This document shows positions 1 to 64,000 of a stretch of 64,000 bases of DNA, one piece after another. Made by a program: the position numbers and the translations under genes. Positions within the stretch are counted from its first letter, which is position 1. The number at the start of each line of letters is the position of its first letter. The stretch spans positions 124,001-188,000 of the IMG/VR virus record IMGVR_UViG_3300031997_000001; one strand, given 5' to 3'. The notes beneath the pieces were generated by a model that did no database searches, was not told the origin of the DNA, and saw only the letters and a program-made list of their open reading frames with translations.

Positions 1-34
1 CAAGAGCGACATCATCACGATCAACGCCTACCTC

Positions 35-2548
35 GTGGCAGACGGCTCTCCTGCGGATGCGACGCTCTCCGCGGCGATTAACGGCCTGGAAGGGAGTCCT
101 GACGCGCTCAACGAGCCCGTTTGCATGCGCGTGGGCGGAAGCATCGTCCCGCACAGCCTGCAGGTCCAGCTGGCCGGGGAGACGCTTCTGGGACACGCGT
201 CGGTGACGATCGACGCAAAGACGGGCCAGCCCCTTTCCGAGAATAAGGACAAGGGACTTCCTACGATCGGCAAGCGGAGCATCGGATACGATCCGCGGAC
301 GAACGTCATGATCGTCGGCTTTGACGGGTCGGTCGACTTCTCCGGCGGCGAGAAGATGTACGTCTTCGCCTCGTACGAGAGAGTCGCCCTTACGTTCAAT
401 CCGCCGTCTCTTCAGTGGCGCCAGTCCAACAGGTTCGATGTGGACTTCACGTCCAAGGTCGACCAGAACGTCGATCCCAAGGTCCTGGACTATCTGATTA
501 ACTTCCTGTTCAAGCTCAAGGCCTTCCACTCGCTCCTTAGGAAGATCATTTTCCCTGTCAACCTGACGGAAGTCTACGACGTTACCGACTTCACGGCCGG
601 CGGGGCTAACAGGCAGAAACCGGGGACTGACGCCGGCGACCTCCAGGTCCCGCCACCCATCATCCCAACGGGGACGTATGGAAGCAACATCCCGTGCGCC
701 GACACCAACCTCAACTACAAGCAGAGCGACCTCGATCTCAGGAAGGCGATTCTCGACGGGCTCGAGGAAGAACATGCGGCGTGGAAGGCTTTCGATTCGC
801 GTTCGATTCCTCCCAGCCTGAAGCCGATCATCGACAGCCTGACCCGGGTGCCTTATTATGAGCCGACCCGGGCTGAATGCAAGTATAACCCCTACGGTCA
901 GGACAGGGTAGTCACTGATAAGACAGTGGACCTGGATCATCAGCCTGACAACCGGGCGAGCGTGTGCGACCTGGCCCAGAAACCGGTACCGGACTATTCT
1001 TACGTCGGTCGCGTCAAGGCGTTCGTCGACGCCGAAGACGTCCTGGACCTTACGGAGCTCGTGAGGTGCCGGCCCTGCAGGCTCATGGGCGGCAAGGGCA
1101 TCTACATCATCACGCCCAATCCCTGGCAGGTGGACTGGGGAAACACCCTCAGGCAGCGCGGCCAGCAAGGTAGCCGATACTTGGGCAATCTCTATAGGGC
1201 GTACAACGCGCCGAGTGAGCTAATCCACTACACTCACAGCCCGTTCAACCATCTGGACGACTTCAAGAAGCTGTCCTATCTCGCCATCCAGCGGCCGTCG
1301 CTGGACATCGACAAGGACAACTGGTTCATGCCGGGGCACAGGCACCCGTACGCCTACGCCCTCGAGCACGACTTCACGCACCCCGACTATACGGCCAGGC
1401 CGTGGGACGATGCTTATTCGCTGATCACCTGCCAGGAAAACAAGTTAGACCAGAATTTGCTCAATGCCAGGATCGAGATCATCCACGGCGAAGAATTCCT
1501 CGTCTTCGATTCCGTTCAACTGGGATACCAGGGGAACGGTTTGGTCCCGGACATTTCATCCTACGGTGACCAGGAGGCAAGACCCTTCAAGATCACGCAC
1601 TCAATCTATGTCGAACAGGAAACCAGGCCCTGGGTCTCGTTCACTGGGGTGACTGAGACGACCGTCGCCTGCATCAAGCCGACGGATTCCATGTGGGTGG
1701 CCGGCCTCTTCAAGTCGGCCACGGGCGTAGGCGACTACATCGGTGGCTATCCGGCGGACCAGTCCGTCATGAGCATCGAGACGTCAGCCGGATCAGGCCC
1801 GTTCACGATCCGGTTCACGTACGGATCGGGCATCCTGCTGGATCCGTCCGATCCGGAGTATCGATACCAGGAAGGATTCCGGTACGACTGCGACTGCAAT
1901 CAGTTTGACGAGTCTTGCGGGTCTGGATCCAGCGGATCTGGATCCGGCTCGGCCATAAACGCAAGGCTCGGCTGCCTGCTAGAGAAATACAGGCTGCCGA
2001 ACGGCGGATTCGACTTCAACTGCGACCAGATCACGGTAGACCAGACGCTAGTACTGAACGAGAAGGTCGGCACCTGCTCGACTCTCTACGATGGGACGAT
2101 CCAGACCAGCTTCTGCATGCTAGGCAATCCAGCCGTGCAAGATGGAAAGTATCCGCCTTTCGGGACCTACAGGTACAGGGACGACTATGGCGTCATCTAC
2201 GACGGGATGTTCGAATATTATGACGACGTCATTGACATAACGACAGCCATCTTCTCACCGCGCGTACCAGGGCAGGCGGATCAGGGCTACCTGACAAAGG
2301 ACGAGCAAGGCCGGATCCTCTATATGAAGCGCGGCGTGCTGGTGGTGACCCGGCAGGTCATCGCGCTGATCCCTGGCGGCTACCGGATCGTCGCAGAGGG
2401 CACCACTACGGAGATTAAGTTCGAACGGATCAATGACATCTGCGGTGAGACGCCCTGCGTCGACAACTTCTGTTACCACTTCGACTGCCAGGTCGTCGAC
2501 GACCTGGAGATCCTGGTGAACGGAAGCGGCGGGTCCACTTACAGCTAG
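35..2548 (+). CDS. Large putative virion structural protein (5' end probably outside window)
   Basis: 837-aa ORF, frame open from window edge; beta-rich, Cys/Gly-Ser-linker composition; ends TAG TAG. Confidence 0.6.
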   Translation: MADGSPADATLSAAINGLEGSPDALNEPVCMRVGGSIVPHSLQVQLAGETLLGHASVTIDAKTGQPLSENKDKGLPTIGKRSIGYDPRTNVMIVGFDGSVDFSGGEKMYVFASYERVALTFNPPSLQWRQSNRFDVDFTSKVDQNVDPKVLDYLINFLFKLKAFHSLLRKIIFPVNLTEVYDVTDFTAGGANRQKPGTDAGDLQVPPPIIPTGTYGSNIPCADTNLNYKQSDLDLRKAILDGLEEEHAAWKAFDSRSIPPSLKPIIDSLTRVPYYEPTRAECKYNPYGQDRVVTDKTVDLDHQPDNRASVCDLAQKPVPDYSYVGRVKAFVDAEDVLDLTELVRCRPCRLMGGKGIYIITPNPWQVDWGNTLRQRGQQGSRYLGNLYRAYNAPSELIHYTHSPFNHLDDFKKLSYLAIQRPSLDIDKDNWFMPGHRHPYAYALEHDFTHPDYTARPWDDAYSLITCQENKLDQNLLNARIEIIHGEEFLVFDSVQLGYQGNGLVPDISSYGDQEARPFKITHSIYVEQETRPWVSFTGVTETTVACIKPTDSMWVAGLFKSATGVGDYIGGYPADQSVMSIETSAGSGPFTIRFTYGSGILLDPSDPEYRYQEGFRYDCDCNQFDESCGSGSSGSGSGSAINARLGCLLEKYRLPNGGFDFNCDQITVDQTLVLNEKVGTCSTLYDGTIQTSFCMLGNPAVQDGKYPPFGTYRYRDDYGVIYDGMFEYYDDVIDITTAIFSPRVPGQADQGYLTKDEQGRILYMKRGVLVVTRQVIALIPGGYRIVAEGTTTEIKFERINDICGETPCVDNFCYHFDCQVVDDLEILVNGSGGSTYS

Positions 2549-2563
2549 TAGAAGGGGAATCAT

Positions 2564-2872
2564 ATGTCGTTGGAAACTGAACTGGCAACGCTTACCGAAG
2601 CGTCCAGGAATCTTGCGTCGACAGTTAACTCCGTCGCAGCGTCGACGCGTGCCGATCACGATGAGCTTGTGACCTATAAAGAGAGGTTCAACACCCTTGA
2701 AAACAAAGTTAAAGAAATAGTCCGGCATCATGAAGACGAACAGACTGCTAAATCGCAACGTCGCCTTGATGCCGTAAGGGAAAAGCGCTCCGCATCGTTG
2801 CAAATAAACTTAGCCGCCGTTGGTATCATCGTTTCCATTGTATTAGCTCTTTTGGCCTTGTTTTGGAAGTGA
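2564..2872 (+). CDS. Coiled-coil protein with C-terminal TM helix (holin/XhlA-like)
   Basis: SD AGGGG; heptad N-terminus; LAAVGIIVSIVLALLALFWK tail. Confidence 0.6.
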   Translation: MSLETELATLTEASRNLASTVNSVAASTRADHDELVTYKERFNTLENKVKEIVRHHEDEQTAKSQRRLDAVREKRSASLQINLAAVGIIVSIVLALLALFWK

Positions 2873-2879
2873 GTTCACC

Positions 2880-3338
2880 ATGTGCCAGGTCCTCATTCTC
2901 TCGCAGGACATTGACTTCAGCTCTACAGCCTTCTCGAGGCTGAGAGGAGCTGGCCACACCGTGAAGATCGTAGGCGCCGACCTGGATGTCCTGTTCGAAC
3001 TAGGTGCCCTGGACTCGCCTTTCGAATGCGTCATCATCGACGAGAAGGCAGGCGGACTAAAGGTAGTGCAGAGCATCCGGAGCCACGATAGTACGACAGG
3101 GATCATAATTGCATCGGAAGACGACTCTGAAGCTGCTGCAAAGCCGTACGCCGGCCTGGACGTCTGGAGCGTCGTCCATCGTAAGGAGTACGGCCTTCTG
3201 GTCGAGAAGGTTCAAAAGGCCTGCTCCATGGCGTCCATGAGCGCCACGCACTTCTTTAAGGTCAAGACGGCGGTCTCTGAAGCGGCGAAGTCTATCATGG
3301 ATGCGCAGGCCAAATTCTGCCAACACCACGCCACATGA
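2880..3338 (+). CDS. Response-regulator receiver-like protein
   Basis: VLILSQD...FECVIIDE..GGLKVVQSIR...IIIAS CheY-like pattern. Confidence 0.55.
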   Translation: MCQVLILSQDIDFSSTAFSRLRGAGHTVKIVGADLDVLFELGALDSPFECVIIDEKAGGLKVVQSIRSHDSTTGIIIASEDDSEAAAKPYAGLDVWSVVHRKEYGLLVEKVQKACSMASMSATHFFKVKTAVSEAAKSIMDAQAKFCQHHAT

Positions 3339-3577
3339 GCTATCCGATTTACGAACTGATGATCCGCCGCGGTCGGGAAGTGGGCGTATTCGGCGTCGGG
3401 CTGGTGCCGATGCAGAATGCGGACCCAGATCCCCAGACGTTTAGGCATCAATACTATTACAACACGCGCGAGAACATCCTCTACAAGAAGACGCAAGGTA
3501 ACGGAGGCGTTCCGTTCTGGAAGCGAACTTCGACTCCGGCATGCGCTCCGCCAGCCAGGTCCATTCCGCCGAGGTAA
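3335..3577 (+). CDS. Hypothetical protein
   Basis: ATGA overlap with upstream gene. Confidence 0.6.
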   Translation: MSYPIYELMIRRGREVGVFGVGLVPMQNADPDPQTFRHQYYYNTRENILYKKTQGNGGVPFWKRTSTPACAPPARSIPPR

Positions 3578-3579
3578 CC

Positions 3580-3813
3580 GTGCCCAGCGTATTCGTGTAC
3601 TGCCGCGGAGACATAAAAGAGTTCCAGTGGCCAGCGAGCAAGACAATTGGCGAAGCAGCTGTGGAGGCATCGAAAGCGTTTGATTATGCGCGTCCGCCGG
3701 ACATTCCACATTTTCAAGATCTCGAAGATCTCGTCCTCCAGCAATCCGATACCTTTACAAAGCTAGGGACCAGGGATGGGGATAGCTTCTTGCTCATAGC
3801 ACTTTTCTCATAG
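3580..3813 (+). CDS. Ubiquitin-like (beta-grasp) protein
   Basis: GTG after GAGGT; KTIGE...LVLQQSDTFTKLGTRDGDSFLLI resembles the Ubl TLxxxGIxDGxxLxL pattern; no terminal GG. Confidence 0.5.
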   Translation: MPSVFVYCRGDIKEFQWPASKTIGEAAVEASKAFDYARPPDIPHFQDLEDLVLQQSDTFTKLGTRDGDSFLLIALFS

Positions 3814-3837
3814 CAATTGGCGGCAGTATCTAAATAC

Positions 3838-3866
3838 TTGACAAACCGGATACCCTGTGGTATAAT
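3838..3866 (+). promoter_or_regulatory. Consensus sigma70 promoter with extended -10
   Basis: TTGACA(3838-43)-17 nt-TATAAT(3861-66), TGG before -10. Confidence 0.9.
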
Positions 3867-3892
3867 TGCGTGTGAAAGGAGGGAAAGAGGGA

Positions 3893-4092
3893 GTAGGGAA
3901 ATGCCGGTCCTGACGATTCCTCACAGACGTGTCCCGTATGTGAGGGGAGAAAAGCGAAGATTAAGTATCTGCACGTTCAGTGCAGTAGTTCCGGCGGGTG
4001 TCCGGCAAGTAGCCCGTGCAAGCGGGAACTCTCAGCGTGAGAGAACACCACTCCGTCGTCGTCTGTCATCGTCAGGATCGACATCTCCCTAC
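3893..4092 (+). ncRNA. Putative structured RNA / 5' leader (~200 nt)
   Basis: 25-bp closing stem 3893-3917/4068-4092 enclosing several hairpins including a GCAA tetraloop; directly downstream of promoter. Confidence 0.6.
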
Positions 4093-4140
4093 ACGCCGTC
4101 CAAAGCAGGCAAGCGTTCAACCACCAGAAGGGAGGGGCGT

Positions 4141-4539
4141 ATGACCTAGGTTGCCACCCATTTCTACGTCATCGTCCGGACCGACATCTCACTCCCTCAG
4201 CAGATCGTCCAGGCTGTCCACGCCGCCCATGACGCAGGCCGTGTAGTATCCTCTGATGGACGCTTTTCCACCGTCGTCTGCCAGGTCCCTTCCGAACAAC
4301 ACCTGCTCCACGAGTACGATCGTATCACCTCCAGGGGTATTCGGTGCTTCCTGTTCAGGGAGCCAGACATGGGCGGTCAGGCAACGGCCCTGGCTACCGA
4401 ACCCACCGCCAATAGGAAGTTCTTTTCCCGGTTTCACCTTTGGAAAGGAGACAACCATGTTGTAGGCAAGAGGACCGCCGTTGCTTGTCCCGACAACTTG
4501 TCCGTTTCCACGTCCTCAGTTATTGGAGACAAGCAATGA
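4141..4539 (+). CDS. pth2: Peptidyl-tRNA hydrolase, Pth2 family, with in-frame TAG at codon 3
   Basis: SD GGAGGGG, ATG ACC TAG, then 129 open codons: FYVIVRTDISLPQQIVQAVHAA...CFLFREPDMGGQATALAT; absent from ORF track. Confidence 0.8.
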
Positions 4540-4817
4540 TTCTCACCACCGAGCAGTGGGATGCCGTCCAGGCGATGAAGGCGGAGATCAAGGGCCTGGC
4601 CGAGACCCAGAAGAAGGAGAAGGCCATCCTGCGGACCCCGCATTTGAACATCCGCGTGCCTGATGGAAAGGGTGGCTTTTACGGTCCCTGGCACTTCCAG
4701 TGGGAGACCCACAAGAGGGCCAGGCTGATCACGGAGCACCTGATTGAGTACAATAAGGCACGCGGGAAGGACTTCTCCATGTACCTGGGGAAGCAGAAGG
4801 CGGAGGCAAATGGTTGA
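4536..4817 (+). CDS. Hypothetical protein
   Basis: SD GGAG; ATGA overlap with pth2 stop; MILTTEQWDAVQAMKAEIKGLA. Confidence 0.75.
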   Translation: MILTTEQWDAVQAMKAEIKGLAETQKKEKAILRTPHLNIRVPDGKGGFYGPWHFQWETHKRARLITEHLIEYNKARGKDFSMYLGKQKAEANG

Positions 4818-4843
4818 CCCCGATAGTACCTCCGTAGTATAAT
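4814..4843 (+). promoter_or_regulatory. sigma70-like promoter for tRNA
   Basis: TTGACC-18 nt-TATAAT. Confidence 0.75.
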
Positions 4844-4849
4844 GTGGTT

Positions 4850-4870
4850 GCGGGACCGGCGTCCCGCTTT
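4850..4870 (+). terminator. GC hairpin + TTT immediately 5' of tRNA
   Basis: GCGGGAC-CGGC-GTCCCGC-TTT. Confidence 0.45.
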
Positions 4871-4944
4871 GCACCCATAGCACAATGGTAGTGCTGCGAA
4901 CTCTAAATTCGCGAATGAGGGTTCAATTCCCTCTGGGTGCACCA
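4871..4944 (+). tRNA. Amber suppressor tRNA (anticodon CUA)
   Basis: Cloverleaf GCACCCA/TGGGTGC, D GCAC/GTGC, anticodon arm GCGAA-CT CTA AA-TTCGC, T arm GAGGG-TTCAATT-CCCTC, encoded ACCA. Confidence 0.95.
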
Positions 4945-4968
4945 CTTTGAGGATACCTTGGAGGCCCG

Positions 4969-6891
4969 ATGTCTGATCTGATCCCGAAGGACAAAAAGCA
5001 AGCGGAACAACTGCCCCCGGACGGGCCGCTGATCGAACTTGGCCAGTGGTATTGGATCGATGACAATGACGACAAGGGAATCCTGCGCAAGAAGAGCTTC
5101 TTCGCTTGCGTGACCAAGATCGGGTCCAACTTCATCGAATGTCATAATCCCTTTGGTTCGTATACCCGCATCCATCTGGACAAGCTTTTGGATGAGTGTA
5201 GGTTGGAGCCTGAGCCCGAGAAGATCATCCGCGAACAGATGATGAAGTACCGAAGGGAAGTCCAGGAGAAGCTCGGCGAGATCAAGAACATCATGGCCAG
5301 GCTCGGACTTACGGAACTCCCCAAGCTCGGACACAATGCCCAGCCCCAGGAAACGAGCAAGGCTCTCTCCGTCATCGCGGCCTCAGAGGACGTGAACCAG
5401 TACAAGAAGAAGCTTATCGAGGCCAAGGAGAAGGATCTCCCCGCGCTGTTCGAGGAAGTGAAGGAGGCCAACGAGAAACTGGCCACTTGGATGCAGGCCC
5501 AGGCGCTTCCCATGGAGGCGGCGTCCGAAGAGCTGGAAGAGCGCCTGGGCCAGATCGACGACCGCATCTTCAACGTCTCGCTCTATGCCGGACTGACCGA
5601 GGACGTCAAGCAGGTCTCGGACGGGAAGCCGGCAGACAGCACGGATAGGCTTCACATCCTCCAGCGCCTCCTCTACATGGACGAGGAGTGCCTGCTGGAT
5701 TACAAGCACGGCGGCATGGAATTCAGCAATATCAAGAAATTCGATGCCTGGCTGGCCAAGCCCGGCAACCGCGACCGTGTCCTACCGTTCCCCAGGTCCA
5801 TCGTCGCCTTCCGCGTGCGCCGCGACGAGAAGGAACGCGATTATGATGGAAGCCTTGCCCAGGCCATGATCATCTTCGATCTGAAGGAGCTTGACAAGCT
5901 GACGTTCCTTTACATCCGGAATGGCGAGCGGCTCTACCGGATGAACTGCGACCTGGAATTCGGCAATCTGATCTTCCCCGGCCAGCACGAGCTCAATCTT
6001 TCCGAGCCCATGATGGCGAAGATGTTTTGCAGCCGGGTCAATGAAATCATCCCCAAGAGGGAGTTCGAAGACCTCGTCGTGAGGGAAAAGGAAAGGGTCG
6101 TCAAGGAGAAGGAGTGGAGGAAAGTAAATCCTGGTAAGAGCTGGATAGAGAATCCGTTTCACGAGTGGAGCGATAAGACCAGAGACTTTGAGCCCTTTGA
6201 CAAGACGAGCGTCTATTTCGATGAGATGAGCGCGGAGGTAGCCAAACGGATCAAGCAGTACAACCGGATCGCCGTCATCGTCCAGGGCCTGTTCGACCGT
6301 TCTGAGGTCCTGCATCCGCACCCGCCCGTCCAGCTATGGTCGCCGGGTGGCTTCGCTGCTGCCGTCGAGCTCGTTTATGACGGATCCAACACCCTGCATT
6401 ATGGAGACGCTCCGGACTTCGAGGCCTATCGTCTCGAGTGCAATAAGACCTTAAAGGAAGGCTCGATCGTCGTCGGCCAGCATGGCTATTGGCTGAATAA
6501 GGAAGTGGAGAGGGAACAGAATAGGCAGGAGAATAACTGGCGGTATAAGAACCCGCACGTGTCCGCGGCGTGGTATAAGCCCCCGGGGAATCCGGGTCCT
6601 GGCTATGTGGCTAAGGTGGCTTACTGGTTCCCCAAGAAGCGTCTCGCCGTGTTCAGGTGGATGCGCGAGCGGCAGGCGTTTGGGCGATATAATGATGGCG
6701 AGCTGATCCCCACTTCTGTTGCGGTGCCGGACACTCACCTGTTCAATGTGAGCGCCTATAAGCCCGGAGACTATAAGCAGTTCTTCATCGATCCGAGGAC
6801 ACGCGCTCAATACCTGAAATGGGCACGCATGCTGCTGGCTGCTGAGGATTACTTCTCAGGGCACATTAAAGTCGGGGAAGCTCCAGAATGA
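4969..6891 (+). CDS. Large hypothetical phage protein with N-terminal coiled coil
   Basis: 640 aa, SD GGAGG. Confidence 0.8.
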   Translation: MSDLIPKDKKQAEQLPPDGPLIELGQWYWIDDNDDKGILRKKSFFACVTKIGSNFIECHNPFGSYTRIHLDKLLDECRLEPEPEKIIREQMMKYRREVQEKLGEIKNIMARLGLTELPKLGHNAQPQETSKALSVIAASEDVNQYKKKLIEAKEKDLPALFEEVKEANEKLATWMQAQALPMEAASEELEERLGQIDDRIFNVSLYAGLTEDVKQVSDGKPADSTDRLHILQRLLYMDEECLLDYKHGGMEFSNIKKFDAWLAKPGNRDRVLPFPRSIVAFRVRRDEKERDYDGSLAQAMIIFDLKELDKLTFLYIRNGERLYRMNCDLEFGNLIFPGQHELNLSEPMMAKMFCSRVNEIIPKREFEDLVVREKERVVKEKEWRKVNPGKSWIENPFHEWSDKTRDFEPFDKTSVYFDEMSAEVAKRIKQYNRIAVIVQGLFDRSEVLHPHPPVQLWSPGGFAAAVELVYDGSNTLHYGDAPDFEAYRLECNKTLKEGSIVVGQHGYWLNKEVEREQNRQENNWRYKNPHVSAAWYKPPGNPGPGYVAKVAYWFPKKRLAVFRWMRERQAFGRYNDGELIPTSVAVPDTHLFNVSAYKPGDYKQFFIDPRTRAQYLKWARMLLAAEDYFSGHIKVGEAPE

Positions 6892-7586
6892 ATACAAGAC
6901 TCCCGCCGAACGACAAGTTCCCGCGGATCCGCCACTTACCATGGAGCCCCGGCGTCTCGAAGGACGACCTGGTCGGGGATTCGTTCTTCTTCCTCGACTC
7001 CCCAATAGCCTGTACCATCAGTGAGAAGATGGACGGCAGTAACGTAGCGCTCACGCGTGATGCCGTCTTCGCACGGACACACGCCCATCCGCCGACTCAT
7101 TCGTCTTTCAATGCACTCAAGGCGCTCCATGTCTCCATCAGACACTGCATACCAGAGGGGTTCACCGTCTTTGCCGAATGGTGTTGGGCGGTGCATTCCC
7201 TGGTCTACAAGAAGCTGCCCAATCCGCCTCTCTTTCTGATAGGCGTACGATCAGAGGTGGCGTCCTGGTCGAGCCAGCTCGAGCCCGGCACCTGGTTGGA
7301 TGTGCCTCGCTGCAAAGAAGTTGCTGAGCAGATCGGCATTCCGATGGTGCCTATTATCTGGCAGGGCCAGCTTCTCGCGCCGCGCGACACGATGGACGGA
7401 CTTCAGAACACGCTCAATTATCCGCCAGCTTATGGGCCGGAGCGCGAGGGATTCGTCATTCGGTACAGCGGGACCATACGGGATGCCGACTGGGACAAGC
7501 TCGTCGCCAAGTGGGTCCGTGCAGGTCACGTCACCACGGACGAACATTGGACAGTCAATGCAGTCAAGAGGCAGAGGACAGCATGA
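6888..7586 (+). CDS. ATP-dependent RNA ligase family protein
   Basis: Motifs SEKMDGSN, FAEW, REGFVIR, AKWVRAGH. Confidence 0.8.
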   Translation: MNTRLPPNDKFPRIRHLPWSPGVSKDDLVGDSFFFLDSPIACTISEKMDGSNVALTRDAVFARTHAHPPTHSSFNALKALHVSIRHCIPEGFTVFAEWCWAVHSLVYKKLPNPPLFLIGVRSEVASWSSQLEPGTWLDVPRCKEVAEQIGIPMVPIIWQGQLLAPRDTMDGLQNTLNYPPAYGPEREGFVIRYSGTIRDADWDKLVAKWVRAGHVTTDEHWTVNAVKRQRTA

Positions 7587-7882
7587 AGCCCTGCTCCCTT
7601 TGCGGTCGCCCCGCACCCACCACGCGACACCACGTCGTACCGAAATGCCGCAGGCGGAACAAGATGCCTGCGGAAGCCAAGGAGAACATCGGCACCACGA
7701 AGAACTTCTGCCGCGACTGTCATAGGGCGGTCCATGTCATCTTCACGGAGAAGGAACTTGCCGCCCAGTATTTCACGGTAGATAGACTAATGGCTGATCC
7801 GCGGGTCCAGAAGTTCGTCGCCTGGATCAGGAAGAAGCCGCCGACGACGTTCTTCGGCTCCACTTATCAGAGGCCAAGATGA
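7583..7882 (+). CDS. Small HNH endonuclease-like protein
   Basis: CSLC..TRHHVVP..CRDCHRAVH; SD GAGGA. Confidence 0.75.
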   Translation: MKPCSLCGRPAPTTRHHVVPKCRRRNKMPAEAKENIGTTKNFCRDCHRAVHVIFTEKELAAQYFTVDRLMADPRVQKFVAWIRKKPPTTFFGSTYQRPR

Positions 7883-8148
7883 GTTATACGAAACGCATGA
7901 AGATCGATTTTAGGCTGGAGGTCTTTCTTACGAGGGCGACCAAGATAGACCAACAAGACAAGGAGGAGCTCAAGGATCTTCCGCCTGAGATTTGGAAGGC
8001 CGAGTGCCCCAAATTGGACAAGACTGGTTACGGCAGAACTGAGAACCTCGCGATTGACAGCTTGAAGCTGGCTATCGCGGACGTGTTTCCTAATCCATCG
8101 TTGGAACGCGGCGGCGGCGGCAGAGGCGACAAACTCATAAAGGGATAA
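7879..8148 (+). CDS. Hypothetical protein
   Basis: Coupled ORF in operon. Confidence 0.55.
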   Translation: MSYTKRMKIDFRLEVFLTRATKIDQQDKEELKDLPPEIWKAECPKLDKTGYGRTENLAIDSLKLAIADVFPNPSLERGGGGRGDKLIKG

Positions 8149-8149
8149 C

Positions 8150-8665
8150 ATGAAGATTATTACGTCGCTCGAGGAATACTTCAAGATTATCAAGACCTTG
8201 GCCCGCCCGAAGGCCGAGATCCGCATCGCCACCTACAACCTCTGGGCGGGCGTACTTCAGGACGGGCGGTTCACGAATGACTGGGGCAAGAAGGACTGGC
8301 ACAGCAGCGTGGGTGAGCTTTTCGATTATCTCCACGGTCTCGATGTCAAGGTCGAGATCAAGATTGGCAAGCCTCTTTTTGGCAAATGCAAGCTCCAGGA
8401 TAACGTAGAATGTTGCATGCACAAGAAGGAGGAGAAGTGGGATGATCGGCTGGACCAGATGGACAAGCGCTGGCCCAAGTTCACGTTTCAGATCCTAGGC
8501 ATCTCGCACGCGAAGCTCATCTTGTTCAAGCTCGAGGACGGAAAGCACTTCAGCATCTACGGCGGGCGCAACCTGTCGGATGCGCCGCTGATGGACTTGA
8601 GCTTCGTGGATGCCGACCCAAAGATATATCAGAAGTTGCTCAAGGTCTACGAGACGCTTCAATAG
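8150..8665 (+). CDS. Phospholipase D/nuclease-like protein (single degenerate HKD)
   Basis: IATYNL...SHAKLILF...GGRNLS. Confidence 0.6.
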   Translation: MKIITSLEEYFKIIKTLARPKAEIRIATYNLWAGVLQDGRFTNDWGKKDWHSSVGELFDYLHGLDVKVEIKIGKPLFGKCKLQDNVECCMHKKEEKWDDRLDQMDKRWPKFTFQILGISHAKLILFKLEDGKHFSIYGGRNLSDAPLMDLSFVDADPKIYQKLLKVYETLQ

Positions 8666-9587
8666 TCTTTCCCCCAGTAGCTGGCGGCGCCGGGTCCCCC
8701 CACCCATCTGTGGCGCCGCCGGCGTATCCGCAACACTTCAGAATGAGCTCCGCCCTGTTCTCCCAGGCATGGTTCGTCAGGATGTGGTGTCTTACCTTGC
8801 TTGCAATGAACTCCCGCTCGACGAAATGACGCAGGTAGAATTCGATCTTGGCATCCAGGTCCGCATCGTTCTTCCAGAGCATCTCGTCCAGTTCTGGCAG
8901 GTTGATGAGCGCGCGCAGGTCGTCATTCCAGTTCGCCAGCATGAATGCCCCGCAGCCTAGGATCTCGAAGTATTTGGCATTGATGTCGTAGCTCTTGGTC
9001 TTGTTAAAGCAGATCTTGGCCGACTGCATGGCCCTCACGTAGTCGGGGCCATAAGCCACGACGTGCTTCATCCTATATCTGTTGACGTAAGGCACCCTGT
9101 CCGGCGTCAGGCTTCCAGCTAGGATGATAGGGTCGATCCTCTCGGTCTCCAGGTCTACGCCATGATGCTTGCGAGAAGCGGCATAGGGCAGCCAGAACGA
9201 GTTCTTGAACTTGCTGGTATCCTTGGGGTTGTTGCAAGCTACCCAGTCGAAATTGCCTCTCTGGGTGAGATCGACGTAGTTGTGGGCGATGCCGCAGTCC
9301 GTCAGGTGGGTGTCGATCGCCCAGAAGACCTTAGGCGTCTTAACGTACTTCCAGTCGTTCCACCAGTCGAAGCCGGCCCAGTCCTTATCCGGATAGTTCT
9401 CTGTCGCTATGATTAAGTCGAAGCCGGGGGCTAATAGAAGAATGTCCTTGGGTGGAAACGGGCAACCAGGGCCTGCTATGGCGGCAGTATGGCCTAGGTT
9501 TTCGAATGCATAGAGAAGCTCCCACCCTTCCTTCCAATTGGCGTGCGGCTGACCTGTAAGCGTGCGGTCAACGAGCAGGATGCGCAT
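8640..9587 (-). CDS. Glycosyltransferase (CgeB/GT1-2-like)
   Basis: WAIDTH, WLPYAA, KICFN...INAKYFEILGCGAFML, HAWENRAE. Confidence 0.8.
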   Translation of the reverse strand: MRILLVDRTLTGQPHANWKEGWELLYAFENLGHTAAIAGPGCPFPPKDILLLAPGFDLIIATENYPDKDWAGFDWWNDWKYVKTPKVFWAIDTHLTDCGIAHNYVDLTQRGNFDWVACNNPKDTSKFKNSFWLPYAASRKHHGVDLETERIDPIILAGSLTPDRVPYVNRYRMKHVVAYGPDYVRAMQSAKICFNKTKSYDINAKYFEILGCGAFMLANWNDDLRALINLPELDEMLWKNDADLDAKIEFYLRHFVEREFIASKVRHHILTNHAWENRAELILKCCGYAGGATDGWGDPAPPATGGKTIEASRRP

Positions 9588-9601
9588 GGACGTGAAATAC
9601 T

Positions 9602-10045
9602 CTATTCCATACTCTGGTCGACGAGCTTCTTCCACACGTTGCGGGCGATGTTCGGATCCATCAGGAAGTCCAGGATGTGCTTCTCATCCCTGTTGTCTAT
9701 GTCCTGGACCCTGAATGCCTTCTTGATGGCGAGCATGTCGAAGCGGTCTATCATCTCCTGCGTCTTTATCTTGCCGTTCGGGAGGACGATCTGGACGAAC
9801 TTCTTGATGCCGATCTTTCCTTCCTGCTCGTCCACTTTCATGCCGATCTTGAGCGTGCGCCTGCTTCCATCCAGACCCTGAAAGGCCAGCGTCGCGAACG
9901 GACTCCCGTCCTCGTCCTTCGAGTACTGCCAGTCAGGCCCGCGCCAGTCACCCTGTCCCTGGGTTTCTGGCTCAGTCTCTATCTGAGCTGCGATCTCTTC
10001 CGGGGTGGGCATTTTTTCTGCCATGGGTCCCTCGTGTTCTGTCAT
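9602..10045 (-). CDS. Hypothetical protein
   Basis: ORF with phage-like codon use. Confidence 0.65.
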   Translation of the reverse strand: MTEHEGPMAEKMPTPEEIAAQIETEPETQGQGDWRGPDWQYSKDEDGSPFATLAFQGLDGSRRTLKIGMKVDEQEGKIGIKKFVQIVLPNGKIKTQEMIDRFDMLAIKKAFRVQDIDNRDEKHILDFLMDPNIARNVWKKLVDQSME

Positions 10046-10138
10046 AGATTTGATCGTGCAAATCTACTATAAGATGAGCATAGGCCAGCAAATAGGGGCG
10101 ATTGGGGCGCTAGTATTTATAGCGATAGCGCTGTTTTT

Positions 10139-13100
10139 GTGGCGGTGGTGGAGGGGTGGGGAATGAGCCAAGACATGTCCGATAACCTGTGGCCTTCCCC
10201 AGAAGCCATTGCTTCCATTCTAGAAGCAGACCAGCTTACGACGAGCATAAAAGACGTACCGACTCCGGAAGTCATAAAGCCGGAGAGTCAGAAAACTGGT
10301 CAAGGTGAACAGAACCTTGCGCAAGCATGGCTTCTCGCCTGGCGAGAGCTCCTCTGGCAGCAATTCCAGGAAAACGCCAGGATCGGCAAAATGCCCCTGG
10401 AGAAGGCGATAAAAGACTATTCGGATGCCGTCTCGACTGCCCAAAAGAAGGCTACCGTACATTTCTTCGCTGGCGTGACATATGATGCCATTTCGAATGA
10501 AATCACGAAAGCAAGAGTTAGCGGCGACACGGAGAGGGTCAAGAAGTTCGAAGGCGAGCTTCAGAAATATCAGGATACGGTCAAGAAGCTAGTGAAGGAA
10601 GAACTGCCAGACTGGGATGCCAAGGCGATCAGCATCATTGAGAAACTGCCAGACATAAGGACTCTGATTAGTCAGGTCGTAATCGACGACATCAACCGGC
10701 TCAGGGACGAGCTTGGCAAGCAGGAGGACGAAATCGGCGCGATCATCGTACAACTCATGTCCGGGGACACCTTAGAAAAGAAGTTCGGCGACTTCGTAAA
10801 GAGGCTGGAAGAGAAGCTCAAGGCTGACGACAGGATCAAGAACTACGTCCAAGCCATAAACTGGGAGGAGCTTCGGAAGAAGGCCATCAAGCACACTATG
10901 CCGCAGGTGACCCTGACGAAGACTGGAGAATATGCGCCAGGCTCCAAGGAAGCAGAGGATCTTGCAAAGGCTAATGCAGATTTTGACAAGCTGACGCAAA
11001 GCCTGGGCGGGAGAGGCTTAGGTTCCGATCCAGGCTTAGGTTCCGACCCAGTGAGAGTCTTCGCAATCGACGACCAAGGCAACCAGAATAATCGCAGTTA
11101 TGCTACGAGCCATCGCGATAAGATCCACACACAAGCCATAAGGGACATCGTCGCAGAGATCATCGACGGCGTGGGAACCGATAAGTCGCTCATACCTGGC
11201 GACGTCAGGGCGAAGACGGAAGCGGGGAAGCCGGTTAAGACTACGGAGCCGGGGTCCCGGTTTTCCATCGACGCAAAGCCGGAGGAGATCGCCAGCCGCG
11301 CCGTCCGGACTATTGACTACGGCAGGGAAGGGGCGGAGGCTCGCAGGCGCGAGGAGAGAGAGGGGAAGCCGCTTGAAGGCGACAAGTTCGCCAAGGATCT
11401 CACCGGCGCCGTCTATCGCGTCTCGATACCGTTCACGCAGGACGGCAGGGCCAGGACGCTCCGGGCTTATGTATGCCTCGCCCAGCCCAGGAAAGAACTG
11501 AGCCCGGAGGCGAAGGCGAAGATCGACCCTTACGCCATAATCCGGGACAGGCTTGCCCCAGGTGAAGCATCGGCCCTTCAGGTCTACGTCTATTACGACG
11601 GCAAGATGGTCAGCAACGACTCGACGACCGGCATGGATCTCGGAGAGCCTCTGAAGAAAGTAAGCGGGTCCCTAGCCTTTAAGGACCCCAAAGAAGTCAT
11701 GGCAGACGTTGCCATGAAGCTCCTCGTCGGAAAGCGACACGAGGTTACGCCGGACATCTCCAAGGAAGAGATCAAGAAGCAAGCACGGGAGATAAGCGCG
11801 AAGGACGAAAGCGGTGCCCCGGGTAAGGGTGGATATGGCATCTGGCGCGTGGACGTCCCTTATTCGTGGATCGACTTCGACGACCCCAACGTCCTGGCCA
11901 TGAAGAGGCCAGAATCCAGTGGCAGAAAGAGGACTGCCCCACAGGCCTTGCAGCCCAAAGGTCGCGCTGAGACAGTCGGAAGGCATGCCGTCTCCAAGAA
12001 GACGCCGACTGACGAGCTGCCGGGCGAAGACAGCGGGTTAGCCGCGGCCAGAAAGACGGAAACGGTCCAGCTCTACATCAACTTCGGCAAGCTTTCTGAT
12101 CAGGAAGCTCGGAAACTCATTGACCGCGACGCAGGCAAGAAGGACATCCCCGGCGTCTCTACGTCGACATACGTGCAAGCGCAGGGGATGACCAACGCCT
12201 GGTACTGGCAGCAGAAGGTGGGCGGCCACGTCCAGGAAGTCGTCTGGGATGCCGGCGAAGAGTCGGATCCCAAGCTATCGGGATCGAAATCAAGAAAGGC
12301 GGTCCAAGCGAATGCGGTGCCAATCCCGGAGAAGATCTTCACCACACATAAGGACAATCCGAAGAAGATCGTCCAGCTCGTTGCCTTGCAAGTCTCCCAT
12401 ACGCTTGGTATCGACGATGGCGAGATCATCCTAGATAAGGGACTGCCTGGAAAGGTCTGGCAGGGTCCAACAAAAACGCCACGAGAGCCAGAGCCCAACG
12501 TCATCCGGATCGGCATCCGGCACTCTGCTAGAAGCGGTAAGACTGAAACCAAGGCAGCCCAGGCGCCATACAGGCTGTCGGACGACGAACGGAAGATCCT
12601 TCAGGCTGGTGAGGAGGCCGCGGAAAGGCTGCGCGCGAGATGGGATGCTGGCAAGTCCAAAATGTCCGAGGAGGAGAGGAACGAAGCGCTCCACCTCCTC
12701 AGGCGCGCCCTCGAGGTTGGCAAGAAGACAAAGGGCGACATGGCGTCTGTTGAAGGCGGTCTTGACCTTCCGGAAGAGTTTGCCTGGACCATGGTCTACG
12801 TGGCTAAGGATCCTGGAGATCCCGCGAGCGTCCAAGCTGCCCGCGATCTGGCCAAGAAGGACTATGCCGCAGAACGAAAAGAATGGGAAGCGGGAGAAGA
12901 AGAAAGCAGGTGGAAGTCAAAATCCGCCGAAGAGAAACACGCCCAGAAACTCGCCAAGATGGGCGATGCGTTGAAGCGGGCGGAAGATGAGGAATTGAGG
13001 GGAGGAGATCCTGATGAACTTGACGCGTCTGATGATAGTGGGGTTGACGTACCGGATGCCGGTGGTGCCGAAGTCCCTGCCAAGGCGCTTCCTGGCTTCC

Positions 13101-13213
13101 TAAGCGCCCCATCCAAGGGCGTTGGTGAAAGCAAGGCGTTCCTTGAGGCTTCCCGCCTTATCTCTGAATCCAAGGAGCTGATCCGAAGGCTTAGAGGGCG
13201 TGTCCGGAGGTAG
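10139..13213 (+). CDS. Very large charged protein, possibly head-internal/virion (true start may be 10163 or 10175)
   Basis: 1024-aa K/E/D-rich ORF opposite to flanking genes. Confidence 0.7.
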   Translation: MAVVEGWGMSQDMSDNLWPSPEAIASILEADQLTTSIKDVPTPEVIKPESQKTGQGEQNLAQAWLLAWRELLWQQFQENARIGKMPLEKAIKDYSDAVSTAQKKATVHFFAGVTYDAISNEITKARVSGDTERVKKFEGELQKYQDTVKKLVKEELPDWDAKAISIIEKLPDIRTLISQVVIDDINRLRDELGKQEDEIGAIIVQLMSGDTLEKKFGDFVKRLEEKLKADDRIKNYVQAINWEELRKKAIKHTMPQVTLTKTGEYAPGSKEAEDLAKANADFDKLTQSLGGRGLGSDPGLGSDPVRVFAIDDQGNQNNRSYATSHRDKIHTQAIRDIVAEIIDGVGTDKSLIPGDVRAKTEAGKPVKTTEPGSRFSIDAKPEEIASRAVRTIDYGREGAEARRREEREGKPLEGDKFAKDLTGAVYRVSIPFTQDGRARTLRAYVCLAQPRKELSPEAKAKIDPYAIIRDRLAPGEASALQVYVYYDGKMVSNDSTTGMDLGEPLKKVSGSLAFKDPKEVMADVAMKLLVGKRHEVTPDISKEEIKKQAREISAKDESGAPGKGGYGIWRVDVPYSWIDFDDPNVLAMKRPESSGRKRTAPQALQPKGRAETVGRHAVSKKTPTDELPGEDSGLAAARKTETVQLYINFGKLSDQEARKLIDRDAGKKDIPGVSTSTYVQAQGMTNAWYWQQKVGGHVQEVVWDAGEESDPKLSGSKSRKAVQANAVPIPEKIFTTHKDNPKKIVQLVALQVSHTLGIDDGEIILDKGLPGKVWQGPTKTPREPEPNVIRIGIRHSARSGKTETKAAQAPYRLSDDERKILQAGEEAAERLRARWDAGKSKMSEEERNEALHLLRRALEVGKKTKGDMASVEGGLDLPEEFAWTMVYVAKDPGDPASVQAARDLAKKDYAAERKEWEAGEEESRWKSKSAEEKHAQKLAKMGDALKRAEDEELRGGDPDELDASDDSGVDVPDAGGAEVPAKALPGFLSAPSKGVGESKAFLEASRLISESKELIRRLRGRVRR
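11014..11049 (+). repeat. 18-bp tandem repeat (GLGSDP x2)
   Basis: AGGCTTAGGTTCCGA(T/C)CC twice. Confidence 0.85.
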
Positions 13214-13290
13214 TTCGGAGGGTCCCGAGGCCTCGATTATCTGATAGTATCTGAAATGCGCGTGGAGGGCAACGAGGGTGTCAGGGCGTG

Positions 13291-13857
13291 TCAGGGAAGG
13301 CCGAAAGCGCCGTCCAACTTGTCTTCGAACGGGTCGATAGTCTTGCCGAAGAGTTTCTGCTTCCCCTTCTCCTCTTTACCTTGCTCCTTGCACAGGTCGC
13401 ACCCCGGATAGGTTCTCTTGTTCTGAATGTGGTACCAGTGGGCGGCTTTCATCTGCTCTTGCGCCATATCAGCGTCGTATGCCTGCCTGGCCTTGCTAGG
13501 TGCGTCTGGCTTCCTGATGGCGTTCTTGCCGAGCGGAACGAAGATTCTCCATTCCTTCAGGCCGAGCTTCACCGGCCAACTGATGCGTACCAACCAGATG
13601 CCATTGGCGTCTTCGGATAGCTCTACGTCGTCGGAAGCCTTAATTTCCCTGCGCGCGAATTCCATCATGATCAGATTAGCTACCTTCCGCACGAACTGTT
13701 CTACATTGCCGTCGTCGATGCCCTCTATGTCCTTTTCGCTCAGGTTCTTTATGCGGACGTCTCGGCCGATGGTCGTATTGCCAAAGGGAATCTCGGTCTT
13801 CTGGAGCTCGTAGGCGTAGACCTTGAACCAATCCGCGGGTGGCCTTGCTTCTGGCAT
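13291..13857 (-). CDS. Hypothetical protein
   Basis: 188-aa ORF, HxxH..CxxC. Confidence 0.65.
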   Translation of the reverse strand: MPEARPPADWFKVYAYELQKTEIPFGNTTIGRDVRIKNLSEKDIEGIDDGNVEQFVRKVANLIMMEFARREIKASDDVELSEDANGIWLVRISWPVKLGLKEWRIFVPLGKNAIRKPDAPSKARQAYDADMAQEQMKAAHWYHIQNKRTYPGCDLCKEQGKEEKGKQKLFGKTIDPFEDKLDGAFGLP

Positions 13858-13877
13858 GCTGTATATTTTACTGCGGA

Positions 13878-14513
13878 CTAAATTAGGATGACTCCGGAGG
13901 GCGGCTTCTTGAAGTGTACGATGGTGTCCCTGACTTCCGGGACCAGGTCTACGAAGTCCATGAATCCGGCGTCAAGTATGGCTTGCTTGACCAGTTCGAG
14001 GTCCTGGTAGAACCAGGGACACTGATCCGGAGGAAAGACTGCCCCTTTATCCACTTGGATGAGATTAGGATGCTTCTGCCAGTTGCCGAACATGCATACC
14101 AGATTGGCGCCTCTCTTCGTAACCCTAAACAGACTCTTCAAATATTCACGCACCGCATCCATTGTCAAATGACAGAAGCACCCGAAGCTCCACACGAAAT
14201 CGACGCTGTTATCCGCCACACCTAGGCAGGAGAAATTCCTGTCCGGGAGCTCAATATACTCAACGTTCGGGAGTTGGGCAATCCAGTCAGATTTAGGTAT
14301 TACATCCAGACAGATGACCTTCTTGAAGTTCGGACTTAAGCAGTTCTGAGTCCAGACACCACGACCGCATCCGACTTCCAAGGCGACGTGTTGCTTGTTG
14401 CAGAACGGCGTAACGGTCGTCTTTATGAAGTCGCTTACGGGCATCGTATACGGCCACTGCTCGACGTAGCCGATGCCCCAGGCCTTTATGAAGCAATCTT
14501 TTGGCGTGTCCAT
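13878..14513 (-). CDS. Class I SAM-dependent methyltransferase
   Basis: ALEVGCGRG; SVDFVWSFGCFCHL. Confidence 0.85.
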   Translation of the reverse strand: MDTPKDCFIKAWGIGYVEQWPYTMPVSDFIKTTVTPFCNKQHVALEVGCGRGVWTQNCLSPNFKKVICLDVIPKSDWIAQLPNVEYIELPDRNFSCLGVADNSVDFVWSFGCFCHLTMDAVREYLKSLFRVTKRGANLVCMFGNWQKHPNLIQVDKGAVFPPDQCPWFYQDLELVKQAILDAGFMDFVDLVPEVRDTIVHFKKPPSGVILI

Positions 14514-15304
14514 TAGAATGGCGTCAAGACAGAGGGTGCCGCGTCATATTTCTTCTTAAGCTCTATCCAGGTCGGCGACAGGAGCCACTCCGTAGACTCC
14601 TTAAATGGCAGGCCTGTGTAGAACTTATACTCGCCGCAGTATTTGCAGAAATTTTGAAGTTGGATGTCCTTCCTGGCCTTGAAATCTTGAAGGTTCTTAA
14701 CGCCAAGGTCCAGGCCTAGCACCTTGTCGATCGTAGCCGCCGGCGGGCAGACGTAAAAGCCGTACTTGTTGACGCAAATCGGGCAGTCCCGAATGATGCC
14801 ACACCCTTCTGAGAAATCGCGACCTGCGAGTTCCGGCACGTCCACGGGCGCTATATACATCGTCTTATGTGCCGGGATCGCCTTATACTTCTCGGAATCT
14901 ATGACGTAATCGAATGCCGGGTCAGTCATGTCCAGTGGCCCGCAATTGCAGACTCTCCAGTTTCCAGTAGCGAAGATGGCTTGCTGGAGAGCCGGGTCGA
15001 CTCGGATGCCGTTGGATTGCATACAAATCTGAAAGCCTATCCTGCTTTTGTATCCCTGGACTAGTTTGATGGCTTCTACGAGGCGCGGGTGTAGGGTCGG
15101 TTCGCCGCCAGTCAAGAATATCCGCTTGAGCTCCCATTTCTCCGTAACGAACTGGTTGAGGATCCTATCAAGCTGTTCCAAGGTCATGTTGCAGTCGTCG
15201 TACGTGAACTTGCTGACGCCGGCAAGACAGTTCCCACAGGCAAGGTTGCACCTGTAGGTGAGCATGACGCTGAGTTCCCACCACTTAACCGTATAGGATA
15301 TCAT
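14513..15304 (-). CDS. Radical SAM protein
   Basis: CNLACGNC; LTGGEPTLHP. Confidence 0.9.
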   Translation of the reverse strand: MISYTVKWWELSVMLTYRCNLACGNCLAGVSKFTYDDCNMTLEQLDRILNQFVTEKWELKRIFLTGGEPTLHPRLVEAIKLVQGYKSRIGFQICMQSNGIRVDPALQQAIFATGNWRVCNCGPLDMTDPAFDYVIDSEKYKAIPAHKTMYIAPVDVPELAGRDFSEGCGIIRDCPICVNKYGFYVCPPAATIDKVLGLDLGVKNLQDFKARKDIQLQNFCKYCGEYKFYTGLPFKESTEWLLSPTWIELKKKYDAAPSVLTPF

Positions 15305-15308
15305 GGAT

Positions 15309-16103
15309 TTAGAATAATGTCAGGGCTGGAGGCGCAGTGTCGTACTTCTTCTTGAGCTCTACCCAAGTCGGCGACATAAGCCATTGTCTTGATTCGGAGA
15401 ATGGTAACTTGGTGTAAAACTTGTATTCCCCACAATATTTACAAAATTGTTGAAGTTGTGCTTTTGCTTTATCGCCTTGTATAAACTCTTTGAGATCCTT
15501 GATGCCAGCGTCTAATCCTAGAATTCTATCAACCGTTTGGAGGCCCACGCATATATAATAGCCGTATTTATTCAACACGACTGGGCATTCGGTTAGTATG
15601 GGGCATCCAGCCGAAAAATCTTTATTGGCGAGCTCAGGGACGTCCATGGGCGCAACGTACATCGTTTTTAGCGCAGGTACGCCAGCACTTTTGTTAGAAT
15701 TCACTATCAAATCAGTCTTGACCCTAAGGTGCGTCCCGTCCACGCCGCATGTACCCCAATTTCCAAGGTTCATGATGGCCTTCTGCATCGCCAGGTTGTT
15801 TACCCCGTTTGTTGCTATGAGGATTTGGTGCCCCAAAGCAGGCTGGTATTTTCTAAATAGGTTTAGGATCTCAAGAAACTGTGGGTGGAGAGTACACTCT
15901 CCGCCGCATAGCCATATCTTGTTCCATTTCCAACTATTGTCTTTTGTCTGCTGAAAAAGCTTCTCTATTTGTTCCAACGACATGTCGTCTGCGCCGCCAC
16001 GTGTGAATCTGCCGCAGCCGGCTATACAATTTCCACATGAGAGATTACATCGATACGTAAGCATTATCATTAGATCCCGCCAGTTTATGGGGTATGTATC
16101 CAT
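15309..16103 (-). CDS. Radical SAM protein (paralog of neighbour)
   Basis: CNLSCGNC; GGECTLHP; shared FCKYCGEYKFYT..SPTW.ELKKKYD. Confidence 0.9.
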   Translation of the reverse strand: MDTYPINWRDLMIMLTYRCNLSCGNCIAGCGRFTRGGADDMSLEQIEKLFQQTKDNSWKWNKIWLCGGECTLHPQFLEILNLFRKYQPALGHQILIATNGVNNLAMQKAIMNLGNWGTCGVDGTHLRVKTDLIVNSNKSAGVPALKTMYVAPMDVPELANKDFSAGCPILTECPVVLNKYGYYICVGLQTVDRILGLDAGIKDLKEFIQGDKAKAQLQQFCKYCGEYKFYTKLPFSESRQWLMSPTWVELKKKYDTAPPALTLF

Positions 16104-16105
16104 AT

Positions 16106-16240
16106 CTAATCGTCTCCTGTCAGATCAACAATAGTTAAGTAATCCGGTGTCCATAGGATTACTGATCCAGAGATTACTTCCATACTGTTCGGCTTTAGGG
16201 AAAGCAAAGCCATCAACCATAGAAATCCACGCCGGGTCAT
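16106..16240 (-). CDS. Small protein with twin-arginine-like N-terminus
   Basis: MTRRGFLWLMALL; ATGA coupling. Confidence 0.45.
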   Translation of the reverse strand: MTRRGFLWLMALLSLKPNSMEVISGSVILWTPDYLTIVDLTGDD

Positions 16241-16644
16241 AAAACAGGCCTTGCTTTTATGAGTTTGATGATCTTGGCAGGATTCCCCACAACGACAACA
16301 AATGGCGGCACATCCTTTGTGATCACTGAGCCAGCACCTACAACGGAATGCTTTCCGATACGGCAAGGTCCAACGATGATGCATCCACTAGCAATCCAAA
16401 CGCCTTCCTCGATGATGATGTTTCTGTTCTTCTTTATGGCTAATTGTCTAGCCGCCCCAAACTGTTCGTAATCATGCGCGCCAGTCAACAACATGGTGTT
16501 ATGAGCAATAGAAGCATAGGCATCAATTTGAACGTAGCCAGAAGAAACGTTTATGAGAACATCGGCTAAAGCTGCTGTTGGGTGTATTTTGACGTCCGCA
16601 GCAGAACCCCCCATAATCTTCCATATTCTAGGGATGCAAACCAT
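16237..16644 (-). CDS. Hexapeptide-repeat acyltransferase
   Basis: IEEGVWIASGCII...IGKHSVVGAGSVITKDVPP...GNPAK. Confidence 0.9.
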   Translation of the reverse strand: MVCIPRIWKIMGGSAADVKIHPTAALADVLINVSSGYVQIDAYASIAHNTMLLTGAHDYEQFGAARQLAIKKNRNIIIEEGVWIASGCIIVGPCRIGKHSVVGAGSVITKDVPPFVVVVGNPAKIIKLIKARPVL

Positions 16645-16652
16645 AGGTACCC

Positions 16653-17273
16653 CTACAATTTCGTGAACTCGAACTTATGATCCTCTCCGCTCCCGGTGTG
16701 ACCCAGGCACTTGAAATCGAAGTCTGGACAGAATTGCTTCAGGTCATCGGGCTTGCGGGCCAGCCAGACGTGGCGTTCATTTGGCGGCGCCTGGGTGACT
16801 GGCGTGATGGCGAAGATCTTGCCGCCCTTCGGGATTAACCTCGCCGCGTGTTTGAAGATCGTCACGATGTCGTTGGGCATTAAATGCTCTATGACGTCGA
16901 AGGCGACAATATGATTGATCTCGGTATCTTTCAGAAGACGAAGAAACTGGCTTGCGTCAGTGATAATGACGTCGATCTTGTCCAGTACCGCCTTTGCGTC
17001 TCGCATAAGTGATAGAAGGAAGTGGCCGGCTGCCAGGCTGTAATCTATGGCGAGGACCTTCTTGACGTTCGGATGCCGAGATAGGACGATCGAAATCTCA
17101 CCGCGTCCGAATCCCAGATCTATGACGGTCTGGCCCGGAGCCTTATCAAGCTCCTTATCCACCCAGCCTTCATAGGACTTTAGGCGCTTGCTGAGCTGGC
17201 CAGGCGGAAGCTCCCAGCCCTCGCAGTTCGTCTTGTAGTACGCCTCGTCATAGAGGCTTCTGGGCACTGTCAT
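16653..17273 (-). CDS. Class I SAM methyltransferase
   Basis: VIDLGFGRGE; FDVIEHL. Confidence 0.85.
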   Translation of the reverse strand: MTVPRSLYDEAYYKTNCEGWELPPGQLSKRLKSYEGWVDKELDKAPGQTVIDLGFGRGEISIVLSRHPNVKKVLAIDYSLAAGHFLLSLMRDAKAVLDKIDVIITDASQFLRLLKDTEINHIVAFDVIEHLMPNDIVTIFKHAARLIPKGGKIFAITPVTQAPPNERHVWLARKPDDLKQFCPDFDFKCLGHTGSGEDHKFEFTKL

Positions 17274-17851
17274 AGGCGGACTGCCTTAACGAAGCCCACG
17301 CTCTCCGGAGGATTAATGACCTTGATGATCTTCCAGTCCTTGGAATTTTCTATGATGGGCCGGAGCAACCGCATCTTCTCCGTGTTCCAGTCATGGGCCA
17401 TGAAGATGGACCCAGGATGTAAGAAGGGCTCGAACATGGTGAGTTCCGCTACGGATTCTTCCGCGTTCTCCGCTCCGTCCAGGAACACGATATCCACAGA
17501 CTTGCCAGCTAGTACTGGAGGGAAGACCTGGAGGCTGTTACCCAGATAGAACTTGACAAGGGGGAGCAACTCCGGAAATTCCCGTTGATAATTCTTGACT
17601 GCCTGCCCGTGCATGGCCGCATCGGTTTCTGACGTATGGAGCTCGCCGGAACCGTTCTTCTGGAGACCCTTAGCCAGGAAGAAGGTGCTTCCGCCGCCCA
17701 GCCAAGTCCCGACTTCGAAGATGACCTTTGGTTTGGATTCCAGCACTGTCTCGTACAGGCAGGTCCGATCCGCGTTATAGAGCTGGCCGATCCAGCCCAC
17801 GGCACCTGGAGTCGTGCACATGACGCCATTTGGACAGATCTCGATGGTCAT
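17270..17851 (-). CDS. Class I SAM methyltransferase (Methyltransf_24-like)
   Basis: FEVGTWLGGGST; VDIVFLDG; HD. Confidence 0.85.
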   Translation of the reverse strand: MTIEICPNGVMCTTPGAVGWIGQLYNADRTCLYETVLESKPKVIFEVGTWLGGGSTFFLAKGLQKNGSGELHTSETDAAMHGQAVKNYQREFPELLPLVKFYLGNSLQVFPPVLAGKSVDIVFLDGAENAEESVAELTMFEPFLHPGSIFMAHDWNTEKMRLLRPIIENSKDWKIIKVINPPESVGFVKAVRL

Positions 17852-18501
17852 CTGTTCCTCGTCATGAAGTAGACGACGTAGTTCGTGAGCTTCCCGCCGA
17901 TTGACGTCGGCTCGAGCGTGAAGCCCTGTCGCCGGATGATCTCCGCAAGCTTAGCCGAGCTGAGGGTACTTGCGAAGGCCCCTGCGTGGGCAAGCCCGTC
18001 TGTCGGTATCCAGCGTAGATACTCGTCACCAGGAGTAAGGAACCAGGACACGACCGACAGGAGCTTCGTGCGCTTGAGTAAGTTCTCGAAGGCTTCATAA
18101 CACTTGTCGGCTGCCTGGTGCTCTAGGACTCCTCGCACGTAAGTTATCTCAAACTGTGGATGATCATTGGCGAAGAAATCCTCGGTCTTGAAGTCATATC
18201 CAGGGTAAGTCTTGATCGCGTAATCCACAAACTGTTTCGTAACGTCAAACCCGTGATACTCTATAATCCCATCGTCATGCTTCTCTTTGAAGAAGGCTTC
18301 GAAGTCCCGACACTGACCAAACCCGGCCTCCGCAAGGGACAAGGGGCTAAACCGCGGACTTTTATTGATCCACTGCTTTATCTTCTCGTAGGCGAGGGTC
18401 CTATCTGGCTCTTCGAACGAATAAGCCAGGAAACCTTTCCAATCCTGCTCGCTGATGGGCGCCTGCCAAGCTACCTTGAAGTCCTTGCTCATTTTATCCA
18501 C
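17848..18501 (-). CDS. Class I SAM methyltransferase-like
   Basis: LAEAGFGQ; YHGFDVT; RGVLEHQ. Confidence 0.75.
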   Translation of the reverse strand: MDKMSKDFKVAWQAPISEQDWKGFLAYSFEEPDRTLAYEKIKQWINKSPRFSPLSLAEAGFGQCRDFEAFFKEKHDDGIIEYHGFDVTKQFVDYAIKTYPGYDFKTEDFFANDHPQFEITYVRGVLEHQAADKCYEAFENLLKRTKLLSVVSWFLTPGDEYLRWIPTDGLAHAGAFASTLSSAKLAEIIRRQGFTLEPTSIGGKLTNYVVYFMTRNR

Positions 18502-19561
18502 CTATGGTCTTTAAGGCCTCAGCCCAGGAACCTCTGATGGTAATCTTTCTGAGCGCATTAAATTCTGCCATCTGTCGGCTTATGGTCTGACGATCCACGG
18601 TCTCAAATTTGCTCTTCAGATCCGCAAACGATGAGAACTGCTGGACGTGAGGGAGCTGATAATAGTCATAATACTTCATCCAGGTCCTGATGCCCTTGAG
18701 ATTCGAGTAGTCGTTCGGGTCTGGCAAGTCCTGCCTGACGCCCTTGATGCGGGAGCCAGGTCCGAGCTTGAAGTATCCGTTCCACGTGAGCTCCGTCAGG
18801 ACGCCATGTCTCAGGGCTAGATCGAGCAGGAAATCTGGGGTCGGCACGTACAGCGGCACGTTCATCGAATAGTGCTCAAAGAACGACATGAGGGAACAGT
18901 TGTAAGGGATGTGTATCATGCCCGGATGCTTCACGAGATCCGACCACTGATACTTTCCGTAGGCTGACCGGACTGGCACAGCCCCCGTTGCCGCAGCGCA
19001 TTCTGCCACGGCCCCCGGGCCTCTGCAGTCCATAATGAGATTGCCTGCGCGTTCCGGCTTCCAGGTCACCCCGCAGTAATCGCACATGCTGGGGATGTAC
19101 AGCGGCCTGATCCCCGTAAAATAGTGGAAGTATTCCTGGTCATAAACGCTATTGGAGACGACCAGAAGCTTCCCGGCCGCATGCATCCTCTGGTAGAAGG
19201 CATTCAGGCGCTGCCAGCCAGCCGGATTATCATGGTAGGGATACTCGTACCGGATCGGCATGTATACGATGATGGGCTTGTTGAAGCGCTCGTAGATCTG
19301 GGCAAGAGATGGTGGGTAGGTAACGATGAAGCCATCAAAGCTGGCAAGCTGGTCCTTGCAGGCATTATAGAACTGATCCGCCGATACATCCCGCCAGGTC
19401 TGCGTGTTGACGGGGCCGAACCCAGCCGCCGGCGTCCTCCCCAGGACCCAGCTATGGCCGGACATATTGACAGAGACGACCTGATGCCCCAGGCTTTGGA
19501 GGGTCCTGGAAAGGTCCTCGATGACGGAGACGTGCATGTCGATGTTGAAGAACTTCATCAT
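18494..19561 (-). CDS. Glycosyltransferase-like protein
   Basis: HIPYNCSLMSFFEHYSMNVPLYVP GT-B-like C-domain; cluster context. Confidence 0.6.
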   Translation of the reverse strand: MMKFFNIDMHVSVIEDLSRTLQSLGHQVVSVNMSGHSWVLGRTPAAGFGPVNTQTWRDVSADQFYNACKDQLASFDGFIVTYPPSLAQIYERFNKPIIVYMPIRYEYPYHDNPAGWQRLNAFYQRMHAAGKLLVVSNSVYDQEYFHYFTGIRPLYIPSMCDYCGVTWKPERAGNLIMDCRGPGAVAECAAATGAVPVRSAYGKYQWSDLVKHPGMIHIPYNCSLMSFFEHYSMNVPLYVPTPDFLLDLALRHGVLTELTWNGYFKLGPGSRIKGVRQDLPDPNDYSNLKGIRTWMKYYDYYQLPHVQQFSSFADLKSKFETVDRQTISRQMAEFNALRKITIRGSWAEALKTIGG

Positions 19562-20247
19562 TTGAGCTTTTCTGCAAGGGGAAGTCCGCGCCGCCTATAA
19601 TATGTACCTCTATCCACGTCCGCAAGGGCCTTTGTCCGTTCGTCAAAGCCGTCTGCCGGACGCTTATTGGCAGCCCAATGGACGTGCTCGAACGTCGGCT
19701 GGTCCAGCCTTCTCAGGTTCTTCAAGAGGCCGAGCTCTGCCAGGACGTCATAGAGCTCTGTGTCCGAGAACATGTGGTGGTAGGCAGGATGGTAAATGAT
19801 CCGGTTCAGCCTTAACAGGCAGTTATATGTCATGATGGGGAGGGTCACGCTCGGTTCCGTCTGGTAGCCGTCGTTGACCAGCAGGCAGCCGTCGAATCCA
19901 TCAAAGTGCTTAGCCATCCAGGTGTTCCACGACTTGATCGGCCTGAAGTCGTCAGAAGCGAGGATGACGATGTCCTCCGGCTTAGCCTGGAAGGATTTTG
20001 CTAGGATGGAAGTCGGATACGTCGCACCCGATCGCGTGTTCCCGACGACTAGGACCTCGACGTTCGGCACGCCGACCAGCATGGAGAGAACTTCTGCCTT
20101 CTGCACGTCGACGTTTACGGCTATCTTGACGACGACGTTTTGGGGCTGGTCTGCCAGGTTTAGCCAGGAGCCAGGCGCCCGTTTCAGTGCATTGGCGCAC
20201 CAGTTTGGTCGGATCGTGGGCCAGAGGATGTACGCGTCCCTTGCCAT
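19558..20247 (-). CDS. GT-A-type glycosyltransferase-like protein
   Basis: WPTIRP; ASDDF; YHPAYHHMFSDTEL. Confidence 0.7.
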   Translation of the reverse strand: MARDAYILWPTIRPNWCANALKRAPGSWLNLADQPQNVVVKIAVNVDVQKAEVLSMLVGVPNVEVLVVGNTRSGATYPTSILAKSFQAKPEDIVILASDDFRPIKSWNTWMAKHFDGFDGCLLVNDGYQTEPSVTLPIMTYNCLLRLNRIIYHPAYHHMFSDTELYDVLAELGLLKNLRRLDQPTFEHVHWAANKRPADGFDERTKALADVDRGTYYRRRGLPLAEKLK

Positions 20248-20822
20248 TAGAATGCAGCCCCCGCGCATCGCAGGCCGCCCTGGGGGTTGCTGCGTGCCGT
20301 TACCAGGACCGCATTGAGCGTAGTGATCTGGTTCCCTTCCCGCCACCTGTTCGCGACTGCGATCTTGTCGAAGTACATCTGGTCGTGGCAATTGCAAGGG
20401 AGCCAGGTGGGAGTCACGAATTGACTGCGGACCATGACCTCAGGCGTCGCGAATGAGAAGTTCGTCTCTGCACCCGTCTGCATCCCGCAGTGTGCCATCA
20501 TGATGCCTGGATTCTGAAAGATTGCGTTGAACATCTCGAGGTACTTGGGGTGCATCACGTCGTCATCGTCGAAGAAGCAGGTCAGCTCACCTTTTATGTG
20601 CTGGACGCCGAAGTTTCGGGCATGGCTAGCGCCGCGCTTCTCGTTGTAGACGAAGTACTTGATTCTGGGATAAGGCTTTACGGCCTCATGGTAGTCGCTA
20701 CCAAAGTTGTCGACCAGGATGAGTTCCCAGTCCGCAAACGTCTGATTATGGATGTGGCATATGGTGTCGCCTATGATATGCTTGCGCTGGAACGTGGGCA
20801 TTATGATGGAAAACCGGGGCAT
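20247..20822 (-). CDS. Glycosyltransferase family 2
   Basis: SIIMPTFQR; ELILVDN; ARNFG; FFDDDD. Confidence 0.9.
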   Translation of the reverse strand: MPRFSIIMPTFQRKHIIGDTICHIHNQTFADWELILVDNFGSDYHEAVKPYPRIKYFVYNEKRGASHARNFGVQHIKGELTCFFDDDDVMHPKYLEMFNAIFQNPGIMMAHCGMQTGAETNFSFATPEVMVRSQFVTPTWLPCNCHDQMYFDKIAVANRWREGNQITTLNAVLVTARSNPQGGLRCAGAAF

Positions 20823-21481
20823 TTGAGTCTCTCGCTTATGGGGAGTTTCATTCTGGCCTGGAACGTCATGAGATCCCGGTCCATGAGAGCAATACCGACG
20901 GCGTCGTACTGATCCTGTGGCCGTAAACCGTGCGAAGGGTGCTTATGAATAAATTTGGGTCCAGCCGTGATCTTGAGGAGTTGTAGGGCTATGAGGTTCT
21001 GGTAGAGTTCCGCATCCGAGTACTGCCAATGGTAAGCAGGGTGGTAGATTGCTTTGTTGAGCTTCTTGAGGCAGTTGTAGGACATGACGGGGAGCGCGAT
21101 GATTCCGGGGTCTGATTCCAGGCGGAGAATGTCCGCAACCATGAGCCCGCCATCAAAAGACTGGAACATGCTGACCAGCCATTCGTCCCAACCCTCCGGT
21201 GGATAAAAGTCGTCGGAGATGAGCAAGACGATCGGGTTGTCTGGACACTCCAGGGCCTGTGTGATGCAGAAGGCGGCGTGTACGGGGCCAGGTTTGTTCG
21301 TTCCGACGATGATCACGTCCTGGAAGTCATTGAGCTCTGCCCTCTGGATAGGCGTGTTGACCGCGATATGCGTGGTAATGGGGTACTTCTTGCTGGAATT
21401 ATGTATCCAGCACCGATGCGTCTCCCGCATCATCTGGGGGCGGATCGTGGGCCAGACAAAGATGAATCGCGCGTCGGCCAT
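20801..21481 (-). CDS. GT-A-type glycosyltransferase-like protein (paralog of 19558-20247)
   Basis: WPTIRP; ISDDF; YHPAYHWQYSDAEL. Confidence 0.7.
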   Translation of the reverse strand: MADARFIFVWPTIRPQMMRETHRCWIHNSSKKYPITTHIAVNTPIQRAELNDFQDVIIVGTNKPGPVHAAFCITQALECPDNPIVLLISDDFYPPEGWDEWLVSMFQSFDGGLMVADILRLESDPGIIALPVMSYNCLKKLNKAIYHPAYHWQYSDAELYQNLIALQLLKITAGPKFIHKHPSHGLRPQDQYDAVGIALMDRDLMTFQARMKLPISERLKCPGFPS

Positions 21482-21660
21482 TCTTTAGTTACTATAAGGG
21501 ATTCTCTATTTTATTTTCGCGTGTGCAATACGGAGCCTTATTTCGAGATACTTTTCCCTCCTGGCCGGAGGTGGTACGTCTCCATCCCACAAGACTGAAG
21601 TGGGAAAGGCTACATCAGGATAGACTAAGCCTGGATGCGTAGGCTACGGATACGATCCGG

Positions 21661-22101
21661 CTACTTCCTGGTAGGATCTGGCGTGGTGCTCTCGGCGCGG
21701 ATAGGAGCTTGCTCTTCGATGATAATTACGTCTTTAACAGCAGGCGGCGGATAGAGCTGGTTCCGGATCGGATAATTCTGGAGGCGCACGAGCTTGTAAG
21801 TCTCAGGGGCTTCACCGGGCCGCATGTCGCGCGTAAGATAGGACAGTCCAGGATCAGGAATTCCGTGGTTCGTAGACTTGTATGTGAGTTCGTACTGGAC
21901 TAGCTTCTGGCCCGGCGGCAGTCGGACGGTCGCTGACGGCCGGACGACCAGATTCTGATCTGTAACAACCTGCTGGACTCGAGCAGACTCGGGCCGCAGG
22001 GGCCGCAGATACTCTAAAATTCCACCAAGAATAAAGATCACGAAGATCGCGACCATGCCGATGATGACGGAGGCGGTATATGGTATCTTAACGCTTGGCA
22101 T
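21661..22101 (-). CDS. Membrane-anchored hypothetical protein
   Basis: N-terminal TM helix. Confidence 0.65.
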   Translation of the reverse strand: MPSVKIPYTASVIIGMVAIFVIFILGGILEYLRPLRPESARVQQVVTDQNLVVRPSATVRLPPGQKLVQYELTYKSTNHGIPDPGLSYLTRDMRPGEAPETYKLVRLQNYPIRNQLYPPPAVKDVIIIEEQAPIRAESTTPDPTRK

Positions 22102-22394
22102 TACGCGCCTCCTTCAAGCTTTACCTGATGCAGGACCTTCCCGTGATGCGTACAGCAGATCTCTCGGATCGTCAATCCCGTCATCTTGAACGATAGCGAG
22201 GCCTCGCACAGCGTGCAGATGCGAAGGGCCTCAAGGCCGAGAATTCGCGTATTCCACCAGCCTTCGGCACCGCAGCAGTGGCAGGGGTGCGTGGGTGCTA
22301 GCTTACGCGTCTTCTTCCTCCGCCAGACCATGATCACCATGACGATGAAGACGATTGCGAAGAGCCCGCCGATCCCCAGCAGGAACTTCATCAT
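22101..22394 (-). CDS. Membrane-anchored Cys-rich protein
   Basis: MMKFLLGIGGLFAIVFIV; CHCC, CTLC. Confidence 0.6.
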   Translation of the reverse strand: MMKFLLGIGGLFAIVFIVMVIMVWRRKKTRKLAPTHPCHCCGAEGWWNTRILGLEALRICTLCEASLSFKMTGLTIREICCTHHGKVLHQVKLEGGA

Positions 22395-23016
22395 GTCGCA
22401 ATTTCCTTTGCCCACTTGACGCAAGCGGGCTTGTCCCAGAAGGCAGCCTTCTGAGCTTTGAGGTCCATGCCTTCCAGCTTGAGAACTTCGCTGGTCCGGT
22501 CGCCGGGACGCATTTGGCAAAGCAGTCCTGTGCAGCTGTGCGCGTGATCTTGATGTATGCGAAACCTTCCAGGTCCAAATGGGCTGCAATGATCTGGAGC
22601 TGGTCCTCCAGCTTCATGCGGACCAGCTCAGGATCGATGTGTCCGTCCCGATCGGTTTTTGGCATGTTATGGTTCCAGTTTGCGGACGGTGCCCCCGAGC
22701 GGTTGCTTTGGTTTCGGTTCCCGGCTGCCAATTGCTTCCTTGGTAAGCATAAAAATGCCCCAGCCATCCAGAAGACCAAAGACAATAATAATGGCTATTC
22801 CTATGATCTCGACGACTGCAGGGCTCATGTTTGCTTGTTTATGTGCAGCGCGTTTTCTTCAAGGCCCTTAGAGACACTCCGGGCCGGGTGTCTGCTACTG
22901 GCCGGTGCGGCGGGACCGGCGGTACCTGTTCCGGCGATTCTGGCGATTTGTCGACTCTAACCCTGCAACGCCTACCGCACCGTGGGCATATCACGGTCAC
23001 TTCCATGGCCAATCCC

Positions 23017-23265
23017 TCACTTGAATCTCCTCACGGTCAGGGCTACGACCGTCTCGTGTCCTGTCTCCTTCAGGTGCTTCTCGGCGGCATCGAAGGCGCA
23101 GGCTGGGATGTCCATGTTCCTTTCCAGTGAGGCTTCACCTGCCTCGTCGATTGTTCTCTTGCACGTGACCTCTTCAGCGGGAAAGACATTGAGCGCTCTT
23201 CCGCTGATCACGTCGACGACCAGGATTAGCGGCATTTCCCTTTTCACGACTTGCGGGTCGGCCAT
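23017..23265 (-). CDS. Hypothetical protein
   Basis: ORF with SD. Confidence 0.6.
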   Translation of the reverse strand: MADPQVVKREMPLILVVDVISGRALNVFPAEEVTCKRTIDEAGEASLERNMDIPACAFDAAEKHLKETGHETVVALTVRRFK

Positions 23266-23825
23266 TTTTCACCCCCATGCAGATCCGCACGAGCAGACCC
23301 GCATTGTCTCCCATCAGCTTGTCCTTGTCGATCTTCTTGGCACAGTAGAATATTTCCCGCCCCATGTTTTCTGTGTTGTCCTGGTTGCGGCCGGCGCAGA
23401 ACCCCTGGCGCGATCAGATCGTCCACGAGTACATCCGGCACCTCCCGGAGAAGAAGCGGCAGGACTGGATCTGGGACAAGATCATCTATGCCGTCGAGCC
23501 TCGCCTGAAAGCGAGACAGCGCGTCCTTCCGCTCCTGCGGATTCCTCCATCCCTTGAGCTTTCCTTCCGTACGCTCCCCCCTGAGTGCCCTGTCGATGAT
23601 CGGCCTGACGGCCATGAGGTTCTTGGCGGGCACGCGGTCCAAGATCCAGTCGGCGATTCCCAACACGGCCCAGTTCTTGTCATGGGAGCCGCATAGTTCC
23701 GCGTTGCGGAAGATGCGCGCGAGAGCGAGACCCGCCTTGAACGTCTTCAGCGACCTGTTCTCAAGCGGACTAATAAAGTCGAGTGCCGTGTCGTTCGCCT
23801 GCATTCCGCATCCCCAGGACCCCAT
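23244..23825 (-). CDS. DUF4259-like protein, 3' part possibly disrupted
   Basis: MGSWGCGMQANDTALDFI N-terminus. Confidence 0.55.
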   Translation of the reverse strand: MGSWGCGMQANDTALDFISPLENRSLKTFKAGLALARIFRNAELCGSHDKNWAVLGIADWILDRVPAKNLMAVRPIIDRALRGERTEGKLKGWRNPQERKDALSRFQARLDGIDDLVPDPVLPLLLREVPDVLVDDLIAPGVLRRPQPGQHRKHGAGNILLCQEDRQGQADGRQCGSARADLHGGEKWPTRKS

Positions 23826-23827
23826 AT

Positions 23828-24022
23828 TCAGCCTCCTATCTTCTCAACGGGCTCGATCTCGTCGAAGCCCACTGGCATCCAGTGACGATATCCGTTGAGC
23901 AAGACCTCTACGGGATACCGGAGACTCACGTCGACCTTCATGACCTCACCAATGCGAGGTTCCTTGCTCGCGCCCACGATGACCTTGACGGCCATCCCGA
24001 CTTTGACGTCTTCGATTTTCAT
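23828..24022 (-). CDS. Small KOW/SH3-like hypothetical protein
   Basis: MKIEDVKVGMAVKV. Confidence 0.6.
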   Translation of the reverse strand: MKIEDVKVGMAVKVIVGASKEPRIGEVMKVDVSLRYPVEVLLNGYRHWMPVGFDEIEPVEKIGG

Positions 24023-24030
24023 TTCTACCC

Positions 24031-24070
24031 TTACTACGGCTTGTGGAAGATTACTACGGCTTGTGGAAGA
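24031..24070. repeat. Perfect 20-bp tandem duplication spanning a stop codon
   Basis: TTACTACGGCTTGTGGAAGA x2. Confidence 0.95.
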
Positions 24071-24449
24071 AGAAGTTGCCACACCGGCAACACATCTCGA
24101 AGTCGGCCCTCACGCCGACGACGAAGGGGATCCCTTCCACTTTGAGGACTTGTCCCTTCTCCACCCGGACAATGTCGCAGGGCAGAGGCTTCTTGCATTT
24201 CTTGCAGGGCTGGCCCGCGCCGGTCGCCAGCGTGCGCTTCTCGATCTGCGCCAGGGGCGTCAGCAGCGCGGTCTTGGCCTCGGCCTCGGTGGCTGACTTC
24301 CGCTTCGCGCTCTGATCCGCAACGGGGGGCGCCGCCCTCTCCGCGGGCGAGAGGACACCGAAACCATGAGCCTCGGCGGCCGATTTCCGCTCCGCGTTCT
24401 TGTTCGCATCGGACGACCACGCCTTCGTCTTCGCCTTCGGCTCGCTCAT
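24054..24449 (-). CDS. Zn-ribbon hypothetical protein
   Basis: CKKC...CCRC; SD AGGAGGAG. Confidence 0.7.
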   Translation of the reverse strand: MSEPKAKTKAWSSDANKNAERKSAAEAHGFGVLSPAERAAPPVADQSAKRKSATEAEAKTALLTPLAQIEKRTLATGAGQPCKKCKKPLPCDIVRVEKGQVLKVEGIPFVVGVRADFEMCCRCGNFFFHKP

Positions 24450-24485
24450 CTCTCCTCCTGTTTGGGTATTCTGCCCACCTACAAG

Positions 24486-24520
24486 ATTGTACCAGATTGA
24501 AATACTTGGTGGGAAGAATT
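24486..24520 (-). promoter_or_regulatory. Extended -10 promoter with AATTCTTCCC box
   Basis: AATTCTTCCC-15-CTGGTACAAT; similar at 32152-32187. Confidence 0.6.
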
Positions 24521-25017
24521 TAGACCTGCTGCTTTACTTGTGGCGTCGGATGCGGAAGCTGAATGGGTGCCGGCTTCTCTTCCGGTTCAGGTTCTAGGTG
24601 CATCGGAACTGGGTGCTCCTTCGCGTACTGCTTGGCGAGCTCGATGTCGGCCGCTTCGTCGTCCGAAGGCTTTGGCGCGTCTGCGTAAACCTCTTTGGCC
24701 GCATGGCCAAGCCTTCTACTCATCCACATATCCCGGCCGCCGTAGTGATGTGGACCCAGCTTCTCGGCACCAGCGATCTTGACGAGCTTGTGTTTCCCTG
24801 CGGGGAGCGCTGCGGGCGAGCCTTCGGGCTGCCACTCTCCGGAGATGACATGCCGCTTCTCGCCGCCCAGACCTAAGGTTGCCGGCGCGACGTAGGAAAC
24901 CGTGGCGGAGCCGTCGTTATGCCTGACCACGCCGACGGGATGCTTGCCTGCGCCTTTGATGACGCGGAAGGTCTTGGTGTCGTGGACTTCCATTAGGTAG
25001 AGGGCCTTGAGCAGCAT
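24520..25017 (-). CDS. Hypothetical protein
   Basis: 165-aa ORF. Confidence 0.65.
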   Translation of the reverse strand: MLLKALYLMEVHDTKTFRVIKGAGKHPVGVVRHNDGSATVSYVAPATLGLGGEKRHVISGEWQPEGSPAALPAGKHKLVKIAGAEKLGPHHYGGRDMWMSRRLGHAAKEVYADAPKPSDDEAADIELAKQYAKEHPVPMHLEPEPEEKPAPIQLPHPTPQVKQQV

Positions 25018-25034
25018 AAGATACCTTTGCGCGA

Positions 25035-25385
25035 CTAGCAGTTGAGCGCGTCCTCGACGGCCTCCTTCGCGCTATCCAGCTCCGGCAGCCGGTCAGACAG
25101 GAACTTGCGAGCCTGTTTGACGACCTTCTTGCCGACCTTGGGGTCGCGCAGGTCGTGCTCGTCGTGGCGCGGCGCGGCTTTGTGCCAGGCCCAGATCAGG
25201 CGGCCGATCGCAGCCCTCTGGGACATTTTGGGTGCGGGCTTAGCCAGGAAGCCGGCCACGTCAAGCTCCATCAGAGCGTCATCTACCTTGTCCAGGTCGT
25301 CGTCGATGCTCTGGCACGCGATGTCGCGCCTGCTCGCAAAGAGCGTCGTGCCGTTACGGCTGTCGAGCTCTACTCGGTTCCTCAT
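25035..25385 (-). CDS. Hypothetical protein
   Basis: Coupled ORF. Confidence 0.65.
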   Translation of the reverse strand: MRNRVELDSRNGTTLFASRRDIACQSIDDDLDKVDDALMELDVAGFLAKPAPKMSQRAAIGRLIWAWHKAAPRHDEHDLRDPKVGKKVVKQARKFLSDRLPELDSAKEAVEDALNC

Positions 25386-25699
25386 GTCGGAATTCCTTTC
25401 ACAAACGGGAGTGGGCTCGCTGTCTGCATCGCCTGTTCAGCCACTTTGTTTGCCTGCTCTGCACTCTTGCATATGATGACGACGGTCGAATTCACGATAA
25501 CGTGGAATTTGGCATGTGAGAGGTTTTCAAAATTTGGCATCGAGACGATGGTGACATCCCGACGCGTCTCGAAGGCGGGCATATCCTTGTCCAGCGGGAC
25601 CAGGGTACCGGCAATCCTGATGGCAGGAGGTCCACCCGGCTCTAACTCGATGGGTCTGCCTTCTAGGTTCCTGCCTCCCAGATCGCCAAAAGTCGGCAT
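25382..25699 (-). CDS. Hypothetical protein with N-terminal FGDLGGR motif
   Basis: SD GGAGG. Confidence 0.65.
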   Translation of the reverse strand: MPTFGDLGGRNLEGRPIELEPGGPPAIRIAGTLVPLDKDMPAFETRRDVTIVSMPNFENLSHAKFHVIVNSTVVIICKSAEQANKVAEQAMQTASPLPFVKGIPT

Positions 25700-25708
25700 G
25701 CGGCCTCC

Positions 25709-26491
25709 CTAGAAAGCTGCCTTCAGCTTCTCGTAGTCCGCGTTCCGCGCCTTGTTGGCCATCATCTGGGCCAGCATCTTGCCCCAATCCTCTGCCTGCT
25801 TCAGGGCCTCCGCCATGTTGCATTTCCGTTCCTTCAGGACGAAGGGCGCAAAGCACTTGGCATCCCAAAGCCACGGCCACTGCTTGAAATACGAAATGAA
25901 GGCGAGCCACTTGTCGTCGCACCAGCTGGGCGTCCAGCAGGACGACCGGCAGATGAAGACGATGTCATAGGCGTCCTTGGGCGGGAGCTCCGTGGAAAGC
26001 TCGAATCTGCACGATTTCGGCACCTTCGGCCTGGGATCATCCTCCGGGTTCTCTTCCCGCCAGGGAGGATAGATCACGCGATATGACTGGATCAGGCCTT
26101 CATCCATCCCGAGCCTTGCCCAGTTCCCGCAGTCGAGCTGCTTGGACCGCCCATATCCGAAGTCGTGATGGGCATCGAAATTGACGACGTCGGCTTGGGT
26201 GGCCTTGTTCGCCTTGAGCCACTCATAGAGGCCCTTGTGGCTGTCAACGATGGCCAGGAACATCGGATGGCCATCCAGCGTCCGCTTCCAGAAGCCGTTC
26301 AACCGCTCCTCGGGGAGGACGTGGTCGATGGCCCGCTTCTTGTTGGTCATCCCTACGCTACCAGCACGGGTAGCCCAGAGCATGTCGTAGAAGAAGGCTT
26401 TGTCTTCCGAGTGCCCCCAGTCGTACTCGTCAGTCGACGGAAACGTCCAGTCCCAGTCGACAGAAAGGACGCGAAGGTGGGAAAGTTTCAT
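25709..26491 (-). CDS. UPF0489/arginase-fold metallohydrolase-like protein
   Basis: LSVDWDW; VDSH; VNFDAHHD; ICRSSCWTP. Confidence 0.7.
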   Translation of the reverse strand: MKLSHLRVLSVDWDWTFPSTDEYDWGHSEDKAFFYDMLWATRAGSVGMTNKKRAIDHVLPEERLNGFWKRTLDGHPMFLAIVDSHKGLYEWLKANKATQADVVNFDAHHDFGYGRSKQLDCGNWARLGMDEGLIQSYRVIYPPWREENPEDDPRPKVPKSCRFELSTELPPKDAYDIVFICRSSCWTPSWCDDKWLAFISYFKQWPWLWDAKCFAPFVLKERKCNMAEALKQAEDWGKMLAQMMANKARNADYEKLKAAF

Positions 26492-26510
26492 GATTCACCA
26501 AAGATAGCTT

Positions 26511-26873
26511 ATGAGTGGAAACGCTCCATGGCCGCAGGCGAAGTCAGCGGCCTTCTTTGTCCAGGCGCAAGTCTGCCGGTCAGCACAGGATCCCCTGCCT
26601 CAAACGGCAGAAGATGACGTAGCTCGTATTGCGTCGGTGATGGACAAGGCGCCTGCACAGCAGAAGAAGACGGCAGACGTCCGCTTGAATCCCGTCGCCA
26701 AGGAGAGGTTGCGGATGGCGGCCTTGTGCCCGAACGGGAAAGCGGCGACCCTGCTGGACCCGAATGCGACGGACGCGGCCACGGTCATCCAGCAGATGCT
26801 GGACAAGGGTTACAAGGTCATTGACCGGACCGGCCGCCCGAACGTCGCACCCCCGCCACCCAGGCTGCTTTAG
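26511..26873 (+). CDS. Hypothetical protein (lone + strand gene)
   Basis: Fills gap between - strand genes. Confidence 0.55.
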   Translation: MSGNAPWPQAKSAAFFVQAQVCRSAQDPLPQTAEDDVARIASVMDKAPAQQKKTADVRLNPVAKERLRMAALCPNGKAATLLDPNATDAATVIQQMLDKGYKVIDRTGRPNVAPPPPRLL

Positions 26874-26883
26874 CCGTCACGGA

Positions 26884-27177
26884 TTACGGCCAGCTCTCCC
26901 ATGTCTTCTTCCCCTTGGCGGTGAACTTGTAATCCCAGATCTTCCGCTCTATGATCTCCACCTGGATGCCGCGCCGGCCCAGTTCGTCCTCGATCAGCTG
27001 GGCTTGCAGGTAATCCTTCTGGCTGATGGCGTAATCCTTCTGGCTGATGGCCCTGCCCGTCTCTGCTGCGTCGATGGCGCGATGGTGCTCAACGAACTTG
27101 GCTTTGAGCCAATCGGTTGTCTGTTTGGTCAGCTTGACGGACCCATCCTTTTCCTGCTTCGGCAGCTTGATCTTCAT
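26884..27177 (-). CDS. Hypothetical protein
   Basis: SD GGAGGAG; contains AISQKDY x2. Confidence 0.65.
   Translation of the reverse strand: MKIKLPKQEKDGSVKLTKQTTDWLKAKFVEHHRAIDAAETGRAISQKDYAISQKDYLQAQLIEDELGRRGIQVEIIERKIWDYKFTAKGKKTWESWP
27010..27051. repeat. Perfect 21-bp in-frame tandem duplication
   Basis: GTAATCCTTCTGGCTGATGGC x2. Confidence 0.95.
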
Positions 27178-27196
27178 CACTCCTCCAATCCCCAGC

Positions 27197-27508
27197 TTAT
27201 GCGGCTTCGATGACGAAGGCTTGGTAATCAGGGCTGGCAGGGCCCGGTTCTTTCTGTGTAGCGCTGGCTTCGACGTTGCCGGTCTTCTTGTCCTGGACCA
27301 GCGTCCAGTCGCCGTAGGACATGACCCACTTGAGCGACCAGTCCTCGGCTTGAGCCTCGATGCACTTGCCCCATTCAGCCTTGGGCGCATATTTCTCGAT
27401 GAGCTCAATCGCCCAGGCGAGGGCCTCCTGACACGGAAGCTTGAAGACGTCCCGCTTCTCGCAGAGGTTGCCTTGACTGAGCTTCGCGCGCAGGGTGAGC
27501 TGTTTCAT
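27197..27508 (-). CDS. Hypothetical protein
   Basis: SD GAGGTG. Confidence 0.6.
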   Translation of the reverse strand: MKQLTLRAKLSQGNLCEKRDVFKLPCQEALAWAIELIEKYAPKAEWGKCIEAQAEDWSLKWVMSYGDWTLVQDKKTGNVEASATQKEPGPASPDYQAFVIEAA

Positions 27509-27899
27509 TCGATGAGCACCTCTCCATACTGGGCTTTGGGATGTCATGATAGTGGTAGATGATCTTAACATTCATCTCGTCTAGAAATCTCAGCTTAATC
27601 GCCTTTAGGAACGGGACCGAGAAGTAGGGCGTGTCAGCCACGGACATAGCCAGCTTTCTGCCCCGGTAGCCAGACGTCGTCGTCTTGCCGACGAACTGCA
27701 TGTCGTCCTGTCCGCATCCGTGTTCTGCGGTACAGCTGACGCACGTGATCTCCGCGACCTTGCCGTCCTCCATCTCGTAGAGGGCGACCTCGCCGCAATC
27801 CGCCACGCACATCTTCTTGGAGAACCAGGCGTAGCGCATCTCCGCAGGATCTACGTCCTGAACTACGCGTCTGTTGCCTGGGTCTCCGAAGGTCGGCAT
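27405..27899 (-). CDS. Hypothetical protein with N-terminal FGDPGNR motif
   Basis: SD GGAGG. Confidence 0.6.
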   Translation of the reverse strand: MPTFGDPGNRRVVQDVDPAEMRYAWFSKKMCVADCGEVALYEMEDGKVAEITCVSCTAEHGCGQDDMQFVGKTTTSGYRGRKLAMSVADTPYFSVPFLKAIKLRFLDEMNVKIIYHYHDIPKPSMERCSSNETAHPAREAQSRQPLREAGRLQASVSGGPRLGD

Positions 27900-27908
27900 A
27901 GCAGCCTC

Positions 27909-28136
27909 CTATCCAAGTCGGATCTTTCCCTCATCGAAGTCCTGGTGGAGCTTGTTTAGCTCCGCCCAGGCCTCGTCCACCTCGCGGAAAATGTCGGGGA
28001 TGGGGACTTCACGGTTCTGGGCACCGACTACGTCATAGATCGTGAGCTTCGCGATGGCGGTCGCCAGATTTGCACGGACGGAAGCCAGGGCGTTCCTGAC
28101 TACGTGCCTTTGCTGTGTCATGGTCTTGGGTATCAC
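27909..28136 (-). CDS. Hypothetical protein
   Basis: SD GGAGGA, GTG start. Confidence 0.6.
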   Translation of the reverse strand: MIPKTMTQQRHVVRNALASVRANLATAIAKLTIYDVVGAQNREVPIPDIFREVDEAWAELNKLHQDFDEGKIRLG

Positions 28137-28154
28137 GCTTTTCCTCCTCCCTCG

Positions 28155-28358
28155 TTAACCGGCCCGTCGCTCGTTGCACTCCAGCCACCCCAGCAGAAAG
28201 ATCATGCATTCGCGCTTCGATGCGACCGGACATATCCCGGCGTTCGGGAACACGTCGCGACCATCTTTCATGATGCGGTATCCACCGCACTCCGCCTGGA
28301 TTCTGAATCCCGCTCTGGTGGCCGTCGAGTCGAGTTCTTCCCTGCGGATTGTTTTCAG
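28155..28358 (-). CDS. Hypothetical protein, probable CTG start
   Basis: 67-codon ORF fills gap; CTGA overlaps upstream stop; GAGG 5 nt upstream. Confidence 0.5.
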   Translation of the reverse strand: MKTIRREELDSTATRAGFRIQAECGGYRIMKDGRDVFPNAGICPVASKRECMIFLLGWLECNERRAG

Positions 28359-28549
28359 AGGAGCCTCGTGAGCTGGTTCCCGCTCCGGCCGACGATCTTC
28401 CCGCCGCGGTCCCGGGTCAGGTCCGTCTTCGCGTCGTACGTGCCCCTGACCGTGCCGCCCCGGTCGATCAGCTGCTGGCGACCGTCGCTGCCCTGGTGGA
28501 TCCGACCGAGCCGGACGTTGCTGGAATCCTTGATGACCTGGTCTTCCAT
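28355..28549 (-). CDS. Hypothetical protein
   Basis: SD AAGGAG; first gene after promoter. Confidence 0.7.
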   Translation of the reverse strand: MEDQVIKDSSNVRLGRIHQGSDGRQQLIDRGGTVRGTYDAKTDLTRDRGGKIVGRSGNQLTRLL

Positions 28550-28579
28550 GACTGTCTCCTTGAGAGGTGCCGAACCCCT

Positions 28580-28609
28580 AGTAAAACAGGAGGGAATAAT
28601 TCCTGTCAA
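28580..28609 (-). promoter_or_regulatory. sigma70-like promoter
   Basis: TTGACA-18-TTTACT with TG extension. Confidence 0.65.
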
Positions 28610-30612
28610 TCACTTCACGGAGAGCCCCAGGACCTTCTCGACGGCCGTCTCGCGGACGAACTTGCTCCAGGAGAGCTTGGACTTCTGGCCGGGGCCAGGG
28701 CACTGATCATAGGCGGCCACGACGAATGCCACGCCATTCAATGGCCTGCTCTGGCAGGAATAAAGGCCCGGAAGCCCTTCGATCCGCCAGAAGGTGGAAA
28801 GCACCCCGTAGGTAGCCCCACTCATCTTGGCGTCCTGGTTCAGGAACAGATTCTTGCCGTTTGTGATGCGGGCAGCAAGCGGTAGCGACTTGGGGTCGAT
28901 CTTCTCTTTCATGACTTGACCTCCGGATCGTCGAAGCTCTTCCAGATTCCGGAGTACCCGCAAGTACAGCAACCTGCCGTACTCGTCGGCCCGTAGTCTA
29001 GCTCACTGAACCCGCGGTCTCCGGAGTCGGACATCTTGACGACTGTTTTGACGCAGATGTTGAACGGTCCATAACTCCCACATTTGGGACACTTCTTGGC
29101 CTTGAGACAATTCGCATTGGGATTGCTCAATGTTTCCCCCTGAAATGCATCATGACGCGATCCTCGACGAACCGGACGACCTTGTCCAGCTTGTTCACGT
29201 ACTGCCGAGCCACCTTGATCTGCTTCGCGACGGCCTTGTTCGGGTCCCTGTACGTGTAATCCTCCGTAAAGGCAGGGAGCCCTCCGCTGTCGCCGTGGGT
29301 ATCATTCATGAGACAGAAGTATTTGCCGTCGAAGTATTTGCCGGAGTCTGTGGGGTAGAGGTTCAACGAGCCCATACGAAGCGCGTAGCACCATCCGCCG
29401 TGATTATACCATACGCTGATTCTCCAGGGTCCGCCGCGCATTCGCTTCTGGAGAGCCCGCGCCTTGGCGAAAGCTTCTGCCTTGCCTGGCTTCATTCGGT
29501 CTCCTCGTCCTTGATGCCGTAATGCTCGTTGAAGGCTTTGCGCGCCTCGTTATTCAGGCTCTCAAGATCTTCGTCGCTCACGCCAGGGATGCCGGTAAGA
29601 TACGGCATGTCGTGCTCGCCCTCGCAGTGGATAACCGACCCGTCCTCGAGCACGATCTTGGAGAGTTGAAATGTGGGATCGCCAAATTCCGTGGTCAGGT
29701 GACCCACGACGTCCTTGACCTTCTTGCCGGTGAGCTTAACCAGGCTAATGCTGCTCCCCGGTTCATCGGATGCCTTGACGTCCTTGAAGTTCATTACTGA
29801 CCTCCTACTTCAGTTCGGGTCCGCCGATCGCCCGCCAGGCGGATTCGGGGGAACTCTGAAAGATCTCGTCGATGTCGTCCTGCTCCTGCTCTTCCCCCTC
29901 GTCCTCGGCCTCACCATCGACGTTCGCAGACGTCTCCCAGATCTTCTTGGCCTTCGACTTCGCCGGATTGGCCACATGACCCTCCAGGAGCCAGGCGTCG
30001 TACCCGTAGTCGCAACCGCCGATGTAGGTGCAGATGTACGCGGTCACCGGCTTGCCCTTGTGCGTGGCCCTGCAGATGGCCGTCCCGCCGTCGCCGGAAA
30101 GATCGCCCTCCCATTCGGGCTTGCTCATCGCTTGTCCTTTCTACCAAGCCGCCTTTGGATGAATTGCTGCACCTTCTTCTGGAAGCGCTTCTCGTCCCAG
30201 GGATGGTCCAGCTCCCACTTGAGCTTCTTAGCCGCCTCGATCTCTTCCAGGTTCTTCCGCCCCTTTGAGCCCTTCTTCAGGAGCGCTGACAAAGGCCCGA
30301 AGCCGAAAGCTGCTCGAATGGTCTTGATCGTCCGCTGACTTCTGGCGTGGCACTTGTGGCACATTAGCCCGCCACCACGGTCCGGTGCAGGCTTCCGCCT
30401 CTTGCAGATCAGGCACCGCTTGGGCATGTCTGGTTCCTTGATTACGGCTTCTCCAGCCCGTTCTCGGTTGCGGTCATTTGCTTCCCGTTGTCGATGCGCT
30501 CGACCGTGAACATCGCCTGTCCGTAGTACTTGTCCTTGAGGCGCTCGATGATCCGCACCTTGCGCATGGACTTGGTGAACCAGACGACGTCGCCGGGCTT
30601 GAATTTCTTCAT
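28610..30612 (-). other. Seven small coupled hypothetical genes (28610-28912, 28909-29130, 29127-29495, 29492-29794, 29805-30128, 30125-30427, 30442-30612)
   Basis: Tiled ORFs with SD/overlaps; two carry Zn-ribbon Cys pairs. Confidence 0.65.
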
Positions 30613-30613
30613 G

Positions 30614-31783
30614 TCAGTCCTTGTAGGGGTCCTCTTCGTCCTCGCCTGCCATCGCTACGCCGATCGGCGAGAGCTTGTGCAGGATGCGGATCGAAGCCTC
30701 ATGGTGAGCGAGGACCTCGGACAGCCGCTTGTAGCAGTGGGGCGACTCGTCGGTCCCGGCCCCGCGGAGCTCCACGTTCTCCCTCTTCACCCACTCCGTC
30801 ATCATCTCCTTGGAGATCTTCCCGCCCACGCGGGGCTGTCCCCACTTCTTGCGCTTGCCCGCAGCCTCGTTGCGACCCATGACGCGGCCCGCGCCGTGGA
30901 CGGTGGAGTAGAGGGCGACCTTGCTCTCGTCGGAGTCTACGCCTTCCACGATGACGGAGCCGTCCCCCATGCTGCCACCGATGAAGCTCCTCTGGCCAGG
31001 GAACGCAGGCGTCGCGCCCTTGCGCACTACCCAAAGCGGTGCGCCGTCGTGCGTCTCCAGCCAGCTGAAGTTATGGTGGTTGTGGACCTCATCGATGATG
31101 TTGGCACCAAGGAGCGCAGCCACCTTGCCGCAGACCCAATCCCGGCCGGCGTAAGCGTAGCGGCCGGCGAGGCTCATGCAGACAAGATAGTCCTTGCCAA
31201 GCGCGGACTCGGCATCGAAGGTGACAGGCTCGACGTTGACGCCGTCCTTGCCGCCGCCTGCCTTGATGAAGTAGGTGGCGATCTTGTGGCCCAGGCCCCG
31301 TGAGCCGAAGTGGACGCCGATCCAGACGCGCCCCGCCTCGTCCTCGAAGAGGTCCACGAAGTGATTCCCCGAGCCGATCGTGCCGAGCTGTTCGCGGGCC
31401 AGGACCTTTAGGGTACTGACGGCTCCGACGTCCCAGGCTGGACTGTTAAAGAGCGGATGCTCGACCTCTTCCTTGTTCTTCCGGCCGATGCCGAAGGAAA
31501 GGCTGTGCCAGATGTCGTCCATAATCTTGGCGATGTTCTTCCGCACTTCCGCCACGGGGGCGTCGGTAAGAACAGCCTTGTTCCCGCAGGCGATGTCGTA
31601 CCCGACCCCGGACGGGCTGATGCGCCCGTGGTAGGCGACGACGCCGCCGATAGGCACGGCGTAGCCGAGATGATGGTCGGCCATAAGAGCCACGCGGGCA
31701 GCCGTGCGCTTGCACGTCCGCATCTGCTCCACCGCGTTGTCCTGCGGGACGCCCCAGACCGGAATGCCGTCGATCATCTGCAT
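30614..31783 (-). CDS. rtcB: RtcB family RNA ligase
   Basis: MADHHLGYAVPIGGV; GYDIACGN; GTIGSGNHF; HFGSRG; HNHHNF; HGAGR; DESPHCYK. Confidence 0.95.
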   Translation of the reverse strand: MQMIDGIPVWGVPQDNAVEQMRTCKRTAARVALMADHHLGYAVPIGGVVAYHGRISPSGVGYDIACGNKAVLTDAPVAEVRKNIAKIMDDIWHSLSFGIGRKNKEEVEHPLFNSPAWDVGAVSTLKVLAREQLGTIGSGNHFVDLFEDEAGRVWIGVHFGSRGLGHKIATYFIKAGGGKDGVNVEPVTFDAESALGKDYLVCMSLAGRYAYAGRDWVCGKVAALLGANIIDEVHNHHNFSWLETHDGAPLWVVRKGATPAFPGQRSFIGGSMGDGSVIVEGVDSDESKVALYSTVHGAGRVMGRNEAAGKRKKWGQPRVGGKISKEMMTEWVKRENVELRGAGTDESPHCYKRLSEVLAHHEASIRILHKLSPIGVAMAGEDEEDPYKD

Positions 31784-31793
31784 CTGGCTTCTC

Positions 31794-32129
31794 CTAGAGC
31801 TCTCTGCTCAGCGCATCCTTGAGGTGGAATTCGGTCTCCAGCAGGGCGCGCTCATTGAAGCCTGTATATGCCGAGACACGCTGGACCTCGATCGGAGCCT
31901 TGGCGACCTCAGACAGAAGAAGGAGTCCGTCCGGGCTCATCTCCAGCACCTTGCAGAGGAGGATCGTCATCTTGGCGAACGGGGGATTGCATTTCCCGTT
32001 CTCGATGCCAGACAGGTATCCCTTGCACGTTCCAGATCGCTCAGCAAGTCGCTCGAGCGTCATGCCCCTATGCTTCCTGATCTCATGGAGCACCTGGCCG
32101 AACCGCTTTCTGGCGCTGTTTTTCATCAC
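31794..32129 (-). CDS. XRE-family HTH regulator
   Basis: RGMTLERLAERSGTCKGYLSGIENGK. Confidence 0.85.
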   Translation of the reverse strand: MMKNSARKRFGQVLHEIRKHRGMTLERLAERSGTCKGYLSGIENGKCNPPFAKMTILLCKVLEMSPDGLLLLSEVAKAPIEVQRVSAYTGFNERALLETEFHLKDALSREL

Positions 32130-32151
32130 ATTGCCTCCTTGCTCATGTCGT

Positions 32152-32187
32152 ATTGTACCAGAAAGGGGGAATTAGGAGGGAAGAATT
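32152..32187 (-). promoter_or_regulatory. Extended -10 promoter for XRE-rtcB unit
   Basis: AATTCTTCCC-16-CTGGTACAAT. Confidence 0.6.
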
Positions 32188-32194
32188 AAAGAGT

Positions 32195-32659
32195 CCTCGG
32201 CGACGGACGACGGCTCGCTTGAACGGTTCCTTGTAGCCTAGCCGCTTTTGGCTTGTCCACGGTGCAGGCGGTGTGATCATTCCCAGCGGCGTGCGGGTCG
32301 AGTAAAGCTCCGCCATGCGCGGATCTCGACACGCCCCTGCTAGGCCCAATCACATACCAGGATTTGCACCCGGCTGAACTCTCACTCTCTTTGAGGAGAG
32401 ACCATCTACTGTTTTCACCTGCTTGTGTCCGATCCCATTACTCTGGCTGGGACTTGCCGCCCAGCGTGGTACGGGGGAAGTGTCCAGAGCTGGAGGCCAC
32501 CGGGCGTCCTCCTAAGGGCAGACCCGCGCTGGATAACTCGTCATGCGATCCGCTGTTGATCAGACAACGAAACGCATCTGGTATGGACCGAGTTTCTCCA
32601 CCACGCAACGGCAACGATGGGCCGTGCCAAGAGGAACCAATGCGCGTCCGCCACCGAGG
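32195..32659 (-). ncRNA. Large structured non-coding RNA (~465 nt), family unknown
   Basis: 15-bp closing stem pairs fully (with G-U) only on - strand; about 10 nested helices; T-loop-like hairpin; no credible ORF. Confidence 0.75.
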
Positions 32660-32673
32660 CTATGTCCTCCTGA

Positions 32674-33272
32674 TTATGTCTCCTCGAAACAGAAGTAATA
32701 GCGGGGCCTGTGCTGGAAGCTCACGAGTCCACTCTTCCCGTCGGCCTTGCGGACGACGCGAGCGAACGGGGCCAGGAATCCGAGCACGTTGAAGTCGCGG
32801 GTCAGCTCCTCCGTGTTCCACACCTGTCCGTACTGCGCTTCCAGCGTCTCCCTCTCGGTGGGATGGGAATTGATCTCGCCGACCAGATGACGGCGCAGAG
32901 CTTCCGTCTCGTCCACTTTCTCGGTCATGAAGCCTCCTACTTGGCTACGGAGTCGTATGGGACCCAGACCCAGGCCAGCACATAAGCGCCCTCACTGCTG
33001 CGAGAGACCCGGGCGGTCGGCAGGGGCGCGGATGCCTCATCGACCTCCAGTGCGCCCTCATCCTCGTGAAGCCGCTTGGCGGCTTTGACGATCGCTTCGT
33101 CCGTGATGTTCTTGCTATTCTCGGTCATTTAGCCCTCCTTATTCGTCGTGGGAGGCTTGCCCGCAGTCAGCCGCAGGACCAGGAGTTGGAAGCAGAGGTC
33201 CATGATCTTCAGGCAGATGATCGTGCCAGAAGCGATCAAGGCGATGTAGATGATCGTCGTGTTGACGTCCAT
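32674..33272 (-). other. Three small hypothetical genes (32674-32928, 32937-33128, 33129-33272 TM peptide)
   Basis: Tiled ORFs with SD. Confidence 0.6.
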
Positions 33273-33300
33273 CTTATTCCCCTAAGAATTAGCCACCCTC

Positions 33301-34431
33301 TTACCTGTCTTTCGGTTCCAACCATGAGATACCCAGCGCGTCCAGAATCTGCTTTTCGCTGTCCCTGGCAATTATGTTGCCCGCGACATCCGTGAGGCCG
33401 TAGCGCGTGAGATGAAGCCCCATCGTCTTGGCCTTGACCCGGCACTTGATGTTGAACTCGGCGCTTCCCGTAAAGAAGAGCAGCCCCGCTCCGTAGGCCA
33501 CCTTCGGGACGATCCGCAGGTCGACCTGGATGCCCTCCTTCACGATCGACGTAGCCTTCTCCCCGAGGTCCAGGTTCTTACCGAGCGTCCGACAGAACCG
33601 GGAATAAGCCACCTCGCCGTCGTCCCCGGCGATCAGGATGTCGATGTCCTTCGGATCCCTGCCGCGTCGAAGCGACCCGGCCACATCGATCCGTGCGTCG
33701 GGGAACTGCTTGCGCAGGGCCTCCACGATGGCGGTCGCCACGGACATTGCCTCGGCGTGCGGGAACCTCTTCTTGAGCTGGGTCTTCCCGCGCAGCTCCT
33801 CGAGCAGCGTCGTGGTCCCGGTCGCCCGCAGCTCGCCGATCGCCTTGGCGATCCCTTCCCCGATGCCGGAGACCTGAAGCAGCATGTTGCCGTCGTACTG
33901 CTCGAAACTGTCGAGCTCCTCGATCGCCTTGGCCGCGTTCTTGTAGGCCACGGCCTTGTACTGGTTCTCCCCTGCGATCTTCAGCCGCTCCGCCGTCTCC
34001 ACCAGCGCGGCTATGATCCCGGACCGCGGGAGCACGCTCTCGACGGTCGCCCCGGACGGAGGAACGTAAGGCTGGATGACCCAGCGGCTGCCGGATGCGA
34101 TGCTGGCCCGCTTGAGCGTCCACTGACCAGCAACCTTCCCCGAATCGACGCGGAAGCGGACCAGATCCGGCGTCCGCTCCTCGATCTCTAGCTCGCCCTT
34201 CTCCCAGATCTCTACGGTCCCCGCCCCGTAGCCCGCTGCGATCTCTCCCTCGAATCCCATCCAGGAGACGGGATGGTCTTCGGTCTGGATGGCCAGGCGG
34301 GATTTCTTGCTCTTGGCAGAGAAGCCCTTGGGGATCGCCCAAGACGGAGCCACCTCGCCCTCGACGAAGCGGAAGTCGTAATGCAGCCCGGCCTTCTTGG
34401 CCAGGTGCTTCTGAATCACAAATGGGGTCAT
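33301..34431 (-). CDS. LigD-type 3'-phosphoesterase fused to family X DNA polymerase
   Basis: FVIQKH..LHYDFRF..SWAIPKG..TEDHP..GYGAGTVEIWEKG, then HhH VSGIGEGIA, AGSLRR..DIDIL, QVDLR, FTGS..FN. Confidence 0.9.
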   Translation of the reverse strand: MTPFVIQKHLAKKAGLHYDFRFVEGEVAPSWAIPKGFSAKSKKSRLAIQTEDHPVSWMGFEGEIAAGYGAGTVEIWEKGELEIEERTPDLVRFRVDSGKVAGQWTLKRASIASGSRWVIQPYVPPSGATVESVLPRSGIIAALVETAERLKIAGENQYKAVAYKNAAKAIEELDSFEQYDGNMLLQVSGIGEGIAKAIGELRATGTTTLLEELRGKTQLKKRFPHAEAMSVATAIVEALRKQFPDARIDVAGSLRRGRDPKDIDILIAGDDGEVAYSRFCRTLGKNLDLGEKATSIVKEGIQVDLRIVPKVAYGAGLLFFTGSAEFNIKCRVKAKTMGLHLTRYGLTDVAGNIIARDSEKQILDALGISWLEPKDR

Positions 34432-37400
34432 GCCTCCTCCCCGTCGACCCTGATCTTGAGCGAGACCGGAGCGTCTTCAGATGCCAGGAAGGCCTGATAG
34501 TTCTGAAGCGTGGCCGTCGGCTCGAGCTCCTCCCGCAGCGAATCCCGGATCTCCTCGTACTTCTGCTTCTTGGCGATGGCATCCTGAATCCGGGGCAGGA
34601 ACGTCTCCTCGTAGAACTTCTGTCCCAGCCGCCTGATGATCTCCCGGTCGTACATCGCGTCCGTTTGCGGGATGCCGGAGAGCTCCTTCCATGCGAAGAG
34701 GCCCGGGATCATCTCACCCTTTGGCGCGGCCTTCTTGCACGCGCAGTGCTTGGCCGCCTCGACGGCAGGGGAGGGCTTGTTCTCCAGGGCTCCCCCTCCC
34801 ACCTTCAAACGCCTACCGCCGGCGACGTGCTTGGCCAGCCAGAGGGCGTCGCCCTTGGCGCGCGAGACGGGCATCCCCTTGCTGACGTTCTTGACGAAGT
34901 TGTACACCGCGAAGACGTCAAATCGGCGAAGCATGGGAACCTCCTAGATTTCGGCGTCCCGCTCGTCCTTCTTGGTGAAGAGCTTCCGCTTCTTGCGGGG
35001 AAGCTCCGCAGCGGGAAGGTTTTCCTCCTGCGGGAAATCCTTGGTATTGATCGCACCGGACGCATCCAGGGGATGCAAGCTCGAAGTGGCCTCGTGGGAG
35101 CACGAAGCCTCCGGCTTCTTGTCCAGATCGCCGGGCGTCTTGGCTCCGGGCCGGTCGACCAGCTTCTTGTGCTGGGCGTTCCACAGCATGCTGCCTGCAG
35201 CAGGGTGGGCCTTCATGGTCTTGATCTGCTCTTCCGCCCACTCGGTGGCGGAGACCGCACAGTTGTCTCTGTCCAGCAACGGGTAGAAGGTCCCGGCGTA
35301 AAGGTTGCCTTCCCAGTAGAGGGCCCATTTCTGTCCCTCGTACTGGACCAGCAGGCTGCCATCCTTGGAATGGCAGGCCGTCAGCTGAGGTTGCGTCCAG
35401 CTGGGCCAGTTGGCGTGCTCGACCGCGGGCCACGCAGTGATTTCAGGCATATGACCTCCTTGGGTGCTTTGTCGGCCTCACGCCAAAATCCGCACCGCTT
35501 GCAGGCATAGTATCCATCGGCGTTGATCTTGAGCTTCCGGCCGCAGTTGAAACAGCTTGCCTGCTTCTGCTCGGTCATAGGCTCATCTTCTTGACCCAGG
35601 CCTCAGCAGCCCGCCGGTTGGGGAACGACGCGTGCAATTCCCCGTCGGCCATGACGACAGCGGGCATCTCCGAACGGCCGCTGACTCGGATGGTGAACTT
35701 CGGGTGCCGGTACTTCGGGTGCGAGTACAGGACCTTGTGCGTCTTGGTATCGATGATCCTGACGATGCACTCGTCCATGATGGCTTGACCGCCTGTCGAC
35801 TTGGAATTGTGGATCATCAGCGGAACCTTGACCGGCCCCATGCTCCGTCCGACGGTCCCTTCGACATCATGCTCCTCCAGCCAGTCAAGCCCGGCCTTCT
35901 TGGTGTGGCCGTACCGGACACGGATGCGACGAGCGTGCGGCCAGACTCTGCAGTTTTCAAGGATCCTCACGACTTCGGGCGGCGTCCGGGGATCGTAGCT
36001 GGTTTCGATGGGTTTCATTTCAGGTTCCTGACTTTCCTCTTGGAAATGGCCATCTGGGCCACTAGCCTGCGACGTGCCTTGATATACCACCGATCAAGCG
36101 CCTTGAGCTTTTTCGCGTAGGTTGCCTGGAGCTCGCACTCAGCCCTGTTGAAGTGGCGCTCGATCGACCGCAACATCTCGGCCTTCGTGTTGTCCTTGGT
36201 CTTATCGAGCCTGTGCAGTTCCCAGCCGACCTTGTGGCACGGACACATGCAAGCCCACTCTTCGTGAGACGCCCAGAGCTTGAAGATCTGGTGTCCGCAC
36301 TCTAGGCATCTCTTTTGCCAGGCCTTCTTCATTTGGCCTCCTGAACCGCGACGCAGGCGACATAGACGACGTCGCGGTCCCGTTTCTTGAGACTGGTGAT
36401 GACCTCTTTGCAGGCCTGCGGGAACGCGCCGTCGCGATCTGCCTCCACGACCACCGCGCCCTTCTCGAGGACCGAGTCGTCGTCCTCGAGGCGGACCTCG
36501 TAGAGCACCTTGAACTTGCCCATGGTCTTCCTCCCCAGCTTGCACATGCGCTTGTACCAGTGCCACTCTTTCTCCAGCTGGATCAGTACGACGCCTAGCA
36601 CGACGCCCAGAAGGATGTCGAGTAAGTGTTCCATGGTGTCGGTGTCTCCTAGAAGTAATCGTCGAGTGTTGGAACGACCGAGAATCCCTTCTTCCGCAGC
36701 GTTGAGCAGACCCTCCCATACATGACGCAGGTCGCCTCGTCGTCGGTGTTGAGGCCTCCCCGCGAGTCCTGTCCGTCCTTGACTTCGACGTTCTCGACAT
36801 CCGTGTCGGCCGGGTCCTTGACCGGATCACGATCGGCAGTCCGGAACCCGCAGACCCACAGATGGTTGTCCCGCTTGGCCCCCTTCGCGGTCAATATCAG
36901 GTTCTCCGTGTCGACGTCCCCTCCCGGTTCCGAGACTTCGACCTTGGCGGCTAGAGGCTTTAGCAATTCGACGACGTCTTTCGTCTTCCAGTGCGTCACG
37001 TTCGCTCTCCTAGAAGTCCTCGATGCTGAGAATCCTGCTGCCCATGCTGCCAATGGCGTTGGGCGACTTGGCCAGCTTGTCTTCCGCGATCTTCCTGATG
37101 ATGGTCTGGCGCATCTCAGAGGAGAGCTTCACCAGTTTCACGGCAGCGGCGATTCCCACGTCGACGACGGTGAATTCCTCCACCCATGCGTCGCGAAGCG
37201 TCTCCCACTTCTTGTAGGCTTCCTTGTACTTGGCGCGACGCACCACCTTCGTGCCCTGGCTGACTCCCTGGAGGCTGATTATGTCCAGCGCAAAGTCCAT
37301 CTCCCTGGGTCGGTCGCCAGCGAAGGTGCACGCCAGTTGGACGACAGCGCTTTGCGCGGAAATCCTGCTGTCGTAGGGCCGCGCCTGCTCTATGTCGACG

Positions 37401-37771
37401 GGCCAGTTCAGCGGCGGCTTTCCTCTGATCTGGCCATAGAATGTGTTGGTGGATGCGTGTCGGATGAAAAAGGCCATAGGCACCTCCTGACTGATCAGCT
37501 TCCGGGCTGATCAGCCCGGAAGCTAGTTCCATCCCAGGACGCGCTGGAAGACGACCTTGACGTGGTCGTGCTTGAGCTCGTCACCGAACGCCTGGAGCTC
37601 CGCCATGGTGACGCTCTTCTGTCCGGGCTCGTGGTTCAGGGGAGGCAGCCAGCCGTCCTCGACGGGAAGCGAACGCTGGCTGTCGGCGATGAGGGCGTCG
37701 AACTTCCCCGGTTCCACTTCCTTGTGAAAGATGATGACCTGCGTCGGCGCAGCGGACGGCGTGTTCGACAT
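34428..37771 (-). other. Nine small hypothetical genes (34428-34934, 34944-35450, 35381-35578, 35575-36018, 36015-36332, 36329-36634, 36649-36999, 37010-37477, 37523-37771)
   Basis: Tiled ORFs with SD/overlaps. Confidence 0.65.
37497..37524. repeat. Perfect 28-bp palindrome
   Basis: AGCTTCCGGGCTGA|TCAGCCCGGAAGCT. Confidence 0.9.
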
Positions 37772-37787
37772 GGGTTTCCCTCCGACA

Positions 37788-37821
37788 CCCTGCCGCCTGC
37801 TTTATGGGCAGGCGGCAGGGA
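37788..37821 (-). terminator. Strong hairpin after 37832-39094 gene
   Basis: CCCTGCCGCCTGC...GCAGGCGGCAGGG; no U-tract. Confidence 0.55.
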
Positions 37822-37831
37822 AGGATCGGGC

Positions 37832-39094
37832 CTAGTTGTTGAGGACGGAGCTCCCGTCACCCGACAGGACGTCCTTGTTCTTGAGCTTCGTCTTGGCCTT
37901 CTCGACGACCTGGCCAGTCCGGGCGATGAAGAAGTCCTTGAACTCCTTGCACTGCTCCTGGCTGCCCTCGAGATCGAACTCCCGGCAGAGCATCGAGCCC
38001 ACCCACGTCTGGAGGTCGGTCCGCGCCTTGGGGTCCTTGATCTGGTGCGTCGCGATCTCGGTCGCGAAGTTGATCAGGTCATTGACCGTGGTCTGGACCG
38101 GGAGGGTGGACGCCCTGCGGTCGCTGAGCCCTTCCACCTGGGAAAGGCCGTACACCTTCACGAGGTCGCCGACGATCCCGCCGAACCGTGCGTGGATGCG
38201 CATGTTCGAGTCGCGCTGGTCCTTCGACTCCGGCACCTTCGCTTCCGGATTCGTCGAGGAGGTCGCGAACGGACAGGACCGGTTGAGCACCTGATAGAGA
38301 GAGCGAGCCTCACGGATGGAGGCCCACGACTTGGCCGCGTTGTTGATCCGCTCGGCCACGGCGGCGAAGCCCTCGTCGTTGGAGTAGGTCTGGATCATGC
38401 GGACCAGCGCGTCCGACACGTCCCCCTTGTTGTCCTTCCCCAGAGGGATCTCCGTGCGGAAGGCGGACGAGAGGACGGTCGCACCGTTGGAGCACACCAG
38501 GCGCATCAGCTCCAGGTAGATCGAGGGATTGCCGTAGCCGTCGATCGGCGTCTTGAGGCAGAACCGGGGCTCGTACTTCTCGCCGGCGATCTCCAGGTCT
38601 CCCGCGCTGGAGAGCTTGTGCTTGCTGGTGACCTCGCCGTCGGAGTACTCCGCCTCGATCGCCTCGTGCTCGCCCAGGATGTTCATCAGCCCGTAGTAGT
38701 CCACGTAGGGCTTGTTCGGGCCGGTGAGACCCAGGAAGCGGACGTCAGGACCCTTGACCTCGGTGAGGATGCGGACGCCATCCCCGCCCGAAGCGATCAG
38801 GCCGCTGCGCTTCTCGCTGATCCGGTCGAAGACCTCCTTGTGGTCGAACAGGTTGAAGATGTTCGGGCTGATCCCGAACCGGGCGCACAGCGACGACCAG
38901 AACCGCTGGCTGGTCCCGTACGACTTGCCGTCCACCGTGATGGTCGAACCCTCCAGGATGCGGCGGCTCCCGAGCTGGAGCTGGGAGAGCGAGGCCACGC
39001 GGGGAGGAGCGACCACCGTCATGTCACCGACGTTGGTTGCGACGGTCTCGAACTTCACACCGGGAGCGGCGTTGAGAGGTGCCTTCACGCTCAT
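37832..39094 (-). CDS. DUF932-like phage protein
   Basis: SD AGGAG; YLELMRLVCSNG motif; strongly biased codons. Confidence 0.6.
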   Translation of the reverse strand: MSVKAPLNAAPGVKFETVATNVGDMTVVAPPRVASLSQLQLGSRRILEGSTITVDGKSYGTSQRFWSSLCARFGISPNIFNLFDHKEVFDRISEKRSGLIASGGDGVRILTEVKGPDVRFLGLTGPNKPYVDYYGLMNILGEHEAIEAEYSDGEVTSKHKLSSAGDLEIAGEKYEPRFCLKTPIDGYGNPSIYLELMRLVCSNGATVLSSAFRTEIPLGKDNKGDVSDALVRMIQTYSNDEGFAAVAERINNAAKSWASIREARSLYQVLNRSCPFATSSTNPEAKVPESKDQRDSNMRIHARFGGIVGDLVKVYGLSQVEGLSDRRASTLPVQTTVNDLINFATEIATHQIKDPKARTDLQTWVGSMLCREFDLEGSQEQCKEFKDFFIARTGQVVEKAKTKLKNKDVLSGDGSSVLNN

Positions 39095-39223
39095 CTTGTG
39101 TCTCCTGACCTGCGTGGACGGTGCTGGCAGGTTGCCCTGCTTTTGCGCCCCACGTGGTCGGGCCACGAAAAACGACACGCGCACAGATCTCTCTGATCGG
39201 CCCTCCTAACTGGAGCCACCGGT

Positions 39224-39253
39224 ATTAAATACGGAAGGGGAATCCCCTGTCAA
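39224..39253 (-). promoter_or_regulatory. sigma70-like promoter
   Basis: TTGACA-18-TTTAAT; GGGGATTCCCC in spacer. Confidence 0.65.
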
Positions 39254-39256
39254 GGA

Positions 39257-39586
39257 TTAGGATGTGCTCCAAACGACCCAGGCACCGATCGGGGGCATGA
39301 TCCGCTTGATCTCCTTCGGAAGCGCCGCGATCTTGGCTATGGCCTTCGCCTTTTCTGCCTTTGTCGGCGTCTTGGTGATCTTGGACAAGAGGAAGTTGGA
39401 GCTCTCGTCGAAGGAGGCCAGCTCGACGCCACAGAAGCCGGGCGTCGTGTCCCCGCTCCCCGAATAGAACGTCTTGAAGAAGCCTCCGTCGTGCTCACCG
39501 GCTTCCACGTTGAGCACCTTGTTGCAGACCTTCTCGATCTCCTTGGTGAGCGGAATCCCGTAGATGACGTGCCCGATGGCGTACAT
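39257..39586 (-). CDS. Hypothetical protein
   Basis: SD AAGGAG. Confidence 0.7.
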   Translation of the reverse strand: MYAIGHVIYGIPLTKEIEKVCNKVLNVEAGEHDGGFFKTFYSGSGDTTPGFCGVELASFDESSNFLLSKITKTPTKAEKAKAIAKIAALPKEIKRIMPPIGAWVVWSTS

Positions 39587-39595
39587 GTCTTCTCC

Positions 39596-40702
39596 TTATT
39601 GTGAGCTGAGCCACCCACCCAGGGACTCTCCCCGGTTGCGGCGACGGCGAGAACTCAGGGACTTCTGGATCATCTGAGGCAGCTTCACGGACGCGGAATT
39701 GGCGATGATCCGAAGCGACGTCGCCTGGGCCAGCGCCACGTTCTCGTTGCCCACGACGCTACGCCACTGTCCTTCCTCTGATCCTTGCACCCAGACCCAC
39801 TCAGCCAGCGCCTTCACCTTGTGGGGGAAGGCGAAGCGCGTCTGCTTGCACTGGACGATCTGGGCGTACTCCTTTGACGGGTGCTTGCGGAAGACGCGGC
39901 CTCCCATCTGAATGGAAGGACCGCGGCCAGACGGACGAACGAACACGGTCTTGAGCGACGGGCAGTCGAAGCCTTCCGTCAGGATGAACACGTTGATGAG
40001 CACCGGGATCTCGCCCTTCTCGAACATCTCGAGCTGCGCATCCCGGTCCGTGTTGGCAGTGACCACTTCGGAGGCGACGCCCTTCTCCCACAGGAGGTTC
40101 TTCATCTGGTAGCACTCGTCCACCGAGAGGAAGAACACGAGCGTCTTGCCCCACTTCTCCTTCTCGCGCAGGTAGAAGTTGGAGACCGTCACCGGGTTGT
40201 ACTCGGGCATGACGAAGTGCTGGTAAGGCGCGAGGTAGCCCTGCTGGATCAGCACGTGAATGCCCGCGTCCTTGATGACCTTCTGGAAAGACAACTGCAT
40301 CCGGTCGGTCCGGAAGGGCGTGGCTGACAGGCCCAGGAACTTCTTGGGCTTCATCCGGTTCAGCAGGCTCACGCACGTTCCGCAGGCACTATGTTGGCAT
40401 TCGTCAAGAACGAGGAAGTCGCACGACGGGACTTCGTTCTGGAACAGCGAGATGTACTCGATGTCCTTGAGGCCGAAGAACTCCTCGTTCATGCCAGCGA
40501 CCTGCTTGAGCAGATTGCGACGCAGGGAAACCCAGCCGACCTTGAATCCCTGCTTCTGCATCTGGCGGGCAACTTCTAACCCGATGACACTTTTGCCGCT
40601 CCCCGTGGCCGACTCGACGAGCACCGATATGAGACCGCGGTCGTAAGCCTGGAGCGTCTTGCCGACGATCCGGCTCTGGTACGGCCTCTGTTCAAGGGGC
40701 AT
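39596..40702 (-). CDS. SF2 DEAD/DEAH-box helicase
   Basis: RPYQ; SATGSGKS; LDECQH; GLSATP; TEGFDCP; QMGGRVFR. Confidence 0.9.
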   Translation of the reverse strand: MPLEQRPYQSRIVGKTLQAYDRGLISVLVESATGSGKSVIGLEVARQMQKQGFKVGWVSLRRNLLKQVAGMNEEFFGLKDIEYISLFQNEVPSCDFLVLDECQHSACGTCVSLLNRMKPKKFLGLSATPFRTDRMQLSFQKVIKDAGIHVLIQQGYLAPYQHFVMPEYNPVTVSNFYLREKEKWGKTLVFFLSVDECYQMKNLLWEKGVASEVVTANTDRDAQLEMFEKGEIPVLINVFILTEGFDCPSLKTVFVRPSGRGPSIQMGGRVFRKHPSKEYAQIVQCKQTRFAFPHKVKALAEWVWVQGSEEGQWRSVVGNENVALAQATSLRIIANSASVKLPQMIQKSLSSRRRRNRGESLGGWLSSQ

Positions 40703-40729
40703 AGATTTCCTCCGCCTCCTCATCGGGGG

Positions 40730-40759
40730 ATGGTAGCATGTGGAGGGATTGAACGTCAA
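40730..40759 (-). promoter_or_regulatory. sigma70-like promoter for helicase
   Basis: TTGACG-18-TACCAT with TG extension. Confidence 0.6.
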
Positions 40760-40763
40760 GCAT

Positions 40764-43700
40764 TCACATGATCCCGCAGTCCAGGTACGCGAGGATCTTG
40801 TTGGCGATGACGTTGGCCTGCCTGTACGCTTCCTTGCCCTTGTCCTCGCTCTCCAGGACGAAAAGGACCGGACTCATGGCGCAGTCGGTCCTCACCCTGC
40901 AGATCCACCGGAAACTCACATGGCAGGGAACCAAGTAGTAGAGCAGGATCGGCAGCTTCTTCAAGCTCTTGACTTCGAACCAGATCCTGAACTCGTCCTT
41001 CCCGTGGCCGCAGCAGGACTCTGTCGTCTGGAGGCCGGGAATCTTGTTGATGGCGTTGCAGAGCTTGACGCACTCCGGGTCCATCTTGTTGGGGTTGCGC
41101 TTCACTTCTTCCCCTCCTTCTTCGCGTTCTCCCGGAGGCGCTTGGGAACGTCACCGTACATCCAGCCGCCATTGTTGTCCTTGTGGTTGAAGACCTCGAG
41201 AGCCTTTGACCAGGACTTGCAGACGCCGAAGATCGCGTCGAGGACCTGCTCCTCGTAGGCCTTGGGGGCCAGATCCTCGAGCCGCATCTCCTCTCCCATC
41301 CCCTCGTAGTAGTCGTTCCACTCGGCGACCAGCTGCTCGATCGTTTTGCTGGAATCCATCACTTGACCTCCTTGATGGTGATCTCAAAGTCGCTGGCCTG
41401 GGTGACCACGAGACCGCGGCTGCTGGTGGGGCACGAGCGGGTCTCCACCTTCCGCACGACGAGAGTGGTGGAAAGGGCAGAGACCTCGTGATAATCCACG
41501 TGGAAGCCGCGCCTCGAAAGAAGCGTGGCAACTTCCTTGGTCAGGTCGTCCTTGGTCATCTTCCCTCCTAGGCATCCAGCAACTCGCCGCACTCCTCACA
41601 CTCGTAGCCGTCCAGATCGATCTCCCCGCCGTTCGTCCATGGGCCCAGCTTCCCTTTCTCGGTGATCTCCCGGTGGCGGCACATAGAGAAGGATGCCAGT
41701 AGCTTACCGCCGCATTTGCAGTGGGTCGGATGGCGGAATTCCGGAAGCTTGGTCCTCTTGGCGCTGGTGAAGATCGTCCCGCTCTCGCAGAACTCGTAGA
41801 TCTTGCCGTAGATCCGCGCCAGATAGACCTTCTTGTTCCATCGCCTGCCGTACGTGATGAAGGCGGACCCGCAGTTCTCGCCGCCGTACAAGGTCACGGC
41901 CTCGTCCCGGCGTAGCATCGCCGCCTTCTGTGCTTCTGTCATCTTCATCGCCCGCCTCCTATCTTGTGTCCCATGGCTCGGGCCAGGATGAGCATCCGCT
42001 TGGACGGCCTGTTGCAGTCTTCGCAGAGCTTGATGGCCGGACATTCCCGCGCCTTGCAGATCTTGTCCTCGGGGACGGATCGGCCACAAGCCATACAGCG
42101 GCGCATGAGTGGGGTGTCCATTACCAGGAAACTCGGATCAGGTAATTGCCGGGCTGGAGGATGCCCTTCTCGACCAGCAGATTGAATAGCGGCCAGGACC
42201 GGTACTGGAGGTTTCCGTTCGCCAGCTCCTTCCGATCGTACGGGTCCAGCTTCCCGTCCACGCCCACGTAAGCCTTGTCGATGTCGTTGCCGCATTCCTC
42301 ACATGCGGCGTACTCATACTTCCCCTTCGCCTCTGGCACGTTCTTGTTGACCAGCTCCTCAAACTCGTGGTAGCCCATGACGGTAAAGGTCAGCGTCTTC
42401 ATTTCACCTCCTATTTCAGCTGGACCACGGCTTCGGTGCTGACGTCGAGCGTGAACAGGCCCGTGTCGTCCGAGGCGTTCTTCTCCCAAGACGGTCGCGT
42501 TGCCGTGTGCAGCCTTGTGGCTGATGCATCCACGATCCAGTGCCGCCGCGTTTTCCGCGTCCGGAGCATCGAGCGCAGCTGCGCATCCGTAGACCGGGAT
42601 GTGGAATCAAAGGGGAACAAGACCTCCGACACGCGGATCAGCACCTCGTCGTGCGTCATCTTTCCCGTCTTGTCCACGAAGATGCGGTAACTCTCGCCAT
42701 CCTCGATGATCCAGGCGTTCATGTGGCCTCCTAGTTTGGTCGGACCGTAAGCTCCAGCAGGCCCGGACCAGCCTCGGTCTTCCAGCAGACCGCGTTGGCG
42801 ATCCGGTCCGGATCGATCTTCTTGTCCTGCGCCATGTAGAGGATGCCGAAGATTCGGTCGAACCGCTCATAGAACGCGTGGTCCGGCTGACGGATGGCAG
42901 GGATTTCTGACGGAGGGACCGAGGCGAGCCACTTAAGCTCTGATTGGATCTTCCCGGCAGACATCTGCCACTTCATCTGGCGGCTCATTCGTCCTCCTGA
43001 TCTCCGTCCTCGATCCCCCACTCCCGAGTGAGCTTGGACTTGGGCAGCTTCTTGAAGGCCTTCCTGACGGCCTCGTATCCCTTGGGGAACGCCAGGAACA
43101 GGGAATTGCCGGAACCCAGATCGATCTCGATGTCTCCCCAGGAAGAACGCGGGTCGATGGAGATCTCCCCACTCTCTTCGCCTCCGTCCTTCAGGTCGTG
43201 CTCCTCCTGGTCCAGGATCGCCTTGGCGAGATTCTCGGCGATCTGCTTGACCGGGAGAGAGCGGTTCCAGACATCAGCCTCGTAGAAGAAGGGAGTCTGC
43301 GGCTCGTGGATTTCCGGGTCGTACTCGACCGCCGCGAACGCGATCTTCATGTGGCCTCCTATGTCTCCAGTTTCTTGATGATTGGGGCAGCTGCCCACAG
43401 AGCCGATGAGAGCCTGGCGTAATAACGGACGTCGGGCGGTCCAGCCTCCGGATCGTTAACGGTGAGCCTGTATCCTTCCTGCTTGACCCAGTCGATCTCG
43501 ACCTCGACCTGATCGCCCGGTCGTTTGACTTTGACCTGGAGGATCTTGTAGGTCATGTGGCCTCCTAGTCGGTGAAGGTGGTCTCGCCGAGGCGGATCAG
43601 CTTGGGCTGGTGGCGGACGAACTTGAGGGCGACGACGGTGCCCACCGGCTGTTCCCGAGCCAGATCAATCAACTTGATTGCTGACTTCGTGGACCAGTCA

Positions 43701-44527
43701 GAGTCGGAGACGCCTGGATAAGCGGCGTTATTGCTTCGGATACAGGCGTCGATCAGCTCCTGGAGAGCGACCGGGACTTCCACGACGACCGCTCGAGTCG
43801 TCGCCTTGCGAGACGAGATGCCAGAAAAGGCGCGGTCGCACCCGCAGTTTTTGTTGTCGCACTGGAACGCGGACAGGATGACCGGTTCCAGGAAGTTGGT
43901 CCAGTTGAAGTGCGCGCCGCACCTCCCGTGATCTCCGTAAGAAACCAGGATCTTCATGTGGCCTCCTTGTCTTCTGCGTCCACGTCCAGCTTCCGGACCT
44001 CCGCAGCTCCGAACTCCGGCTTCTGGATGTCGGACTGCTCGACCTTCTTCATGATCTCGCAGTCTTCTATGTGGCAGAAGTCGTCGGTGCGGCAGTCGAA
44101 GCAGCAGGTCAGATTGGGACACGCCTCCTGCACGATCTTGTAGAACTCGTCGCCGAACTTGTTGAAGGCCTTGTTGAGGATGAACGTGAGCAACCGGTTG
44201 TTGGGGTCGCCGATGATCGGACAGCGATTGCAGTCCTCGTTGCACAGACCCTTGCGGTCCATAGGATCTCCTAGACGGCCTGACACAGGAACCAGCGATG
44301 AGTCCCGTTCACGCGAGACAGCTTGTCCGGCTTGCTGACCGGCTCGAAACAGGCCTCGTCCTTGAACTCTTCGACTTCATCTGACGTAAGTTTATACTTC
44401 TTGATGATGTCTCCTACTTGAACTCGATCCGGGCATCAGGCGGGCGGTTATACCGCTCGCATTCGGGATCCTTGACCGTGGTCCACCACGGACGCTTGGT
44501 CTTCTGTCGCCGCTGTGGCTTCTTCAC
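40764..44527 (-). other. About 14 small hypothetical genes (e.g. 40764-41105, 41102-41362, 42411-42722, 42731-42988, 42985-43350, 43359-43556, 43565-43957, 43954-44262)
   Basis: Tiled ORFs, several preceded by GGAGGCCAC-ATG. Confidence 0.65.
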
Positions 44528-44535
44528 ATCCCCTC

Positions 44536-45300
44536 CTAGATGTCCAGAACCCTGGACCCGAGGTTGCCGAACTTCTGCAGGACCTGCTTGGACGCGCCGG
44601 TCTCGGCTTCCAGCGAACCCCAGTCGAAGTTGCTGGACGTCGTCGACGGACCGTCGTCGTCTCCCAGCCTGCGCCCACCCAGGTCGCCGAACTTCTTGAG
44701 GGCGGCGATGACGGAAGCGGCGATCCGCTTGAGCACCATCCGCACGCCGGCGACCAGCTTGTTCTCCACGTCCCATCGGCGGTCGAAGGCCATCGTTCCG
44801 CCGGCCTTGCTCTCGGCGATGGACTTGAGCTGCCAGGCCTGGTCCTTGTTGATGACCAGGTGGGTGACGTCCTTGGACCAGGAGTTCATGACCTCGGCGT
44901 AGACGAACTTGTTGGCGTCGTAGTTCTGCAGGATCTTGAGGGTGCCCGCGTCCACCTGGGGACCGAAGGGCTTCTTCTTCGACAGCTGCAGGTCGACGAA
45001 CTCGAAGCGGGCGATCTTGTACTGGTGGCCCAGCGTCTTAGCCACCTCTTCCTCCTGACGGAGCTCGCCGATCTGGGTCTCGACGTACTGACCCTCCTTA
45101 CGCGGCCGGAGCTTGTCCTTGAGCTTCTTGGCCAGGAACTCATCCAGCTCGGACTCCGTGGCGAAGTCCAGGACCTGTTCCGCGGACGATCCGCCGACGC
45201 GTCCCCATGAGAGGGTCAGCTTGAGCCCGTCCCTCTCGGTTTTGTAAAACTTGTTGTGTTGTGCGCTTTTGCACAGGTAGTACTTCACTTCTTTCGCCAT
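44536..45300 (-). CDS. WGR-domain protein
   Basis: HNKFY...LSWGRVG..Q; C-terminal FGxLGxR repeats. Confidence 0.8.
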   Translation of the reverse strand: MAKEVKYYLCKSAQHNKFYKTERDGLKLTLSWGRVGGSSAEQVLDFATESELDEFLAKKLKDKLRPRKEGQYVETQIGELRQEEEVAKTLGHQYKIARFEFVDLQLSKKKPFGPQVDAGTLKILQNYDANKFVYAEVMNSWSKDVTHLVINKDQAWQLKSIAESKAGGTMAFDRRWDVENKLVAGVRMVLKRIAASVIAALKKFGDLGGRRLGDDDGPSTTSSNFDWGSLEAETGASKQVLQKFGNLGSRVLDI

Positions 45301-45375
45301 GGGTTGCACTCCAGAGGAGGCTGAAGAAGTAGACAGTCATAGCTGCGGTCAGGGCCAGAGCGAACTCGGGAGCCA

Positions 45376-46568
45376 TCAGTGGATGGCGACCTCGACTGCG
45401 CGATTGCCGATGAGCTGCTTGTCGACTAGCATGGCGAAGACCTTCCCGGCTGCCTTCCCTTCCGTCTTGCCGTAGTGACGCTGCATCCCCTCGACCCCGA
45501 CCGTGGGATGGATGTGCAACCAGGCTACCCATTTGCCCGGCTTGTCCATGGACTCCTGCACCCGGATGAGGATTCTGTCTTTCTCTTTCTTCATCCCTCG
45601 TTCTCCTTGTTGAACTTCTCGATCGCCTTGGCCAGCTGCTCGGCGGCGGGGCCGAAGACGTACTCGTGGGACGCGTTCTCCTCGTCGACGAAATAGCCAG
45701 CGATGTAGGGTGCGATGGACAGGAGACCGAAGCTCATCGGAGCGATCCAGATTTCCCCATGGGCGTCGTAGCCCTTGGGCTTGCGGAACTTCTCGCCCTC
45801 GCCGGAGTAGAGCGTGCTGCCGTCCAGCTGCTTCCAGCCGTGCTTGATCAGCCATTCGCTGAGCGTCTCGCCCATATCAAGCCTCCTAGGTAAGGAACTT
45901 CTTGAGATCCGGCCGGAGCGTCTTAGCCTCCCTGATCTGGTTCCAGATGAACAGCCTCCGGAGCGGGACCGTGAATCCTCCCTTGCGGATCCTGTAGCGC
46001 TTGTCCAGCCAGGCCTTGAGCGTGGGATACTTCCCCTTTTCCCCGCGCCATGAGACGCCGCAGATCCCGTCGTCCGTGATGATCCCGTTGAACTTGAACG
46101 CCAGGTCGTTGATGAAGCAACCCTCGACCCAGGAGTCCAGATCTCCCATAGAGCCGTGCCGGATCTCGATCTTGTGCGAGCTCCCGAGCCAGATGGGGTG
46201 GGCGTGATCCTTCCACATGATGATCCCGCACCCGCCAGGACCCCAGCCGTCCCATCCCTTCTCGACCTTGACCTGGCCGCCGAATCGAGCCTTGCTGATC
46301 TCCGTCAGGGCGTCAAACAACTTGTCGCCTGTCAGCTTGTGGTGGGTCGTGATGTAGCCGTGGTTGGCCATCAAGCCTCCTAGTTGCAGACCGTGAAGTC
46401 CTTGACCTTCTTGTTCTTGCGCAGGGCCTCGCGGACGGCATCGATCACAAGGGGTCGAAGCTCGTCCTTCGGGAGGCCCTCGACGTCGATGATGAAGTCG
46501 TCCTTCGGGCCTTCGCCCAGCGAAATAGAGACGGAATTCATGAAGCCGCGATGGGGTTTCTTGCTCAT
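45376..46568 (-). other. Four small hypothetical genes (45376-45594, 45591-45875, 45886-46374, 46380-46568)
   Basis: Tiled ORFs with SD. Confidence 0.6.
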
Positions 46569-47413
46569 TTCAGCCACTCCTTGAACTGGTCGTAGGTGAC
46601 CACGTCCAGCCCGAGTTCCATGGCAGCCATTGCCTTGTTACTGCCGGTGCCGAGCGCCTTGACGATCAGGTGCGTGCAGTTCTTGGACACGCTGCTCCTG
46701 ACGACGCCGCCCAGGGACTCGAACTTCTCCTGCTCGGCTCCCGTGGGCCGGACCCCCGTAAAGACGATGGCCCGACCGGCCAGCTTGCCGCCCGTTGCCA
46801 CGGGCTTCGCCTTCTCGGCCTTCGCAATCTTGACGACCTTGAGCAGCTTCTTGATGAGCGGCAGGTTGGCCTCCACGCCGGCGGCCACGCCCTCCCGGAT
46901 GGCAGGTCCGAGAGTTTGGCACTTGCGGATGAATGCCGGATCCGAGAACTTCTCGGTCGTGTCCAGCCCGTTGTCCTCCACCATGTGCTTCGCGGCCCGG
47001 GTGCCCAGAAAGCGAACACCCAAAGATCCAAAAAATTCGTGAAGCTGGAGTTCCTGGGTCTTTCCGATCTCGTCCAGGATCTGCTTGGCGCGATCCTCGC
47101 CGAGTCGACCATTGCCCACTTTGAGATCTGCCAACTGCTTTTGGGTGAGCGCGTAAAGATCAGCGGGATCGCGGACCAATTCGCTATCCCACAGGGCGAG
47201 CTCAACCTCATCTCCCAAGAATTTGATATTCAGCGATTTTCTCCAGCGACGGACCTTCCTGATCAGACGCCCTTCGCATTCCTCATTCTGACAGAAGAGG
47301 GCTGGCCCGACACGCACAAGCTTGGACTTGCAAGCGGGGCATGAAGTAGGGATGGCGATGGGCTTGTCAAGCCGCTCGAGCTCGACCATCTTACCCTTGC
47401 ATTTGATTTGCAT
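46565..47413 (-). CDS. ligA: NAD-dependent DNA ligase C-terminal half (Zn finger, HhH, BRCT)
   Basis: PTSCPAC..FCQNEEC; LNIKFLG; DPADLY; LGVRFLG; IVFTG..GGVVRSSVSKNCTHLI; own GGAG SD. Confidence 0.85.
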   Translation of the reverse strand: MQIKCKGKMVELERLDKPIAIPTSCPACKSKLVRVGPALFCQNEECEGRLIRKVRRWRKSLNIKFLGDEVELALWDSELVRDPADLYALTQKQLADLKVGNGRLGEDRAKQILDEIGKTQELQLHEFFGSLGVRFLGTRAAKHMVEDNGLDTTEKFSDPAFIRKCQTLGPAIREGVAAGVEANLPLIKKLLKVVKIAKAEKAKPVATGGKLAGRAIVFTGVRPTGAEQEKFESLGGVVRSSVSKNCTHLIVKALGTGSNKAMAAMELGLDVVTYDQFKEWLK

Positions 47414-47451
47414 GAGGAATTGCTCCAGTATGTTAAAGGCAAACATAAAAC

Positions 47452-48312
47452 ATGAACATAATAACAGAATACAAGCAGGGATTGTCCAGTCTTATGCTTG
47501 CGCGCAAATATGGCATTCCAAAGTGCGCAGTTCTGCGGATTCTTGCAAAAGCTGGCGTTGAACGGCGCTCGCTTTCTGTCGCACTTAGAAAGTATGCCAT
47601 AGATGAGACTTTCTTCGATCGGATCGACAACGAACGGAAAGCGTATTGGCTCGGGTTCTTATTAGCTGATGGACACATACGCCATTCGGGTCGTTTCAAC
47701 AGGAGCGGGTCTGTAAGGGTGGCACTACAAGGGCGAGATGTGGCGCACCTTGAAATGCTCAAATCACACATAGGCAGCCAAAAGCCGATCAAGCTCACCA
47801 CCACAAATGCGGGGCACCCGTGTTGCATGCTTGATCTTCACTCTACGAGACTCGCGAACGTCCTGCTGTCTGCTGGCTGGACTGAGTTTAAAGAGAAAGG
47901 CGACTGCCGCATTTTAAGCACAGTACCGTTACGGTTGCGGCGACATCTCGTACGCGGCCTTGTAGACGGCGATGGTCACTTTCGGAGTTCTCCGGCTTAC
48001 AGGTGGAGAAACGGCAGGGTGTCGTACCAGCTCCATTTTGAGTTTGTCGACCTCCACCTTCCTATCGTTCAATGGGTCCAGCAGTACCTCGTGCGGCATT
48101 GTGCCATGCACCGCACAAAGGTATATCATCCATCAAAAGCTTACACGATCCGTTACGGTGGTAAGCAGGTCACGCGTATTTTGCGCCACCTCTACGCTAG
48201 CGCACACGTCGCACTTGAGCGGAAGGTAATTAAAGCACATGCTTTGCTTTCTGCTGCGTCTCCGTCCCCACAAATCCGCAGCCGGAGCACCGATAAGTCG
48301 GCTCCGCTTTGA
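47452..48312 (+). mobile_element. LAGLIDADG homing endonuclease gene, antisense inside ligA
   Basis: N-terminal HTH; KAYWLGFLLADGH and HLVRGLVDGDG motifs; LERK; atypical codon use. Confidence 0.85.
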
Positions 48313-49381
48313 TGCACTTCGGCACAACATCCCCAGCCCTGATGATGGCCACAGTCGATCCGAGCCTGGCCCCGAGGCGTTCGATCTCCTCCACGTTGTT
48401 GAGGAGTACGTTCGAGATGATCACGCCTCCGATTCCGACGGGCTTGACCTTTCCGGTCGGAATTATGGCCCCTGTATGTCCAATGGTGAAGATCACGTCC
48501 TCGAGAACGGTCTCCGCCCCGAGCGCCTCCCACTTGTACGCCCGCTGTCCCTTCGGCCGGTCGTCCGAGACGCCCATCGCCTCGGAAGCCGCGCAGTCGT
48601 TGAGCTTGACGACGATCCCGTCGACCTCGAAGGGCAGCTTCTCCCGCGCCTGGCCCATCGCCTCGTGCGCCTTCTCGACGTTCTCCAGCTTGGTCAGCTT
48701 CTGCATCAGGTGGACCTGGAACCCGCAGCTCTCCAGGAACTGGAGCTTCTGGAGCTCGGTGCCCACGATCAGCAGGTCAGACTCCGTGCCGACGACGTCG
48801 TACGGCAGGACGCGCAGATGCTCGCATCCGGCCCCGTCCTTGGACCGCATGACCCCGTTGCCCTGGTTGCGCGGGTTGGAGCCATCCGGCCAGTACTTCT
48901 TGAAGTCCTCCTTGTACAGCAGACACTCCCCGCGGATGAACCCGGTGAACGGGGTAGGGAGCTGCTTGATGATATGCGTGGACCTGAGGATGTTGACCGT
49001 CACGTCCTCCCCGACCTTCCCGTCGCCTCGGGAGACCGCCCGGACCAGCTTCCCCTTCTTGTACTCCAGGGAGAGCGAGCAGCCATCATACTTCCACTGG
49101 ACCACGACTTCCTTGACGGGGAGCTTGTCCCACCACTTCCCCAGCTCCTCGAGCGTCTTGACCTTCTCCTGGGAGCCCATCGCTATGGCGTGCTTGACCG
49201 GCTTGAAGAGGGAGCCAGCCGGCGGGGCGCCGACCGTCTTGAGGAAGTCGTTCTTGGGGTCCAGCTCCCGAAGCTGGTCGACCAGCGCGTCGAACTCGGC
49301 GTCCGTCAAGAGAGAGACGCCGGTGTTGTAATAGGCCTCGGAGGCGGCCTTCAGCTGGGCGACGATCGCGGTGATGCTCAT
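48230..49381 (-). CDS. ligA: NAD-dependent DNA ligase N-terminal half (adenylation + OB)
   Basis: YYN..DAEFD; KYDG; RGDGKVGEDVT; RGE; NPRN; DGIVVK; AYKW; RAGDVVP. Confidence 0.9.
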   Translation of the reverse strand: MSITAIVAQLKAASEAYYNTGVSLLTDAEFDALVDQLRELDPKNDFLKTVGAPPAGSLFKPVKHAIAMGSQEKVKTLEELGKWWDKLPVKEVVVQWKYDGCSLSLEYKKGKLVRAVSRGDGKVGEDVTVNILRSTHIIKQLPTPFTGFIRGECLLYKEDFKKYWPDGSNPRNQGNGVMRSKDGAGCEHLRVLPYDVVGTESDLLIVGTELQKLQFLESCGFQVHLMQKLTKLENVEKAHEAMGQAREKLPFEVDGIVVKLNDCAASEAMGVSDDRPKGQRAYKWEALGAETVLEDVIFTIGHTGAIIPTGKVKPVGIGGVIISNVLLNNVEEIERLGARLGSTVAIIRAGDVVPKCIKAEPTYRCSGCGFVGTETQQKAKHVL

Positions 49382-49569
49382 GCCAGTGTCTCCAATTCCC
49401 GACGCAGTTCCGTCTCCCCCATGTACTGAATGTTGGAGAGGTAGGAGTACAGCTCATCGTCGCTCAGCCCATCCCTGTTCGGCTTATAGTGCTCGGTCAG
49501 GAGCTTCCGGACCTCGGTGATGTCCAGTTCCTTCTGGGCCAGAAGCTGCTTCGCCTGATCGCTGGTCAT
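49378..49569 (-). CDS. Hypothetical protein
   Basis: SD GGAGG, coupled. Confidence 0.6.
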   Translation of the reverse strand: MTSDQAKQLLAQKELDITEVRKLLTEHYKPNRDGLSDDELYSYLSNIQYMGETELRRELETLA

Positions 49570-50189
49570 CAGTCCTCCTTCGTCTTGAGATCCTCGTCCG
49601 GGACGATGGTCCGGGTCATTCCAGATAATCCATCTCTCCACTTGAGCTTGAACATGGCCGGGTTGTCGACCGACTTATGGAAATCGCCGACCAGCTTCGA
49701 GCCGAGGCGCTTGAGCACGATCCCCTCGGTCTTCATGTCGCCGATGAGGGACTTGTAGAGCGCGGCGTAGCCCGTGGTCTGACCAGGAATGAGATGGATC
49801 GGCCATCTGGCACCGTCCACTCTGATTCCGTTGTAGATCCCGAACACCTTCGCGTACCGCTCCTCGACGGGGAGATGACCGACCCACTCGCCCCTCTCGT
49901 ACATCATGTCGAAGAGCCACATTCCCTCTTCCTTCCACGCCTCACGCCGGCAGGTCCACTCGGCGTTCAGGACCGTGCCATCCTCGAGCGGCAGGAGTTT
50001 GAGGGCATCTCTCATGTCGTCCGAGATGGCGAGCGGCTTCATCACGCGGGAGAGGACGACCAGTTCGCCCTTCTCTCGGAAGATCAGGGAGTTGTGTCCA
50101 TCGAGCTTCGGCTGGGCGACGTATTCGCCCTCCTTGATCATCTTCAAGGAATAGATGTGAGACGGTTTGTCAGGAAATCTGGGCTTGAT
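49569..50189 (-). CDS. Minimal ATP-dependent ligase-like nucleotidyltransferase, probable ATC start
   Basis: QPKLDG; NAEW; LFDM; EGIVLKR; FKLK; no OB domain. Confidence 0.75.
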   Translation of the reverse strand: MKPRFPDKPSHIYSLKMIKEGEYVAQPKLDGHNSLIFREKGELVVLSRVMKPLAISDDMRDALKLLPLEDGTVLNAEWTCRREAWKEEGMWLFDMMYERGEWVGHLPVEERYAKVFGIYNGIRVDGARWPIHLIPGQTTGYAALYKSLIGDMKTEGIVLKRLGSKLVGDFHKSVDNPAMFKLKWRDGLSGMTRTIVPDEDLKTKED

Positions 50190-50759
50190 TGGGTGTCTCC
50201 TTGAGCTTGAGCCCGGCCTGGAACGCCTTGTCGAAGGCCTTCTCGACCTTCGCGTAGGCCTCCATTTCCTGCTTCGCCATCCGGTTCAGGATGGCGTCAC
50301 CGCAACCGGGACAACCGTCCTTGCTGACCAGCGCCTTGTTGAGGATCTCGATGACGGCAGCCGCCTTGCCCAGCCTGCGCCACAGGGAACCGATGACCTG
50401 ATGGTTGCAGGCGAAGCAATGGCCGTACTCCTCGATCCACTTCCTGATGCTGCCGCACTTCGGACACTTGGGGCTCATTTCGCCTCCAGGAATTCCATGC
50501 CGTAGCTCGTCGGACCCCCGTTCTCGACGGTGCTCCAGAGACGATAGACCAGGAACTTCTTCTTGAAGATCCGCCCCTTCGACGTCCGGACCGATGCGGC
50601 CCAGACCTTCCCTTCCGGGTCCTTGAACTCGACCGGAAGCCCTTCCTTCCTCGCCAGGGCGCAGAGCGCCCTGACCGTCGTCGGCGTCGTCCGCGGCTTG
50701 GTACCGCTGCGGCACCAGTGTCCGGTCATCGGAAAGCGTCTGATTGCAGCGTTGGTCAT
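50170..50759 (-). other. Two small hypothetical genes (50170-50478 Zn-ribbon, 50475-50759)
   Basis: Coupled ORFs. Confidence 0.6.
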
Positions 50760-50772
50760 AATCTTCCCTCCC

Positions 50773-51729
50773 CTAGATTTCCAGCTTCCTGACGTTCAGG
50801 ATCCGCTGGGCCAGCTCCTCGGCCGACTCGTTGAGCTCCTTGACCTTCACGTCGGGGACGATCTCCCCGTACATCTCGATCCGGTCCTTGAGCCTCTTGA
50901 CCTTCCTGAGCCGGGCTTCCATCCAGGTGATCTTGCCCTTGTCGGTGAGGTCCGGGGACAGCTGATCGACTTCCTCGGCCAGCCCCTTCACGACGGATTC
51001 CAGCTCCTCCAGCACGGACCGGCCGAGGGTCACCTTGGAGACTTCGGCATCCGGCACGGGGAGATACTCGAAGCGCGCGTCGTTGGTATTCGGAGAGAGC
51101 TTCGACACCAGAGTCGAAACCTTCTCCACGACGCCGTTGAACTGCGCCGGGACGAAGTAGACGTTGCCCTGGTCCCGCAGGGTGATCAGGTCCGCCTCCT
51201 CCTCGATGATGCGCTGGAGGTAGCGGGTTATGTCGCTCGAGTTGTACCGGACCTTCTCCTTCTCGAACAGCTCGAGGACCAGCTTGTTGATCGCGGCGTT
51301 GGCGGTGTAGCCGGGCATCTCGGAGATGAGGGCCTCGGCGAAGTTCTTCGTCTCGTAGTACTTGCTCTTGGACACGATGACCCGAGTCTCGGTCGTGTAC
51401 TTGAGCTCGCCGGACCCGACGGAGGTGCCGGTCAGCTGTTCAGCCGTGAACTGGAAGACGATGAAGTCGTCGTCCTCGCTGACCCGCCGGATGATCCGAC
51501 CTTCCTCCAGGTTGCGCAGGGCGCGGATGAAGGCACTGCGGTAATTATGTTCGCGAGCGTATTTGGTCGGGAGTCCGCTTTCCTCCAGCAGCTTGGTGAA
51601 CTCGTCCTTGGTGATCGAGACGTTCCTCACGTTCCAGAACACAACCGACCCCAAGATCGGGCAGTCCAGACCTTTCATCTTGAGGAAGAATTGTGCGCGT
51701 TTCTCCTGAGCAGTCATGTGCTCCTCCAC
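50773..51729 (-). CDS. DUF3150-like protein associated with the AAA module
   Basis: LGSVVFW; LRDQGNVYFVP; coiled C-terminus ending RKLEI. Confidence 0.6.
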   Translation of the reverse strand: MEEHMTAQEKRAQFFLKMKGLDCPILGSVVFWNVRNVSITKDEFTKLLEESGLPTKYAREHNYRSAFIRALRNLEEGRIIRRVSEDDDFIVFQFTAEQLTGTSVGSGELKYTTETRVIVSKSKYYETKNFAEALISEMPGYTANAAINKLVLELFEKEKVRYNSSDITRYLQRIIEEEADLITLRDQGNVYFVPAQFNGVVEKVSTLVSKLSPNTNDARFEYLPVPDAEVSKVTLGRSVLEELESVVKGLAEEVDQLSPDLTDKGKITWMEARLRKVKRLKDRIEMYGEIVPDVKVKELNESAEELAQRILNVRKLEI

Positions 51730-51773
51730 TTGGGATAGTCAAATATAGAACATAAGCAACATGGGGTAATGCT

Positions 51774-52439
51774 ATGAAGAAATGCGCCTGGTGCAAGACG
51801 CCAAAGCCGAATTCGAAATTTCCCCTGCATTATCCAGTTTGTTTTAAGTGCTTGGCCTATCGTGCGCGCAAAAGCAAGCCATGCAAGATTTGCGGAGTAA
51901 CCAAACCAAAGAAAAAATTCCCCCCAGCCAGTCTTAGGTGTTATGCTTGTGCTTGGGTTTGTAAGCGTAAAGACCCCAAATACCGGGAAAAATGCAACGC
52001 GTACAACAGGCGCCGGTACAAGGAAGACGCAGCTTACAGACAACACTATCTCGCCAAATGCCGGGTACGCAACAAAGAACGCTGGCGGCTGGGCTTGATA
52101 CAAGCCTACGACGAAAGCTCCCCACGCAGGTGGCTTTTTGCAAAGACGCGCAGAGGGAGAACACACGGGCGACGCAGTAACTTCAAGTGGGGCGTTAGTC
52201 TGGATTTCCTGTGTGGTCTTTGGGAAGACCAAAAAGGCAAATGTGCTCTTTCTGGTCTTCCCATGACAATGCAACGATACAGGCTTGATGGCGCATCCAT
52301 AGACCGGATCGACTCCACCAAAGGCTACGTGCCTGGGAACATCCAGCTTGTGTGCAAGGCCATCAACCTCGCGAAGAATAAGAACACGAACGAGGAGATG
52401 ATGGCATTCATTAAGGCGCTCCGGGCTATTCCTAGATAA
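51774..52439 (+). mobile_element. Free-standing HNH-type endonuclease with N-terminal Zn fingers
   Basis: QKGKCALSG...SIDRIDSTKGYVPGNIQLVC..IN..KN; antisense; lower GC. Confidence 0.75.
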
Positions 52440-52455
52440 CTCCTTTGGTACGCAG

Positions 52456-52674
52456 TCACTGCTTGACCTGCTGGCTGGCCTGTGTCATTTCTCTGATCCA
52501 GTCGACTGTCAGGTCTCCATGCTGCGCCCGCTGGGTCGGCTCGTCGCAGCCCTGCTCGACGGCAAGGCCGAGGGCGCGAATGACCTCGAATGGGACGAAG
52601 GCGCAGACGCCGCCGACCTTGTCGAAGCCGTTGACTCGGACGAACTTTCCCCCGTTCAGGTTGTTGACCATCAT
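52456..52674 (-). CDS. Hypothetical protein
   Basis: Coupled ORF MMVNNLNGG. Confidence 0.5.
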   Translation of the reverse strand: MMVNNLNGGKFVRVNGFDKVGGVCAFVPFEVIRALGLAVEQGCDEPTQRAQHGDLTVDWIREMTQASQQVKQ

Positions 52675-52859
52675 CCGTTCCCCTGCTTGACCTGGTTCTT
52701 GTCGGCCTGGACCACGTGGTCCATCCCCTTGTGCCGCTCCTCGATCTTGCCCAGGCTCTTGGCCAGATCCTCGGTGAAGGAGGCCGTACCCTGACCGTTG
52801 GCCCCCTCTGCATGGATCTTGACTTCCCCGTCGTTGATCTTGAGCACTATTTCTTTCAT
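52671..52859 (-). CDS. DUF2997-like protein
   Basis: MKEIVLKINDGEVKIHAEGANG...TEDLAKSLG. Confidence 0.7.
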   Translation of the reverse strand: MKEIVLKINDGEVKIHAEGANGQGTASFTEDLAKSLGKIEERHKGMDHVVQADKNQVKQGNG

Positions 52860-52993
52860 CTTTCCTCCCCATTCATTATGCCTGAGACACTCCTCACTAT
52901 TCGAGCTCCAACTTTCTTTCCCCGAGCTCCGCCTTGGTCGGAATGGTGACTGTCGTAAAGGAGAACATAGTGTTGTCCTTTCAGCCATAGGAT

Positions 52994-53275
52994 CTAGTAC
53001 TGCCTCAGGGTGAGTTGGATCTCGTTCCCGTTGTTCATCCGGACGACGGTGTACCCCGCCTGCTTCGCCTTCGCGGTGGCGAGGGATGCGGCGTACTCGT
53101 TCTTGAACAGCTTCTCGAACCCGGGGTATTGCTCCTTGGGCTCGACCTTGTACATCCCGTTCGGGAGCTTGGTGATCTTGGACTCCCAGCCGTGGTCCTT
53201 CTTCAGCTTCTCCGCGGCTGCCTTCGCGGCTGCCTGGTCCTTGACCTCGATGCTGACCCTCGTGAAACAGGGCAC
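52994..53275 (-). CDS. DUF1257-like protein
   Basis: FTRVSIEVKD...EYAASLATAKAKQAGYTV..NGNEIQLTLRQY; GTG start after GAGGA. Confidence 0.7.
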   Translation of the reverse strand: MPCFTRVSIEVKDQAAAKAAAEKLKKDHGWESKITKLPNGMYKVEPKEQYPGFEKLFKNEYAASLATAKAKQAGYTVVRMNNGNEIQLTLRQY

Positions 53276-53331
53276 ATCTTCCTCCCTTGATGAGCGGTGG
53301 GGGTCCCGATTTGGGACCCCCACCTTCTTGA

Positions 53332-54879
53332 CTACGCGTCCACCTTGCGGGACTTCTGCTCCTCTTCCTTGCGGTGGTTCGCGTTCTGGGCGAAGTCGCT
53401 GGCCCACTTCTTCATCGACTCCAGGTCGCCCCTCCGGGACCGGGAGAGGGGCACGGTCCGCAGGATGGCGGACAGGATGTGCATGTCGTTGAGCTCCTCC
53501 TTGCGGTAGAAGCCGGTGTAGAGGCCCGAGATCACGGCCTCCTCCAGCTCCGCCCCCGAGTACCCCTCGCTGTTGGAGGCGCACTCCTTGAGGCCCTGGG
53601 CGTCGAACTTCTTGGGATCGCGGCCCCGCTTGGTGATGTGGATCTTGAGAATCTCCTCCCGCTCCTTCTCGTCCGGGAGGTCGACGTAGAAGATCTCATC
53701 GAAGCGGCCCTTCCTGAGCAGCTCAGGCGGGAGTCCGTCGATCTTGTTGCACGTCGCCACGATGAAGACCGGCGCGGTCTTCTCCTGCATCCAGGTGATG
53801 AACGACCCGAAGACGCGGGCGCTCACTCCGGAGTCCGTCTGGCCCGAGCTGGACATCCCAGCGAAGGCCTTCTCGATCTCGTCCACCCACAACACGCAGC
53901 GGCCCACGGCCTCTGCCGTCTGGATGGCGACCCGCATGTTCGCCTCGCTCTGGCCGACCAGCCCGCCGAAGACGCGTCCCACGTCGAACTTGATGAGCGG
54001 GACCCCGAAGTTGGCGGCGCACGCCTTCGCCGCCAGGGACTTGCCCGTTCCCGGGATGCCCGTGAGCATCACGCCACGCGGGGCGGGGAGGCCGTACTTG
54101 CGGGCGTCCTCGGTGAACGCCAGCTTCCTGATGCTCAGCCACTCCTTGAGCACCACCAGCCCGCCGATGTCGTCCATCCCCTGCTTGGCAGGGTACCACT
54201 CCAGCACGCCCGACTTCTTGATGGCGTTGGCCTTCTCGGACATGACCAGCGTGGAAATCTGGACCTTGGACTTCGGGTCGTCCTTGGTGGACTTCTTCCA
54301 GTCCACCACGCCCTTGGCCATGGCGTTCTCCGCCTCGACCGTGGTCAGGCCCATGCAGGCCTCCACGATGGCGAAGACCTCGTCCTTCGCGACGTCCCCC
54401 ACGACGGTCTTGTTCTCCGTCACGAACCGGTCGATCATCGTGCCGATGATCGCCCTCTCGGGGAGGCCGAACTCCAGGAGCGTCACGTCGCGCTGCAGCC
54501 CGACGGGCAGCTCGTTGAGCGGGCTGATCATGATGAGCGTCTTCTTGGCCGTCTTGAACTCGCGGGCGATGTCCCGGATGAGCCGCGCGATCTTGGGCAC
54601 CTGGAAGAACGGGTGCAGGTCGCGGAACAGGAACACCACCTTCTCGCCGAACGTGGTCGTGCTCTCGGCGCCGCGGATCTTCGCGAGGGCGGCGACCGGG
54701 TCGTCAACCTCGTCGATGGTCTTGCCGTTGGCGTCGATGAAGCCGTCCGTGTGGCTCCACACGACCACCTTCCACTTGAGCTCCTTGAGGGTGTTGGCGA
54801 GCTCCAGCTCGACGCGCGCCTCCTCGGGGCTCACGACCATGAGTACCGGATAGCGGGCCTTGATGTAGCTGTCAAACAT
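53332..54879 (-). CDS. Ycf46-like AAA+ ATPase
   Basis: IKARYP..EEARV; GIPGTGKS; LWVDEIEK; PPELLRKGRFDEIFYVDLP. Confidence 0.9.
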   Translation of the reverse strand: MFDSYIKARYPVLMVVSPEEARVELELANTLKELKWKVVVWSHTDGFIDANGKTIDEVDDPVAALAKIRGAESTTTFGEKVVFLFRDLHPFFQVPKIARLIRDIAREFKTAKKTLIMISPLNELPVGLQRDVTLLEFGLPERAIIGTMIDRFVTENKTVVGDVAKDEVFAIVEACMGLTTVEAENAMAKGVVDWKKSTKDDPKSKVQISTLVMSEKANAIKKSGVLEWYPAKQGMDDIGGLVVLKEWLSIRKLAFTEDARKYGLPAPRGVMLTGIPGTGKSLAAKACAANFGVPLIKFDVGRVFGGLVGQSEANMRVAIQTAEAVGRCVLWVDEIEKAFAGMSSSGQTDSGVSARVFGSFITWMQEKTAPVFIVATCNKIDGLPPELLRKGRFDEIFYVDLPDEKEREEILKIHITKRGRDPKKFDAQGLKECASNSEGYSGAELEEAVISGLYTGFYRKEELNDMHILSAILRTVPLSRSRRGDLESMKKWASDFAQNANHRKEEEQKSRKVDA

Positions 54880-54900
54880 GCGAACCTCCTGTAAAGGGAA

Positions 54901-56342
54901 CTAACGCAATTCGCTCTTGTCCTTGGCTTCGAAGATCTCGAACTTGCGGCGGCTGTCCTTGTCCTCGTCTTCCGACCTGTCGCCGATGCACCACATGTTG
55001 GCATCGCCTGGGCGATCGTCTGAGGTCAGAACGTATGAGCAATCGCTCCACTTCGCGCCGAGGTTCTTGAGCGCGGACTCGGCTTCCTGTTTGGTGCCAT
55101 AGCCGACGAAGAAGGTCGGCGGCTTGTCCAGGTCGCTGAGGATGGCTGAACCGCTCCTGTTGATCTGGTACTCCACGATCACGAAGCTCATGGTCTCCTT
55201 CCTAATGGACGTGGGGAACGGAGCCTGCGTGCGCCAGGGCATGCTCTATCTGGTCGACGTGCCGGTCGTACTCGTCCTCGGTGATGTCGAAGGTCCTGTT
55301 GCACAGGCCGCAGAGGGCCGTGTGCTGGATGCCGGAGCCCGTCACGTCCTCGGCTTCGATGTGGACGGTGATGTAGGCGCCGCTGGCATGGCAGTCTTCG
55401 AACGGGCAGATGATGTGCTTTTCGTCGCTCATTAGGCCTCCAATACGCGGCCACCCACCTGACCGAACGGGGCTGACCGCGACGGCATCGAAGTAAGGGT
55501 GAAATTCACATCCACCTTCACGACCTCGCACAGGTCCACGTAGGCCTGGCGCTTGGCCTTCTTTTGCTCCCAAGTGAGACGGTAAGCCTGAATCCCGTAT
55601 GGAGTGGCGCCTGCGGCAAAGATGGCTGCACGAGCCGACTCCTCACCCTTGTATTGTCTGGCGTCCCAGAGGTCGGACACCCACCCAGATGCGTCCTGGC
55701 ACCCGACGTCGGCCGTCTTGGGAAGCCAGCGCTTGGATGGCTTGTGCCGGACCATGAATACCGTGGTCTTCACCGTCCCTCCTCCACGGACACGATCTCG
55801 ATGTCGACGCCTTGGAAGCCCAGTGCCTCGATCTGCTCGCCTGCCTGTTTCATGGCCTTCGTCTCGGCGTCCGCGCAGGACTGGGCCTTGAGGCATACGG
55901 CCTTCGTGCCGCCGGTCAGCACTAGCTCGACGTGGAATTTCTTCTCCACTTGTGGAACGCACGGCGTCTCGGGTGTGAAGTGCCGGGTCAGGATCTCCCT
56001 GATGTCGGCAACGTCCCATTCGCCGTCTCGGTGGACGGGAGCGACAAGCGCCTTGATCTCGCGGGCGGCGGCTTCATGCGGTGTCAGGCAATTGGAGCCG
56101 ATCTGTTGGTCCGCGTACAGCCATGGCCTTGATGCGCACGTCTCGATGTCGAGAGTTTCGATGATCTGCAGGGCCTCCGCCACCGCAGGGTTGAATTCCA
56201 GCTCTGGCAAGCCTCCGCCATCGGGAACCTGTACCGGCCCATCCGCCCATTCCTCTCCGGGTTTTCCTGCGACGAGCCAGACGAGGCGGAGGAGCCGTTC
56301 GTCCAGGACCTTCCGCTTGGGATTCAGGATCTTGTTTGTCAT
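54901..56342 (-). other. Four small hypothetical genes (54901-55191, 55202-55432, 55432-55773, 55770-56342)
   Basis: Tiled ORFs with SD. Confidence 0.55.
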
Positions 56343-56533
56343 CAGTGTCCCAGTTTCTGCTGGTTGTTGGCCTGCGGCTGCTGGTAGAACTCGCTGGTCT
56401 TCTGGTCGTCCTTGACCGTGCCCAGCGCGTTCTCCAGCGTCTTGGTCGCGTCCTTGCAGGCGGTGCCCTTGAGCCCGTCGACCGAGATCTTGAGGCCGCC
56501 CTTGTTGTCGATGATCAGCGTGATCGTGTGCAT
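56342..56533 (-). CDS. DUF2997 family protein
   Basis: ITLIIDNKGGLKISVDGLKGTACKDATKTLENALG...TSEFYQ. Confidence 0.8.
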   Translation of the reverse strand: MHTITLIIDNKGGLKISVDGLKGTACKDATKTLENALGTVKDDQKTSEFYQQPQANNQQKLGH

Positions 56534-56563
56534 CGGTCAGGCTCCTGTGCTGGGGGAAGTCGC

Positions 56564-57019
56564 CTAGTACTTGACGAACTGGAGCTTGACCTCGCCCGTC
56601 GGGAGCTTGGTCTGCGTGCAGGTGTAGCCCTGGGCCGTCATTTTCTTCTTGGCCACCTCGGCGACGTACCCCTTCACGATGTTGCTGCAATTGTCCCCGG
56701 CCAGCGCCTGCAGTCCGTGTCCGCCGGCGTAGAAGTCCCAGACCAGCACGTGGCCTTTCCCGTTGGGGTTCTTGCAGACGCCGATCTCGTACGCCTGCGA
56801 GTTGCCGGGGACGCCGATGGCGTGCTCGCACTTGCCGTAGTCCTCGGGCTTGATCCCGTGGTGGTAGGCGGCGTTCGCCCCGTGGTAGTCGTTGACCCAC
56901 GAACCGTACCACTTGTGATGCTTCTGGCCTTCCTTCCACTGGAGGCCCGACGCCTTGACCGCCTTCTTGAGGGCTTCCAGATCGAGCACGTCCAACTCGA
57001 GTCGAGCGACATGAGACAT
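56564..57019 (-). CDS. DUF1257 family protein
   Basis: MSHVARLELDVLDLEALKKA...YEIGV...WDFY. Confidence 0.8.
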   Translation of the reverse strand: MSHVARLELDVLDLEALKKAVKASGLQWKEGQKHHKWYGSWVNDYHGANAAYHHGIKPEDYGKCEHAIGVPGNSQAYEIGVCKNPNGKGHVLVWDFYAGGHGLQALAGDNCSNIVKGYVAEVAKKKMTAQGYTCTQTKLPTGEVKLQFVKY

Positions 57020-57280
57020 TTAGGCCTCCTTGGGGAACGGGATGTTGTGCTTGACGAGCCAGGCGTGCTCGATTGCGAGCGCCTTCGCCCGGGTCCTGAA
57101 CGGTCCGATTCGGGGGCCGCCGACCGGCTTGAGATTGACGACCCACCGGACTCCTGCCGGCTCGACGTGGCTGGCCCGCCGGATTTCGGCCTTCCCCAAG
57201 GAGAGAAGCGGGGTCAGCTCGTCGGCATAGACCATCCGCAGCGAGCCGTCGTTGCCGATGACCATCTCATGCTTGGACAC
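57020..57280 (-). CDS. Small protein typical of DUF1257/DUF2997 clusters
   Basis: IRRASHVEP..W..PVGGPRIGPF..R..AL..E..WL. Confidence 0.7.
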   Translation of the reverse strand: MSKHEMVIGNDGSLRMVYADELTPLLSLGKAEIRRASHVEPAGVRWVVNLKPVGGPRIGPFRTRAKALAIEHAWLVKHNIPFPKEA

Positions 57281-57388
57281 TATCCCTCCTTAGTTGCTGC
57301 TTCCAAGCTTCTAGGCGCAGCTTGCCCTGCACACAGACGAATTTGTCGCCAACGCGCTTGACTTGAATTGGGGGCATCCCGTGGTACT

Positions 57389-58421
57389 TCACTTGTCCCC
57401 CTCCATGGTCAGGTCGTCGGCGGAGGCCTTCGCGTCCGCCAGCGCGCTGCGGATGGGACCGTTCGGGTCGCTCGGCTCCACTGCGTCCTCTCCCAAGAGG
57501 ATCCGCTGGCCCAGGTTCCCGAGGGTCTGGAACAGCGGCAGGCCGAGGCACTTCTCGATGACCGCCTTGCCGACGTCCTTGCGCAGCTTCTCGGGAAGCG
57601 TGTCCTGTCGGATGTAGATGATCTTCTTCTTTTCCTCACCGGGGGAGGTGCTGACCTCCATGGTGATGAATTCCGGCGCTCCCGGTTCCAGGACCGAGGC
57701 GGTCTCGTTCAGGGTCGGGAGACGACGGAACTTCGGCGGAACGCGTTTGGGCATCTGGCCTCCTAGGTGGCATGAATCACGACGGACCAGGCCTTCCTTA
57801 CCTCAAGACTGGAGAAGTAGAAGCAGTCGCTTCCACCCACGCGCTCGAGGGACTTCACGACGAGCGATTTGTACAACTCCATTGAGCGGAGTGCGGCTAA
57901 CGCGTCCTCCGGGCTGGATGTCTTGGACTTGACCTGGATGGCGATATGGACCGTAGATCCAGACGCCAGTGTGATGCGCCAGATGTCGCAGTGCTTGTCT
58001 TCCATGGCTGTCCTCAATTCACGAGGGACTGGGCGCGCTTCAGGAGTTCCTCATCCTGGGCGACCTGTCCAAGCGACTGCATGATCTCCTGCGTCGGCGG
58101 GCTGCCTTCGTCCTTGGCCTTGGCGATGAGAGCCTTCGCCTCGGCGACGTGCTGGTCGAACCTCACCTTGAGCTTGGCCACGTCCTCCGGGCTGGGCGGA
58201 CACACGAGACTCGCGTACCGGGAGGGAACGAGAGAGGGGACGACGGTAGCGAAGATGTTGCCGCCGCCCAGGATCTTCCCCAGCTCCCCCAGCATGCCTT
58301 TGATCTCCAAAGGCGATGGCATTCCCTCGGGCTCCTCGCCGCCCCCGAAGGCGCCCCCGTATTCGCCGTTGGGGTCAGGCCCCTCGAACTCTTCTGGCTC
58401 GTCCGGATCTTCCATGTTCAT
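57389..58421 (-). other. Three hypothetical genes (57389-57754, 57763-58005, 58014-58421)
   Basis: ORFs with SD after promoter. Confidence 0.6.
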
Positions 58422-58439
58422 ATACGTTCTCCTAGGAAC

Positions 58440-58469
58440 AGTATATCAGGGAGGGAAATCCCCTGTCAA
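58440..58469 (-). promoter_or_regulatory. sigma70-like promoter
   Basis: TTGACA-18-TATACT with TG extension. Confidence 0.8.
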
Positions 58470-58476
58470 CTATTCC

Positions 58477-60643
58477 TCAGTACGAGCAGTATAGGACAAG
58501 CCATACCCCGAACGTCCCCTTGAGTTCCCATTCCTCGGACCTTTTCAGCATGAAGGCCCGCACGGAGTCGAGGGTGGATGGGTTGTACAGGAACGGTCCA
58601 TCACTCCTGACCTCTGCCACCTGCTTGCCGACGATCACTTCGTCGCCTTCGGAATCTCCGACCGGGTAGACGCGGTATCCCAAGTATTCGCCGTCGTCTT
58701 CATTGTAGCCCTTGACGGGGCGGGGTTCTGTTGTCCACGATTGCTTCCCGCATTCCGGACAGAACTTCGCCCCCTTCTTCGGATGGGCGCATCCGGACAC
58801 CTTCCGCTCCGGCATCAAATCGGAACGCTTGACCTTGATGCCGCAGATTAGCCAAGTCGTATAGTCCACGCTCATGGACTCTCCTTGGTCATGCTTTCAT
58901 TCCCATTTGGAATCCCATGGGCGGACGCTTGATGCTGCCTTCCTCGTCCCCCTCCCCTTCCTTGTAGAAGATCGACCGGGTGCCGAGCTTCGTGGCGATG
59001 GGCAGTTTGATGCCGTCCCCGCCGTAGGAACTGCCGAACATGAACAGCCCCTCGCCGGGCTCCGTGGCTCCCAGCTCCCGATAACACTTCCCGTCCCAGA
59101 CCAGCTCGATAGCCTCTCCCCACTCGATGCCCTTGAGCTTCTGGTCCCGGTCATAGCAATAGTCGCGGAGCCAGACATTGGCGACGTCGATGTCAAGGTC
59201 CTTGTGGCGGGCGACGACCTCAAGGCTCTGGGATTCGGTCACGACGAGTTCCGTGTTGGGGAACAGGAACGTCGGCTTCCCGCCCACGAGGCGGGCGTTC
59301 AGGAACACGATCCTCGGGTTGCGGTCGGGCTCGACGGTTTGCCCATGCCACTCCCCCGATCCATGGTCGATATTCTTCACGCGGGCCACGACTATGGTGA
59401 AAATGTCCATCAAACCCGGTCTCCTTCCACCACCTGCAGGAACTGGGCCTGCAGGTCTTTCTCGACCTGGGTCCAGTCCTTGGCGATCTCCTCGTCCGTC
59501 ATTCCCTCTCTCTTGCAGACCTCGTAGTGCGTCTCCTTCAGATCAGGACTGCGCGGGAGGGGCGGGCGGAGCGACGGGCTGAGCGGGTACGTTCGCATTC
59601 GGAGCCTCCTTCACGGGAGCGGGGGCGAGGGCCTGTGTGGGCTTCGCCTTGGGGATGACGGTGACCGGACCCTTGGCGGGCTTCACAGTGACCGGGCGGT
59701 AATTGTGGTGCTCGACCTGCTCGGGCTTGGCCTTCTTGATGGGCTTGGGACTGGCCGTCGGGCCGCCGCCGACCCGCTTGTAGCCGCGGTCCATGAGCCG
59801 GGCGACCAGCTGGGCGTAGTCCTTAAACGCGAACACGCTGCCGGTCTTCCCCTGCTTGCCCAGGGAGGCGTTGTACGTGTTGAAGGCGCGGTACTTCTTG
59901 GTGATCCGGTTGACGATCACGTGGGCCTCTGCCTTCACGCCCTTGTGGTCGAACGCCATCGGCTTCGACCAGCGCTCGCCGGCGATCGACTTGAAGTCGA
60001 ACTTCGGGGTGCCGCTCACCTTCTGCGTCGCCATCTGTTCCTCCTTCTTGGATGAGATGATCCGCGTGCAGTGGACGACCGCACGGGCGCCGCTCTTTAT
60101 GTCTTCGACCTCGACCTGACTCCGGTCCCGCCGGACCTCGCGGAACAGCTCCGGCATCGCCTTCCCGTCAGGACCGACGACGCGAAACCCTTCGCGCATG
60201 CTCCTCCCTCCTTGGCACGATGCCGATCTGGATGTCCCTTCCCACGGTGCGGACCATGTGGAGCGCGTCCTCCAGCCTCTTGACTCCGTCGAGGGTGAGG
60301 ACCGCGTGGATCGTCTCCGAGTGAGCCCTCCCGATCAGGCCGATGGTGACCATGTCGCCGACCTTCCTCGCCACGAGGTAGCGGGGCGACAGGAAGCCGT
60401 TGCGCTTGGCTTGCCTGACCTGGAGGACGACGAGCGTGTTGATCTTCAGCATGCCGTCTTCTCCTTCTCCTCCTCACTCATCTTCACCCAGGCCGAACCA
60501 TCCCAACGGTAGACCAGCCCATCTACCGTCGCATTCAAGGCATCGTCCAACGTCGGGAAAGCAAAAGCCACCACCCCCCGGCTCCTGTCCTCGATGCCGA
60601 AATCGAAACCACCCACATGCTTCTGATTGACCAAATCCATCAT
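58477..60643 (-). other. Six hypothetical genes (58477-58875, 58889-59413, 59410-59598, 59543-60199, 60168-60452, 60446-60643)
   Basis: Tiled ORFs. Confidence 0.6.
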
Positions 60644-60669
60644 TATCTCCTTGAGTTGGCTGATCCCCT

Positions 60670-60701
60670 AAAGGCCCGCCGCCCGATGCGGACGGCGGGC
60701 C
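60670..60701 (-). terminator. Intrinsic terminator
   Basis: GGCCCGCCGTCCG-CAT-CGGGCGGCGGGCC-TTT. Confidence 0.7.
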
Positions 60702-60708
60702 GTGTGGT

Positions 60709-61329
60709 TTACTTCGCCCGGAGCGAGGGCTTGGTGGGCTTGAGGATCCCCTGCTCGAGCAGGCCCTTGGCCTTCGCCTCGATCTTCTCGTCCATCACGA
60801 TCCCGTGGTGGAGAGCCTCGGTCGGCACGTAATACTGCTCGACCACGAGGTAGTCCTTGAACTTGTCGATGCCGATGGCCTCGATGATCCGCTTCAGGCC
60901 GTCCGGGTCGTTGACCGCCTTCTCGCTGAGGCTGATCTCGGTGACCTTCTTGACCAGCTTGTCCATCTCGTCGCCGAAGGCCTTCTCCAGCGCGTCCTTG
61001 GCGTCGGTGGGGACCTTGCTGTACTTGTTCTGGGTGACCAGCAGCAGGGCCTCGTTGAGCACCACGGCGCTCTCGAACCGGCCGAGGGCGCGGAGTTCCT
61101 TGATGCGGGCGGCCAGGGCCTTGGGCATGATTTCCTCTTCCGCGGTCGCCTGCGCTGCCGCGGCGTTCTTGCTGTCCTGCTTGGCCTTCAGGAAGGCGGC
61201 CACGTCCTTGTCGATGCCGGGGACGGTGATCGTCGGGGTCTTGCTCTTCGACTTCGTCGCGGGCTTGTTGGCCGCGAGCCCGGCGAGCAGGTCGTTCACG
61301 TCGATGGTCTTGTCGGAGGTCTTCGCCAT
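60709..61329 (-). CDS. Hypothetical protein, probably highly expressed
   Basis: Own promoter and terminator; extreme codon bias. Confidence 0.8.
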   Translation of the reverse strand: MAKTSDKTIDVNDLLAGLAANKPATKSKSKTPTITVPGIDKDVAAFLKAKQDSKNAAAAQATAEEEIMPKALAARIKELRALGRFESAVVLNEALLLVTQNKYSKVPTDAKDALEKAFGDEMDKLVKKVTEISLSEKAVNDPDGLKRIIEAIGIDKFKDYLVVEQYYVPTEALHHGIVMDEKIEAKAKGLLEQGILKPTKPSLRAK

Positions 61330-61374
61330 GGTCGCAACTCCTAGAAAGGGGTGGATGCTTCCGTCAACAGGCGT

Positions 61375-61404
61375 ATTCTATCAGGGAGCGTATCTTATTG
61401 TCAA
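61375..61404 (-). promoter_or_regulatory. sigma70-like promoter
   Basis: TTGACA-18-TAGAAT with TG extension, AT-rich upstream. Confidence 0.8.
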
Positions 61405-61709
61405 TTATTTGAAATACAGTCTAGAATTCTCCTCAATTGGGGAATCTTGAGAATGGAGACTACGCAGGGACGGCCTCGATGCAGTTGCGGGTCTTCTCGT
61501 CCATCCCGTACAGCTGGTCCCGCAAGGCCTTGATCATCTTCTCGACGTCCTCTTCCGAGAGCTCGTCAGGTTCGCCCATCATATGATCCCATATGTAGTC
61601 GGCCAGTGCGGGGATGAACTTCTTGTCCAGCTGCCTGACGCTCTGGACTTTGCCGGCCATCATCTTGACGTCGCTGACGAACTGGTCAACCTTGGTCATC
61701 AGGCTCCTC

Positions 61710-62132
61710 CTAGTCAGGACCCGTGGTGCTCGAGAGGAATGAGTCGCCGCCCTTCTTGTAGCTGTGCGTATGTCCCTTCCTGGAAGCCCCTCGTGCCAGA
61801 GGCTCGACCGCATCCAGCCGCTTCTGGAGTTCCTTGAGCCAGATCGCCAGCGGCAGGATCTCGCCAGGAATCCGCTCGTTCGAGGAGGCGAGAGCGTGCT
61901 TGGTCGCGGCCAGCTCGTCCCGGAGCTTGGCACACTCGGCCTTGGTGACGGTCAGCTCCTTGAGCACTTCGGGTTGCTCGGACGGCAGCGTCTTCTCCAT
62001 CTCCCGCTGCTCGCGCAGGACAGCTTGGAGCTGCGTATTGAGCTTGCTGATCTCCCGGTCCTTGCTCCCGTCATCGCAACCGAGGATCGTGAGCGGGATC
62101 AGCAGAATGACTAGAGAGAAGAGTCGGTTCAT
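61710..62132 (-). CDS. Putative lipoprotein with coiled coil
   Basis: Signal peptide and lipobox ILGC. Confidence 0.7.
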   Translation of the reverse strand: MNRLFSLVILLIPLTILGCDDGSKDREISKLNTQLQAVLREQREMEKTLPSEQPEVLKELTVTKAECAKLRDELAATKHALASSNERIPGEILPLAIWLKELQKRLDAVEPLARGASRKGHTHSYKKGGDSFLSSTTGPD

Positions 62133-62145
62133 GATGCCTCCTGTG

Positions 62146-63932
62146 TTAGAGTTCCTGAAGGCCCAGATCCGGACCGCGACGGCTGGTCTCCTCCACGAGG
62201 ACGGGCTTGGGCCGCGCCTTCTCCTCTTCCTGCTTGATCAGCTGCTTGAGCCCGTAGTTCACCTGCCGGAGCTCGTACTCGCTCTTGAGCTCGCCGTCCT
62301 TCACGGTGAGCCGGCGGGTCTCTGCGGCGATCGCCTTCCCCTTCCCGAGCCTGGCCAGGTTATCCATGACCTGGGTGATCAGCTCAAGTTGCTGATCCGT
62401 CGGGGCCTTGGTTGTCGCGTTCATGATTTCATCTCCCTGTGTTGCTTGCAGTGCTCGGCGCAGCAATACCCGCCATTGTGCGTGGTGAGCTTGTCGCATC
62501 CGGGCAGCGCACATTTCCTCGCTTCCCGCTCCTTCTTACGCAGGAAGGATGGGAGGCCGAAGATACCGGTGAGCCCGGCAAAGACCATCTTCGATTCGTG
62601 GCTCAAGAACCGCCATGTGCCACGGCACAGGCGCTCCACCAGATCTTCCTCATCCGAGGATCTCCTTGGCGAGGGCCTCGATGTTCTTGGTCTTCTGCTC
62701 CGTGGATACCGTCTGCTTGGTCGACTTCGCGCCTCTGCAGGCTACGCACAGCTTGACCTGGAAGAGGTCTGAGGTATGTACCAATCGCGCCGCCTTGCAC
62801 TTGGCGCAGGTGATCTCGATGGTCCACTTCTTGGCGGCGGGCTGGTAGTAGAGCGTGCCCGCTTTCGCGTGCGGGTACTTCTTGAGCAGGGCTGCCTCGT
62901 CCGGCCCCTTGGTCTTGAGCGTCGGGATTCTGGGCTTCTTCGTCCCGTCCGGATTCCTGCTCTTCATCGCCCTCGCCGAGGCCGCATTGGTCTCCGACTT
63001 GGGCTTGAGCTTCTTGTTCTTGTCGACGATCGCCTTGACGATGGCGAGTCCCGGAGTCTTGACCGGCTTGGCTTGAGTCTGGCCCTCGGCGACGACCAGC
63101 ACCGGCACGTCGGCCTTCGGCGGCTTCGGCTTGACCGGCTTGTCGATCAGCCTCTGGCCGAGGCCCAGGTTCTTCTCGAGCTGGCTCTGCAACGCTTCCA
63201 TCTCGTCCATATTTGGCTCCTTGCCAGATTTATGCCGCCTGAATGTTGGCCTTCCAGCCGAAGCGGGACAGCTCCGCCCACGCGTCGAGCACGTCCTCGA
63301 TGCCGGCGGTCATCACCAGGTCCGCGGCCAGCAGGTTCTCACGGTGCTCACCCCCGCGGGAGGCGAACAGGTTCGAGCCCTTGCCCGAGACGGGGGAGAT
63401 GGACGCGTAGTCCGCCTTCTTGGGAAGGGATCCCTCTTCCATCTGGCCGTCCGAGAGGCCGAGGTGCTTCCAGAGCTCCCACATCGCGTGGAAGCTGCCG
63501 GTGGCCACGAAGGGCCGCGTGCTCCCGTTCCGCACCGTGAGCTTGTAGAAGCGGGGGACGGACAGGTCGATGGCGACGATCGCGTCCGGCTTGAAGATCG
63601 TGTTGCTCCCGCGGACGCCGCGCCGGGTCGTGTAGTGGTCGGTCCAGCCGATCGGGCCGTCCACGCCGAGAAGGGTCTGCGACATGGTAGGTCTCCTAGA
63701 GGGGGACGACGGTGGCCGTGCCCACTTCCGTGTCGAACTCGACGGTGATCTGCTCACCCCACCTCACGAACTTCGACAGGGCCTCCTCGATCTGCTCGCG
63801 CATCTCCGTCAGTTCGTCCGTGCCTGAGCCGATCGCCTCCTGTATGGCCATGTCCACGACGTCCGGGGTCTTGAACATGACCCTGATCTTGTTATCCTTC
63901 GGGTCGGGGTCTTGGGCTTCGGATGCCTTCAT
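62146..63932 (-). other. Five hypothetical genes (62146-62430, 62421-62639, 62650-63210, 63230-63685, 63696 to window end)
   Basis: Tiled ORFs with SD. Confidence 0.6.
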
Positions 63933-64000
63933 CGCCAGGGCCGCTTTCGGTCCGATCTCGGTGGGCTTGAGCCTCTTGAAGAAGGCGTCGCACTTGTCCA

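What the first reader, a model, noticed from the sequence alone, without database searches (positions are those of the whole stretch)
3838..4140. ~200-nt multibranch RNA between a perfect promoter and the amber-gated pth2
Seen: 3893-3917 pairs with 4068-4092 (25 positions, 2 mismatches, 1 G-U). It encloses CCTCACA/TGTGAGG, TGCAC/GTGCA, CGGCGG/CCGTCG and a junction GGTGT/ACACC carrying CCCGT-GCAA-GCGGG and CTCTCA/TGAGAG hairpins. The GNRA loop and promoter favour the + strand. I cannot assign it to tmRNA, RNase P, SRP or 6S. Inference: a new ncRNA or a cis-regulatory leader of the pth2/tRNA unit.
Basis: partly seen in the sequence, partly recalled or inferred. Interest (0 to 1): 0.65.

Follow-up and report, generated by a model that had tools for sequence, protein, structure and literature searches.

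The report
Transposon (TnpB) relic in pth2 leader
The folded ~200-nt stretch in front of the phage's pth2 gene is real, but it is a recent 242-base insertion: the decayed tail of a TnpB transposon gene held between two opposed copies of a short pth2 segment, not a new conserved RNA.

Summary
Arms 3893-3917 and 4068-4092 form the best inverted repeat in the 64-kb window, and it encloses several short hairpins. Rfam matches nothing.

The interpretation as a new ncRNA is not supported. The window lies in a 235-kb jumbo-phage record from sediment metagenomes. Three close relatives share the same upstream gene and promoter but go straight from the ribosome-binding site to ATGACCTAG. More distant pth2-like loci also lack the element. 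It is therefore a lineage-specific 242-nt insertion (3885-4126) into the pth2 ribosome-binding site.

The interior (3918-4040) is a frameshifted fragment of a tnpB gene:
- It carries the zinc-ribbon motif SSQTCPVCEGR and a GNSQ/..SA* C-terminus.
- A variant copy in other sediment runs continues into a clear TnpB TNB domain (Pfam E = 4e-7).
- In intact elements this stretch also encodes the ωRNA guide-RNA scaffold.

The 3' arm is a copy of pth2 codons 10-19 from a different allele. It starts exactly after the IS608-type TTAC target. The 5' arm is its inverted duplicate.

The phage has no TnpB or TnpA. One carrier has a 3-nt deletion that breaks a hairpin. The most likely reading is a transposon fossil co-transcribed in the 5' UTR, with at most incidental effects. 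Interest is modest.

The parts
3838..3866 (+). Sigma-70-type promoter: TTGACA, 17-nt spacer, TATAAT, with a TG extension. It drives the leader, pth2 and orf93. It is shared with relatives that lack the element.
   Evidence: 12 of 12 matches; conserved in L024, L025, L026 and L003.
3874..3884 (+). Original pth2 Shine-Dalgarno region GAAAGGAGGGA. It now lies 257 nt upstream of the start. It is the left copy of an imperfect 11-nt direct repeat that flanks the insertion.
   Evidence: The empty sites in L024 and L025 read TGCGTGTGAAAGGAGGGAC(G/A)TATGACCTAG.
3885..4126 (+).
   Evidence: Alignment A3 with the empty-site relatives. It is a single copy in the 235-kb genome.
3887..3917 (+). Inverted copy of pth2 codons 10-19. 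Its reverse complement reads ATC GTC AGG ACC GGC ATT TCC CTA CTC CCT. Positions 3893-3917 form the 5' arm of the closing helix. It contains ATG 3901.
   Evidence: 31 nt against 4170-4198, with 3 mismatches and a 3-nt gap.
3918..4040 (+). tnpB pseudogene fragment. Frame 3 reads SSQTCPVCEGRKAKIKYLHVQC... (TNB zinc ribbon). Frame 1 reads VRQVARASGNSQ (4003-4035). Frame 3 ends ..LSA and TGA (4038-4040). This matches the clade C-terminus ...MRQPVADGNS[L/Q]SA* but is 4 nt short. All the interior hairpins lie here. In intact elements this stretch also encodes the ωRNA scaffold.
   Evidence: PF07282, E = 0.098; best site in the genome; variant context, E = 4e-7; 11 of 18 identities with the Cohnella TnpB; (clade HMM, E = 0.005, best of 9215 six-frame pieces).
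4041..4064 (+). The 24 nt between the tnpB stop and the pth2-derived copy. It may be a remnant of the transposon right end. No TCAA lies at its end.
   Evidence: This assignment is an inference.
4065..4126 (+). Direct copy of a diverged pth2 allele from codon 10 onward: GTC ATC GTC AGG ATC GAC ATC TCC CTA ..., which reads VIVRIDISL.HAVQSRQA. It begins exactly where pth2 follows its T(T/C)TAC motif, which is the position of an ωRNA guide or flank. Positions 4068-4092 form the 3' arm. GTTCAA at 4115-4120 may be a chance match or a displaced right-end TCAA.
   Evidence: 23 nt, 91%; 26 nt, 3 mismatches; codon table; AGG, TCC and CTA are shared with the inverted copy and are synonymous differences from all resident alleles.
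4127..4137 (+). Second Shine-Dalgarno region GAAGGGAGGGG, the right copy of the 11-nt repeat. It now serves pth2.
4141..4539 (+). pth2-like gene with TAG at codon 3 (4147-4149). The site TTC TAC|GTC at 4162-4170 corresponds to TTT TAC|GTC in L003 and L024, which is an IS608-type TTAC target. Codons 10-19 (4168-4198) are the source-like sequence of both arms.
   Evidence: PF01981, E = 4e-4, below the cut-off.
4871..4944 (+). tRNA with anticodon CUA (amber suppressor), with its own promoter at 4814-4843. Given as context for the amber-gated pth2.

Best explanation
The element is a molecular fossil of an IS200/IS605-family (IS608-like, TTAC-targeting) TnpB transposon. It is not a dedicated RNA gene.

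What is left is the last ~120 nt of tnpB, from the zinc ribbon to the stop, plus 24 nt downstream. In intact elements this part also encodes the ωRNA (reRNA) scaffold. It is followed by ~26-60 nt of the DNA that once flanked the transposon's right end. That flank is a pth2 allele, entered right after its TTAC at codon 9/10, which is where an ωRNA guide would lie.

An inverted duplicate of that flank now sits on the left side. Together the two copies form the 25-bp closing helix.

The whole 242-nt piece lies inside the ribosome-binding region of the resident pth2, at a mosaic (recombination) breakpoint. An SD-like repeat at its right end keeps pth2 translatable.

It is transcribed from the consensus promoter as a long structured 5' UTR. 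Any effect, such as a somewhat more occluded ribosome-binding site or a possible RNase III substrate, is incidental.

Shown: the insertion, the tnpB homology, the pth2-derived arms and the absence of TnpB/TnpA from the phage. Inferred: the order of events, transcription, and the lack of function.
For: 1. Insertion. L024, L025 and L026 share the upstream gene and promoter (97-99% identity upstream for L024) but read ...GAAAGGAGGGACGT-ATGACCTAG. L003 and ten more distant pth2-like loci also have short leaders.

2. tnpB relic.
- The only Pfam hit of the frame-3 peptide is PF07282. This is the best PF07282 site in the genome.
- Logan contigs from other sediment runs carry 3916-3951 and 3959-4006 at about 94% identity in a different context. 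Read in the same frame, that context gives YGAIEVNEAYSSQTCPVCEGRSKHRRIFLCK, which scores 30.5 bits (E = 4e-7) against PF07282, above the cut-off.
- The Cohnella TnpB (PF07282 at 7e-25, PF01385 at 4e-11) aligns PAYTSQTCPVCEKRNKAI with the window's PDDSSQTCPVCEGRKAKI.
- Its clade ends ...GNS[L/Q]SA*, as the window does across a frameshift.
- The clade HMM ranks this site first of 9215 six-frame pieces, E = 0.005.

3. That clade is flanked by TTAC on the left and ends in TCAA. The pth2 copy in the element starts exactly after T(T/C)TAC in pth2.

4. Both arms share AGG, TCC and CTA. These are synonymous differences from all five resident alleles, so the arms come from another pth2 allele.

5. The phage genome has no PF01385 and no PF01797.

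6. Carrier L023 has a 3-nt deletion that breaks a hairpin. The interior fold is barely better than shuffles.

7. Background from the literature. The reRNA is about 150 nt from the 3' end of tnpB plus the right end, followed by ~16 nt of flank. IS608 targets TTAC (PMC8612924).
Against: - The window's own fragment is below Pfam's cut-off (13.3 against 26.3 bits). The strongest domain hit rests on a composite peptide built from 30-letter loose-end consensus strings of short Logan contigs plus a window block that differs at 2 unknown positions.
- No TCAA lies at the proposed right-end junction (4061-4064 is GTCT).
- No left end was found.
- The inverted duplicate has no demonstrated mechanism.
- The intact donor element was not recovered, so an insertion into pth2 after TTAC is inferred, not seen.
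- The first 26 nt of the direct copy are far better kept (88%) than the next 35 nt. This could mean selection on the helix, which would argue for some function.
- Frame 1 is open across the whole element and in frame with pth2 (roughly a 4% chance by my estimate).
Confidence: 0.68

Rival explanations
1. It is a cis-regulatory leader. The 5' arm can pair either with the 3' arm (a decoy) or with pth2 codons 10-19 in the mRNA. This could switch, or permanently dampen, translation of the amber-gated pth2. Alternatively, the 25-bp helix could be an RNase III processing site that sets mRNA stability.
For: - Duplex energies are -38.6 kcal/mol (arm with arm) and -32.5 kcal/mol (5' arm with the coding sequence at 4165-4198).
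- In the 389-nt fold, the purine-rich 5' end pairs with CUCACUCCCUC in the coding sequence and encloses the ribosome-binding site.
- The cost of opening SD to AUG+5 is about 13 kcal/mol here, against 6.3-9.5 in the four empty-site leaders.
- The arm sequences are better preserved than the rest of the pth2-derived copy.
Against: - The element is absent from all relatives, which express the same gene from 15-16-nt leaders. It therefore cannot be a required regulator.
- The decoy arm is transcribed first and is the more stable partner, so no trigger for switching is evident.
- No ligand-binding or protein-binding motif and no Rfam hit were found.
- No expression data exist; no RNA runs hold the stretch.
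Confidence: 0.15
2. It is an orphan ωRNA-like guide RNA or a decoy. The retained piece (147 nt of tnpB tail plus a 26-nt flank copy) has the extent of a mature ωRNA and is expressed from a strong promoter. It could load a TnpB supplied by the host or by a co-infecting element and direct it against rival pth2 alleles that carry TTAC. Alternatively, the guide/anti-guide hairpin could soak up or neutralise such guides and protect the resident pth2.
For: - The boundaries and size match the published reRNA architecture (PMC8612924).
- The guide-like copy starts right after the TTAC position.
- The resident allele has TTCTAC rather than TTTTAC and differs from the copy at 2 of the first 20 positions.
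- Gene-less PATE-like elements that encode ωRNAs used in trans are described (bioRxiv 10.1101/2023.03.14.532601).
Against: - No TnpB is present in the phage.
- The covariance model of the nearest identified TnpB clade's ωRNA does not match the element. Neither do Rfam's models.
- Relative to the intact variant, 120 nt are missing inside the would-be scaffold.
- The guide would be locked in a 25-bp helix.
- It matches no known allele perfectly.
- Carrier L023 has a hairpin-breaking deletion.
Confidence: 0.08
3. It is protein-coding. ATG 3901 opens an 82-codon frame that ends at the same TAG (4147) as pth2 codon 3. This would give a small basic protein or, with amber suppression, an N-terminally extended Pth2.
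For: - The frame is open and in phase with pth2.
- A GGAG lies 8 nt upstream of the ATG.
- The two indels seen are multiples of three: -3 in L023 and +120 in the Logan variant.
Against: - The codon-usage score is -0.28. True genes average +0.32 (sd 0.28), and only 3% of real coding windows score that low.
- No relative was found in the 5.8-billion-protein word search within 0.55-1.75 times the query length, and there is no Pfam hit.
- The frame reads tnpB and the pth2 copy out of their own frames.
- The +120 indel is explained by the tnpB frame of the variant.
- The ATG lies inside the 25-bp helix.
Confidence: 0.05
4. It is a genuinely new structured ncRNA or ribozyme class.
For: The fold z-scores are -3.8 and -5.1. 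It has a GNRA-type loop and a consensus promoter, and there is no Rfam match.
Against: - It is restricted to one near-clonal lineage.
- The interior is homologous to a protein-coding gene.
- The interior fold is not significant on its own.
- The helix is explained by duplication of pth2 sequence.
Confidence: 0.03

Closest known systems
IS608 / ISDra2-type IS200/IS605 elements with TnpB and their ωRNA (reRNA)
   Same: - The interior carries the TnpB TNB zinc-ribbon motif and the clade-typical C-terminus ...GNS.SA*.
- The retained stretch is the 3' end of tnpB, which in intact elements encodes the ωRNA scaffold.
- It is followed by flank-derived sequence that starts right after a TTAC-type target. 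This matches the TTAC-left, TCAA-right elements of the Paenibacillaceae clade and IS608 (PMC8612924).
   Different: - There is no RuvC domain, no TnpA and no left end.
- No TCAA lies at the junction, and the reading frame is broken.
- The clade's ωRNA covariance model and Rfam find nothing.
- The flank copy is duplicated in inverted orientation. This is not a feature of these elements.
PATE-like non-autonomous IS200/IS605 derivatives (gene-less elements that may still encode an ωRNA)
   Same: It is short, has no gene and derives from transposon-end sequence. It might retain an ωRNA-like transcript (bioRxiv 10.1101/2023.03.14.532601).
   Different: PATEs keep both subterminal palindromic ends, stay mobile and are multi-copy. 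This piece is single-copy, lacks a recognisable left end, and looks like a recombination scar.
MITEs (miniature inverted-repeat elements)
   Same: It is about 250 nt long, has long inverted repeats and is flanked by an imperfect 11-nt direct repeat.
   Different: - The right arm ends 34 nt before the insertion boundary.
- The arms are copies of the neighbouring gene.
- There is only one copy in the genome.
Structured phage leaders processed by RNase III (for example the lambda N leader and T7 early mRNA sites; from general knowledge)
   Same: A long, nearly perfect helix in the 5' UTR of a phage operon, directly behind a strong promoter.
   Different: Those leaders are conserved, functional parts of their operons. 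This one is absent from the nearest relatives, and no processing has been shown.

Membership tests
IS200/IS605-family TnpB element (as a relic) | TnpB TNB / zinc-ribbon domain (Pfam PF07282) | tested here: met
   - The window's frame-3 peptide has PF07282 as its only hit, but below the cut-off (13.3 bits, E = 0.098).
- It is the best PF07282 site in the genome.
- The clade HMM gives E = 0.005, rank 1 of 9215 pieces.
- The ~94%-identical variant context scores 30.5 bits, above the 26.3 cut-off (E = 4e-7).
- 11 of 18 residues are identical to a bona fide TnpB.
The feature is met for the homologous variant and sub-threshold for the decayed window copy alone.
IS200/IS605-family TnpB element (as a relic) | RuvC nuclease core (PF01385) in the same ORF | tested here: not met
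   No PF01385 match anywhere in the phage genome. Everything upstream of the zinc ribbon is missing from the relic.
IS200/IS605-family TnpB element (as a relic) | Clade-typical C-terminus and stop (...MRQPVADGNS[L/Q]SA*) | tested here: met
   The window reads VRQVARASGNSQ in frame 1 and ..LSA-TGA in frame 3. This is the same ending, 4 nt short.
IS200/IS605-family TnpB element (as a relic) | Insertion 3' of a TTAC target (TAM), with flank sequence following the right end | tested here: met
   The pth2-derived copy starts at GTC, exactly after TTTTAC in L003 and L024 and after TTCTAC in the window, L025 and L026. The related clade is flanked by TTAC.
IS200/IS605-family TnpB element (as a relic) | Right end terminating in TCAA, and subterminal hairpins at the left and right ends | tested here: inconclusive
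   Positions 4061-4064 read GTCT, not TCAA. A GTTCAA lies at 4115-4120, beyond the pth2 copy. No similarity to the left end was seen.
IS200/IS605-family TnpB element (as a relic) | Y1 transposase TnpA (PF01797) in the element or the genome | tested here: not met
   No match in the phage genome.
TnpB ωRNA / reRNA | Encoded by the 3' end of tnpB plus the right end, followed by a flank-derived guide | tested here: met
   The feature is met by position. Positions 3918-4064 are the tnpB tail plus 24 nt, and the flank-derived copy starts at 4065. The architecture follows PMC8612924. This is a positional match only.
TnpB ωRNA / reRNA | Match to an ωRNA covariance model | tested here: not met
   - Rfam 15, which includes the TnpB-associated models named, gives no hit up to E = 10.
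- Model R1 (44 pairs) was built from 26 ωRNA regions of the nearest identified TnpB clade. It gives no hit in 3885-4126 with filters off.
- ωRNA scaffolds differ between clades, so this result excludes only those models.
TnpB ωRNA / reRNA | Cognate TnpB protein available | tested here: not met
   None is present in the 97%-complete phage genome. The host is unknown.
Conserved cis-regulatory leader or riboswitch, or new ncRNA family | Presence in related loci, with structure kept by covariation | tested here: not met
   - It is absent from L003, L007-L018 and L024-L026.
- The carriers (L002, L020, L022, L023) are about 99-100% identical.
- L023 carries a hairpin-breaking 3-nt deletion.
MITE / PATE | Multiple copies, with inverted repeats or palindromic ends at the termini | tested here: not met
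   It is a single copy in the genome. The right arm is 34 nt inside the boundary.
Protein-coding ORF 3901-4149 | Coding-like codon usage and protein relatives | tested here: not met

The most novel reading that the evidence does not exclude
This would be a phage-borne orphan ωRNA module without TnpB. A strong promoter drives an RNA that keeps the tnpB-tail scaffold and a pth2-matching guide, paired to an anti-guide.

It could act in two ways. It could borrow a TnpB from the host or from a co-infecting element to cut rival phages' TTAC-bearing pth2 alleles, much as viral mini-CRISPR arrays borrow host Cas proteins. Or it could act as an RNA decoy that shields the resident pth2 from TnpB homing. 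The resident allele's TTC-TAC in place of TTT-TAC would fit self-protection.
Probability: 0.07. Interest if true: 0.8.

Novelty: new member of a known kind. Interest (0 to 1): 0.3.

Why it matters
For the scan, this removes a candidate new ncRNA. A striking fold between a perfect promoter and a gene turned out to be a transposon scar plus a local duplication.

Three points are of moderate interest:
1. It is sequence evidence that an IS608-like TnpB element, whose guide region matches a phage gene, has been active in a jumbo-phage lineage. It entered the amber-gated pth2 that sits beside a suppressor tRNA.
2. It shows what such a fossil looks like: the ωRNA-coding tail and the guide or flank survive and are transcribed.
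3. The target-derived inverted duplicate is unexplained. It could be a repair scar of RNA-guided cleavage.

If the orphan-guide or decoy reading were true, it would be a new kind of inter-phage conflict.

Tried and rejected
- Rfam at gathering scores and at E <= 10 found nothing in the element.
- blastn of 3500-5000 against 50,697 phage records found no match.
- Exact-pattern scans of IMG/VR with an interior pattern, and with a 30-mer from the variant context, returned only the near-identical contig or nothing.
- A search for the element's DNA in five related phage records gave only chance-level short matches.
- The word-based protein search with the 82-aa ORF gave no hit. It sees only proteins of 45-143 aa.
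- IMG/VR scans with the relic and variant peptides returned only T4 gp32-like zinc-finger proteins. These were rejected as unrelated.
- Two of the three genome-contig hits were also unrelated: a UvrA-like protein and a methyltransferase-like protein.
- A hammerhead reading of CUGACGA...GAAA was rejected by inspection. The motif is fully paired in the long helix, and Rfam is silent.
- T-box, retron, group I intron / IStron and tRNA-like readings were considered. No Rfam support, reverse transcriptase or T-loop was found.
- Genome-wide TAG recoding was rejected. TAG ends 85 of 244 long ORFs, and coding coverage barely changes. The TAG=Q code was used only to read pth2 through its conserved amber codon. 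The residue actually inserted is unknown.
- The covariance model of the Paenibacillaceae ωRNA did not hit the window.
- A tandem-duplication model (103-nt unit) was not supported by eye. The 27 nt before 4065 show 5 of 27 matches to 4141-4167, and similarity fades after 26 nt.
- Read laying was given 1,501 letters.
- Typed letters were limited to two 30-nt strings and one 31-aa composite peptide. All were taken output plus the window.
- The 1.84-billion-protein HMMER search, structure prediction and complex prediction were not used. The family scans had already settled the identity.

Full report
**Context**

The window is bases 124001-188000 of a 235,458-bp virus record that is estimated 97% complete. 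Near-identical DNA is held by sediment metagenome runs, and no RNA run holds it. The genome uses the standard code. TAG ends 85 of 244 long ORFs, and reading TAG as sense hardly changes coding coverage.

Around the finding all genes lie on the + strand, in this order:
- several genes with no Pfam match;
- a 90-aa ORF at 3541-3813;
- a 12/12 sigma-70 promoter at 3838-3866;
- the element;
- a pth2-like gene starting at ATG 4141 with TAG as codon 3 (PF01981, E = 4e-4, below the cut-off);
- a 93-aa ORF;
- a second promoter at 4814-4843;
- a tRNA with anticodon CUA at 4871-4944;
- a 640-aa ORF;
- an RNA ligase (PF09414, E = 4e-17).

Arms 3893-3917 and 4068-4092 pair over 25 positions with 2 mismatches and 1 G-U. 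This is the best inverted repeat within 400 nt in the whole window, and the duplex energy is -38.6 kcal/mol.

The region 3870-4140 folds at -106.6 kcal/mol (z = -3.8) on the + strand and at -105.5 kcal/mol (z = -5.1) on the - strand. The interior 3918-4067 alone is only marginal, with z = -1.9 and -2.2. The significance therefore lies mostly in the long helix. The two mismatches become G-U pairs on the - strand, so base pairing does not favour the + strand. Only the promoter and the gene orientation do. Rfam 15 finds nothing in the element, even at E = 10.

**It is a lineage-specific insertion**

Searches with the pth2 protein retrieved four kinds of locus:
- near-identical contigs that carry the element (L002, L020, L022, L023);
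- three contigs (L024-L026, pth2 82-84% identical) that share the window's upstream gene and promoter;
- L003 (84% identical);
- ten more distant pth2-like loci.

In L024 and L025 the sequence runs TATAAT-TGCGTGTGAAAGGAGGGAC(G/A)T-ATGACCTAG. L026, L003 and the distant loci also have leaders of about 15-25 nt or abutting genes.

In the window, 242 nt (3885-4126) sit between GAAAGGAGGGA (3874-3884) and a second, imperfect copy GAAGGGAGGGG (4127-4137), which now serves as the ribosome-binding site. The element occurs once in the genome. Carrier L023 lacks 3 nt (TGC), which removes the 3' half of the CTGCAC/GTGCAG hairpin. No diverged carrier exists, so covariation cannot be tested.

Identity between the window and L024 falls across the element. 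It is 99% and 97% upstream, 87% in pth2, and 95% in the next ORF. The element therefore sits at a mosaic breakpoint.

**The arms are copies of pth2**

The 3' arm region 4065-4090 matches pth2 4168-4193 at 23 of 26 positions. The reverse complement of 3887-3917 matches pth2 4170-4198 with 3 mismatches and a 3-nt gap.

Read as codons, the direct copy gives VIVRIDISL and the inverted copy gives IVRTGISLLP, against the resident VIVRTDISLPQ. Both copies share AGG, TCC and CTA where all five resident alleles have CGG/CGC, TCA and no extra codon. These differences are synonymous, which points to another functional pth2 allele as the source, not decay of the resident one.

The direct copy begins exactly at the GTC that follows TTT-TAC (L003, L024) or TTC-TAC (window, L025, L026) in pth2.

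**The interior is a broken tnpB tail**

Laying Logan contigs of four other sediment runs on the region showed short contigs that hold 3916-3951 (2 differences) and 3959-4006 (3 differences) in a different context. They have other sequence before 3916 and 127 other letters in place of 7 after 3951.

Reading the reported flanks together with the shared block in frame 3 gives YGAIEVNEAYSSQTCPVCEGRSKHRRIFLCK. This peptide matches Pfam PF07282 (Cas12f1-like/TnpB TNB zinc-ribbon domain) at 30.5 bits (E = 4e-7), above the cut-off.

The window's own frame 3 reads GNAGPDDSSQTCPVCEGRKAKIKYLHVQC...KRELSA*. PF07282 is its only Pfam hit, at 13.3 bits and sub-threshold. This is also the best PF07282 site in the phage genome.

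A scan of species genomes for the peptide pattern SQTCPVCE returned a bona fide TnpB in Cohnella suwonensis (PF07282 at 7e-25, PF01385 at 4e-11). It aligns with the window at 11 of 18 residues over the zinc ribbon.

Thirty relatives in its family all end ...INIMRQPVADGNS[L/Q]SA*. The window reads VRQVARASGNSQ in frame 1 and LSA-stop in frame 3 over the same bases. This is the same C-terminus, 4 nt short. An HMM of the clade's last 62 residues ranks the window piece first among 9,215 six-frame pieces of the phage genome, E = 0.005.

The phage has no RuvC-type TnpB core and no Y1 transposase.

**Link to the ωRNA**

In these elements the guide RNA (reRNA/ωRNA, about 150 nt) is encoded by the 3' end of tnpB and the right end. 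It finishes with ~16 nt of flanking DNA. IS608 inserts 3' of TTAC, and TnpB cuts 15-21 bp from that motif (PMC8612924).

The Paenibacillaceae clade behaves the same way. Its copies are flanked by TTAC on the left and end in TCAA. From ~30 nt before the stop to the right end they share a structure of 42-44 pairs, of which 17 show compensatory changes.

By position, the window's 3918-4064 (147 nt) plus the flank-derived copy from 4065 reproduces this layout. However, a covariance model built from that clade (R1) finds nothing in the element with filters off, and Rfam finds nothing either. The scaffold of the true donor clade is unknown, and the intact variant has 120 nt more inside this stretch. 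Calling it an ωRNA is therefore a statement about position and origin, not a demonstrated membership.

**The coding rival**

ATG 3901 opens a frame that stays open to the TAG at 4147 and is in phase with pth2. Its codon-usage score is -0.28. Real genes of this phage average +0.32 (sd 0.28), and only 3% of real coding windows score as low. It has no Pfam hit and no relative in the word-indexed protein search within its length band. The in-frame +120 indel of the variant is explained by the tnpB frame.

**The regulatory rival**

The 5' arm can also pair with the resident coding sequence at -32.5 kcal/mol. The computed cost of opening the ribosome-binding site is about 13 kcal/mol here, against 6.3-9.5 in four empty-site leaders. 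This allows a dampening effect on pth2 translation, and a 25-bp helix is a plausible RNase III substrate (an inference). Relatives manage the same operon without the element, so any such effect is secondary.

**Most likely history (inferred)**

1. An IS608-like element entered a pth2 allele after TTAC at codon 9/10.
2. Recombination between pth2 alleles placed its right-hand remnant in front of an intact pth2.
3. Deletions removed the left end and most of tnpB.
4. An inverted duplication of the flank produced the helix.

The mechanism of the inverted duplication and the exact right-end junction remain open. There is no TCAA at 4061-4064, and a GTTCAA lies at 4115-4120.

**Verdict**

It is a new instance of a known kind, a decayed IS200/IS605 TnpB/ωRNA remnant, not a new RNA class.

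Noticed in passing
window 4141-4149; L003 3983-3991; L009, L010, L013, L014, L024-L026 just upstream of or at the match start: The pth2-like gene carries an in-frame TAG within its first few codons in many diverged phage lineages (ATGACCTAG, ATGACTTAG, ATGAGCTAG, ATGGAACACTAG). No alternative start lies downstream. In the window, L003 and L012 an amber-suppressor-type tRNA (anticodon CUA) lies nearby. The amber gate on this gene therefore looks like a conserved design, although the genome as a whole uses TAG as a stop.
   Followed up: partly
L041-L072 (Paenibacillaceae genomes), about 30 nt before the tnpB stop to the TCAA right end: This TnpB clade has a well-conserved ~165-nt ωRNA region with 42-44 predicted pairs, 17 of them with compensatory changes. 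Rfam 15 gave no match on the Cohnella copy, even at E = 1. The elements are flanked by TTAC on the left and end in TCAA.
   Followed up: partly
window 3541-4539, frame 1: Frame 1 is open for 333 codons apart from two TAG codons (3811-3813 and 4147-4149). It runs through the upstream ORF, the promoter, the element and pth2. This is probably chance combined with the amber-gated start, but it would matter if suppression is efficient.
   Followed up: no
window 3575-3830, compared with L025 and a Logan contig of run X11: Some relatives lack 256 nt covering the 3' part of the upstream 90-aa ORF, and go straight from ...CCATTCCGCC to the promoter. In L026 the same stretch is only ~75% identical. The region upstream of the promoter is itself an indel and mosaic hotspot.
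   Followed up: partly
window 4814-4944 and 6888-7583: The suppressor tRNA has its own near-consensus promoter (TTGACC, 18-nt spacer, TATAAT). About 2 kb downstream there is an RNA ligase (PF09414). Together with pth2 this looks like a tRNA and translation-maintenance module.
   Followed up: no
empty-site leaders of L024, L025, L026 and L003: Even without the insertion, the Shine-Dalgarno region is predicted to pair with pth2 codons ~9-13 (GGAGGGACGT with ACGTC..TCC). The opening cost is 6-9.5 kcal/mol, which suggests an ancestral hairpin that occludes the ribosome-binding site in this operon.
   Followed up: partly
L034, L036, L037 (IMG/VR): T4 gp32-like single-strand-binding proteins share the heptapeptide QTCPVCE with the relic. 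This is a reminder that the zinc-knuckle motif alone is not diagnostic for TnpB.
   Followed up: yes

What the first reader, a model, noticed from the sequence alone, without database searches (positions are those of the whole stretch)
4130..4944. Amber-gated peptidyl-tRNA hydrolase encoded next to its own amber-suppressor tRNA
Seen: a strong SD (GGAGGGG) precedes ATG-ACC-TAG at 4141. The frame stays open for 129 more codons with Pth2-type motifs (YVIVRTD..QQIVQAVHAA; FREPD.GGQATAL) and ends in an ATGA overlap with the next gene. No ATG/GTG/TTG follows the TAG until codon 77, so full-length Pth2 needs UAG readthrough. About 330 nt further on lies an intact tRNA with anticodon CUA and its own promoter. 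TAG is an ordinary stop elsewhere in the window, so this is not genome-wide recoding. Established: two-codon minigenes (lambda bar) cause peptidyl-tRNA drop-off that Pth must clear, and prfB uses an internal stop as a release-factor sensor. Inference: a phage translational switch in which suppressor-tRNA versus RF1 competition sets Pth2 output, making the hydrolase only when termination at UAG is weak.
Basis: partly seen in the sequence, partly recalled or inferred. Interest (0 to 1): 0.93.

Follow-up and report, generated by a model that had tools for sequence, protein, structure and literature searches.

The report
Suppressor-tRNA-gated phage translation switch
A giant phage carries a small cassette whose two proteins apparently can be made only when the phage's own stop-codon-reading tRNA is working; the same switch is conserved in dozens of phages, some of them cultured, and gives these puzzling tRNAs their first clear targets.

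Summary
SD + ATG ACC TAG (4141-4149) is followed in frame by a 129-codon Pth2-fold ORF with no usable start. A tRNA-CUA with its own promoter lies 332 nt further on.

It is not an error, a pseudogene or genome-wide recoding. Of 68 distinct relatives, 59 have an ATG-led in-frame stop 1-8 codons into the ORF: 57 TAG and 2 TGA. TAG gates sit beside tRNA-CUA. Both TGA gates sit beside tRNA-UCA, after two independent switches. The window itself ends 38 of 118 predicted genes with TAG.

Right after the Pth2-like domain lies a second amber-gated mini-ORF, ATG TTG TAG GCA AGA GGA CCG CCG. If read through, it encodes R-G-P-P, the strongest known bacterial ribosome-arrest motif. Its Pro codons form the 5' arm of a hairpin that buries the SD and ATG of a conserved 93-aa gene.

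Best model: suppressor activity turns on the Pth2-like protein directly, and turns on p93 through an arrest leader. The purpose of the switch and the amino acid inserted are unknown. Cultured phages (GAP32, Serratia BF, Acinetobacter ME3, Ralstonia RsoM2USA) carry the Pth2 gate, mis-annotated or unannotated. I found no published description.

The parts
3838..3866 (+). Sigma-70-type promoter (TTGACA-17-TATAAT with TG) for the cassette mRNA. It leaves a leader of about 270 nt before the gate.
   Evidence: 12 of 12 consensus matches. This is a consensus match only; no transcript data.
4130..4137 (+). Shine-Dalgarno sequence (GGGAGGGG) of the gated ORF
   Evidence: An equivalent SD lies upstream of the ATG in nearly all relatives.
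4141..4149 (+). Gate 1: ATG ACC TAG. The start codon, one Thr codon and an in-frame amber codon, followed by G.
   Evidence: Conserved in 57 of 59 ATG-led gated relatives as TAG, and as TGA in 2. The codon before the gate is Thr in 35 of 59, using all four ACN codons. The next base is a purine in 55 of 59.
4150..4539 (+). Pth2-fold ORF with no start codon of its own. The domain is about 4150-4449. The C-terminal 29 codons are a clade-specific extension that runs over the leader and hairpin in another frame and ends in ATGA.
4444..4450 (+). Shine-Dalgarno sequence (AAAGGAG) of the leader mini-ORF. It lies inside the conserved LWKG codons of the Pth2-like gene.
4457..4480 (+). Gate 2, the arrest leader: ATG TTG TAG GCA AGA GGA CCG CCG. 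Read through, it gives M-L-(amber)-A-R-G-P-P.
   Evidence: It is the only such motif in all six frames of the 64-kb window. It is present at the same place in about 25 distinct loci, with synonymous codon variation. It carries TGA in L016, which has a tRNA-UCA.
4479..4538 (+). Predicted hairpin. The 5' arm (4479-4493) lies just 3' of the Pro codons. The 3' arm (4523-4538) contains the SD GGAG (4524-4527) and the ATG (4536) of p93.
   Evidence: minimum-free-energy and centroid structures; in 16 of 22 loci at least 4 of 5 SD-core bases pair with the Pro-Pro-codon region.
4536..4817 (+). p93: a conserved 93-aa helical protein of unknown function, the gene controlled by the leader.
   Evidence: the family is found downstream of the Pth2-like gene in about 40 distinct loci. 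There is no Pfam or PDB match. The AF2 model has pLDDT 77 and gives no Foldseek hit.
4814..4843 (+). Sigma-70-type promoter of the tRNA (TTGACC-18-TATAAT). Its -35 box overlaps the p93 stop codon.
4871..4944 (+). Amber-suppressor tRNA: anticodon CUA, loop CU-CUA-AA, G1-C72, A73, CCA encoded.
   Evidence: A sister assembly (L003) differs by compensatory T-stem changes.

Best explanation
This is a conserved phage cassette in which a phage-encoded suppressor tRNA acts as a translational ON signal for two neighbouring genes.

(1) Ribosomes start at ATG 4141 and meet UAG at codon 3. Without the suppressor they release a dipeptide. With charged tRNA-CUA they read on and make the full Pth2-fold protein, which has no other start.

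(2) Ribosomes also start on the leader at 4457. Only if its UAG (codon 3) is decoded do they translate A-R-G-P-P. R-G-P-P is an EF-P-resistant arrest motif. The ribosome then stalls with the two Pro codons (4475-4480) in the P and A sites.

(3) The stalled ribosome covers the 5' arm of a hairpin (4479-4493). This frees the SD and ATG of p93 (4523-4538), so p93 is translated, in the manner of ErmCL or SecM. In this phage, ribosomes finishing the extended Pth2 ORF at the ATGA overlap would do the same.

What is shown: the sequence anatomy, its conservation, and the covariation of stop codon with anticodon.
What is inferred: readthrough, arrest and hairpin opening.

The purpose is inference only. 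Production of a peptidyl-tRNA hydrolase-like protein and p93 is coupled to the moment and degree of suppression. This would serve either to clear by-products of suppression or arrest (dropped-off short peptidyl-tRNAs), or to feed back on suppressor activity.
For: - Gate conservation: 59 of 68 distinct relatives carry an ATG-led in-frame stop 3-24 codons before the first beta-strand. No canonical start lies between them in most cases.
- The gate is ancestral to a 57-member clade (support 99/93) whose members are only 30-50% identical. It was lost only in XacN1 (a fusion) and RaK2.
- Covariation: 37-40 TAG gates have a tRNA-CUA in the same locus. Both TGA gates (L016, L025; separate subclades) have a tRNA-UCA. 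There are no mismatches.
- L016 also carries TGA in its leader.
- No TAG occurs inside any Pth2 domain.
- Standard code: the window uses TAG as the stop of 38 of 118 genes. Only two ATG-led gates exist in 64 kb.
- Leader: R-(G/S/A)-P-P is conserved, with CGN/AGR, TCN/AGC and all Gly and Pro codons in use. Variants are D-P-P and G-P-stop.
- RGPP is the strongest, EF-P-refractory arrest motif and the most avoided tetrapeptide in bacterial proteomes (PMC12992588).
- Hairpin: SD sequestration is predicted in the window and in 16 of 22 loci.
- The second gene is made suppressor-dependent in three different ways. These are the arrest leader, a direct M-x-TAG gate (L061/62/65/67 clade), and overlap with the gated Pth2 stop (L007, L011, L014, L053).
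- Complete cultured genomes that carry the gate all carry a CUA suppressor: GAP32, BF, ME3 and RsoM2USA.
Against: - There are no expression, proteomic or ribosome-profiling data. All mechanistic steps are inferred from sequence.
- RAPP-type arrest normally also needs an N-terminal adjacent segment (PMC12992588). Here the nascent chain is only 7-14 residues, so arrest might be weak, or might resolve by peptidyl-tRNA drop-off.
- The hairpin is not significant on its own (z = -1.4). The per-locus shuffle controls are individually weak.
- The phage ends 32% of its genes with TAG, and some lie in frame with the next gene. A strong general suppressor would therefore be costly, and the model does not explain how this is avoided.
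- Seven TAG-gated loci with at least 1.5 kb of flank on each side show no suppressor tRNA in the stretch held.
- A basic residue of the canonical Pth2 'GK..Q..HA' motif is Gln in this family (alignment). Hydrolase activity is therefore not assured.
Confidence: 0.7

Rival explanations
1. bar-like minigenes. On this view the SD-ATG-NNN-TAG units are chiefly two-codon minigenes. Their translation makes peptidyl-tRNA drop off and sequesters host tRNAs, as a shut-off device. The Pth2-like enzyme would be the phage's remedy, and the suppressor tRNA is secondary.
For: - 32 of 59 gates have exactly two sense codons, behind a strong SD.
- The leader is ATG TTG TAG in many loci.
- The units lie next to a Pth-fold gene.
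- From memory: lambda bar minigenes are toxic when Pth is limiting.
Against: - The stop is always in frame with a conserved ORF that has no start of its own.
- The pre-gate length ranges from 1 to 8 codons.
- The stop identity covaries with the neighbouring tRNA anticodon.
- The peptide after the leader stop is conserved at the amino-acid level, which makes sense only if it is translated.
Confidence: 0.12
2. The tiny upstream ORF only positions ribosomes. After terminating at TAG they reinitiate on a non-canonical codon, or a non-canonical start is used directly, without any need for the tRNA.
For: - Short uORF-coupled reinitiation exists in bacteria.
- In a few loci a GTG, TTG or ATG lies just after the stop (for example L061 and L067, TAG ATG on the second gene).
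Against: - In the window and in most relatives no ATG, GTG or TTG lies between the stop and the first beta-strand. The codons there are not conserved.
- It does not explain the TAG/CUA and TGA/UCA covariation or the adjacency.
- It does not explain the conserved R-G-P-P after the second stop.
Confidence: 0.07
3. The phage is a stop-codon-recoded (code 15) phage, and the Pth2-like gene is just one of many genes with TAG sense codons.
For: - It encodes a suppressor tRNA, as recoded phages do (10.1101/2021.08.26.457843).
- Some gene callers translated homologues with TAG as Q.
Against: - 38 of 118 predicted genes in the window end in TAG. Every TAG that had coding signal on both sides is followed by the SD and ATG of the next gene.
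- Only two ATG-led TAG gates exist in 64 kb.
- In 68 relatives TAG never occurs inside the domain, only in the N-terminal tail.
- Cultured carriers (GAP32, BF, ME3, RsoM2USA) are annotated in standard code.
- Only 27% of the 235-kb contig was seen, so recoding elsewhere in it is not excluded.
Confidence: 0.05
4. An RF1 sensor analogous to prfB. The early UAG would measure host RF1 activity, with near-cognate readthrough when RF1 is low. The phage tRNA would be incidental.
For: - An early in-frame stop acting as a sensor has a precedent in prfB (from memory).
- Competition with RF1 necessarily sets the readthrough fraction.
Against: - The tight linkage and anticodon covariation with a dedicated tRNA.
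- TGA gates would be sensing RF2 rather than RF1.
- No frameshift site is present.
Confidence: 0.05
5. A fresh nonsense mutation, a pseudogene or a sequencing error.
For: A single-base change can create a TAG.
Against: - The TAG is identical in four independent assemblies.
- It is conserved across 57 diverged relatives while the flanking codons vary.
Confidence: 0.01

Closest known systems
Stop-codon-recoded phages (TAG->Gln code 15, TGA->Trp code 4) with phage suppressor tRNAs (Ivanova 2014; Borges et al., 10.1101/2021.08.26.457843; Peters et al., PMC9523058)
   Same: A phage-encoded suppressor tRNA is needed to translate phage ORFs that contain in-frame stops. Those authors proposed that this delays expression until the tRNA is made. 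TAG and TGA versions both exist.
   Different: Here the genome otherwise uses TAG as a normal and frequent stop. Only two ORFs are gated. The stop sits at a fixed place in an unconserved N-terminal tail, next to the tRNA. The gated genes belong to translation housekeeping, not lysis or structure. One gate feeds an arrest peptide.
RAPP/RGPP-type ribosome arrest peptides (ApdA, ApdP, ApcA, SecM RAGP; PMC12992588, PMC10951233, PMC7897499)
   Same: An R-(A/G/S)-P-P core at the end of a small ORF directly upstream of the regulated gene. RGPP and RSPP are experimentally arrest-prone. The downstream SD is buried in a structure that a stalled ribosome would open.
   Different: Entry into the arrest motif is conditional on decoding a stop codon. 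The peptide is far shorter (7-14 residues) and has no secretion signal. The presumed input is suppressor activity rather than Sec/YidC activity. It is found in phages.
ermC / ermB leader-peptide translational attenuation
   Same: A ribosome stalled on a short leader melts a hairpin that hides the SD of the next gene.
   Different: The trigger here is a tRNA that reads a stop, not an antibiotic.
E. coli prfB (RF2) autoregulation
   Same: An early in-frame stop makes output depend on the balance between termination and an alternative decoding event.
   Different: In prfB the bypass is a +1 frameshift and the product is the release factor itself. Here the bypass is a dedicated suppressor tRNA, and no feedback has been demonstrated.
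Lambda bar minigenes and host Pth
   Same: SD + AUG + one sense codon + stop, with a functional link to peptidyl-tRNA hydrolase.
   Different: bar minigenes are free-standing, use the rare AUA codon and act through drop-off toxicity. Here the stop continues in frame into a conserved protein or peptide, and it covaries with a tRNA.
Synthetic suppressor-tRNA feed-forward gene circuits (PMC7969014; PMC13276491)
   Same: The same logic: a gene with an early amber codon is expressed only when a co-regulated suppressor tRNA is present.
   Different: Those circuits are engineered. This one appears to be a natural, widespread counterpart.

Membership tests
PTH2 peptidyl-tRNA hydrolase family (PF01981) | Sequence match to the family model | tested here: met
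   The single sequence scores 21 bits, E 4e-4, just below the cut-off of 23. A profile of 24 relatives hits solved Pth2 chains: 24bt_A at 1e-8, and also 2zv3, 1rzw, 1wn2, 1rlk and 1q7s. Some relatives carry precomputed PF01981 hits.
PTH2 peptidyl-tRNA hydrolase family (PF01981) | Pth2 alpha/beta fold | tested here: met
   The AF2 model has pLDDT 93.5 and pTM 0.86. Foldseek finds 2zv3, 3erj, 1q7s, 1wn2 and 1xty at probability 1.00 with TM 0.72-0.80.
PTH2 peptidyl-tRNA hydrolase family (PF01981) | Active-site residues (from memory: a Lys in the GK..Q..HA motif and an Asp in the D-x-G..T motif of S. solfataricus Pth2) | tested here: inconclusive
   The Q21, H24, A25, D73, T79 and A80 columns are invariant or nearly so. 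The column aligned to the Lys of 24bt_A ('GKK.VQ') is Gln in this family (alignment). The paper that defines the residues is not held.
PTH2 peptidyl-tRNA hydrolase family (PF01981) | Hydrolysis of peptidyl-tRNA | not testable with these tools
   This needs an enzyme assay or pth(ts) complementation.
Stop-codon-recoded (code 15 / code 4) phages | Phage-encoded suppressor tRNA | tested here: met
   tRNA-CUA at 4871-4944.
Stop-codon-recoded (code 15 / code 4) phages | The reassigned stop occurs as a sense codon throughout many genes and is not used as a stop there | tested here: not met
   38 of 118 genes end in TAG, followed by the next gene's SD and ATG. Only two ATG-led gates occur in 64 kb. 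Only 27% of the contig was examined.
RAPP-like ribosome arrest peptides | C-terminal core R-(A/G/S)-P-P | tested here: met
   R-G-P-P at 4469-4480. About 25 distinct loci have RGPP, RSPP or RAPP with synonymous codon variation.
RAPP-like ribosome arrest peptides | Small ORF directly upstream of the regulated gene, with an expression platform that responds to stalling | tested here: met
   The leader lies 56-160 nt upstream of p93-family genes. A hairpin pairs the Pro-codon region with the p93 SD in the window and in 16 of 22 loci. This is an in-silico result only.
RAPP-like ribosome arrest peptides | An N-terminal adjacent segment that supports arrest; arrest demonstrated | not testable with these tools
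   Only 4-11 residues precede the core. Toeprinting or peptidyl-tRNA detection is needed.
Lambda bar-type minigenes | Free-standing SD + AUG + one sense codon + stop whose expression is toxic when Pth is limiting | tested here: not met
   The units are not free-standing. The stop is in frame with a conserved startless ORF or peptide. The pre-gate length is 1-8 codons and codon 2 is mostly Thr. Toxicity was not testable.
prfB-type programmed recoding | An in-frame stop bypassed by a +1 frameshift at a slippery site, stimulated by an internal SD | tested here: not met
   The ORF continues in the zero frame straight after the stop. No frameshift is needed.

The most novel reading that the evidence does not exclude
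The cassette is a self-contained natural sensor of decoding state. A phage suppressor tRNA is the signal. An N-terminal stop-codon gate and a stop-gated R-G-P-P arrest peptide are two independent sensors of that signal. A Pth2-fold enzyme and the unknown p93 protein are the effectors, which either clean up after suppression or hold it at a set point. This would give the 'orphan' suppressor tRNAs of standard-code jumbo phages their first targets. It may also represent the seed stage from which genome-wide recoding evolves. A stop-codon-conditional arrest peptide would be a new class of translational regulator.
Probability: 0.45. Interest if true: 0.92.

Novelty: new variant of a known kind. Interest (0 to 1): 0.88.

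Why it matters
1. Suppressor tRNAs in standard-code phages are a recognised puzzle. [quoted passage not shown] The Summit genome note says the same (PMC9022506). This cassette supplies concrete, conserved targets.
2. It would be a natural translational switch that uses a tRNA as the inducer. It would also be the first arrest peptide whose engagement depends on reading a stop codon. That links two well-studied fields, recoding and nascent-chain arrest.
3. It fixes annotation. The gene is missing or N-terminally truncated in GenBank records of GAP32, BF, ME3 and RsoM2USA. In protein databases it appears either truncated or with a spurious Gln.
4. It is directly testable in cultured phages and in E. 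coli K-12 reporters.
5. It offers compact parts for synthetic biology.
6. It may show how a phage lives with a suppressor while a third of its own genes end in TAG.

Tried and rejected
- Genome-wide recoding. A crude comparison of ORF coverage under alternative codes was uninformative at this G+C content. A GC3-based test and a self-trained gene model then showed that TAG is an ordinary stop.
- 'TAG = Gln' from homologues. Rejected: the Q in database proteins is a translation artefact. The contigs read TAG, and the tool reports 'translates_to_query: no'.
- Initiator-tRNA reading of UAG as a start. Rejected: the tRNAs have G1-C72 and lack three G-C pairs next to the anticodon loop. The ATG, not the TAG, sits at SD spacing.
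- tRNA isotype or ancestry. There was no E. coli match. The only phage matches are other suppressor, His or Leu tRNAs. The inserted amino acid stays unknown. The two tRNA-UCA resemble tRNA-Trp by eye only.
- p93 function. No Pfam, PHROG or PDB sequence match, and no structural match.
- An RNA motif instead of a peptide for the leader. Rejected because of synonymous codon variation. Rfam finds nothing but the tRNA in 3600-5200.
It worked with the narrower alignment A4.
- The paper defining Pth2 active-site residues is not held.
- L019/L020/L028/L069/L070 (an outgroup subfamily) have an upstream TGA and no clear start. I left them unresolved.
Full report
**1. The observation**

The sequence reads exactly as described. 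GGGAGGGG (4130-4137) is followed by ATG ACC TAG (4141-4149). An open frame of 129 codons runs to TGA 4537-4539, overlapping the ATG (4536) of the next gene. The first ATG/GTG/TTG after the TAG is at 4369, codon 77.

ARAGORN finds a single tRNA in the 64-kb window, at 4871-4944 with anticodon CUA and an encoded CCA. Rfam scores it 70.4 bits. A TTGACC-18-TATAAT promoter lies at 4814-4843. A perfect TTGACA-17-TATAAT promoter lies at 3838-3866, upstream of the gated ORF.

As the operators required, only the piece after the stop (4150-4536) was used in protein searches.

**2. What the ORF encodes**

Alone, the protein gives a sub-threshold Pfam PTH2 hit of 21 bits against a cut-off of 23, and matches phrog_1866. 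A profile of 24 relatives matches solved Pth2 enzymes: 24bt_A at E 1e-8, and also 2zv3, 1rzw, 1wn2 and human Bit1 1q7s. An AlphaFold model built on that alignment has pLDDT 93.5. It superposes on Pth2 structures with TM 0.72-0.80.

The fold and family are therefore Pth2. One caveat applies. In the HMMER alignment, the basic residue of the canonical 'GK..Q..HA' motif is Gln in this family. From memory, a Lys there is catalytic in the archaeal enzyme. Activity is therefore plausible but not assured.

**3. The stop is a conserved gate, not damage and not recoding**

The nearest database homologues looked either N-terminally truncated or began 'MTQ...'. Their contigs show why. Each carries ATG-NNN-TAG, and the 'Q' is a gene caller's translation of TAG; the tool reports 'translates_to_query: no'. 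So no homologue supplies a sense codon at the gate, and the amino acid inserted is unknown.

I collected loci from three sources:
- 26 IMG/VR loci;
- 51 metagenome loci;
- 8 contigs from GTDB genomes.

At 90% identity these give 68 distinct Pth2-like genes. Of these, 59 have an ATG followed by 0-7 further sense codons and an in-frame stop, just before the first beta-strand. The details are:
- 57 gates are TAG and 2 are TGA.
- 32 gates have exactly two sense codons before the stop.
- The codon before the stop is Thr in 35, using all four ACN codons.
- The base after the stop is a purine in 55.

From memory, a purine at that position is a context known to favour suppression.

A strict pattern scan over 515 kb of these loci found 30 TAG gates. 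Of them, 29 were this gene and one was its downstream neighbour. TGA gave 4 chance hits and TAA gave 2.

A maximum-likelihood tree places the gate at the base of a 57-member clade (support 99/93). Members of this clade share only 30-50% identity. The gate was lost only in XacN1, where the domain is fused to a longer ORF, and in RaK2. No relative has a TAG inside the domain.

**4. Link to the tRNA**

Among TAG-gated genes, 37 (plus 3 with weaker SDs) have a tRNA-CUA in the same locus. It usually lies 100-450 nt upstream or about 700-880 nt downstream. Eight more are on contigs too short to tell.

The two TGA-gated genes, L016 and L025, lie in separate subclades. Each has a tRNA-UCA instead. L016 also carries TGA in its second gate. 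There are no mismatched pairs. Ignoring phylogeny, the chance of that is about 1 in 861; taken as two independent switches it is still striking.

The window's tRNA and that of a sister assembly differ by compensatory T-stem changes.

**5. The genome is standard code**

A self-trained gene model gives 118 genes with stops TGA 53, TAG 38 and TAA 27. Every TAG that had coding signal on both sides is followed within about 25 nt by the SD and ATG of the next gene. Only two SD+ATG+x+TAG gates exist in the 64 kb, at 4147 and 4463.

Cultured jumbo phages with ordinary annotation carry the same gate:
- Cronobacter phage GAP32 has ATG GCA CAA TAG. The CDS GAP32_397 is annotated N-truncated, and a 'Sup-tRNA' with anticodon CUA lies 3.1 kb downstream.
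- Serratia phage BF has ATG ACG CAC TAG. The gene is unannotated, and a tRNA-CUA lies 3.5 kb downstream.
- Acinetobacter phage ME3 has ATG ACT TAG, with a tRNA-CUA about 430 nt upstream.
- Ralstonia phage RsoM2USA has ATG TTG TAG. The gene is unannotated. Its paper reports one CUA suppressor among 44 tRNAs.

**6.

Immediately after the conserved LWKG end of the domain comes a strong SD and then ATG TTG TAG GCA AGA GGA CCG CCG (4457-4480). It lies in a different frame from the Pth2 ORF.

The pattern is Met + 1-8 codons + stop + 1-6 codons + R-(G/S/A)-P-P. It occurs once in all six frames of the window. It occurs at the same place in about 25 distinct loci, with no hits elsewhere in them except one inside a tRNA. 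Arg is encoded by CGN or AGR, Ser by TCN or AGC, and Gly and Pro by all four codons each. Selection therefore acts on the peptide. Variant leaders end in D-P-P or in G-P-stop.

RGPP is reported as the strongest and most context-tolerant arrest core. It is refractory to EF-P and is the most avoided tetrapeptide in bacterial proteomes. RSPP is also arrest-prone (PMC12992588).

**7. The expression platform**

The Pro-Pro codons are often CCUCC, which resembles an anti-SD sequence. Together with the next 10-15 nt they pair with the SD and start of the following gene.

In the window, 4479-4493 pairs with 4523-4538. That 3' arm contains GGAG (4524-4527) and the ATG (4536). In 16 of 22 loci, at least 4 of 5 SD-core bases pair with this region in the minimum-free-energy fold. 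Individually these predictions are weak: the window hairpin has z = -1.4. Their recurrence in unrelated sequences is the argument.

A ribosome terminating at the leader UAG would reach only to about 4475. One stalled with CCG 4475-4477 in the P site would cover the 5' arm.

**8. The regulated gene**

The gene downstream (4536-4817, 'p93') belongs to a family found after the Pth2-like gene in about 40 distinct loci. It has no Pfam, PHROG, PDB-sequence or Foldseek match. Its model is a helical hairpin with pLDDT 77.

Other lineages make the second gene suppressor-dependent in other ways:
- In the L061/62/65/67 clade, a different small gene family carries a direct M-x-TAG gate.
- In L007, L011, L014 and L053, the p93 start overlaps the stop of the gated Pth2 gene.

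Three routes to the same dependency argue that the dependency itself is what is selected.

**9. Mechanism and purpose**

The best-supported reading is a suppressor-tRNA-dependent switch with a direct gate on the Pth2-like protein and an arrest-leader gate on p93.

- Shown: the anatomy, the conservation and the covariation.
- Inferred: readthrough, arrest and hairpin melting.

The purpose is open. One option is clean-up of the short peptidyl-tRNAs that suppression and arrest on very short ORFs should generate. The other is feedback on suppressor activity.

A real difficulty remains. The phage ends a third of its genes in TAG, and some of these lie in frame with the next gene. Suppression must therefore be weak, transient or context-specific. 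The conserved Thr-UAG-purine context and the position at codon 3 may be what makes these two sites specially suppressible.

**10. Novelty**

Five full-text searches found no description of a gated Pth2, a stop-gated arrest peptide or this cassette. Published work on recoded phages proposes timing control through in-frame stops. Genome papers on standard-code phages state that the targets of their suppressor tRNAs are unknown.

I rate this a new variant of known kinds (phage suppressor-tRNA-dependent translation, and RAPP-type arrest attenuation). The combination is new and unusually testable.

Noticed in passing
window 4457-4538; same position in L001, L002, L005, L006, L008-L010, L013, L015-L017, L033, L036, L039, L042, L043, L045, L048, L049, L051, L054, L057, L080, L094: A second stop-gated mini-ORF encodes R-(G/S/A)-P-P after the stop. 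Its Pro codons pair with the SD of the next gene. This looks like an arrest leader that fires only on suppression.
   Followed up: yes
window 4536-4817: p93 is a conserved small helical protein family of unknown function. It lies downstream of the Pth2-like gene in about 40 distinct loci and matches nothing known.
   Followed up: partly
L061 about 4326-4336, L062 925, L065, L067 (just after the Pth2-like stop): In one clade the second gene belongs to a different family (motif RWGYYPC ... W.RW..K.PHNR). It carries its own direct M-x-TAG gate in place of the arrest leader. L025 (TGA type) has a relative of it.
   Followed up: partly
L083/L085 (GAP32, record about 290135), L086 (Serratia BF, locus about 4990), L087 (ME3, about 4981), L088 (RsoM2USA, about 4990): Cultured jumbo phages carry the gated gene. 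GenBank either omits it or annotates an N-truncated CDS (GAP32_397, ME3_195). Yersinia fHe-Yen9-03/04, the Erwinia pEa_SNUABM phages and Pectobacterium CBB also matched, but I did not read them.
   Followed up: partly
P0003, P0004, P0007, P0009 versus L080, L081: Protein-database entries for this family begin 'MTQ...' because a gene caller translated TAG as Gln. Other entries are truncated at an internal TTG or CTG. Either way the gate is hidden from protein-level searches.
   Followed up: yes
window 4450-4539: In this phage and its close relatives the Pth2 ORF lacks the usual stop after LWKG. It runs 29 further codons across the leader and hairpin in another frame and ends in the ATGA overlap with p93. 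Pth2-translating ribosomes would therefore also open the hairpin.
   Followed up: partly
window, whole (for example 25711, 27911, 34946, 50775, 54903 on the minus strand): TAG is the stop of 38 of 118 predicted genes despite the resident amber suppressor. It often occurs as TAGGAGG, overlapping the next gene's SD. Several TAG-terminated genes are in frame with the next gene, so readthrough would make fusions of 100-520 residues.
   Followed up: partly
window 3838-4140: A perfect sigma-70 promoter with an extended -10 is followed by an untranslated leader of about 270 nt before the gate. In many relatives the tRNA-CUA occupies this position instead. Rfam finds nothing here.
   Followed up: no
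window 6888-7586 (+): This ORF matches PHROG 'RNA ligase' (phrog_24030, E 7e-26), 2 kb from the tRNA. It may be tRNA-repair related.
   Followed up: no
L019 about 5959-6010, L020 about 5968-6010: These outgroup Pth2-like genes have no canonical start before the conserved strand. Each has an out-of-frame ATG + 5 codons + TAA mini-ORF overlapping the beginning. How they start is unexplained.
   Followed up: no
L093 (contig CAWIDK010000005.1, 1.64 Mb, Gemmataceae MAG), gate near 2990, tRNA-CUA 3823-3895: The gated cassette also lies inside a megabase-scale planctomycete contig. It may be a prophage or a chromosomal copy. L092 and L096 are also binned as Gemmataceae.
   Followed up: no
L009 4978 / L037 (inside the tRNA-CUA gene): A second match to the 'stop + SRGPP' pattern falls within the tRNA gene itself. 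It is probably coincidence, but I did not examine it.
   Followed up: no
window 2663-3432: This is the only nucleotide-level similarity to a deposited phage: 68% identity to a hypothetical gene of Mesorhizobium phage Cp1R7A-A1.
   Followed up: no

What the first reader, a model, noticed from the sequence alone, without database searches (positions are those of the whole stretch)
25382..57754. Shared short linear motif [FLI]G[DNS][LPM]GxRx[LV] in five unrelated proteins
Seen: MPTFGDLGGRNL (25699), MPTFGDPGNRRV (27899), IGSMGSRILSI (C-terminus of 37010-37477), FGDLGGRRL and FGNLGSRVLDI (WGR protein) and LGNLGQRILL (57389-57754). Most are at termini. The DUF3150-like protein and AAA ATPase end in RKLEI and RKVDA. 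Inference: a docking tag recruiting diverse early proteins to one hub, possibly the Ycf46-like AAA+ machine.
Basis: partly seen in the sequence, partly recalled or inferred. Interest (0 to 1): 0.6.

Follow-up and report, generated by a model that had tools for sequence, protein, structure and literature searches.

The report
Conserved terminal docking peptide in phage
A nine-to-eleven-residue peptide (hydrophobic-G/A-x-hydrophobic-G-x-R-x-L-D/E-hydrophobic) sits at the very ends of at least ten otherwise unrelated proteins of an uncultivated 235-kb phage and is kept in their distant relatives, so it is almost certainly a portable protein-docking tag, but the partner it binds is still unknown.

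Summary
I found five more. One is in the window: FGQVGGRVLEA* at 55432-55773. Four proteins elsewhere on the 235-kb viral contig carry the others.

The motif is a peptide feature, not a DNA repeat, because the codons differ. It is enriched (6 vs 0.01 and 10 vs 0.39 in shuffles; a cross-validated PSSM gives 5 vs 0.7). It is terminal: 8 of 11 copies lie within 10 residues of an end (P = 1.3e-5).

It is conserved in orthologues of three families. In the WGR protein family (104 homologues, 21-53% identity) both tail copies are kept, and the Arg is present in 102/104 and 103/103 sequences.

The AAA ATPase and the DUF6744 protein carry a conserved C-terminal half-motif, R-x-L/V-D/E-hydrophobic. WGR, AAA, DUF6744 and DUF2997 form a gene neighbourhood kept in divergent relatives.

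The proposed hub (the AAA) is not established: the co-fold gave no verdict, and the AAA carries the tail itself. AlphaFold2 docks the WGR protein's last copy onto its own body, which makes that domain a candidate receptor.

This is a new motif of a known kind, and its receptor is unresolved.

The parts
25664..25690 (-). Motif copy FGDLGGRNL, residues 4-12 of the 105-aa protein 25382-25699 (N-terminus MPTFGDLGGRNL)
   Evidence: No Pfam or PHROG family. The gene is absent from the mosaic relative L024.
27864..27890 (-). Motif copy FGDPGNRRV, residues 4-12 of the protein 27405-27899 (N-terminus MPTFGDPGNRRV)
   Evidence: Orthologues at 56-93% identity keep MP[TV]FG[DE](P/NL/SL)G[NE]R[RH][VI].
37028..37054 (-). 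Motif copy IGSMGSRIL, five residues from the C-terminus of the 155-aa protein 37010-37477 (...IGSMGSRILSIEDF*)
   Evidence: Orthologues at 63-99% identity keep PNAIG[SN]MG[SG]RIL[SN][IV]ED and L024 has IGNMGGRILSIEDL*.
44665..44691 (-). WGR protein tail, motif copy 1 (KKFGDLGGRRLGDDDG), at the end of a long helix and before an acidic linker
   Evidence: Arg210 is present in 102 of 104 family members. AF2 pLDDT here is about 73.
44545..44571 (-). WGR protein tail, motif copy 2 (QKFGNLGSRVLDI*), two residues from the C-terminus
   Evidence: Gly248 98/103, Arg250 103/103, Leu252 96/103. AF2 pLDDT 85-88, modelled as docked on the protein body.
44536..45300 (-). WGR-domain protein, 254 aa: N-terminal WGR domain, beta-rich central domain, long helix, tail with two motif copies
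   Evidence: Pfam WGR E = 2.6e-7. Structural match to WGR domains: 2ra8 Z 10.6, PARP1 Z 9.1. More than 100 full-length homologues.
55441..55467 (-).
   Evidence: A 79-aa protein in the divergent relative L027 ends PFGGIGIRVLE*.
57497..57523 (-). Motif copy LGNLGQRIL at residues 78-86 of the 121-aa protein 57389-57754, followed by an acidic, Pro-rich tail
   Evidence: No family hit.
53335..53349 (-). C-terminal half-motif RKVDA* of the AAA ATPase (gene 53332-54879)
   Evidence: Orthologues end GRKLQIDEG* (L027, 57% identity) and RRTVDV* (L029, 49% identity).
50776..50790 (-). C-terminal half-motif RKLEI* of the DUF6744 protein (gene 50773-51717)
   Evidence: Orthologues end PRKLDIEE* (L027, 46% identity) and PRTLEL* (L028, 42% identity).
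56342..56533 (-). DUF2997 protein, a member of the conserved WGR/AAA/DUF6744 neighbourhood. A second, weaker copy lies at 52671-52859.
   Evidence: Pfam E = 4.8e-13 and 5.6e-5. DUF2997 is also found next to WGR in L028, L029 and L030.
47006..47032 (-). Regex match FGSLGVRFL in the C-terminal half of NAD-dependent DNA ligase. It is a helix-hairpin-helix element, not a copy of the tag.
   Evidence: It aligns with LLYALGLPGVGE of T. filiformis LigA, 1dgs. It is internal, in a folded domain.

Best explanation
The motif is a genuine short linear docking peptide: [FLI]-[GA]-x-[LMVIP]-G-x-R-x-[LVI], usually followed by D/E and a hydrophobic residue. At C-termini the chain often ends one to five residues after the motif. 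It is ancestral to the tail of a phage WGR-protein family, where it occurs twice, separated by an acidic linker. In this phage lineage it has been grafted onto the extreme N- or C-termini of at least nine other, unrelated small proteins. A shortened C-terminal form, R-x-L/V-D/E-hydrophobic-COOH, ends the AAA ATPase and the DUF6744 protein of the same conserved gene neighbourhood.

Most likely mechanism (inferred): the exposed peptide inserts its three hydrophobic side chains and the invariant Arg into one pocket of a shared receptor. In that way it gathers these proteins into one assembly built around the WGR / AAA / DUF6744 / DUF2997 module, which lies among DNA- and RNA-end repair genes (PolX-LigD phosphoesterase, NAD-ligase, RtcB, helicase).

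The receptor is not identified. The only computational pointer is that AlphaFold2 docks the WGR protein's own last copy on its body. This suggests that the central domain of the DNA-binding WGR protein is a receptor and that other carriers could dock there in trans. The AAA module and a host protein remain open.

Shown: existence, enrichment, terminal position, conservation, two-copy architecture, conserved neighbourhood. Inferred: binding, a common receptor, assembly.
For: - Enrichment and terminal bias.
- Different codons at each copy, so selection acts on the peptide.
- No similarity among carriers outside the motif.
- Conservation of the fixed positions, with variable x positions, in orthologues of three families at 51-66% identity.
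- In 104 WGR homologues (21-53% identity) the Arg, Gly and Leu of both copies are among the most conserved columns of the whole protein, while the linker is variable.
- Position 2 (G or A) of copy 1 covaries with position 2 of copy 2 (MI-APC rank 34 of all pairs), as expected if both copies fit one co-evolving site.
- The flanks are Pro/Ser/Gly/acid-rich linkers, seen directly in the sequences.
- WGR, AAA, DUF6744, DUF2997 and NAD-ligase are neighbours in five divergent contigs.
- AAA and DUF6744 orthologues keep the C-terminal half-motif.
- AF2 with a 104-sequence alignment gives pLDDT 85-88 to the last 14 residues of the WGR protein. Residues 221-235 lose confidence (76-82 down to 56) when residues 236-254 are removed.
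Against: - No binding partner has been shown. The single co-fold (AAA with the WGR tail) gave no verdict.
- The fully unbiased de novo motif test was only marginal.
- In the WGR family the last copy may be an intramolecular structural element rather than a free ligand.
- Copy 1 did not re-dock when copy 2 was deleted in silico.
- Outside this lineage, carriers other than WGR were seen only once: the 79-aa protein of L027. L028, L029 and L030 show the full motif only in WGR within the 10-20 kb fetched.
- Covariation of the two copies could also come from intragenic conversion.
Confidence: 0.6

Rival explanations
1. The tag is a recognition or recruitment signal for the Ycf46-like AAA+ ATPase, acting as an adaptor-type docking site on its roughly 230-residue N-domain or as an unfolding/degradation tag. 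This would work like SHP-box proteins recruiting Cdc48/p97, or like terminal degrons read by ClpX.
For: - The AAA gene is kept next to WGR in at least three of the five divergent contigs (L027, L029 and the P0162 contig); a 507-aa gene cut by the end of L030 may be a fourth, and L028 shows none.
- Two carriers (55432-55773 and 57389-57754) flank the DUF2997 genes just upstream of the AAA.
- Terminal position and tandem copies are typical of AAA+ adaptor motifs and degrons (own knowledge).
- In phages L338C and HJ05 the roughly 210-aa gene right after the AAA ends RRAVKL* and RNRKLKL*, a similar R-x-hydrophobic-x-L tail.
Against: - The co-fold of AAA with the WGR tail gave no verdict (neither for nor against).
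- The AAA carries the half-motif at its own C-terminus, conserved in orthologues, so it looks like a client.
- L338C and HJ05 have the AAA (38-40% identity) but no full motif, no WGR and no DUF6744.
- The register differs from the SHP box.
Confidence: 0.2
2. The peptide is a cis-acting structural cap or latch that packs against each carrier's own fold, or mediates self-association. It is not a ligand for one shared receptor.
For: AF2 places the WGR protein's last copy on its own body with pLDDT 85-88. Weak covariation links helix 236-243 to strands around residues 98-100, 144-147 and 173.
Against: - The same 9-11 residues occur at the extreme N- or C-termini of proteins with unrelated sequences, separated from the body by Pro/Ser/acid-rich linkers. 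One peptide is unlikely to fit many different folds in cis.
- WGR copy 1 is as conserved as copy 2 (Arg 102/104) yet is not modelled as docked (pLDDT 73 and 58).
Confidence: 0.1
3. The tag is a capsid-targeting (cargo-loading) peptide like those of encapsulins. It would dock on the inner face of the HK97-fold major capsid protein, so that the carriers are packaged and injected with the DNA.
For: - The T. maritima encapsulin cargo-loading peptide ...GGDLGIRKL (string confirmed in five papers) scores 12.5 bits on the phage motif PSSM. Only the motif copies and the ligase HhH segment score as high (2 in 10,000 proteome 9-mers).
- Encapsulin tags are also terminal, linker-separated and sometimes repeated (own knowledge).
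- Two small ORFs resembling pieces of T4 gp23 carry the motif or a degenerate copy.
Against: - No encapsulin, major capsid, portal or terminase gene was detected on the contig, so no receptor could be tested.
- Position 6 is small or polar here but a buried Ile in encapsulin tags (own knowledge).
- The carriers include an AAA ATPase and lie among early-type replication and repair genes.
- The resemblance was recalled from one peptide among many known motifs.
Confidence: 0.07
4. Chance or compositional artefact of a G+C-rich genome rich in Gly, Arg and Leu codons.
For: A fully de novo gapped-pattern search with refinement reached 7 proteins, and 1 of 40 shuffled proteomes did as well.
Against: - Shuffles keep composition and give 0.01-0.7 expected against 5-10 observed.
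- Terminal bias, P = 1.3e-5.
- Conservation in orthologues, and near-invariance of Arg, Gly and Leu in 104 WGR homologues.
Confidence: 0.03

Closest known systems
Encapsulin family-1 cargo-loading (targeting) peptides, e.g. T. maritima GGSENTGGDLGIRKL
   Same: A short Gly-containing peptide with spaced hydrophobic residues and a basic residue. It is placed at a protein terminus after a flexible linker, is portable between unrelated cargo proteins and is sometimes repeated. GDLG-x-R-x-L matches six of the fixed positions.
   Different: No encapsulin or capsid gene was found here. Position 1 is Phe/Leu/Ile and position 6 is small or polar rather than Ile. The Arg is invariant here, whereas most encapsulin tags have GSL there (own knowledge). 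The carriers include an ATPase and DNA-repair-neighbourhood proteins.
SHP box (FxGxGQ[RK]L) of Ufd1, p47, Derlins and Dfm1, which binds the N-domain of the AAA+ ATPase Cdc48/p97
   Same: An F...G.G.R.L-type peptide, often near a C-terminus and in two copies in Dfm1, used by unrelated proteins to recruit a classic-clade AAA ATPase. The function is confirmed; the consensus is from my own knowledge. A classic AAA ATPase is encoded in the same neighbourhood.
   Different: The register differs: Gly at +1 and +4 and Leu at +8 here, against Gly at +2 and +4 and Leu at +7. The system is bacterial/phage. The fold of the AAA N-domain is unknown, and the co-fold gave no verdict.
Hub-binding terminal motifs of replication and repair proteins (beta-clamp QL[SD]LF, T4 gp45-binding tails, SSB C-terminal tip, PIP box)
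   Same: The logic is the same: one short terminal peptide on many unrelated DNA-metabolism proteins, binding one hub. The genomic context here is DNA/RNA repair.
   Different: The sequence is unrelated, with no Gln and an invariant Arg. No DnaN or gp45 clamp was detected on the contig.
PARP-type WGR domain proteins and bacterial WGR/MolR-like proteins
   Same: The N-terminal domain of the main carrier is a WGR domain by Pfam and by structure (Z 10.6 and 9.1). Like PARP1 it sits among nick- and end-repair enzymes.
   Different: It has no catalytic PARP domain. The central beta domain has no clear structural match. The two-copy tail is not, to my knowledge, described for any WGR protein, and nothing was found in the papers searched.

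Membership tests
Short linear docking motif (SLiM), generic definition | Short (3-12 residues), with a few fixed positions and variable positions between them | tested here: met
   Nine to eleven residues. Hydrophobic-1, G/A-2, hydrophobic-4, G-5, R-7 and hydrophobic-9 are fixed; positions 3, 6 and 8 vary.
Short linear docking motif (SLiM), generic definition | Occurs in otherwise unrelated proteins, in exposed or disordered, often terminal, regions | tested here: met
   No similarity outside the motif. 8 of 11 copies are within 10 residues of an end. WGR linker pLDDT is 58. Disorder of the small carriers was not modelled.
Short linear docking motif (SLiM), generic definition | Fixed positions conserved in orthologues while the flanks drift | tested here: met
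Short linear docking motif (SLiM), generic definition | Binds a defined pocket of a globular partner | tested here: inconclusive
   AAA with WGR tail: no verdict. AF2 docks the WGR copy 2 in cis.
Encapsulin cargo-loading peptide | Encapsulin (Linocin_M18) or other HK97-fold shell gene encoded with the cargo | tested here: not met
   PF04454, PF05065 and a full-length PF07068 are absent from the contig. The contig may be incomplete.
Encapsulin cargo-loading peptide | Sequence matches the tag consensus (GSLxIGSL+ / GDLGIRKL) | tested here: inconclusive
   The T. maritima tag scores 12.5 bits on the phage PSSM, but positions 1 and 6 differ.
SHP box / Cdc48 N-domain ligand | Consensus FxGxGQ[RK]L in that register | tested here: not met
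   The register here is F-G-x-hydrophobic-G-x-R-x-L. The SHP consensus is from my own knowledge.
SHP box / Cdc48 N-domain ligand | Partner is an AAA ATPase with a peptide-binding N-domain | tested here: inconclusive
   An AAA with a roughly 230-residue N-domain of unknown fold is present. The co-fold gave no verdict.
Sliding-clamp-binding motif | Clamp gene present and QL[SD]LF- or gp45-type consensus | tested here: not met
   No DnaN or gp45 hit. The sequence is unrelated.
ParB-type N-terminal ParA-activating peptide | A ParA/MinD-type ATPase partner is encoded | tested here: not met
   PF13614 is absent.
WGR domain (the main carrier protein) | Match to the Pfam WGR profile and to the WGR fold | tested here: met
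   E = 2.6e-7, above the cut-off. 2ra8 Z 10.6 and PARP1 Z 9.1.

The most novel reading that the evidence does not exclude
The tag is the phage counterpart of the encapsulin cargo-loading peptide. It would dock on the inside of the HK97-fold capsid shell, so that a WGR DNA-end binder and a set of small proteins are packaged and injected with the genome. That would be a direct mechanistic link between phage internal-protein packaging and encapsulin cargo loading.
Probability: 0.07. Interest if true: 0.9.

Novelty: new variant of a known kind. Interest (0 to 1): 0.62.

Why it matters
Peptide tags that gather many proteins on one hub organise replication, repair and proteolysis in cells (clamp-binding motifs, SSB tails, SHP boxes). 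They are almost unexplored in phages.

Here a single, easily recognised tag marks a set of about a dozen otherwise unannotated proteins of an uncultivated jumbo phage. It ties them to a conserved WGR / AAA / DUF6744 / DUF2997 module that has no known function and sits among nick- and end-repair enzymes.

The tag gives a direct experimental handle. A peptide pull-down would find the receptor and so assign a role to several domains of unknown function at once. The tag could also serve as a portable recruitment tag.

If the receptor is the WGR protein, this would be a PARP1/XRCC1-like damage-sensing scaffold without ADP-ribosylation. If it is the capsid, it would link phage protein packaging to encapsulins.

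Tried and rejected
- DNA-level repeat: rejected. Codons differ at every copy and the flanks are unrelated.
- Chance: rejected (and orthologue conservation). My fully de novo pattern test was weak (searches were preliminary).
- Ligase match at 47006-47032: rejected as a helix-hairpin-helix element.
- Complex prediction of the AAA (515 aa) with the WGR tail (residues 190-254): scores 0.00 and 0.01, no verdict. This is not evidence either way.
- In-silico deletion of copy 2. Copy 1 stays at pLDDT 72/57, so there is no sign that it takes over the cis site.
- Search for a hub on the contig. No encapsulin, HK97 or T4 capsid protein, portal, prohead protease, terminase, gp45 or DnaN clamp, ParA or DUF1257 by Pfam six-frame search. 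PHROG scans of 30 large proteins found no head genes.
- Close relatives. None in INPHARED phages or IMG/VR for the WGR protein. None in the phage collection for DUF6744.
- Phages L338C and HJ05, which share the AAA (38-40% identity): no terminal full motif.
- Foldseek and VIA searches with the WGR model matched only the WGR domain. The Atlas look-ups were uninformative.
- Literature: nothing on this motif. DUF2997 and DUF1257 are mentioned only in passing.
- One search was a mistyped reference.
- Not used: the reads tools, any alternative genetic code.

Full report
**Source.** The window is bases 124001-188000 of a single 235,458-bp viral contig from a JGI metagenome, Ga0315278_10000011. G+C is 50-63% across the window. 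From about 13 kb to the window's end almost all genes lie on the minus strand. I called about 324 genes with a codon-usage and ribosome-binding-site heuristic. That gene list is my own and is crude.

**Observation.**
- MPTFGDLGGRNL and MPTFGDPGNRRV are true N-termini. Each follows an ATG preceded by an AGGAGG-like site.
- IGSMGSRILSIEDF* ends the protein 37010-37477.
- The WGR protein (44536-45300) has FGDLGGRRL 42 residues from its end and FGNLGSRVLDI* at its end.
- LGNLGQRIL lies at residues 78-86 of the 121-aa protein 57389-57754.
- Relaxed patterns and a PSSM add FGQVGGRVLEA* (55432-55773). Outside the window they add a 134-aa protein with FGQIGGRIL and a C-terminal FGTFPVRHLEA*, two adjacent proteins ending LGKMGGRKVDLT* and IGELGNRIISF*, and a 257-aa protein with FGKMGARIK at residues 10-18.
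- One regex match, FGSLGVRFL in the C-terminal half of NAD-ligase, aligns with the LLYALGLPGVGE helix-hairpin-helix of a solved LigA. I discount it.

**More than chance?**
- Both patterns were written after seeing the data, so I also trained a PSSM on the WGR family alone (four peptides) and scanned the rest of the proteome. Five sites reach 12 bits, against 0.7 expected and at most 3 in 200 shuffles.
- A fully de novo gapped-pattern search ranks this motif first, but it is not decisive on its own. It reaches 7 proteins, and one of 40 shuffles also reached 7.
- Position is highly non-random: 8 of 11 copies lie within 10 residues of a terminus, P = 1.3e-5.
- The copies use different codons and have unrelated flanks, so the unit under selection is the peptide.
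- The carriers share nothing else by BLASTP. Two of them may be remote paralogues.

**Conservation.**
- The 51%-identical WGR orthologue keeps both copies (FADVGGRSLD and FAGLGSRTLDLDL*) while the linker diverges.
- Orthologues of 37010-37477 down to 63% identity keep PNAIG[SN]MG[SG]RIL.
- Orthologues of 27405-27899 keep MP[TV]FG..G.R.[VI], with a one-residue insertion in two of them.
- An exhaustive HMMER search found more than 100 full-length WGR homologues at 21-53% identity. Most tails visibly show two copies.
- In the 104-sequence alignment, Arg210, Gly248, Arg250 and Leu252 are at least 90% conserved, on a par with the core of the WGR domain. The linker between the copies is the least conserved part.
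- The family consensus is K-F-[AG]-x-[LVM]-G-x-R-x-L-[DE]-[LI]. Position 2 of the two copies covaries.
- So the motif is old, and the WGR tail is its probable source. In this phage it also appears on many other proteins.

**Half-motif and neighbourhood.**
R-x-[LVIM]-[DE]-hydrophobic-COOH ends 5 of 324 proteins against 0.2 expected.
- AAA orthologues end GRKLQIDEG* and RRTVDV*. DUF6744 orthologues end PRKLDIEE* and PRTLEL*.
- In five divergent contigs the WGR gene lies within a few kb of various combinations of this AAA, DUF6744, DUF2997 and NAD-ligase.
- In the window the region also encodes a LigD-phosphoesterase/PolX fusion, RtcB, a helicase and a ligase-like protein. This is a nucleic-acid end-repair setting.

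**Structure.**
- AlphaFold2 with the 104-sequence alignment gives a confident model (mean pLDDT 89.6). It has an N-terminal WGR domain, confirmed by 2ra8 (Z 10.6) and PARP1 (Z 9.1), a beta-rich central domain without a clear match, and a long helix ending in copy 1 (pLDDT 73). A poorly defined linker follows (58), then a short helix plus copy 2 at pLDDT 85-88. Copy 2 is therefore modelled as packed on the body.
- Removing residues 236-254 lowers confidence of 221-235 to 56 and leaves copy 1 unchanged.
- I could not inspect coordinates.
- The model hints that the WGR body has a site for the motif. It does not show trans binding.

**Which hub?**
- The single co-fold allowed (AAA with the WGR tail) gave no verdict.
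- No clamp, ParA, encapsulin, capsid, portal or terminase gene was detectable. The only hits were two small ORFs resembling pieces of T4 gp23. One carries the motif twice and the other carries a degenerate copy.
- Phages L338C and HJ05 share the AAA and DUF1257/DUF2997-like neighbours but lack WGR, DUF6744 and the full motif. The gene after their AAA does end in R-x-hydrophobic-K-L.
- The receptor is therefore unresolved. My rough ranking is the WGR central domain, the AAA module, a host protein, then the capsid.

**Comparison with known motifs.** The peptide works like a hub-docking motif.
- It resembles the T. maritima encapsulin cargo tag GGDLGIRKL.
- In a different register, it resembles the SHP box that recruits Cdc48 (consensus from my own knowledge).
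- It fails defining features of both: no shell gene, and a different register.
- I found no description of it in the papers searched.

**Verdict.** This is a real, conserved, portable terminal peptide, and most likely a docking tag. The specific hub is not.

Noticed in passing
window 46565-49381 (minus strand), with a plus-strand ORF at 47452-48312: The NAD-dependent DNA ligase is split into two ORFs: adenylation+OB at 48230-49381 and Zn/HhH/BRCT at 46565-47413. About 0.8 kb between them holds a plus-strand ORF with a weak LAGLIDADG match. The 96%-identical relative L001 has one 661-aa ligase. The PDB holds a 'DNA ligase subunit B' (9hu3_B) that matches the C-terminal half.
   Followed up: partly
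genome 122360-122764 (+) = L017:12360-12764; genome 212121-212501 (-) = L019:7121-7501: Two small ORFs match separate pieces of the T4 major capsid protein profile: Gp23 positions 3-49, the VQPM region, and positions 149-198. No full-length capsid, portal or terminase gene was found on the 235-kb contig. The first ORF carries the motif twice and the second has a degenerate copy, TFSVIGRRYLD. From memory, the first piece corresponds to the Gol region of T4 gp23.
   Followed up: partly
window 30614-34431: A nucleic-acid end-repair cluster: RtcB RNA ligase (30614-31783) and a fusion of LigD 3'-phosphoesterase with a PolX/Pol-beta-like polymerase (33301-34431). A helicase (39596-40702) and a ligase-like protein (49569-50141) lie nearby.
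   Followed up: no
window 27405-27899: After about residue 120 this protein departs from all its orthologues, which end ...IPKPTTGEILTE*. It runs on over the next gene (27197-27508). This looks like a frameshift or assembly error in this contig.
   Followed up: partly
window 25382-25699 compared with L024:10214-10288: The last 25 residues of this tagged 105-aa protein match the end of the neighbouring gene's orthologue in relative L024, which lacks the tagged gene altogether. This suggests a recent rearrangement that created the gene.
   Followed up: no
genome 76810-88026 (-) and 90427-96663 (+) (L014-L015): Two giant proteins (3738 and 2078 aa) carry hundreds of collagen-like QGQQGWQG repeats and match many tail-fibre PHROGs. 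The tagged protein at 215090-215605 has a short stretch of the same repeat.
   Followed up: no
whole contig, six proteins: A second recurrent peptide, SG-x-I-A-S-G-x-x-G, turns up in six proteins in the de novo scan. One copy lies directly before the tag of 215090-215605 (AGEIASGPIGELGNRIISF*).
   Followed up: no
genome 118292-119857 (+) = L017:8292-9857: A 521-aa ORF with atypical codon usage was not picked by my gene caller. It combines a Mom-family/GNAT-like C-terminal domain with a weak nuclease-like match, and sits between two unannotated genes near the tail-gene block.
   Followed up: no
L021:21638-22276 (phage L338C) and L032:12853-13479 (phage HJ05): In both cultured phages that share the AAA ATPase, the roughly 210-aa gene immediately after it ends in R-x-hydrophobic-K-L (RRAVKL*, RNRKLKL*). 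This is reminiscent of the half-motif.
   Followed up: no

Follow-up and report, generated by a model that had tools for sequence, protein, structure and literature searches.

The stretch of DNA analysed here, referred to as the window, comprises 64,000 nucleotides (positions 124,001 to 188,000) of IMGVR_UViG_3300031997_000001, a 235-kb jumbo phage from sediment. Its minus strand carries a leftward row of genes in which a LigD 3'-phosphoesterase/PolX (LigD-PE/PolX) fusion is followed by two small ORFs, a gap, an XRE-family gene and rtcB. A sequence-only reading had proposed that the gap, two genes upstream of rtcB, holds a large structured non-coding RNA, and sequence and coordinates (32195-32659) were as it had described them. 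The features of the locus and of the predicted RNA are, in the direction of the gene row:

33301-34431, minus strand: fusion of a LigD 3'-phosphoesterase with a PolX-type nucleotidyltransferase, whose polymerase part consists of HHH_8, palm and thumb
32937-33128, minus strand: small ORF, one of the two between the LigD-PE/PolX gene and the gap
32674-32928, minus strand: 84-aa gene upstream of the RNA, with homologues at 51-94% identity; its stop forms the left edge of the cassette described below
32195-32659, minus strand: core of the structured non-coding RNA (465 nt), defined by fold z-score and conserved edge, without Rfam match and without conserved ORF
32645-32659, minus strand: 5' strand of the closing helix P1, CCUCGGUGGCGGACG, pairing with 32195-32209
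32526-32604, minus strand: long three-segment hairpin arm (RNA positions 56-134)
32416-32422, minus strand: GCAGGUG, 5' strand of the helix closing the 3' domain; partner CGCCUGC at 32264-32270
32356-32374, minus strand: T-arm-like hairpin GCCGGG-UGCAAAU-CCUGGU, pair probability 0.94
32276-32350, minus strand: variable arm, 75 nt here and replaced in relatives
32240-32253, minus strand: small hairpin AGCC-AAAAGC-GGCU, pair probability 0.82
32195-32209, minus strand: 3' strand of P1, CGUCCGUCGCCGAGG, which reads CGUCCGCUGCCGGGG in four variants
32145-32194, minus strand: pyrimidine-rich tail after P1, conserved in all variants up to a -10-like box, beyond which the sequences diverge
31794-32126, minus strand: XRE-family helix-turn-helix gene, 110 aa from the ATG at 32126, with matches to HTH_31, HTH_19 and HTH_3
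30614-31783, minus strand: rtcB (RNA 3'-phosphate ligase), the downstream neighbour; Pfam RtcB, E = 1.6e-63

The pairing of domains in the LigD-PE/PolX protein is unusual. Further genes for nucleic-acid end repair cluster around rtcB on the same strand and encode an NAD-dependent DNA ligase as well as WGR-domain and BRCT-domain proteins (48233-49453, 44539-45336 and 46568-47491). The LigD-PE/PolX gene is missing from some contigs that bear the RNA, namely L030 according to its gene table and L038 according to an alignment gap, and is therefore not strictly linked to it. Elsewhere in the window, at 4871-4944 on the plus strand, lies an amber suppressor tRNA with anticodon CUA, labelled tRNA-Pyl by ARAGORN, whose CCA end is encoded. 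Recoding of TAG is not evident in the window, as adjacent same-frame ORF pairs split by one stop are separated by TAG in four cases, TAA in three and TGA in one.

The minus strand of 32195-32659 folds far above chance and the plus strand does not. The minimum free energy (MFE) of the minus strand is -212.3 kcal/mol (z = -5.43) and includes 17 G-U pairs; none of 100 dinucleotide shuffles was as good. The plus strand reached -186.0 (z = -1.80). When 11 other non-coding gaps of the window were folded on both strands as controls, their z-scores ranged from +1.9 to -2.3, against -4.9 for the candidate in the same run. The GC content of the candidate gap (0.61) equals the coding level, whereas the other gaps lie at 0.44-0.56 save one at 0.63, and the element is single-copy in the window. 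Its description as the largest ORF-free gap applies locally; larger coding-free gaps occur in the window, for example at 15305-16652, which sits in a low-GC region (0.44-0.47), and at 51739-52518. Neither these two nor two further long stretches without coding-like ORFs (22420-23016 and 47447-47928) folded above chance on either strand.

The region is non-coding. Every minus-strand frame contains TGA or TAA stops, and reading through TAG, considered in view of the tRNA(CUA), opens none of them as these stops remain. Among natural variants, moreover, the arm differs in length by 44 and 65 nt and one nucleotide is inserted at RNA position 30; these changes break all reading frames. Neither of the two longest open stretches of the minus strand has a real relative among the 5.8 and 1.8 billion proteins of two libraries, and no public assembly examined carries a gene call inside the RNA itself. 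The possibility left by the sequence-only reading, that an ORF follows the GGAGG just upstream, can be set aside: the variants L026, L027 and L038 lack the AGGAGG at 32665-32670 or have it misplaced, and there is no conserved ORF.

The predicted RNA is enclosed by P1, which had been described as 15 bp with two G-U pairs and is recovered in that form; in none of the six variants does its pair probability fall below 0.94. Its 3' strand shows three substitutions, all of which keep the pairing (G-U/G-C or U-A/U-G). The long arm is built from the segments GUGGUGGA/UCCAGCGC, AACUCGGUC/GACGAGUU and AUGCG.UUCGUUGU/ACAGCGGA.CGCAU, with mean pair probabilities of 0.83-0.91 over the six variants, and its sole substitution, U88C, hits an unpaired base. 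The helix GCAGGUG/CGCCUGC has a mean pair probability of 0.95 (minimum 0.80). The T-loop-like hairpin was located where the sequence-only reading had placed it, and a G-to-A change in L025, L035 and L041 converts one of its G-U pairs to A-U; in the small AGCC/GGCU hairpin a G-to-U change in L027 falls in the loop. Together with the base of the variable arm, these helices are robust in all variants. The middle third (RNA positions 136-235) shows competing folds among the variants. The pairing UUGCCGU/GCGGCAA with GCGUGGU/ACCACGC, proposed earlier as part of the structure, is the MFE fold in L026 and otherwise an alternative of similar energy, weakened by a G-to-A change in L038. Other pairings of that proposal did not hold up: GGCCCA/UGGGCC and GCCUAGC/GCUAGGC rest on the 75-nt arm that relatives lack and are not conserved, and UCCAG/CUGGA would leave a loop of 2 nt. 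In addition, UUAGGAGG inside the RNA (32508-32515) is perfectly complementary over 8 bp to CCUCCUAA in the conserved tail (32172-32180, minus strand); we estimate that about 0.3 such matches are expected by chance, and an extra C in L038 would bulge it. The tail motif CCUCCUAA also resembles the anti-Shine-Dalgarno end of 16S rRNA.

Relatives were reached via the neighbouring proteins and a 20-mer scan, which yielded six distinct full-length and two partial versions of the element. All belong to related phages and stem from sediment metagenomes of JGI or from ENA assemblies. The core measures 465 nt here and 464, 421-422 or 400 nt in the variants. The first base of P1 (32659) is exactly where conservation sets in, despite unrelated upstream flanks in L026, L027 and L038, and the element is a genuine, highly structured and strand-specific one with the very boundaries that the sequence-only reading gave. 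The flanks consist of an extra 114-aa ORF in L026 and L027 and of a different spacer in L038. Such an extra ORF of 109-114 aa between the 84-aa gene and the RNA (L026 2173-2517, L027 2-331) suggests that the left cassette junction may itself be a recombination hot spot. Within the element, the 75-nt arm is swapped for a 31-nt insert in five versions (L026, L027, L035, L041 and L028) and for a 9-nt insert in L038 and a DNA contig of run X23. The replacements are predicted to re-form a hairpin on a conserved GUG/CAC base, either GUGGCAG...CUGCCAC or GUGGCA-GAG-UGCCAC. As judged from these variants and their predicted folds, the element is bounded exactly by the 15-bp terminal helix; its core is fixed, and a single arm varies freely in length.

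Substitutions within predicted pairs, all one-sided, keep the pairing in eight cases and break it in one. The pair-keeping changes are G-U to G-C, G-C to G-U, U-A to U-G and G-U to A-U, most of them neutral only for a minus-strand RNA, and the remaining substitutions lie in loops, bulges or a short hypervariable junction. As roughly half of such changes would be expected to preserve pairing by chance according to our estimate, eight of nine lends modest support. No pair with both partners changed was found among the roughly six near-identical variants (mean column identity 90%), so covariation has no statistical power in this alignment. The variation thus agrees with the fold without amounting to statistically strong covariation.

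No homologue was found outside the phage lineage, either by BLAST of phage and plasmid collections or by pattern scans of viral, metagenome and genome sequences. Two pattern-scan hits were dismissed as chance, L032 being AT-rich and intergenic and L042 lying within an apparent ORF. A similar RNA was found neither at the rtcB loci of other phages nor downstream of distant homologues of the 84-aa gene (51-78% identical), and the gaps upstream of rtcB in L007 and L003 do not fold above chance. A search of the window for antisense targets, the suppressor tRNA included, revealed none above chance.

That the RNA belongs to no known class, as the sequence-only reading had presumed, is borne out by a comparison with the 4227 models of Rfam 15, for which the whole window was searched at the gathering threshold and the element alone, under permissive filters, at E<=10. 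No family matched the element even at E<=10. At the gathering threshold the whole window yields only the tRNA (4871-4941, 70.4 bits), and at E<=10 the region 32000-32900 yields only a chance match to snoR35 outside the element. ARAGORN likewise calls only the tRNA(CUA) at 4871-4944 in the window, and a tRNA or tmRNA was rejected as an identity of the element. RNase P RNA is similar in size, has a terminal P1 helix and contains T-loop-like motifs, and AAGUCC and GGUGAAA in the element are what we take to be short resemblances to RNase P motifs. This candidate was nevertheless rejected: no Rfam match appears at E<=10, and in a local alignment to E. coli rnpB the element reaches a score of 17, below the mean of 20.1 for shuffled controls. 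Manual inspection of the 15 nt between the 3' strands of P2 and P1 revealed no upstream complement as a candidate P4-type partner. Group I and group II introns were rejected as well, since no model matches, the element is intergenic and, at the empty site of the relative L016, a stop abuts the next start. Self-cleaving ribozymes (hammerhead, twister, HDV-like or similar) have no Rfam match in 32000-32900 at E<=10, and no bulge-helix-bulge motif flanks the element.

In kind, the element is most like GOLLD (RF01998) and ROOL (RF03087), large ornate non-coding RNAs of phages and prophages that have been studied by cryo-EM (PMC12286853). Like these, it is several hundred nucleotides long, rich in helices, phage-borne and non-coding, and occurs in environmental metagenomes. 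It matches neither covariance model at E<=10, however, and it is smaller (400-465 nt), does not adjoin tRNA genes and occurs in one phage lineage only. In its position beside rtcB it is most like the bacterial Y RNA YrlA, which is encoded in rsr-yrlBA-rtcBA operons (PMC4201824). In both, the ends pair, a T-arm-like hairpin is present and rtcB is encoded just downstream, but our element is three to four times larger, its T-loop carries G in place of U55, and ARAGORN and Rfam are negative. Neither a D-arm nor an acceptor mimic was found in it, and no Ro60/TROVE domain was detected among the roughly 30 window ORFs scanned with Pfam, which included all of at least 390 aa (the genome measures 235 kb). 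The element is a member of neither group. Two further systems offer partial likenesses. A 15-17 bp helix that joins the ends of an RNA within a polycistronic unit recalls the precursor stems cut by RNase III in rRNA and phage T7, although processing of the element would be our inference. T-box leaders are likewise large, cis-encoded structured RNAs upstream of a gene for tRNA or RNA metabolism, with a possible T-loop module in common; the element differs in having no Rfam match and no specifier/antiterminator architecture, and a promoter-like box separates it from the gene.

The T-arm-like hairpin was compared with viral tRNA genes. Among 70 viral contigs bearing the 17-nt motif CCRGG-UGCAAAU-CCYGG, this motif forms the T-arm of 13 tRNA genes called by ARAGORN, and the hairpin of the element (CCGGG-UGCAAAU-CCUGG) is the same motif as these real phage T-arms. 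This identity makes a tRNA-type T-loop module in the element plausible. T-loops are also generic modules of RNA tertiary structure. The phage tRNA genes with a UGCAAAU T-loop are found in L068, L071, L080, L085, L089, L098, L101-L105, L113 and L114; their T-loops have G where nearly all tRNAs carry U55 (pseudouridine), and those of L085 and L089 were called with a 4-base anticodon. A separate observation concerns L007, an unrelated GC-rich phage, in which a canonical T-arm, GAGGGUUCGAUCCCCUC, lies in the gap just upstream of rtcB (about 3583-3700, plus strand). It is contained in a fold of roughly 120 nt closed by CCGUCG/CGACGG and is called by neither ARAGORN nor Rfam. This gap may hold a tRNA-like or Y-RNA-like element beside rtcB; no TROVE domain was detected in the four upstream ORFs scanned. 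The RtcB matches of L008 and L013 agree with that of L007 in identity and coordinates.

The tail that follows P1 is conserved together with the RNA. It contains CCCUCCUAA (32172-32180) and an extended -10-like sequence, TGGTACAAT (32152-32160), which reads TGGTCTAAT or TGGTTTAAT in variants. We infer from this sequence a putative promoter of XRE-rtcB; a promoter consensus scan did not call the box. Neither a conserved promoter upstream of the RNA nor a terminator downstream of it was found. In the close relative L016, identity amounts to 97% for RtcB and 88% for the 84-aa protein but only 57% for XRE, and the element is absent; the stop of the 84-aa gene is followed by the XRE start two bases later. 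Among clusters of XRE proteins, those 99%, 90% and 77% identical have the RNA upstream in all three loci read, the fourth (49%) being outside this comparison. The absence of the RNA beside a divergent XRE and its presence in all three clusters indicate that RNA, tail and XRE allele are inherited as a unit. From this comparison, the RNA, the CU-rich tail of about 50 nt and a particular XRE allele appear as one cassette inserted between the 84-aa gene and rtcB. A linkage to rtcB in relatives, suggested earlier as a check, holds for position only, as rtcB occurs without the RNA in the 97%-identical relative. A more distant relative, represented by an 8-kb DNA contig of run X19, has the start of rtcB (31575-31795, about 86% identical) joined to about 33167 and seems to lack, or to have replaced, XRE, the RNA and both small ORFs (window 31795-33167).

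Indications of expression come from public sequencing runs. The sequence is present in many sediment DNA runs and in one RNA library, X24, an ice metatranscriptome, which contains about eight of the sampled words, all of them within the element. Its contigs cover 32225-32401 and 32413-32582 at 92-94% identity, which suggests that a divergent homologue is present as RNA, with the reservation that the contigs are undirected and DNA carry-over is possible. Within the examined range of 30600-34500, X24 also covers a nearby 63-aa gene with one contig and the LigD-PE/PolX gene with two fragments of 37-38 nt only, while no contig lies on XRE or rtcB.

Taken together, the locus contains a real, large structured RNA element that is apparently undescribed and is confined to one phage lineage. 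The case for its structure is good, that for its expression weak. We tentatively favour, at somewhat less than even confidence, the reading that it is a new, lineage-restricted large structured non-coding RNA of sediment jumbo phages which would be discrete and act in trans. The RNA would be transcribed with the leftward operon, as no conserved promoter precedes it. By analogy with the closing stems of rRNA precursors, the long terminal helix might allow its excision or stabilisation as a discrete RNA, and the extended -10-like box in the tail could then drive XRE-rtcB. Once matured, the RNA may serve as a folded scaffold or decoy, which is the weakest step of this proposal. The T-arm-like hairpin would be a candidate site of contact with a factor that recognises tRNA, as would suit the end-repair enzymes encoded nearby (RtcB, LigD-PE/PolX).

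The main alternative, possible but in our view doubtful, is a cis-acting leader or insulator of XRE-rtcB, in which the structured domain and the tail belong to the same mRNA. Such a leader would act on the stability of the mRNA, on the translation of XRE or on read-through out of the operon before it. The element lies on the same strand immediately upstream of XRE and is always inherited with its own XRE allele, and the tail conserved with it includes CCCUCCUAA, complementary to the AAGGAGG of XRE, so that its CCUCC could mask the XRE Shine-Dalgarno sequence in read-through transcripts. The absence of a conserved promoter upstream and of a terminator downstream would also suit a leader, and it might sense an RNA or protein signal, as the T-box leader senses tRNA. 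However, 400-465 nt with at least 12 helices is far above the size of known bacterial leaders, P1 (15-17 bp) appears too stable for a switch, and no T-box or riboswitch model matches. The -10-like box between RNA and XRE moreover implies that the XRE mRNA may exclude the RNA, and the contigs of the RNA library lie on the RNA and not on XRE or rtcB. The polymorphic presence of the element between close relatives, its sharp ends with an imperfect 15-bp terminal inverted repeat (P1, a MITE-like trait) and its variable internal arm could instead point to a selfish or relic mobile element, intron-like or MITE-like and functionless for the phage; a young selfish or neutral insertion would also be compatible with the lack of homologues outside the lineage. 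We regard this as unlikely, since the element is single in the window, occupies the same locus in every contig and has junctions without visible target-site duplication, and the swap also replaces the XRE allele, as expected for a recombination cassette rather than a simple insertion. Furthermore, it sits between genes without a group I, group II or ribozyme match, and its substitutions favour the minus-strand RNA fold.

That fold also bears on an element acting at the DNA level, such as an origin, a recombination or packaging site or a protein-binding array, or on a functionless chance structure. Inverted repeats exist on both strands, the plus strand is mildly structured (z -1.8) and the distribution is narrow, as such an explanation would have it, but the strong asymmetry between the strands (the minus-strand MFE includes 17 G-U pairs), substitutions that are wobble-compatible on the minus strand only, arm replacements that keep a hairpin, a GC content equal to that of coding DNA and unlike other gaps, and 11 control gaps without comparable folding make it improbable. 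Least probable of all is the idea, raised in the sequence-only reading, that the RNA is a substrate of RtcB: a cut at the base of P1 would leave a 2',3'-cyclic phosphate and a 5'-OH, which RtcB would join into a circle. P1 does bring the 5' and 3' ends together, and rtcB is encoded two genes downstream. Yet no self-cleaving ribozyme or bulge-helix-bulge motif flanks the element, its 5' flank is not conserved, the few RNA contigs contain no back-joint that would mark a circle, and L016 has an unchanged rtcB despite lacking the RNA. For so long a closing stem, cleavage by an enzyme of the RNase III type would seem more natural. Such cleavage leaves a 5'-phosphate and a 3'-OH, ends that RtcB does not join. 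Circularisation, and the nuclease decoy offered alongside it, found no support. A bolder version of the trans-acting reading, to which we give little credence, would make the element the first representative of a new class of large RNAs with which phages assist the adjacent repair enzymes. It might, for instance, mimic the tRNA elbow or T-arm and so recruit or titrate the phage RtcB or a host nuclease that recognises tRNA, or it might itself be cut and re-ligated (circularised) during infection in an exchange of defence and counter-defence.

Large, intricately folded RNAs of bacteria and phages are rare, and those known from the past proved to be ribozymes, guide RNAs or, unexpectedly, assemblies made of RNA only. 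The candidate described here matches no described family, and close relatives with and without it, together with three versions of its arm, constitute a natural experiment in which structure and function are directly testable. If it were a young insertion in one phage lineage, its interest would be modest. Its position next to rtcB recalls the arrangement of Y RNA and rtcB in enterobacteria, and a functional link to rtcB, if true, would bear on how phages handle RNA damage.
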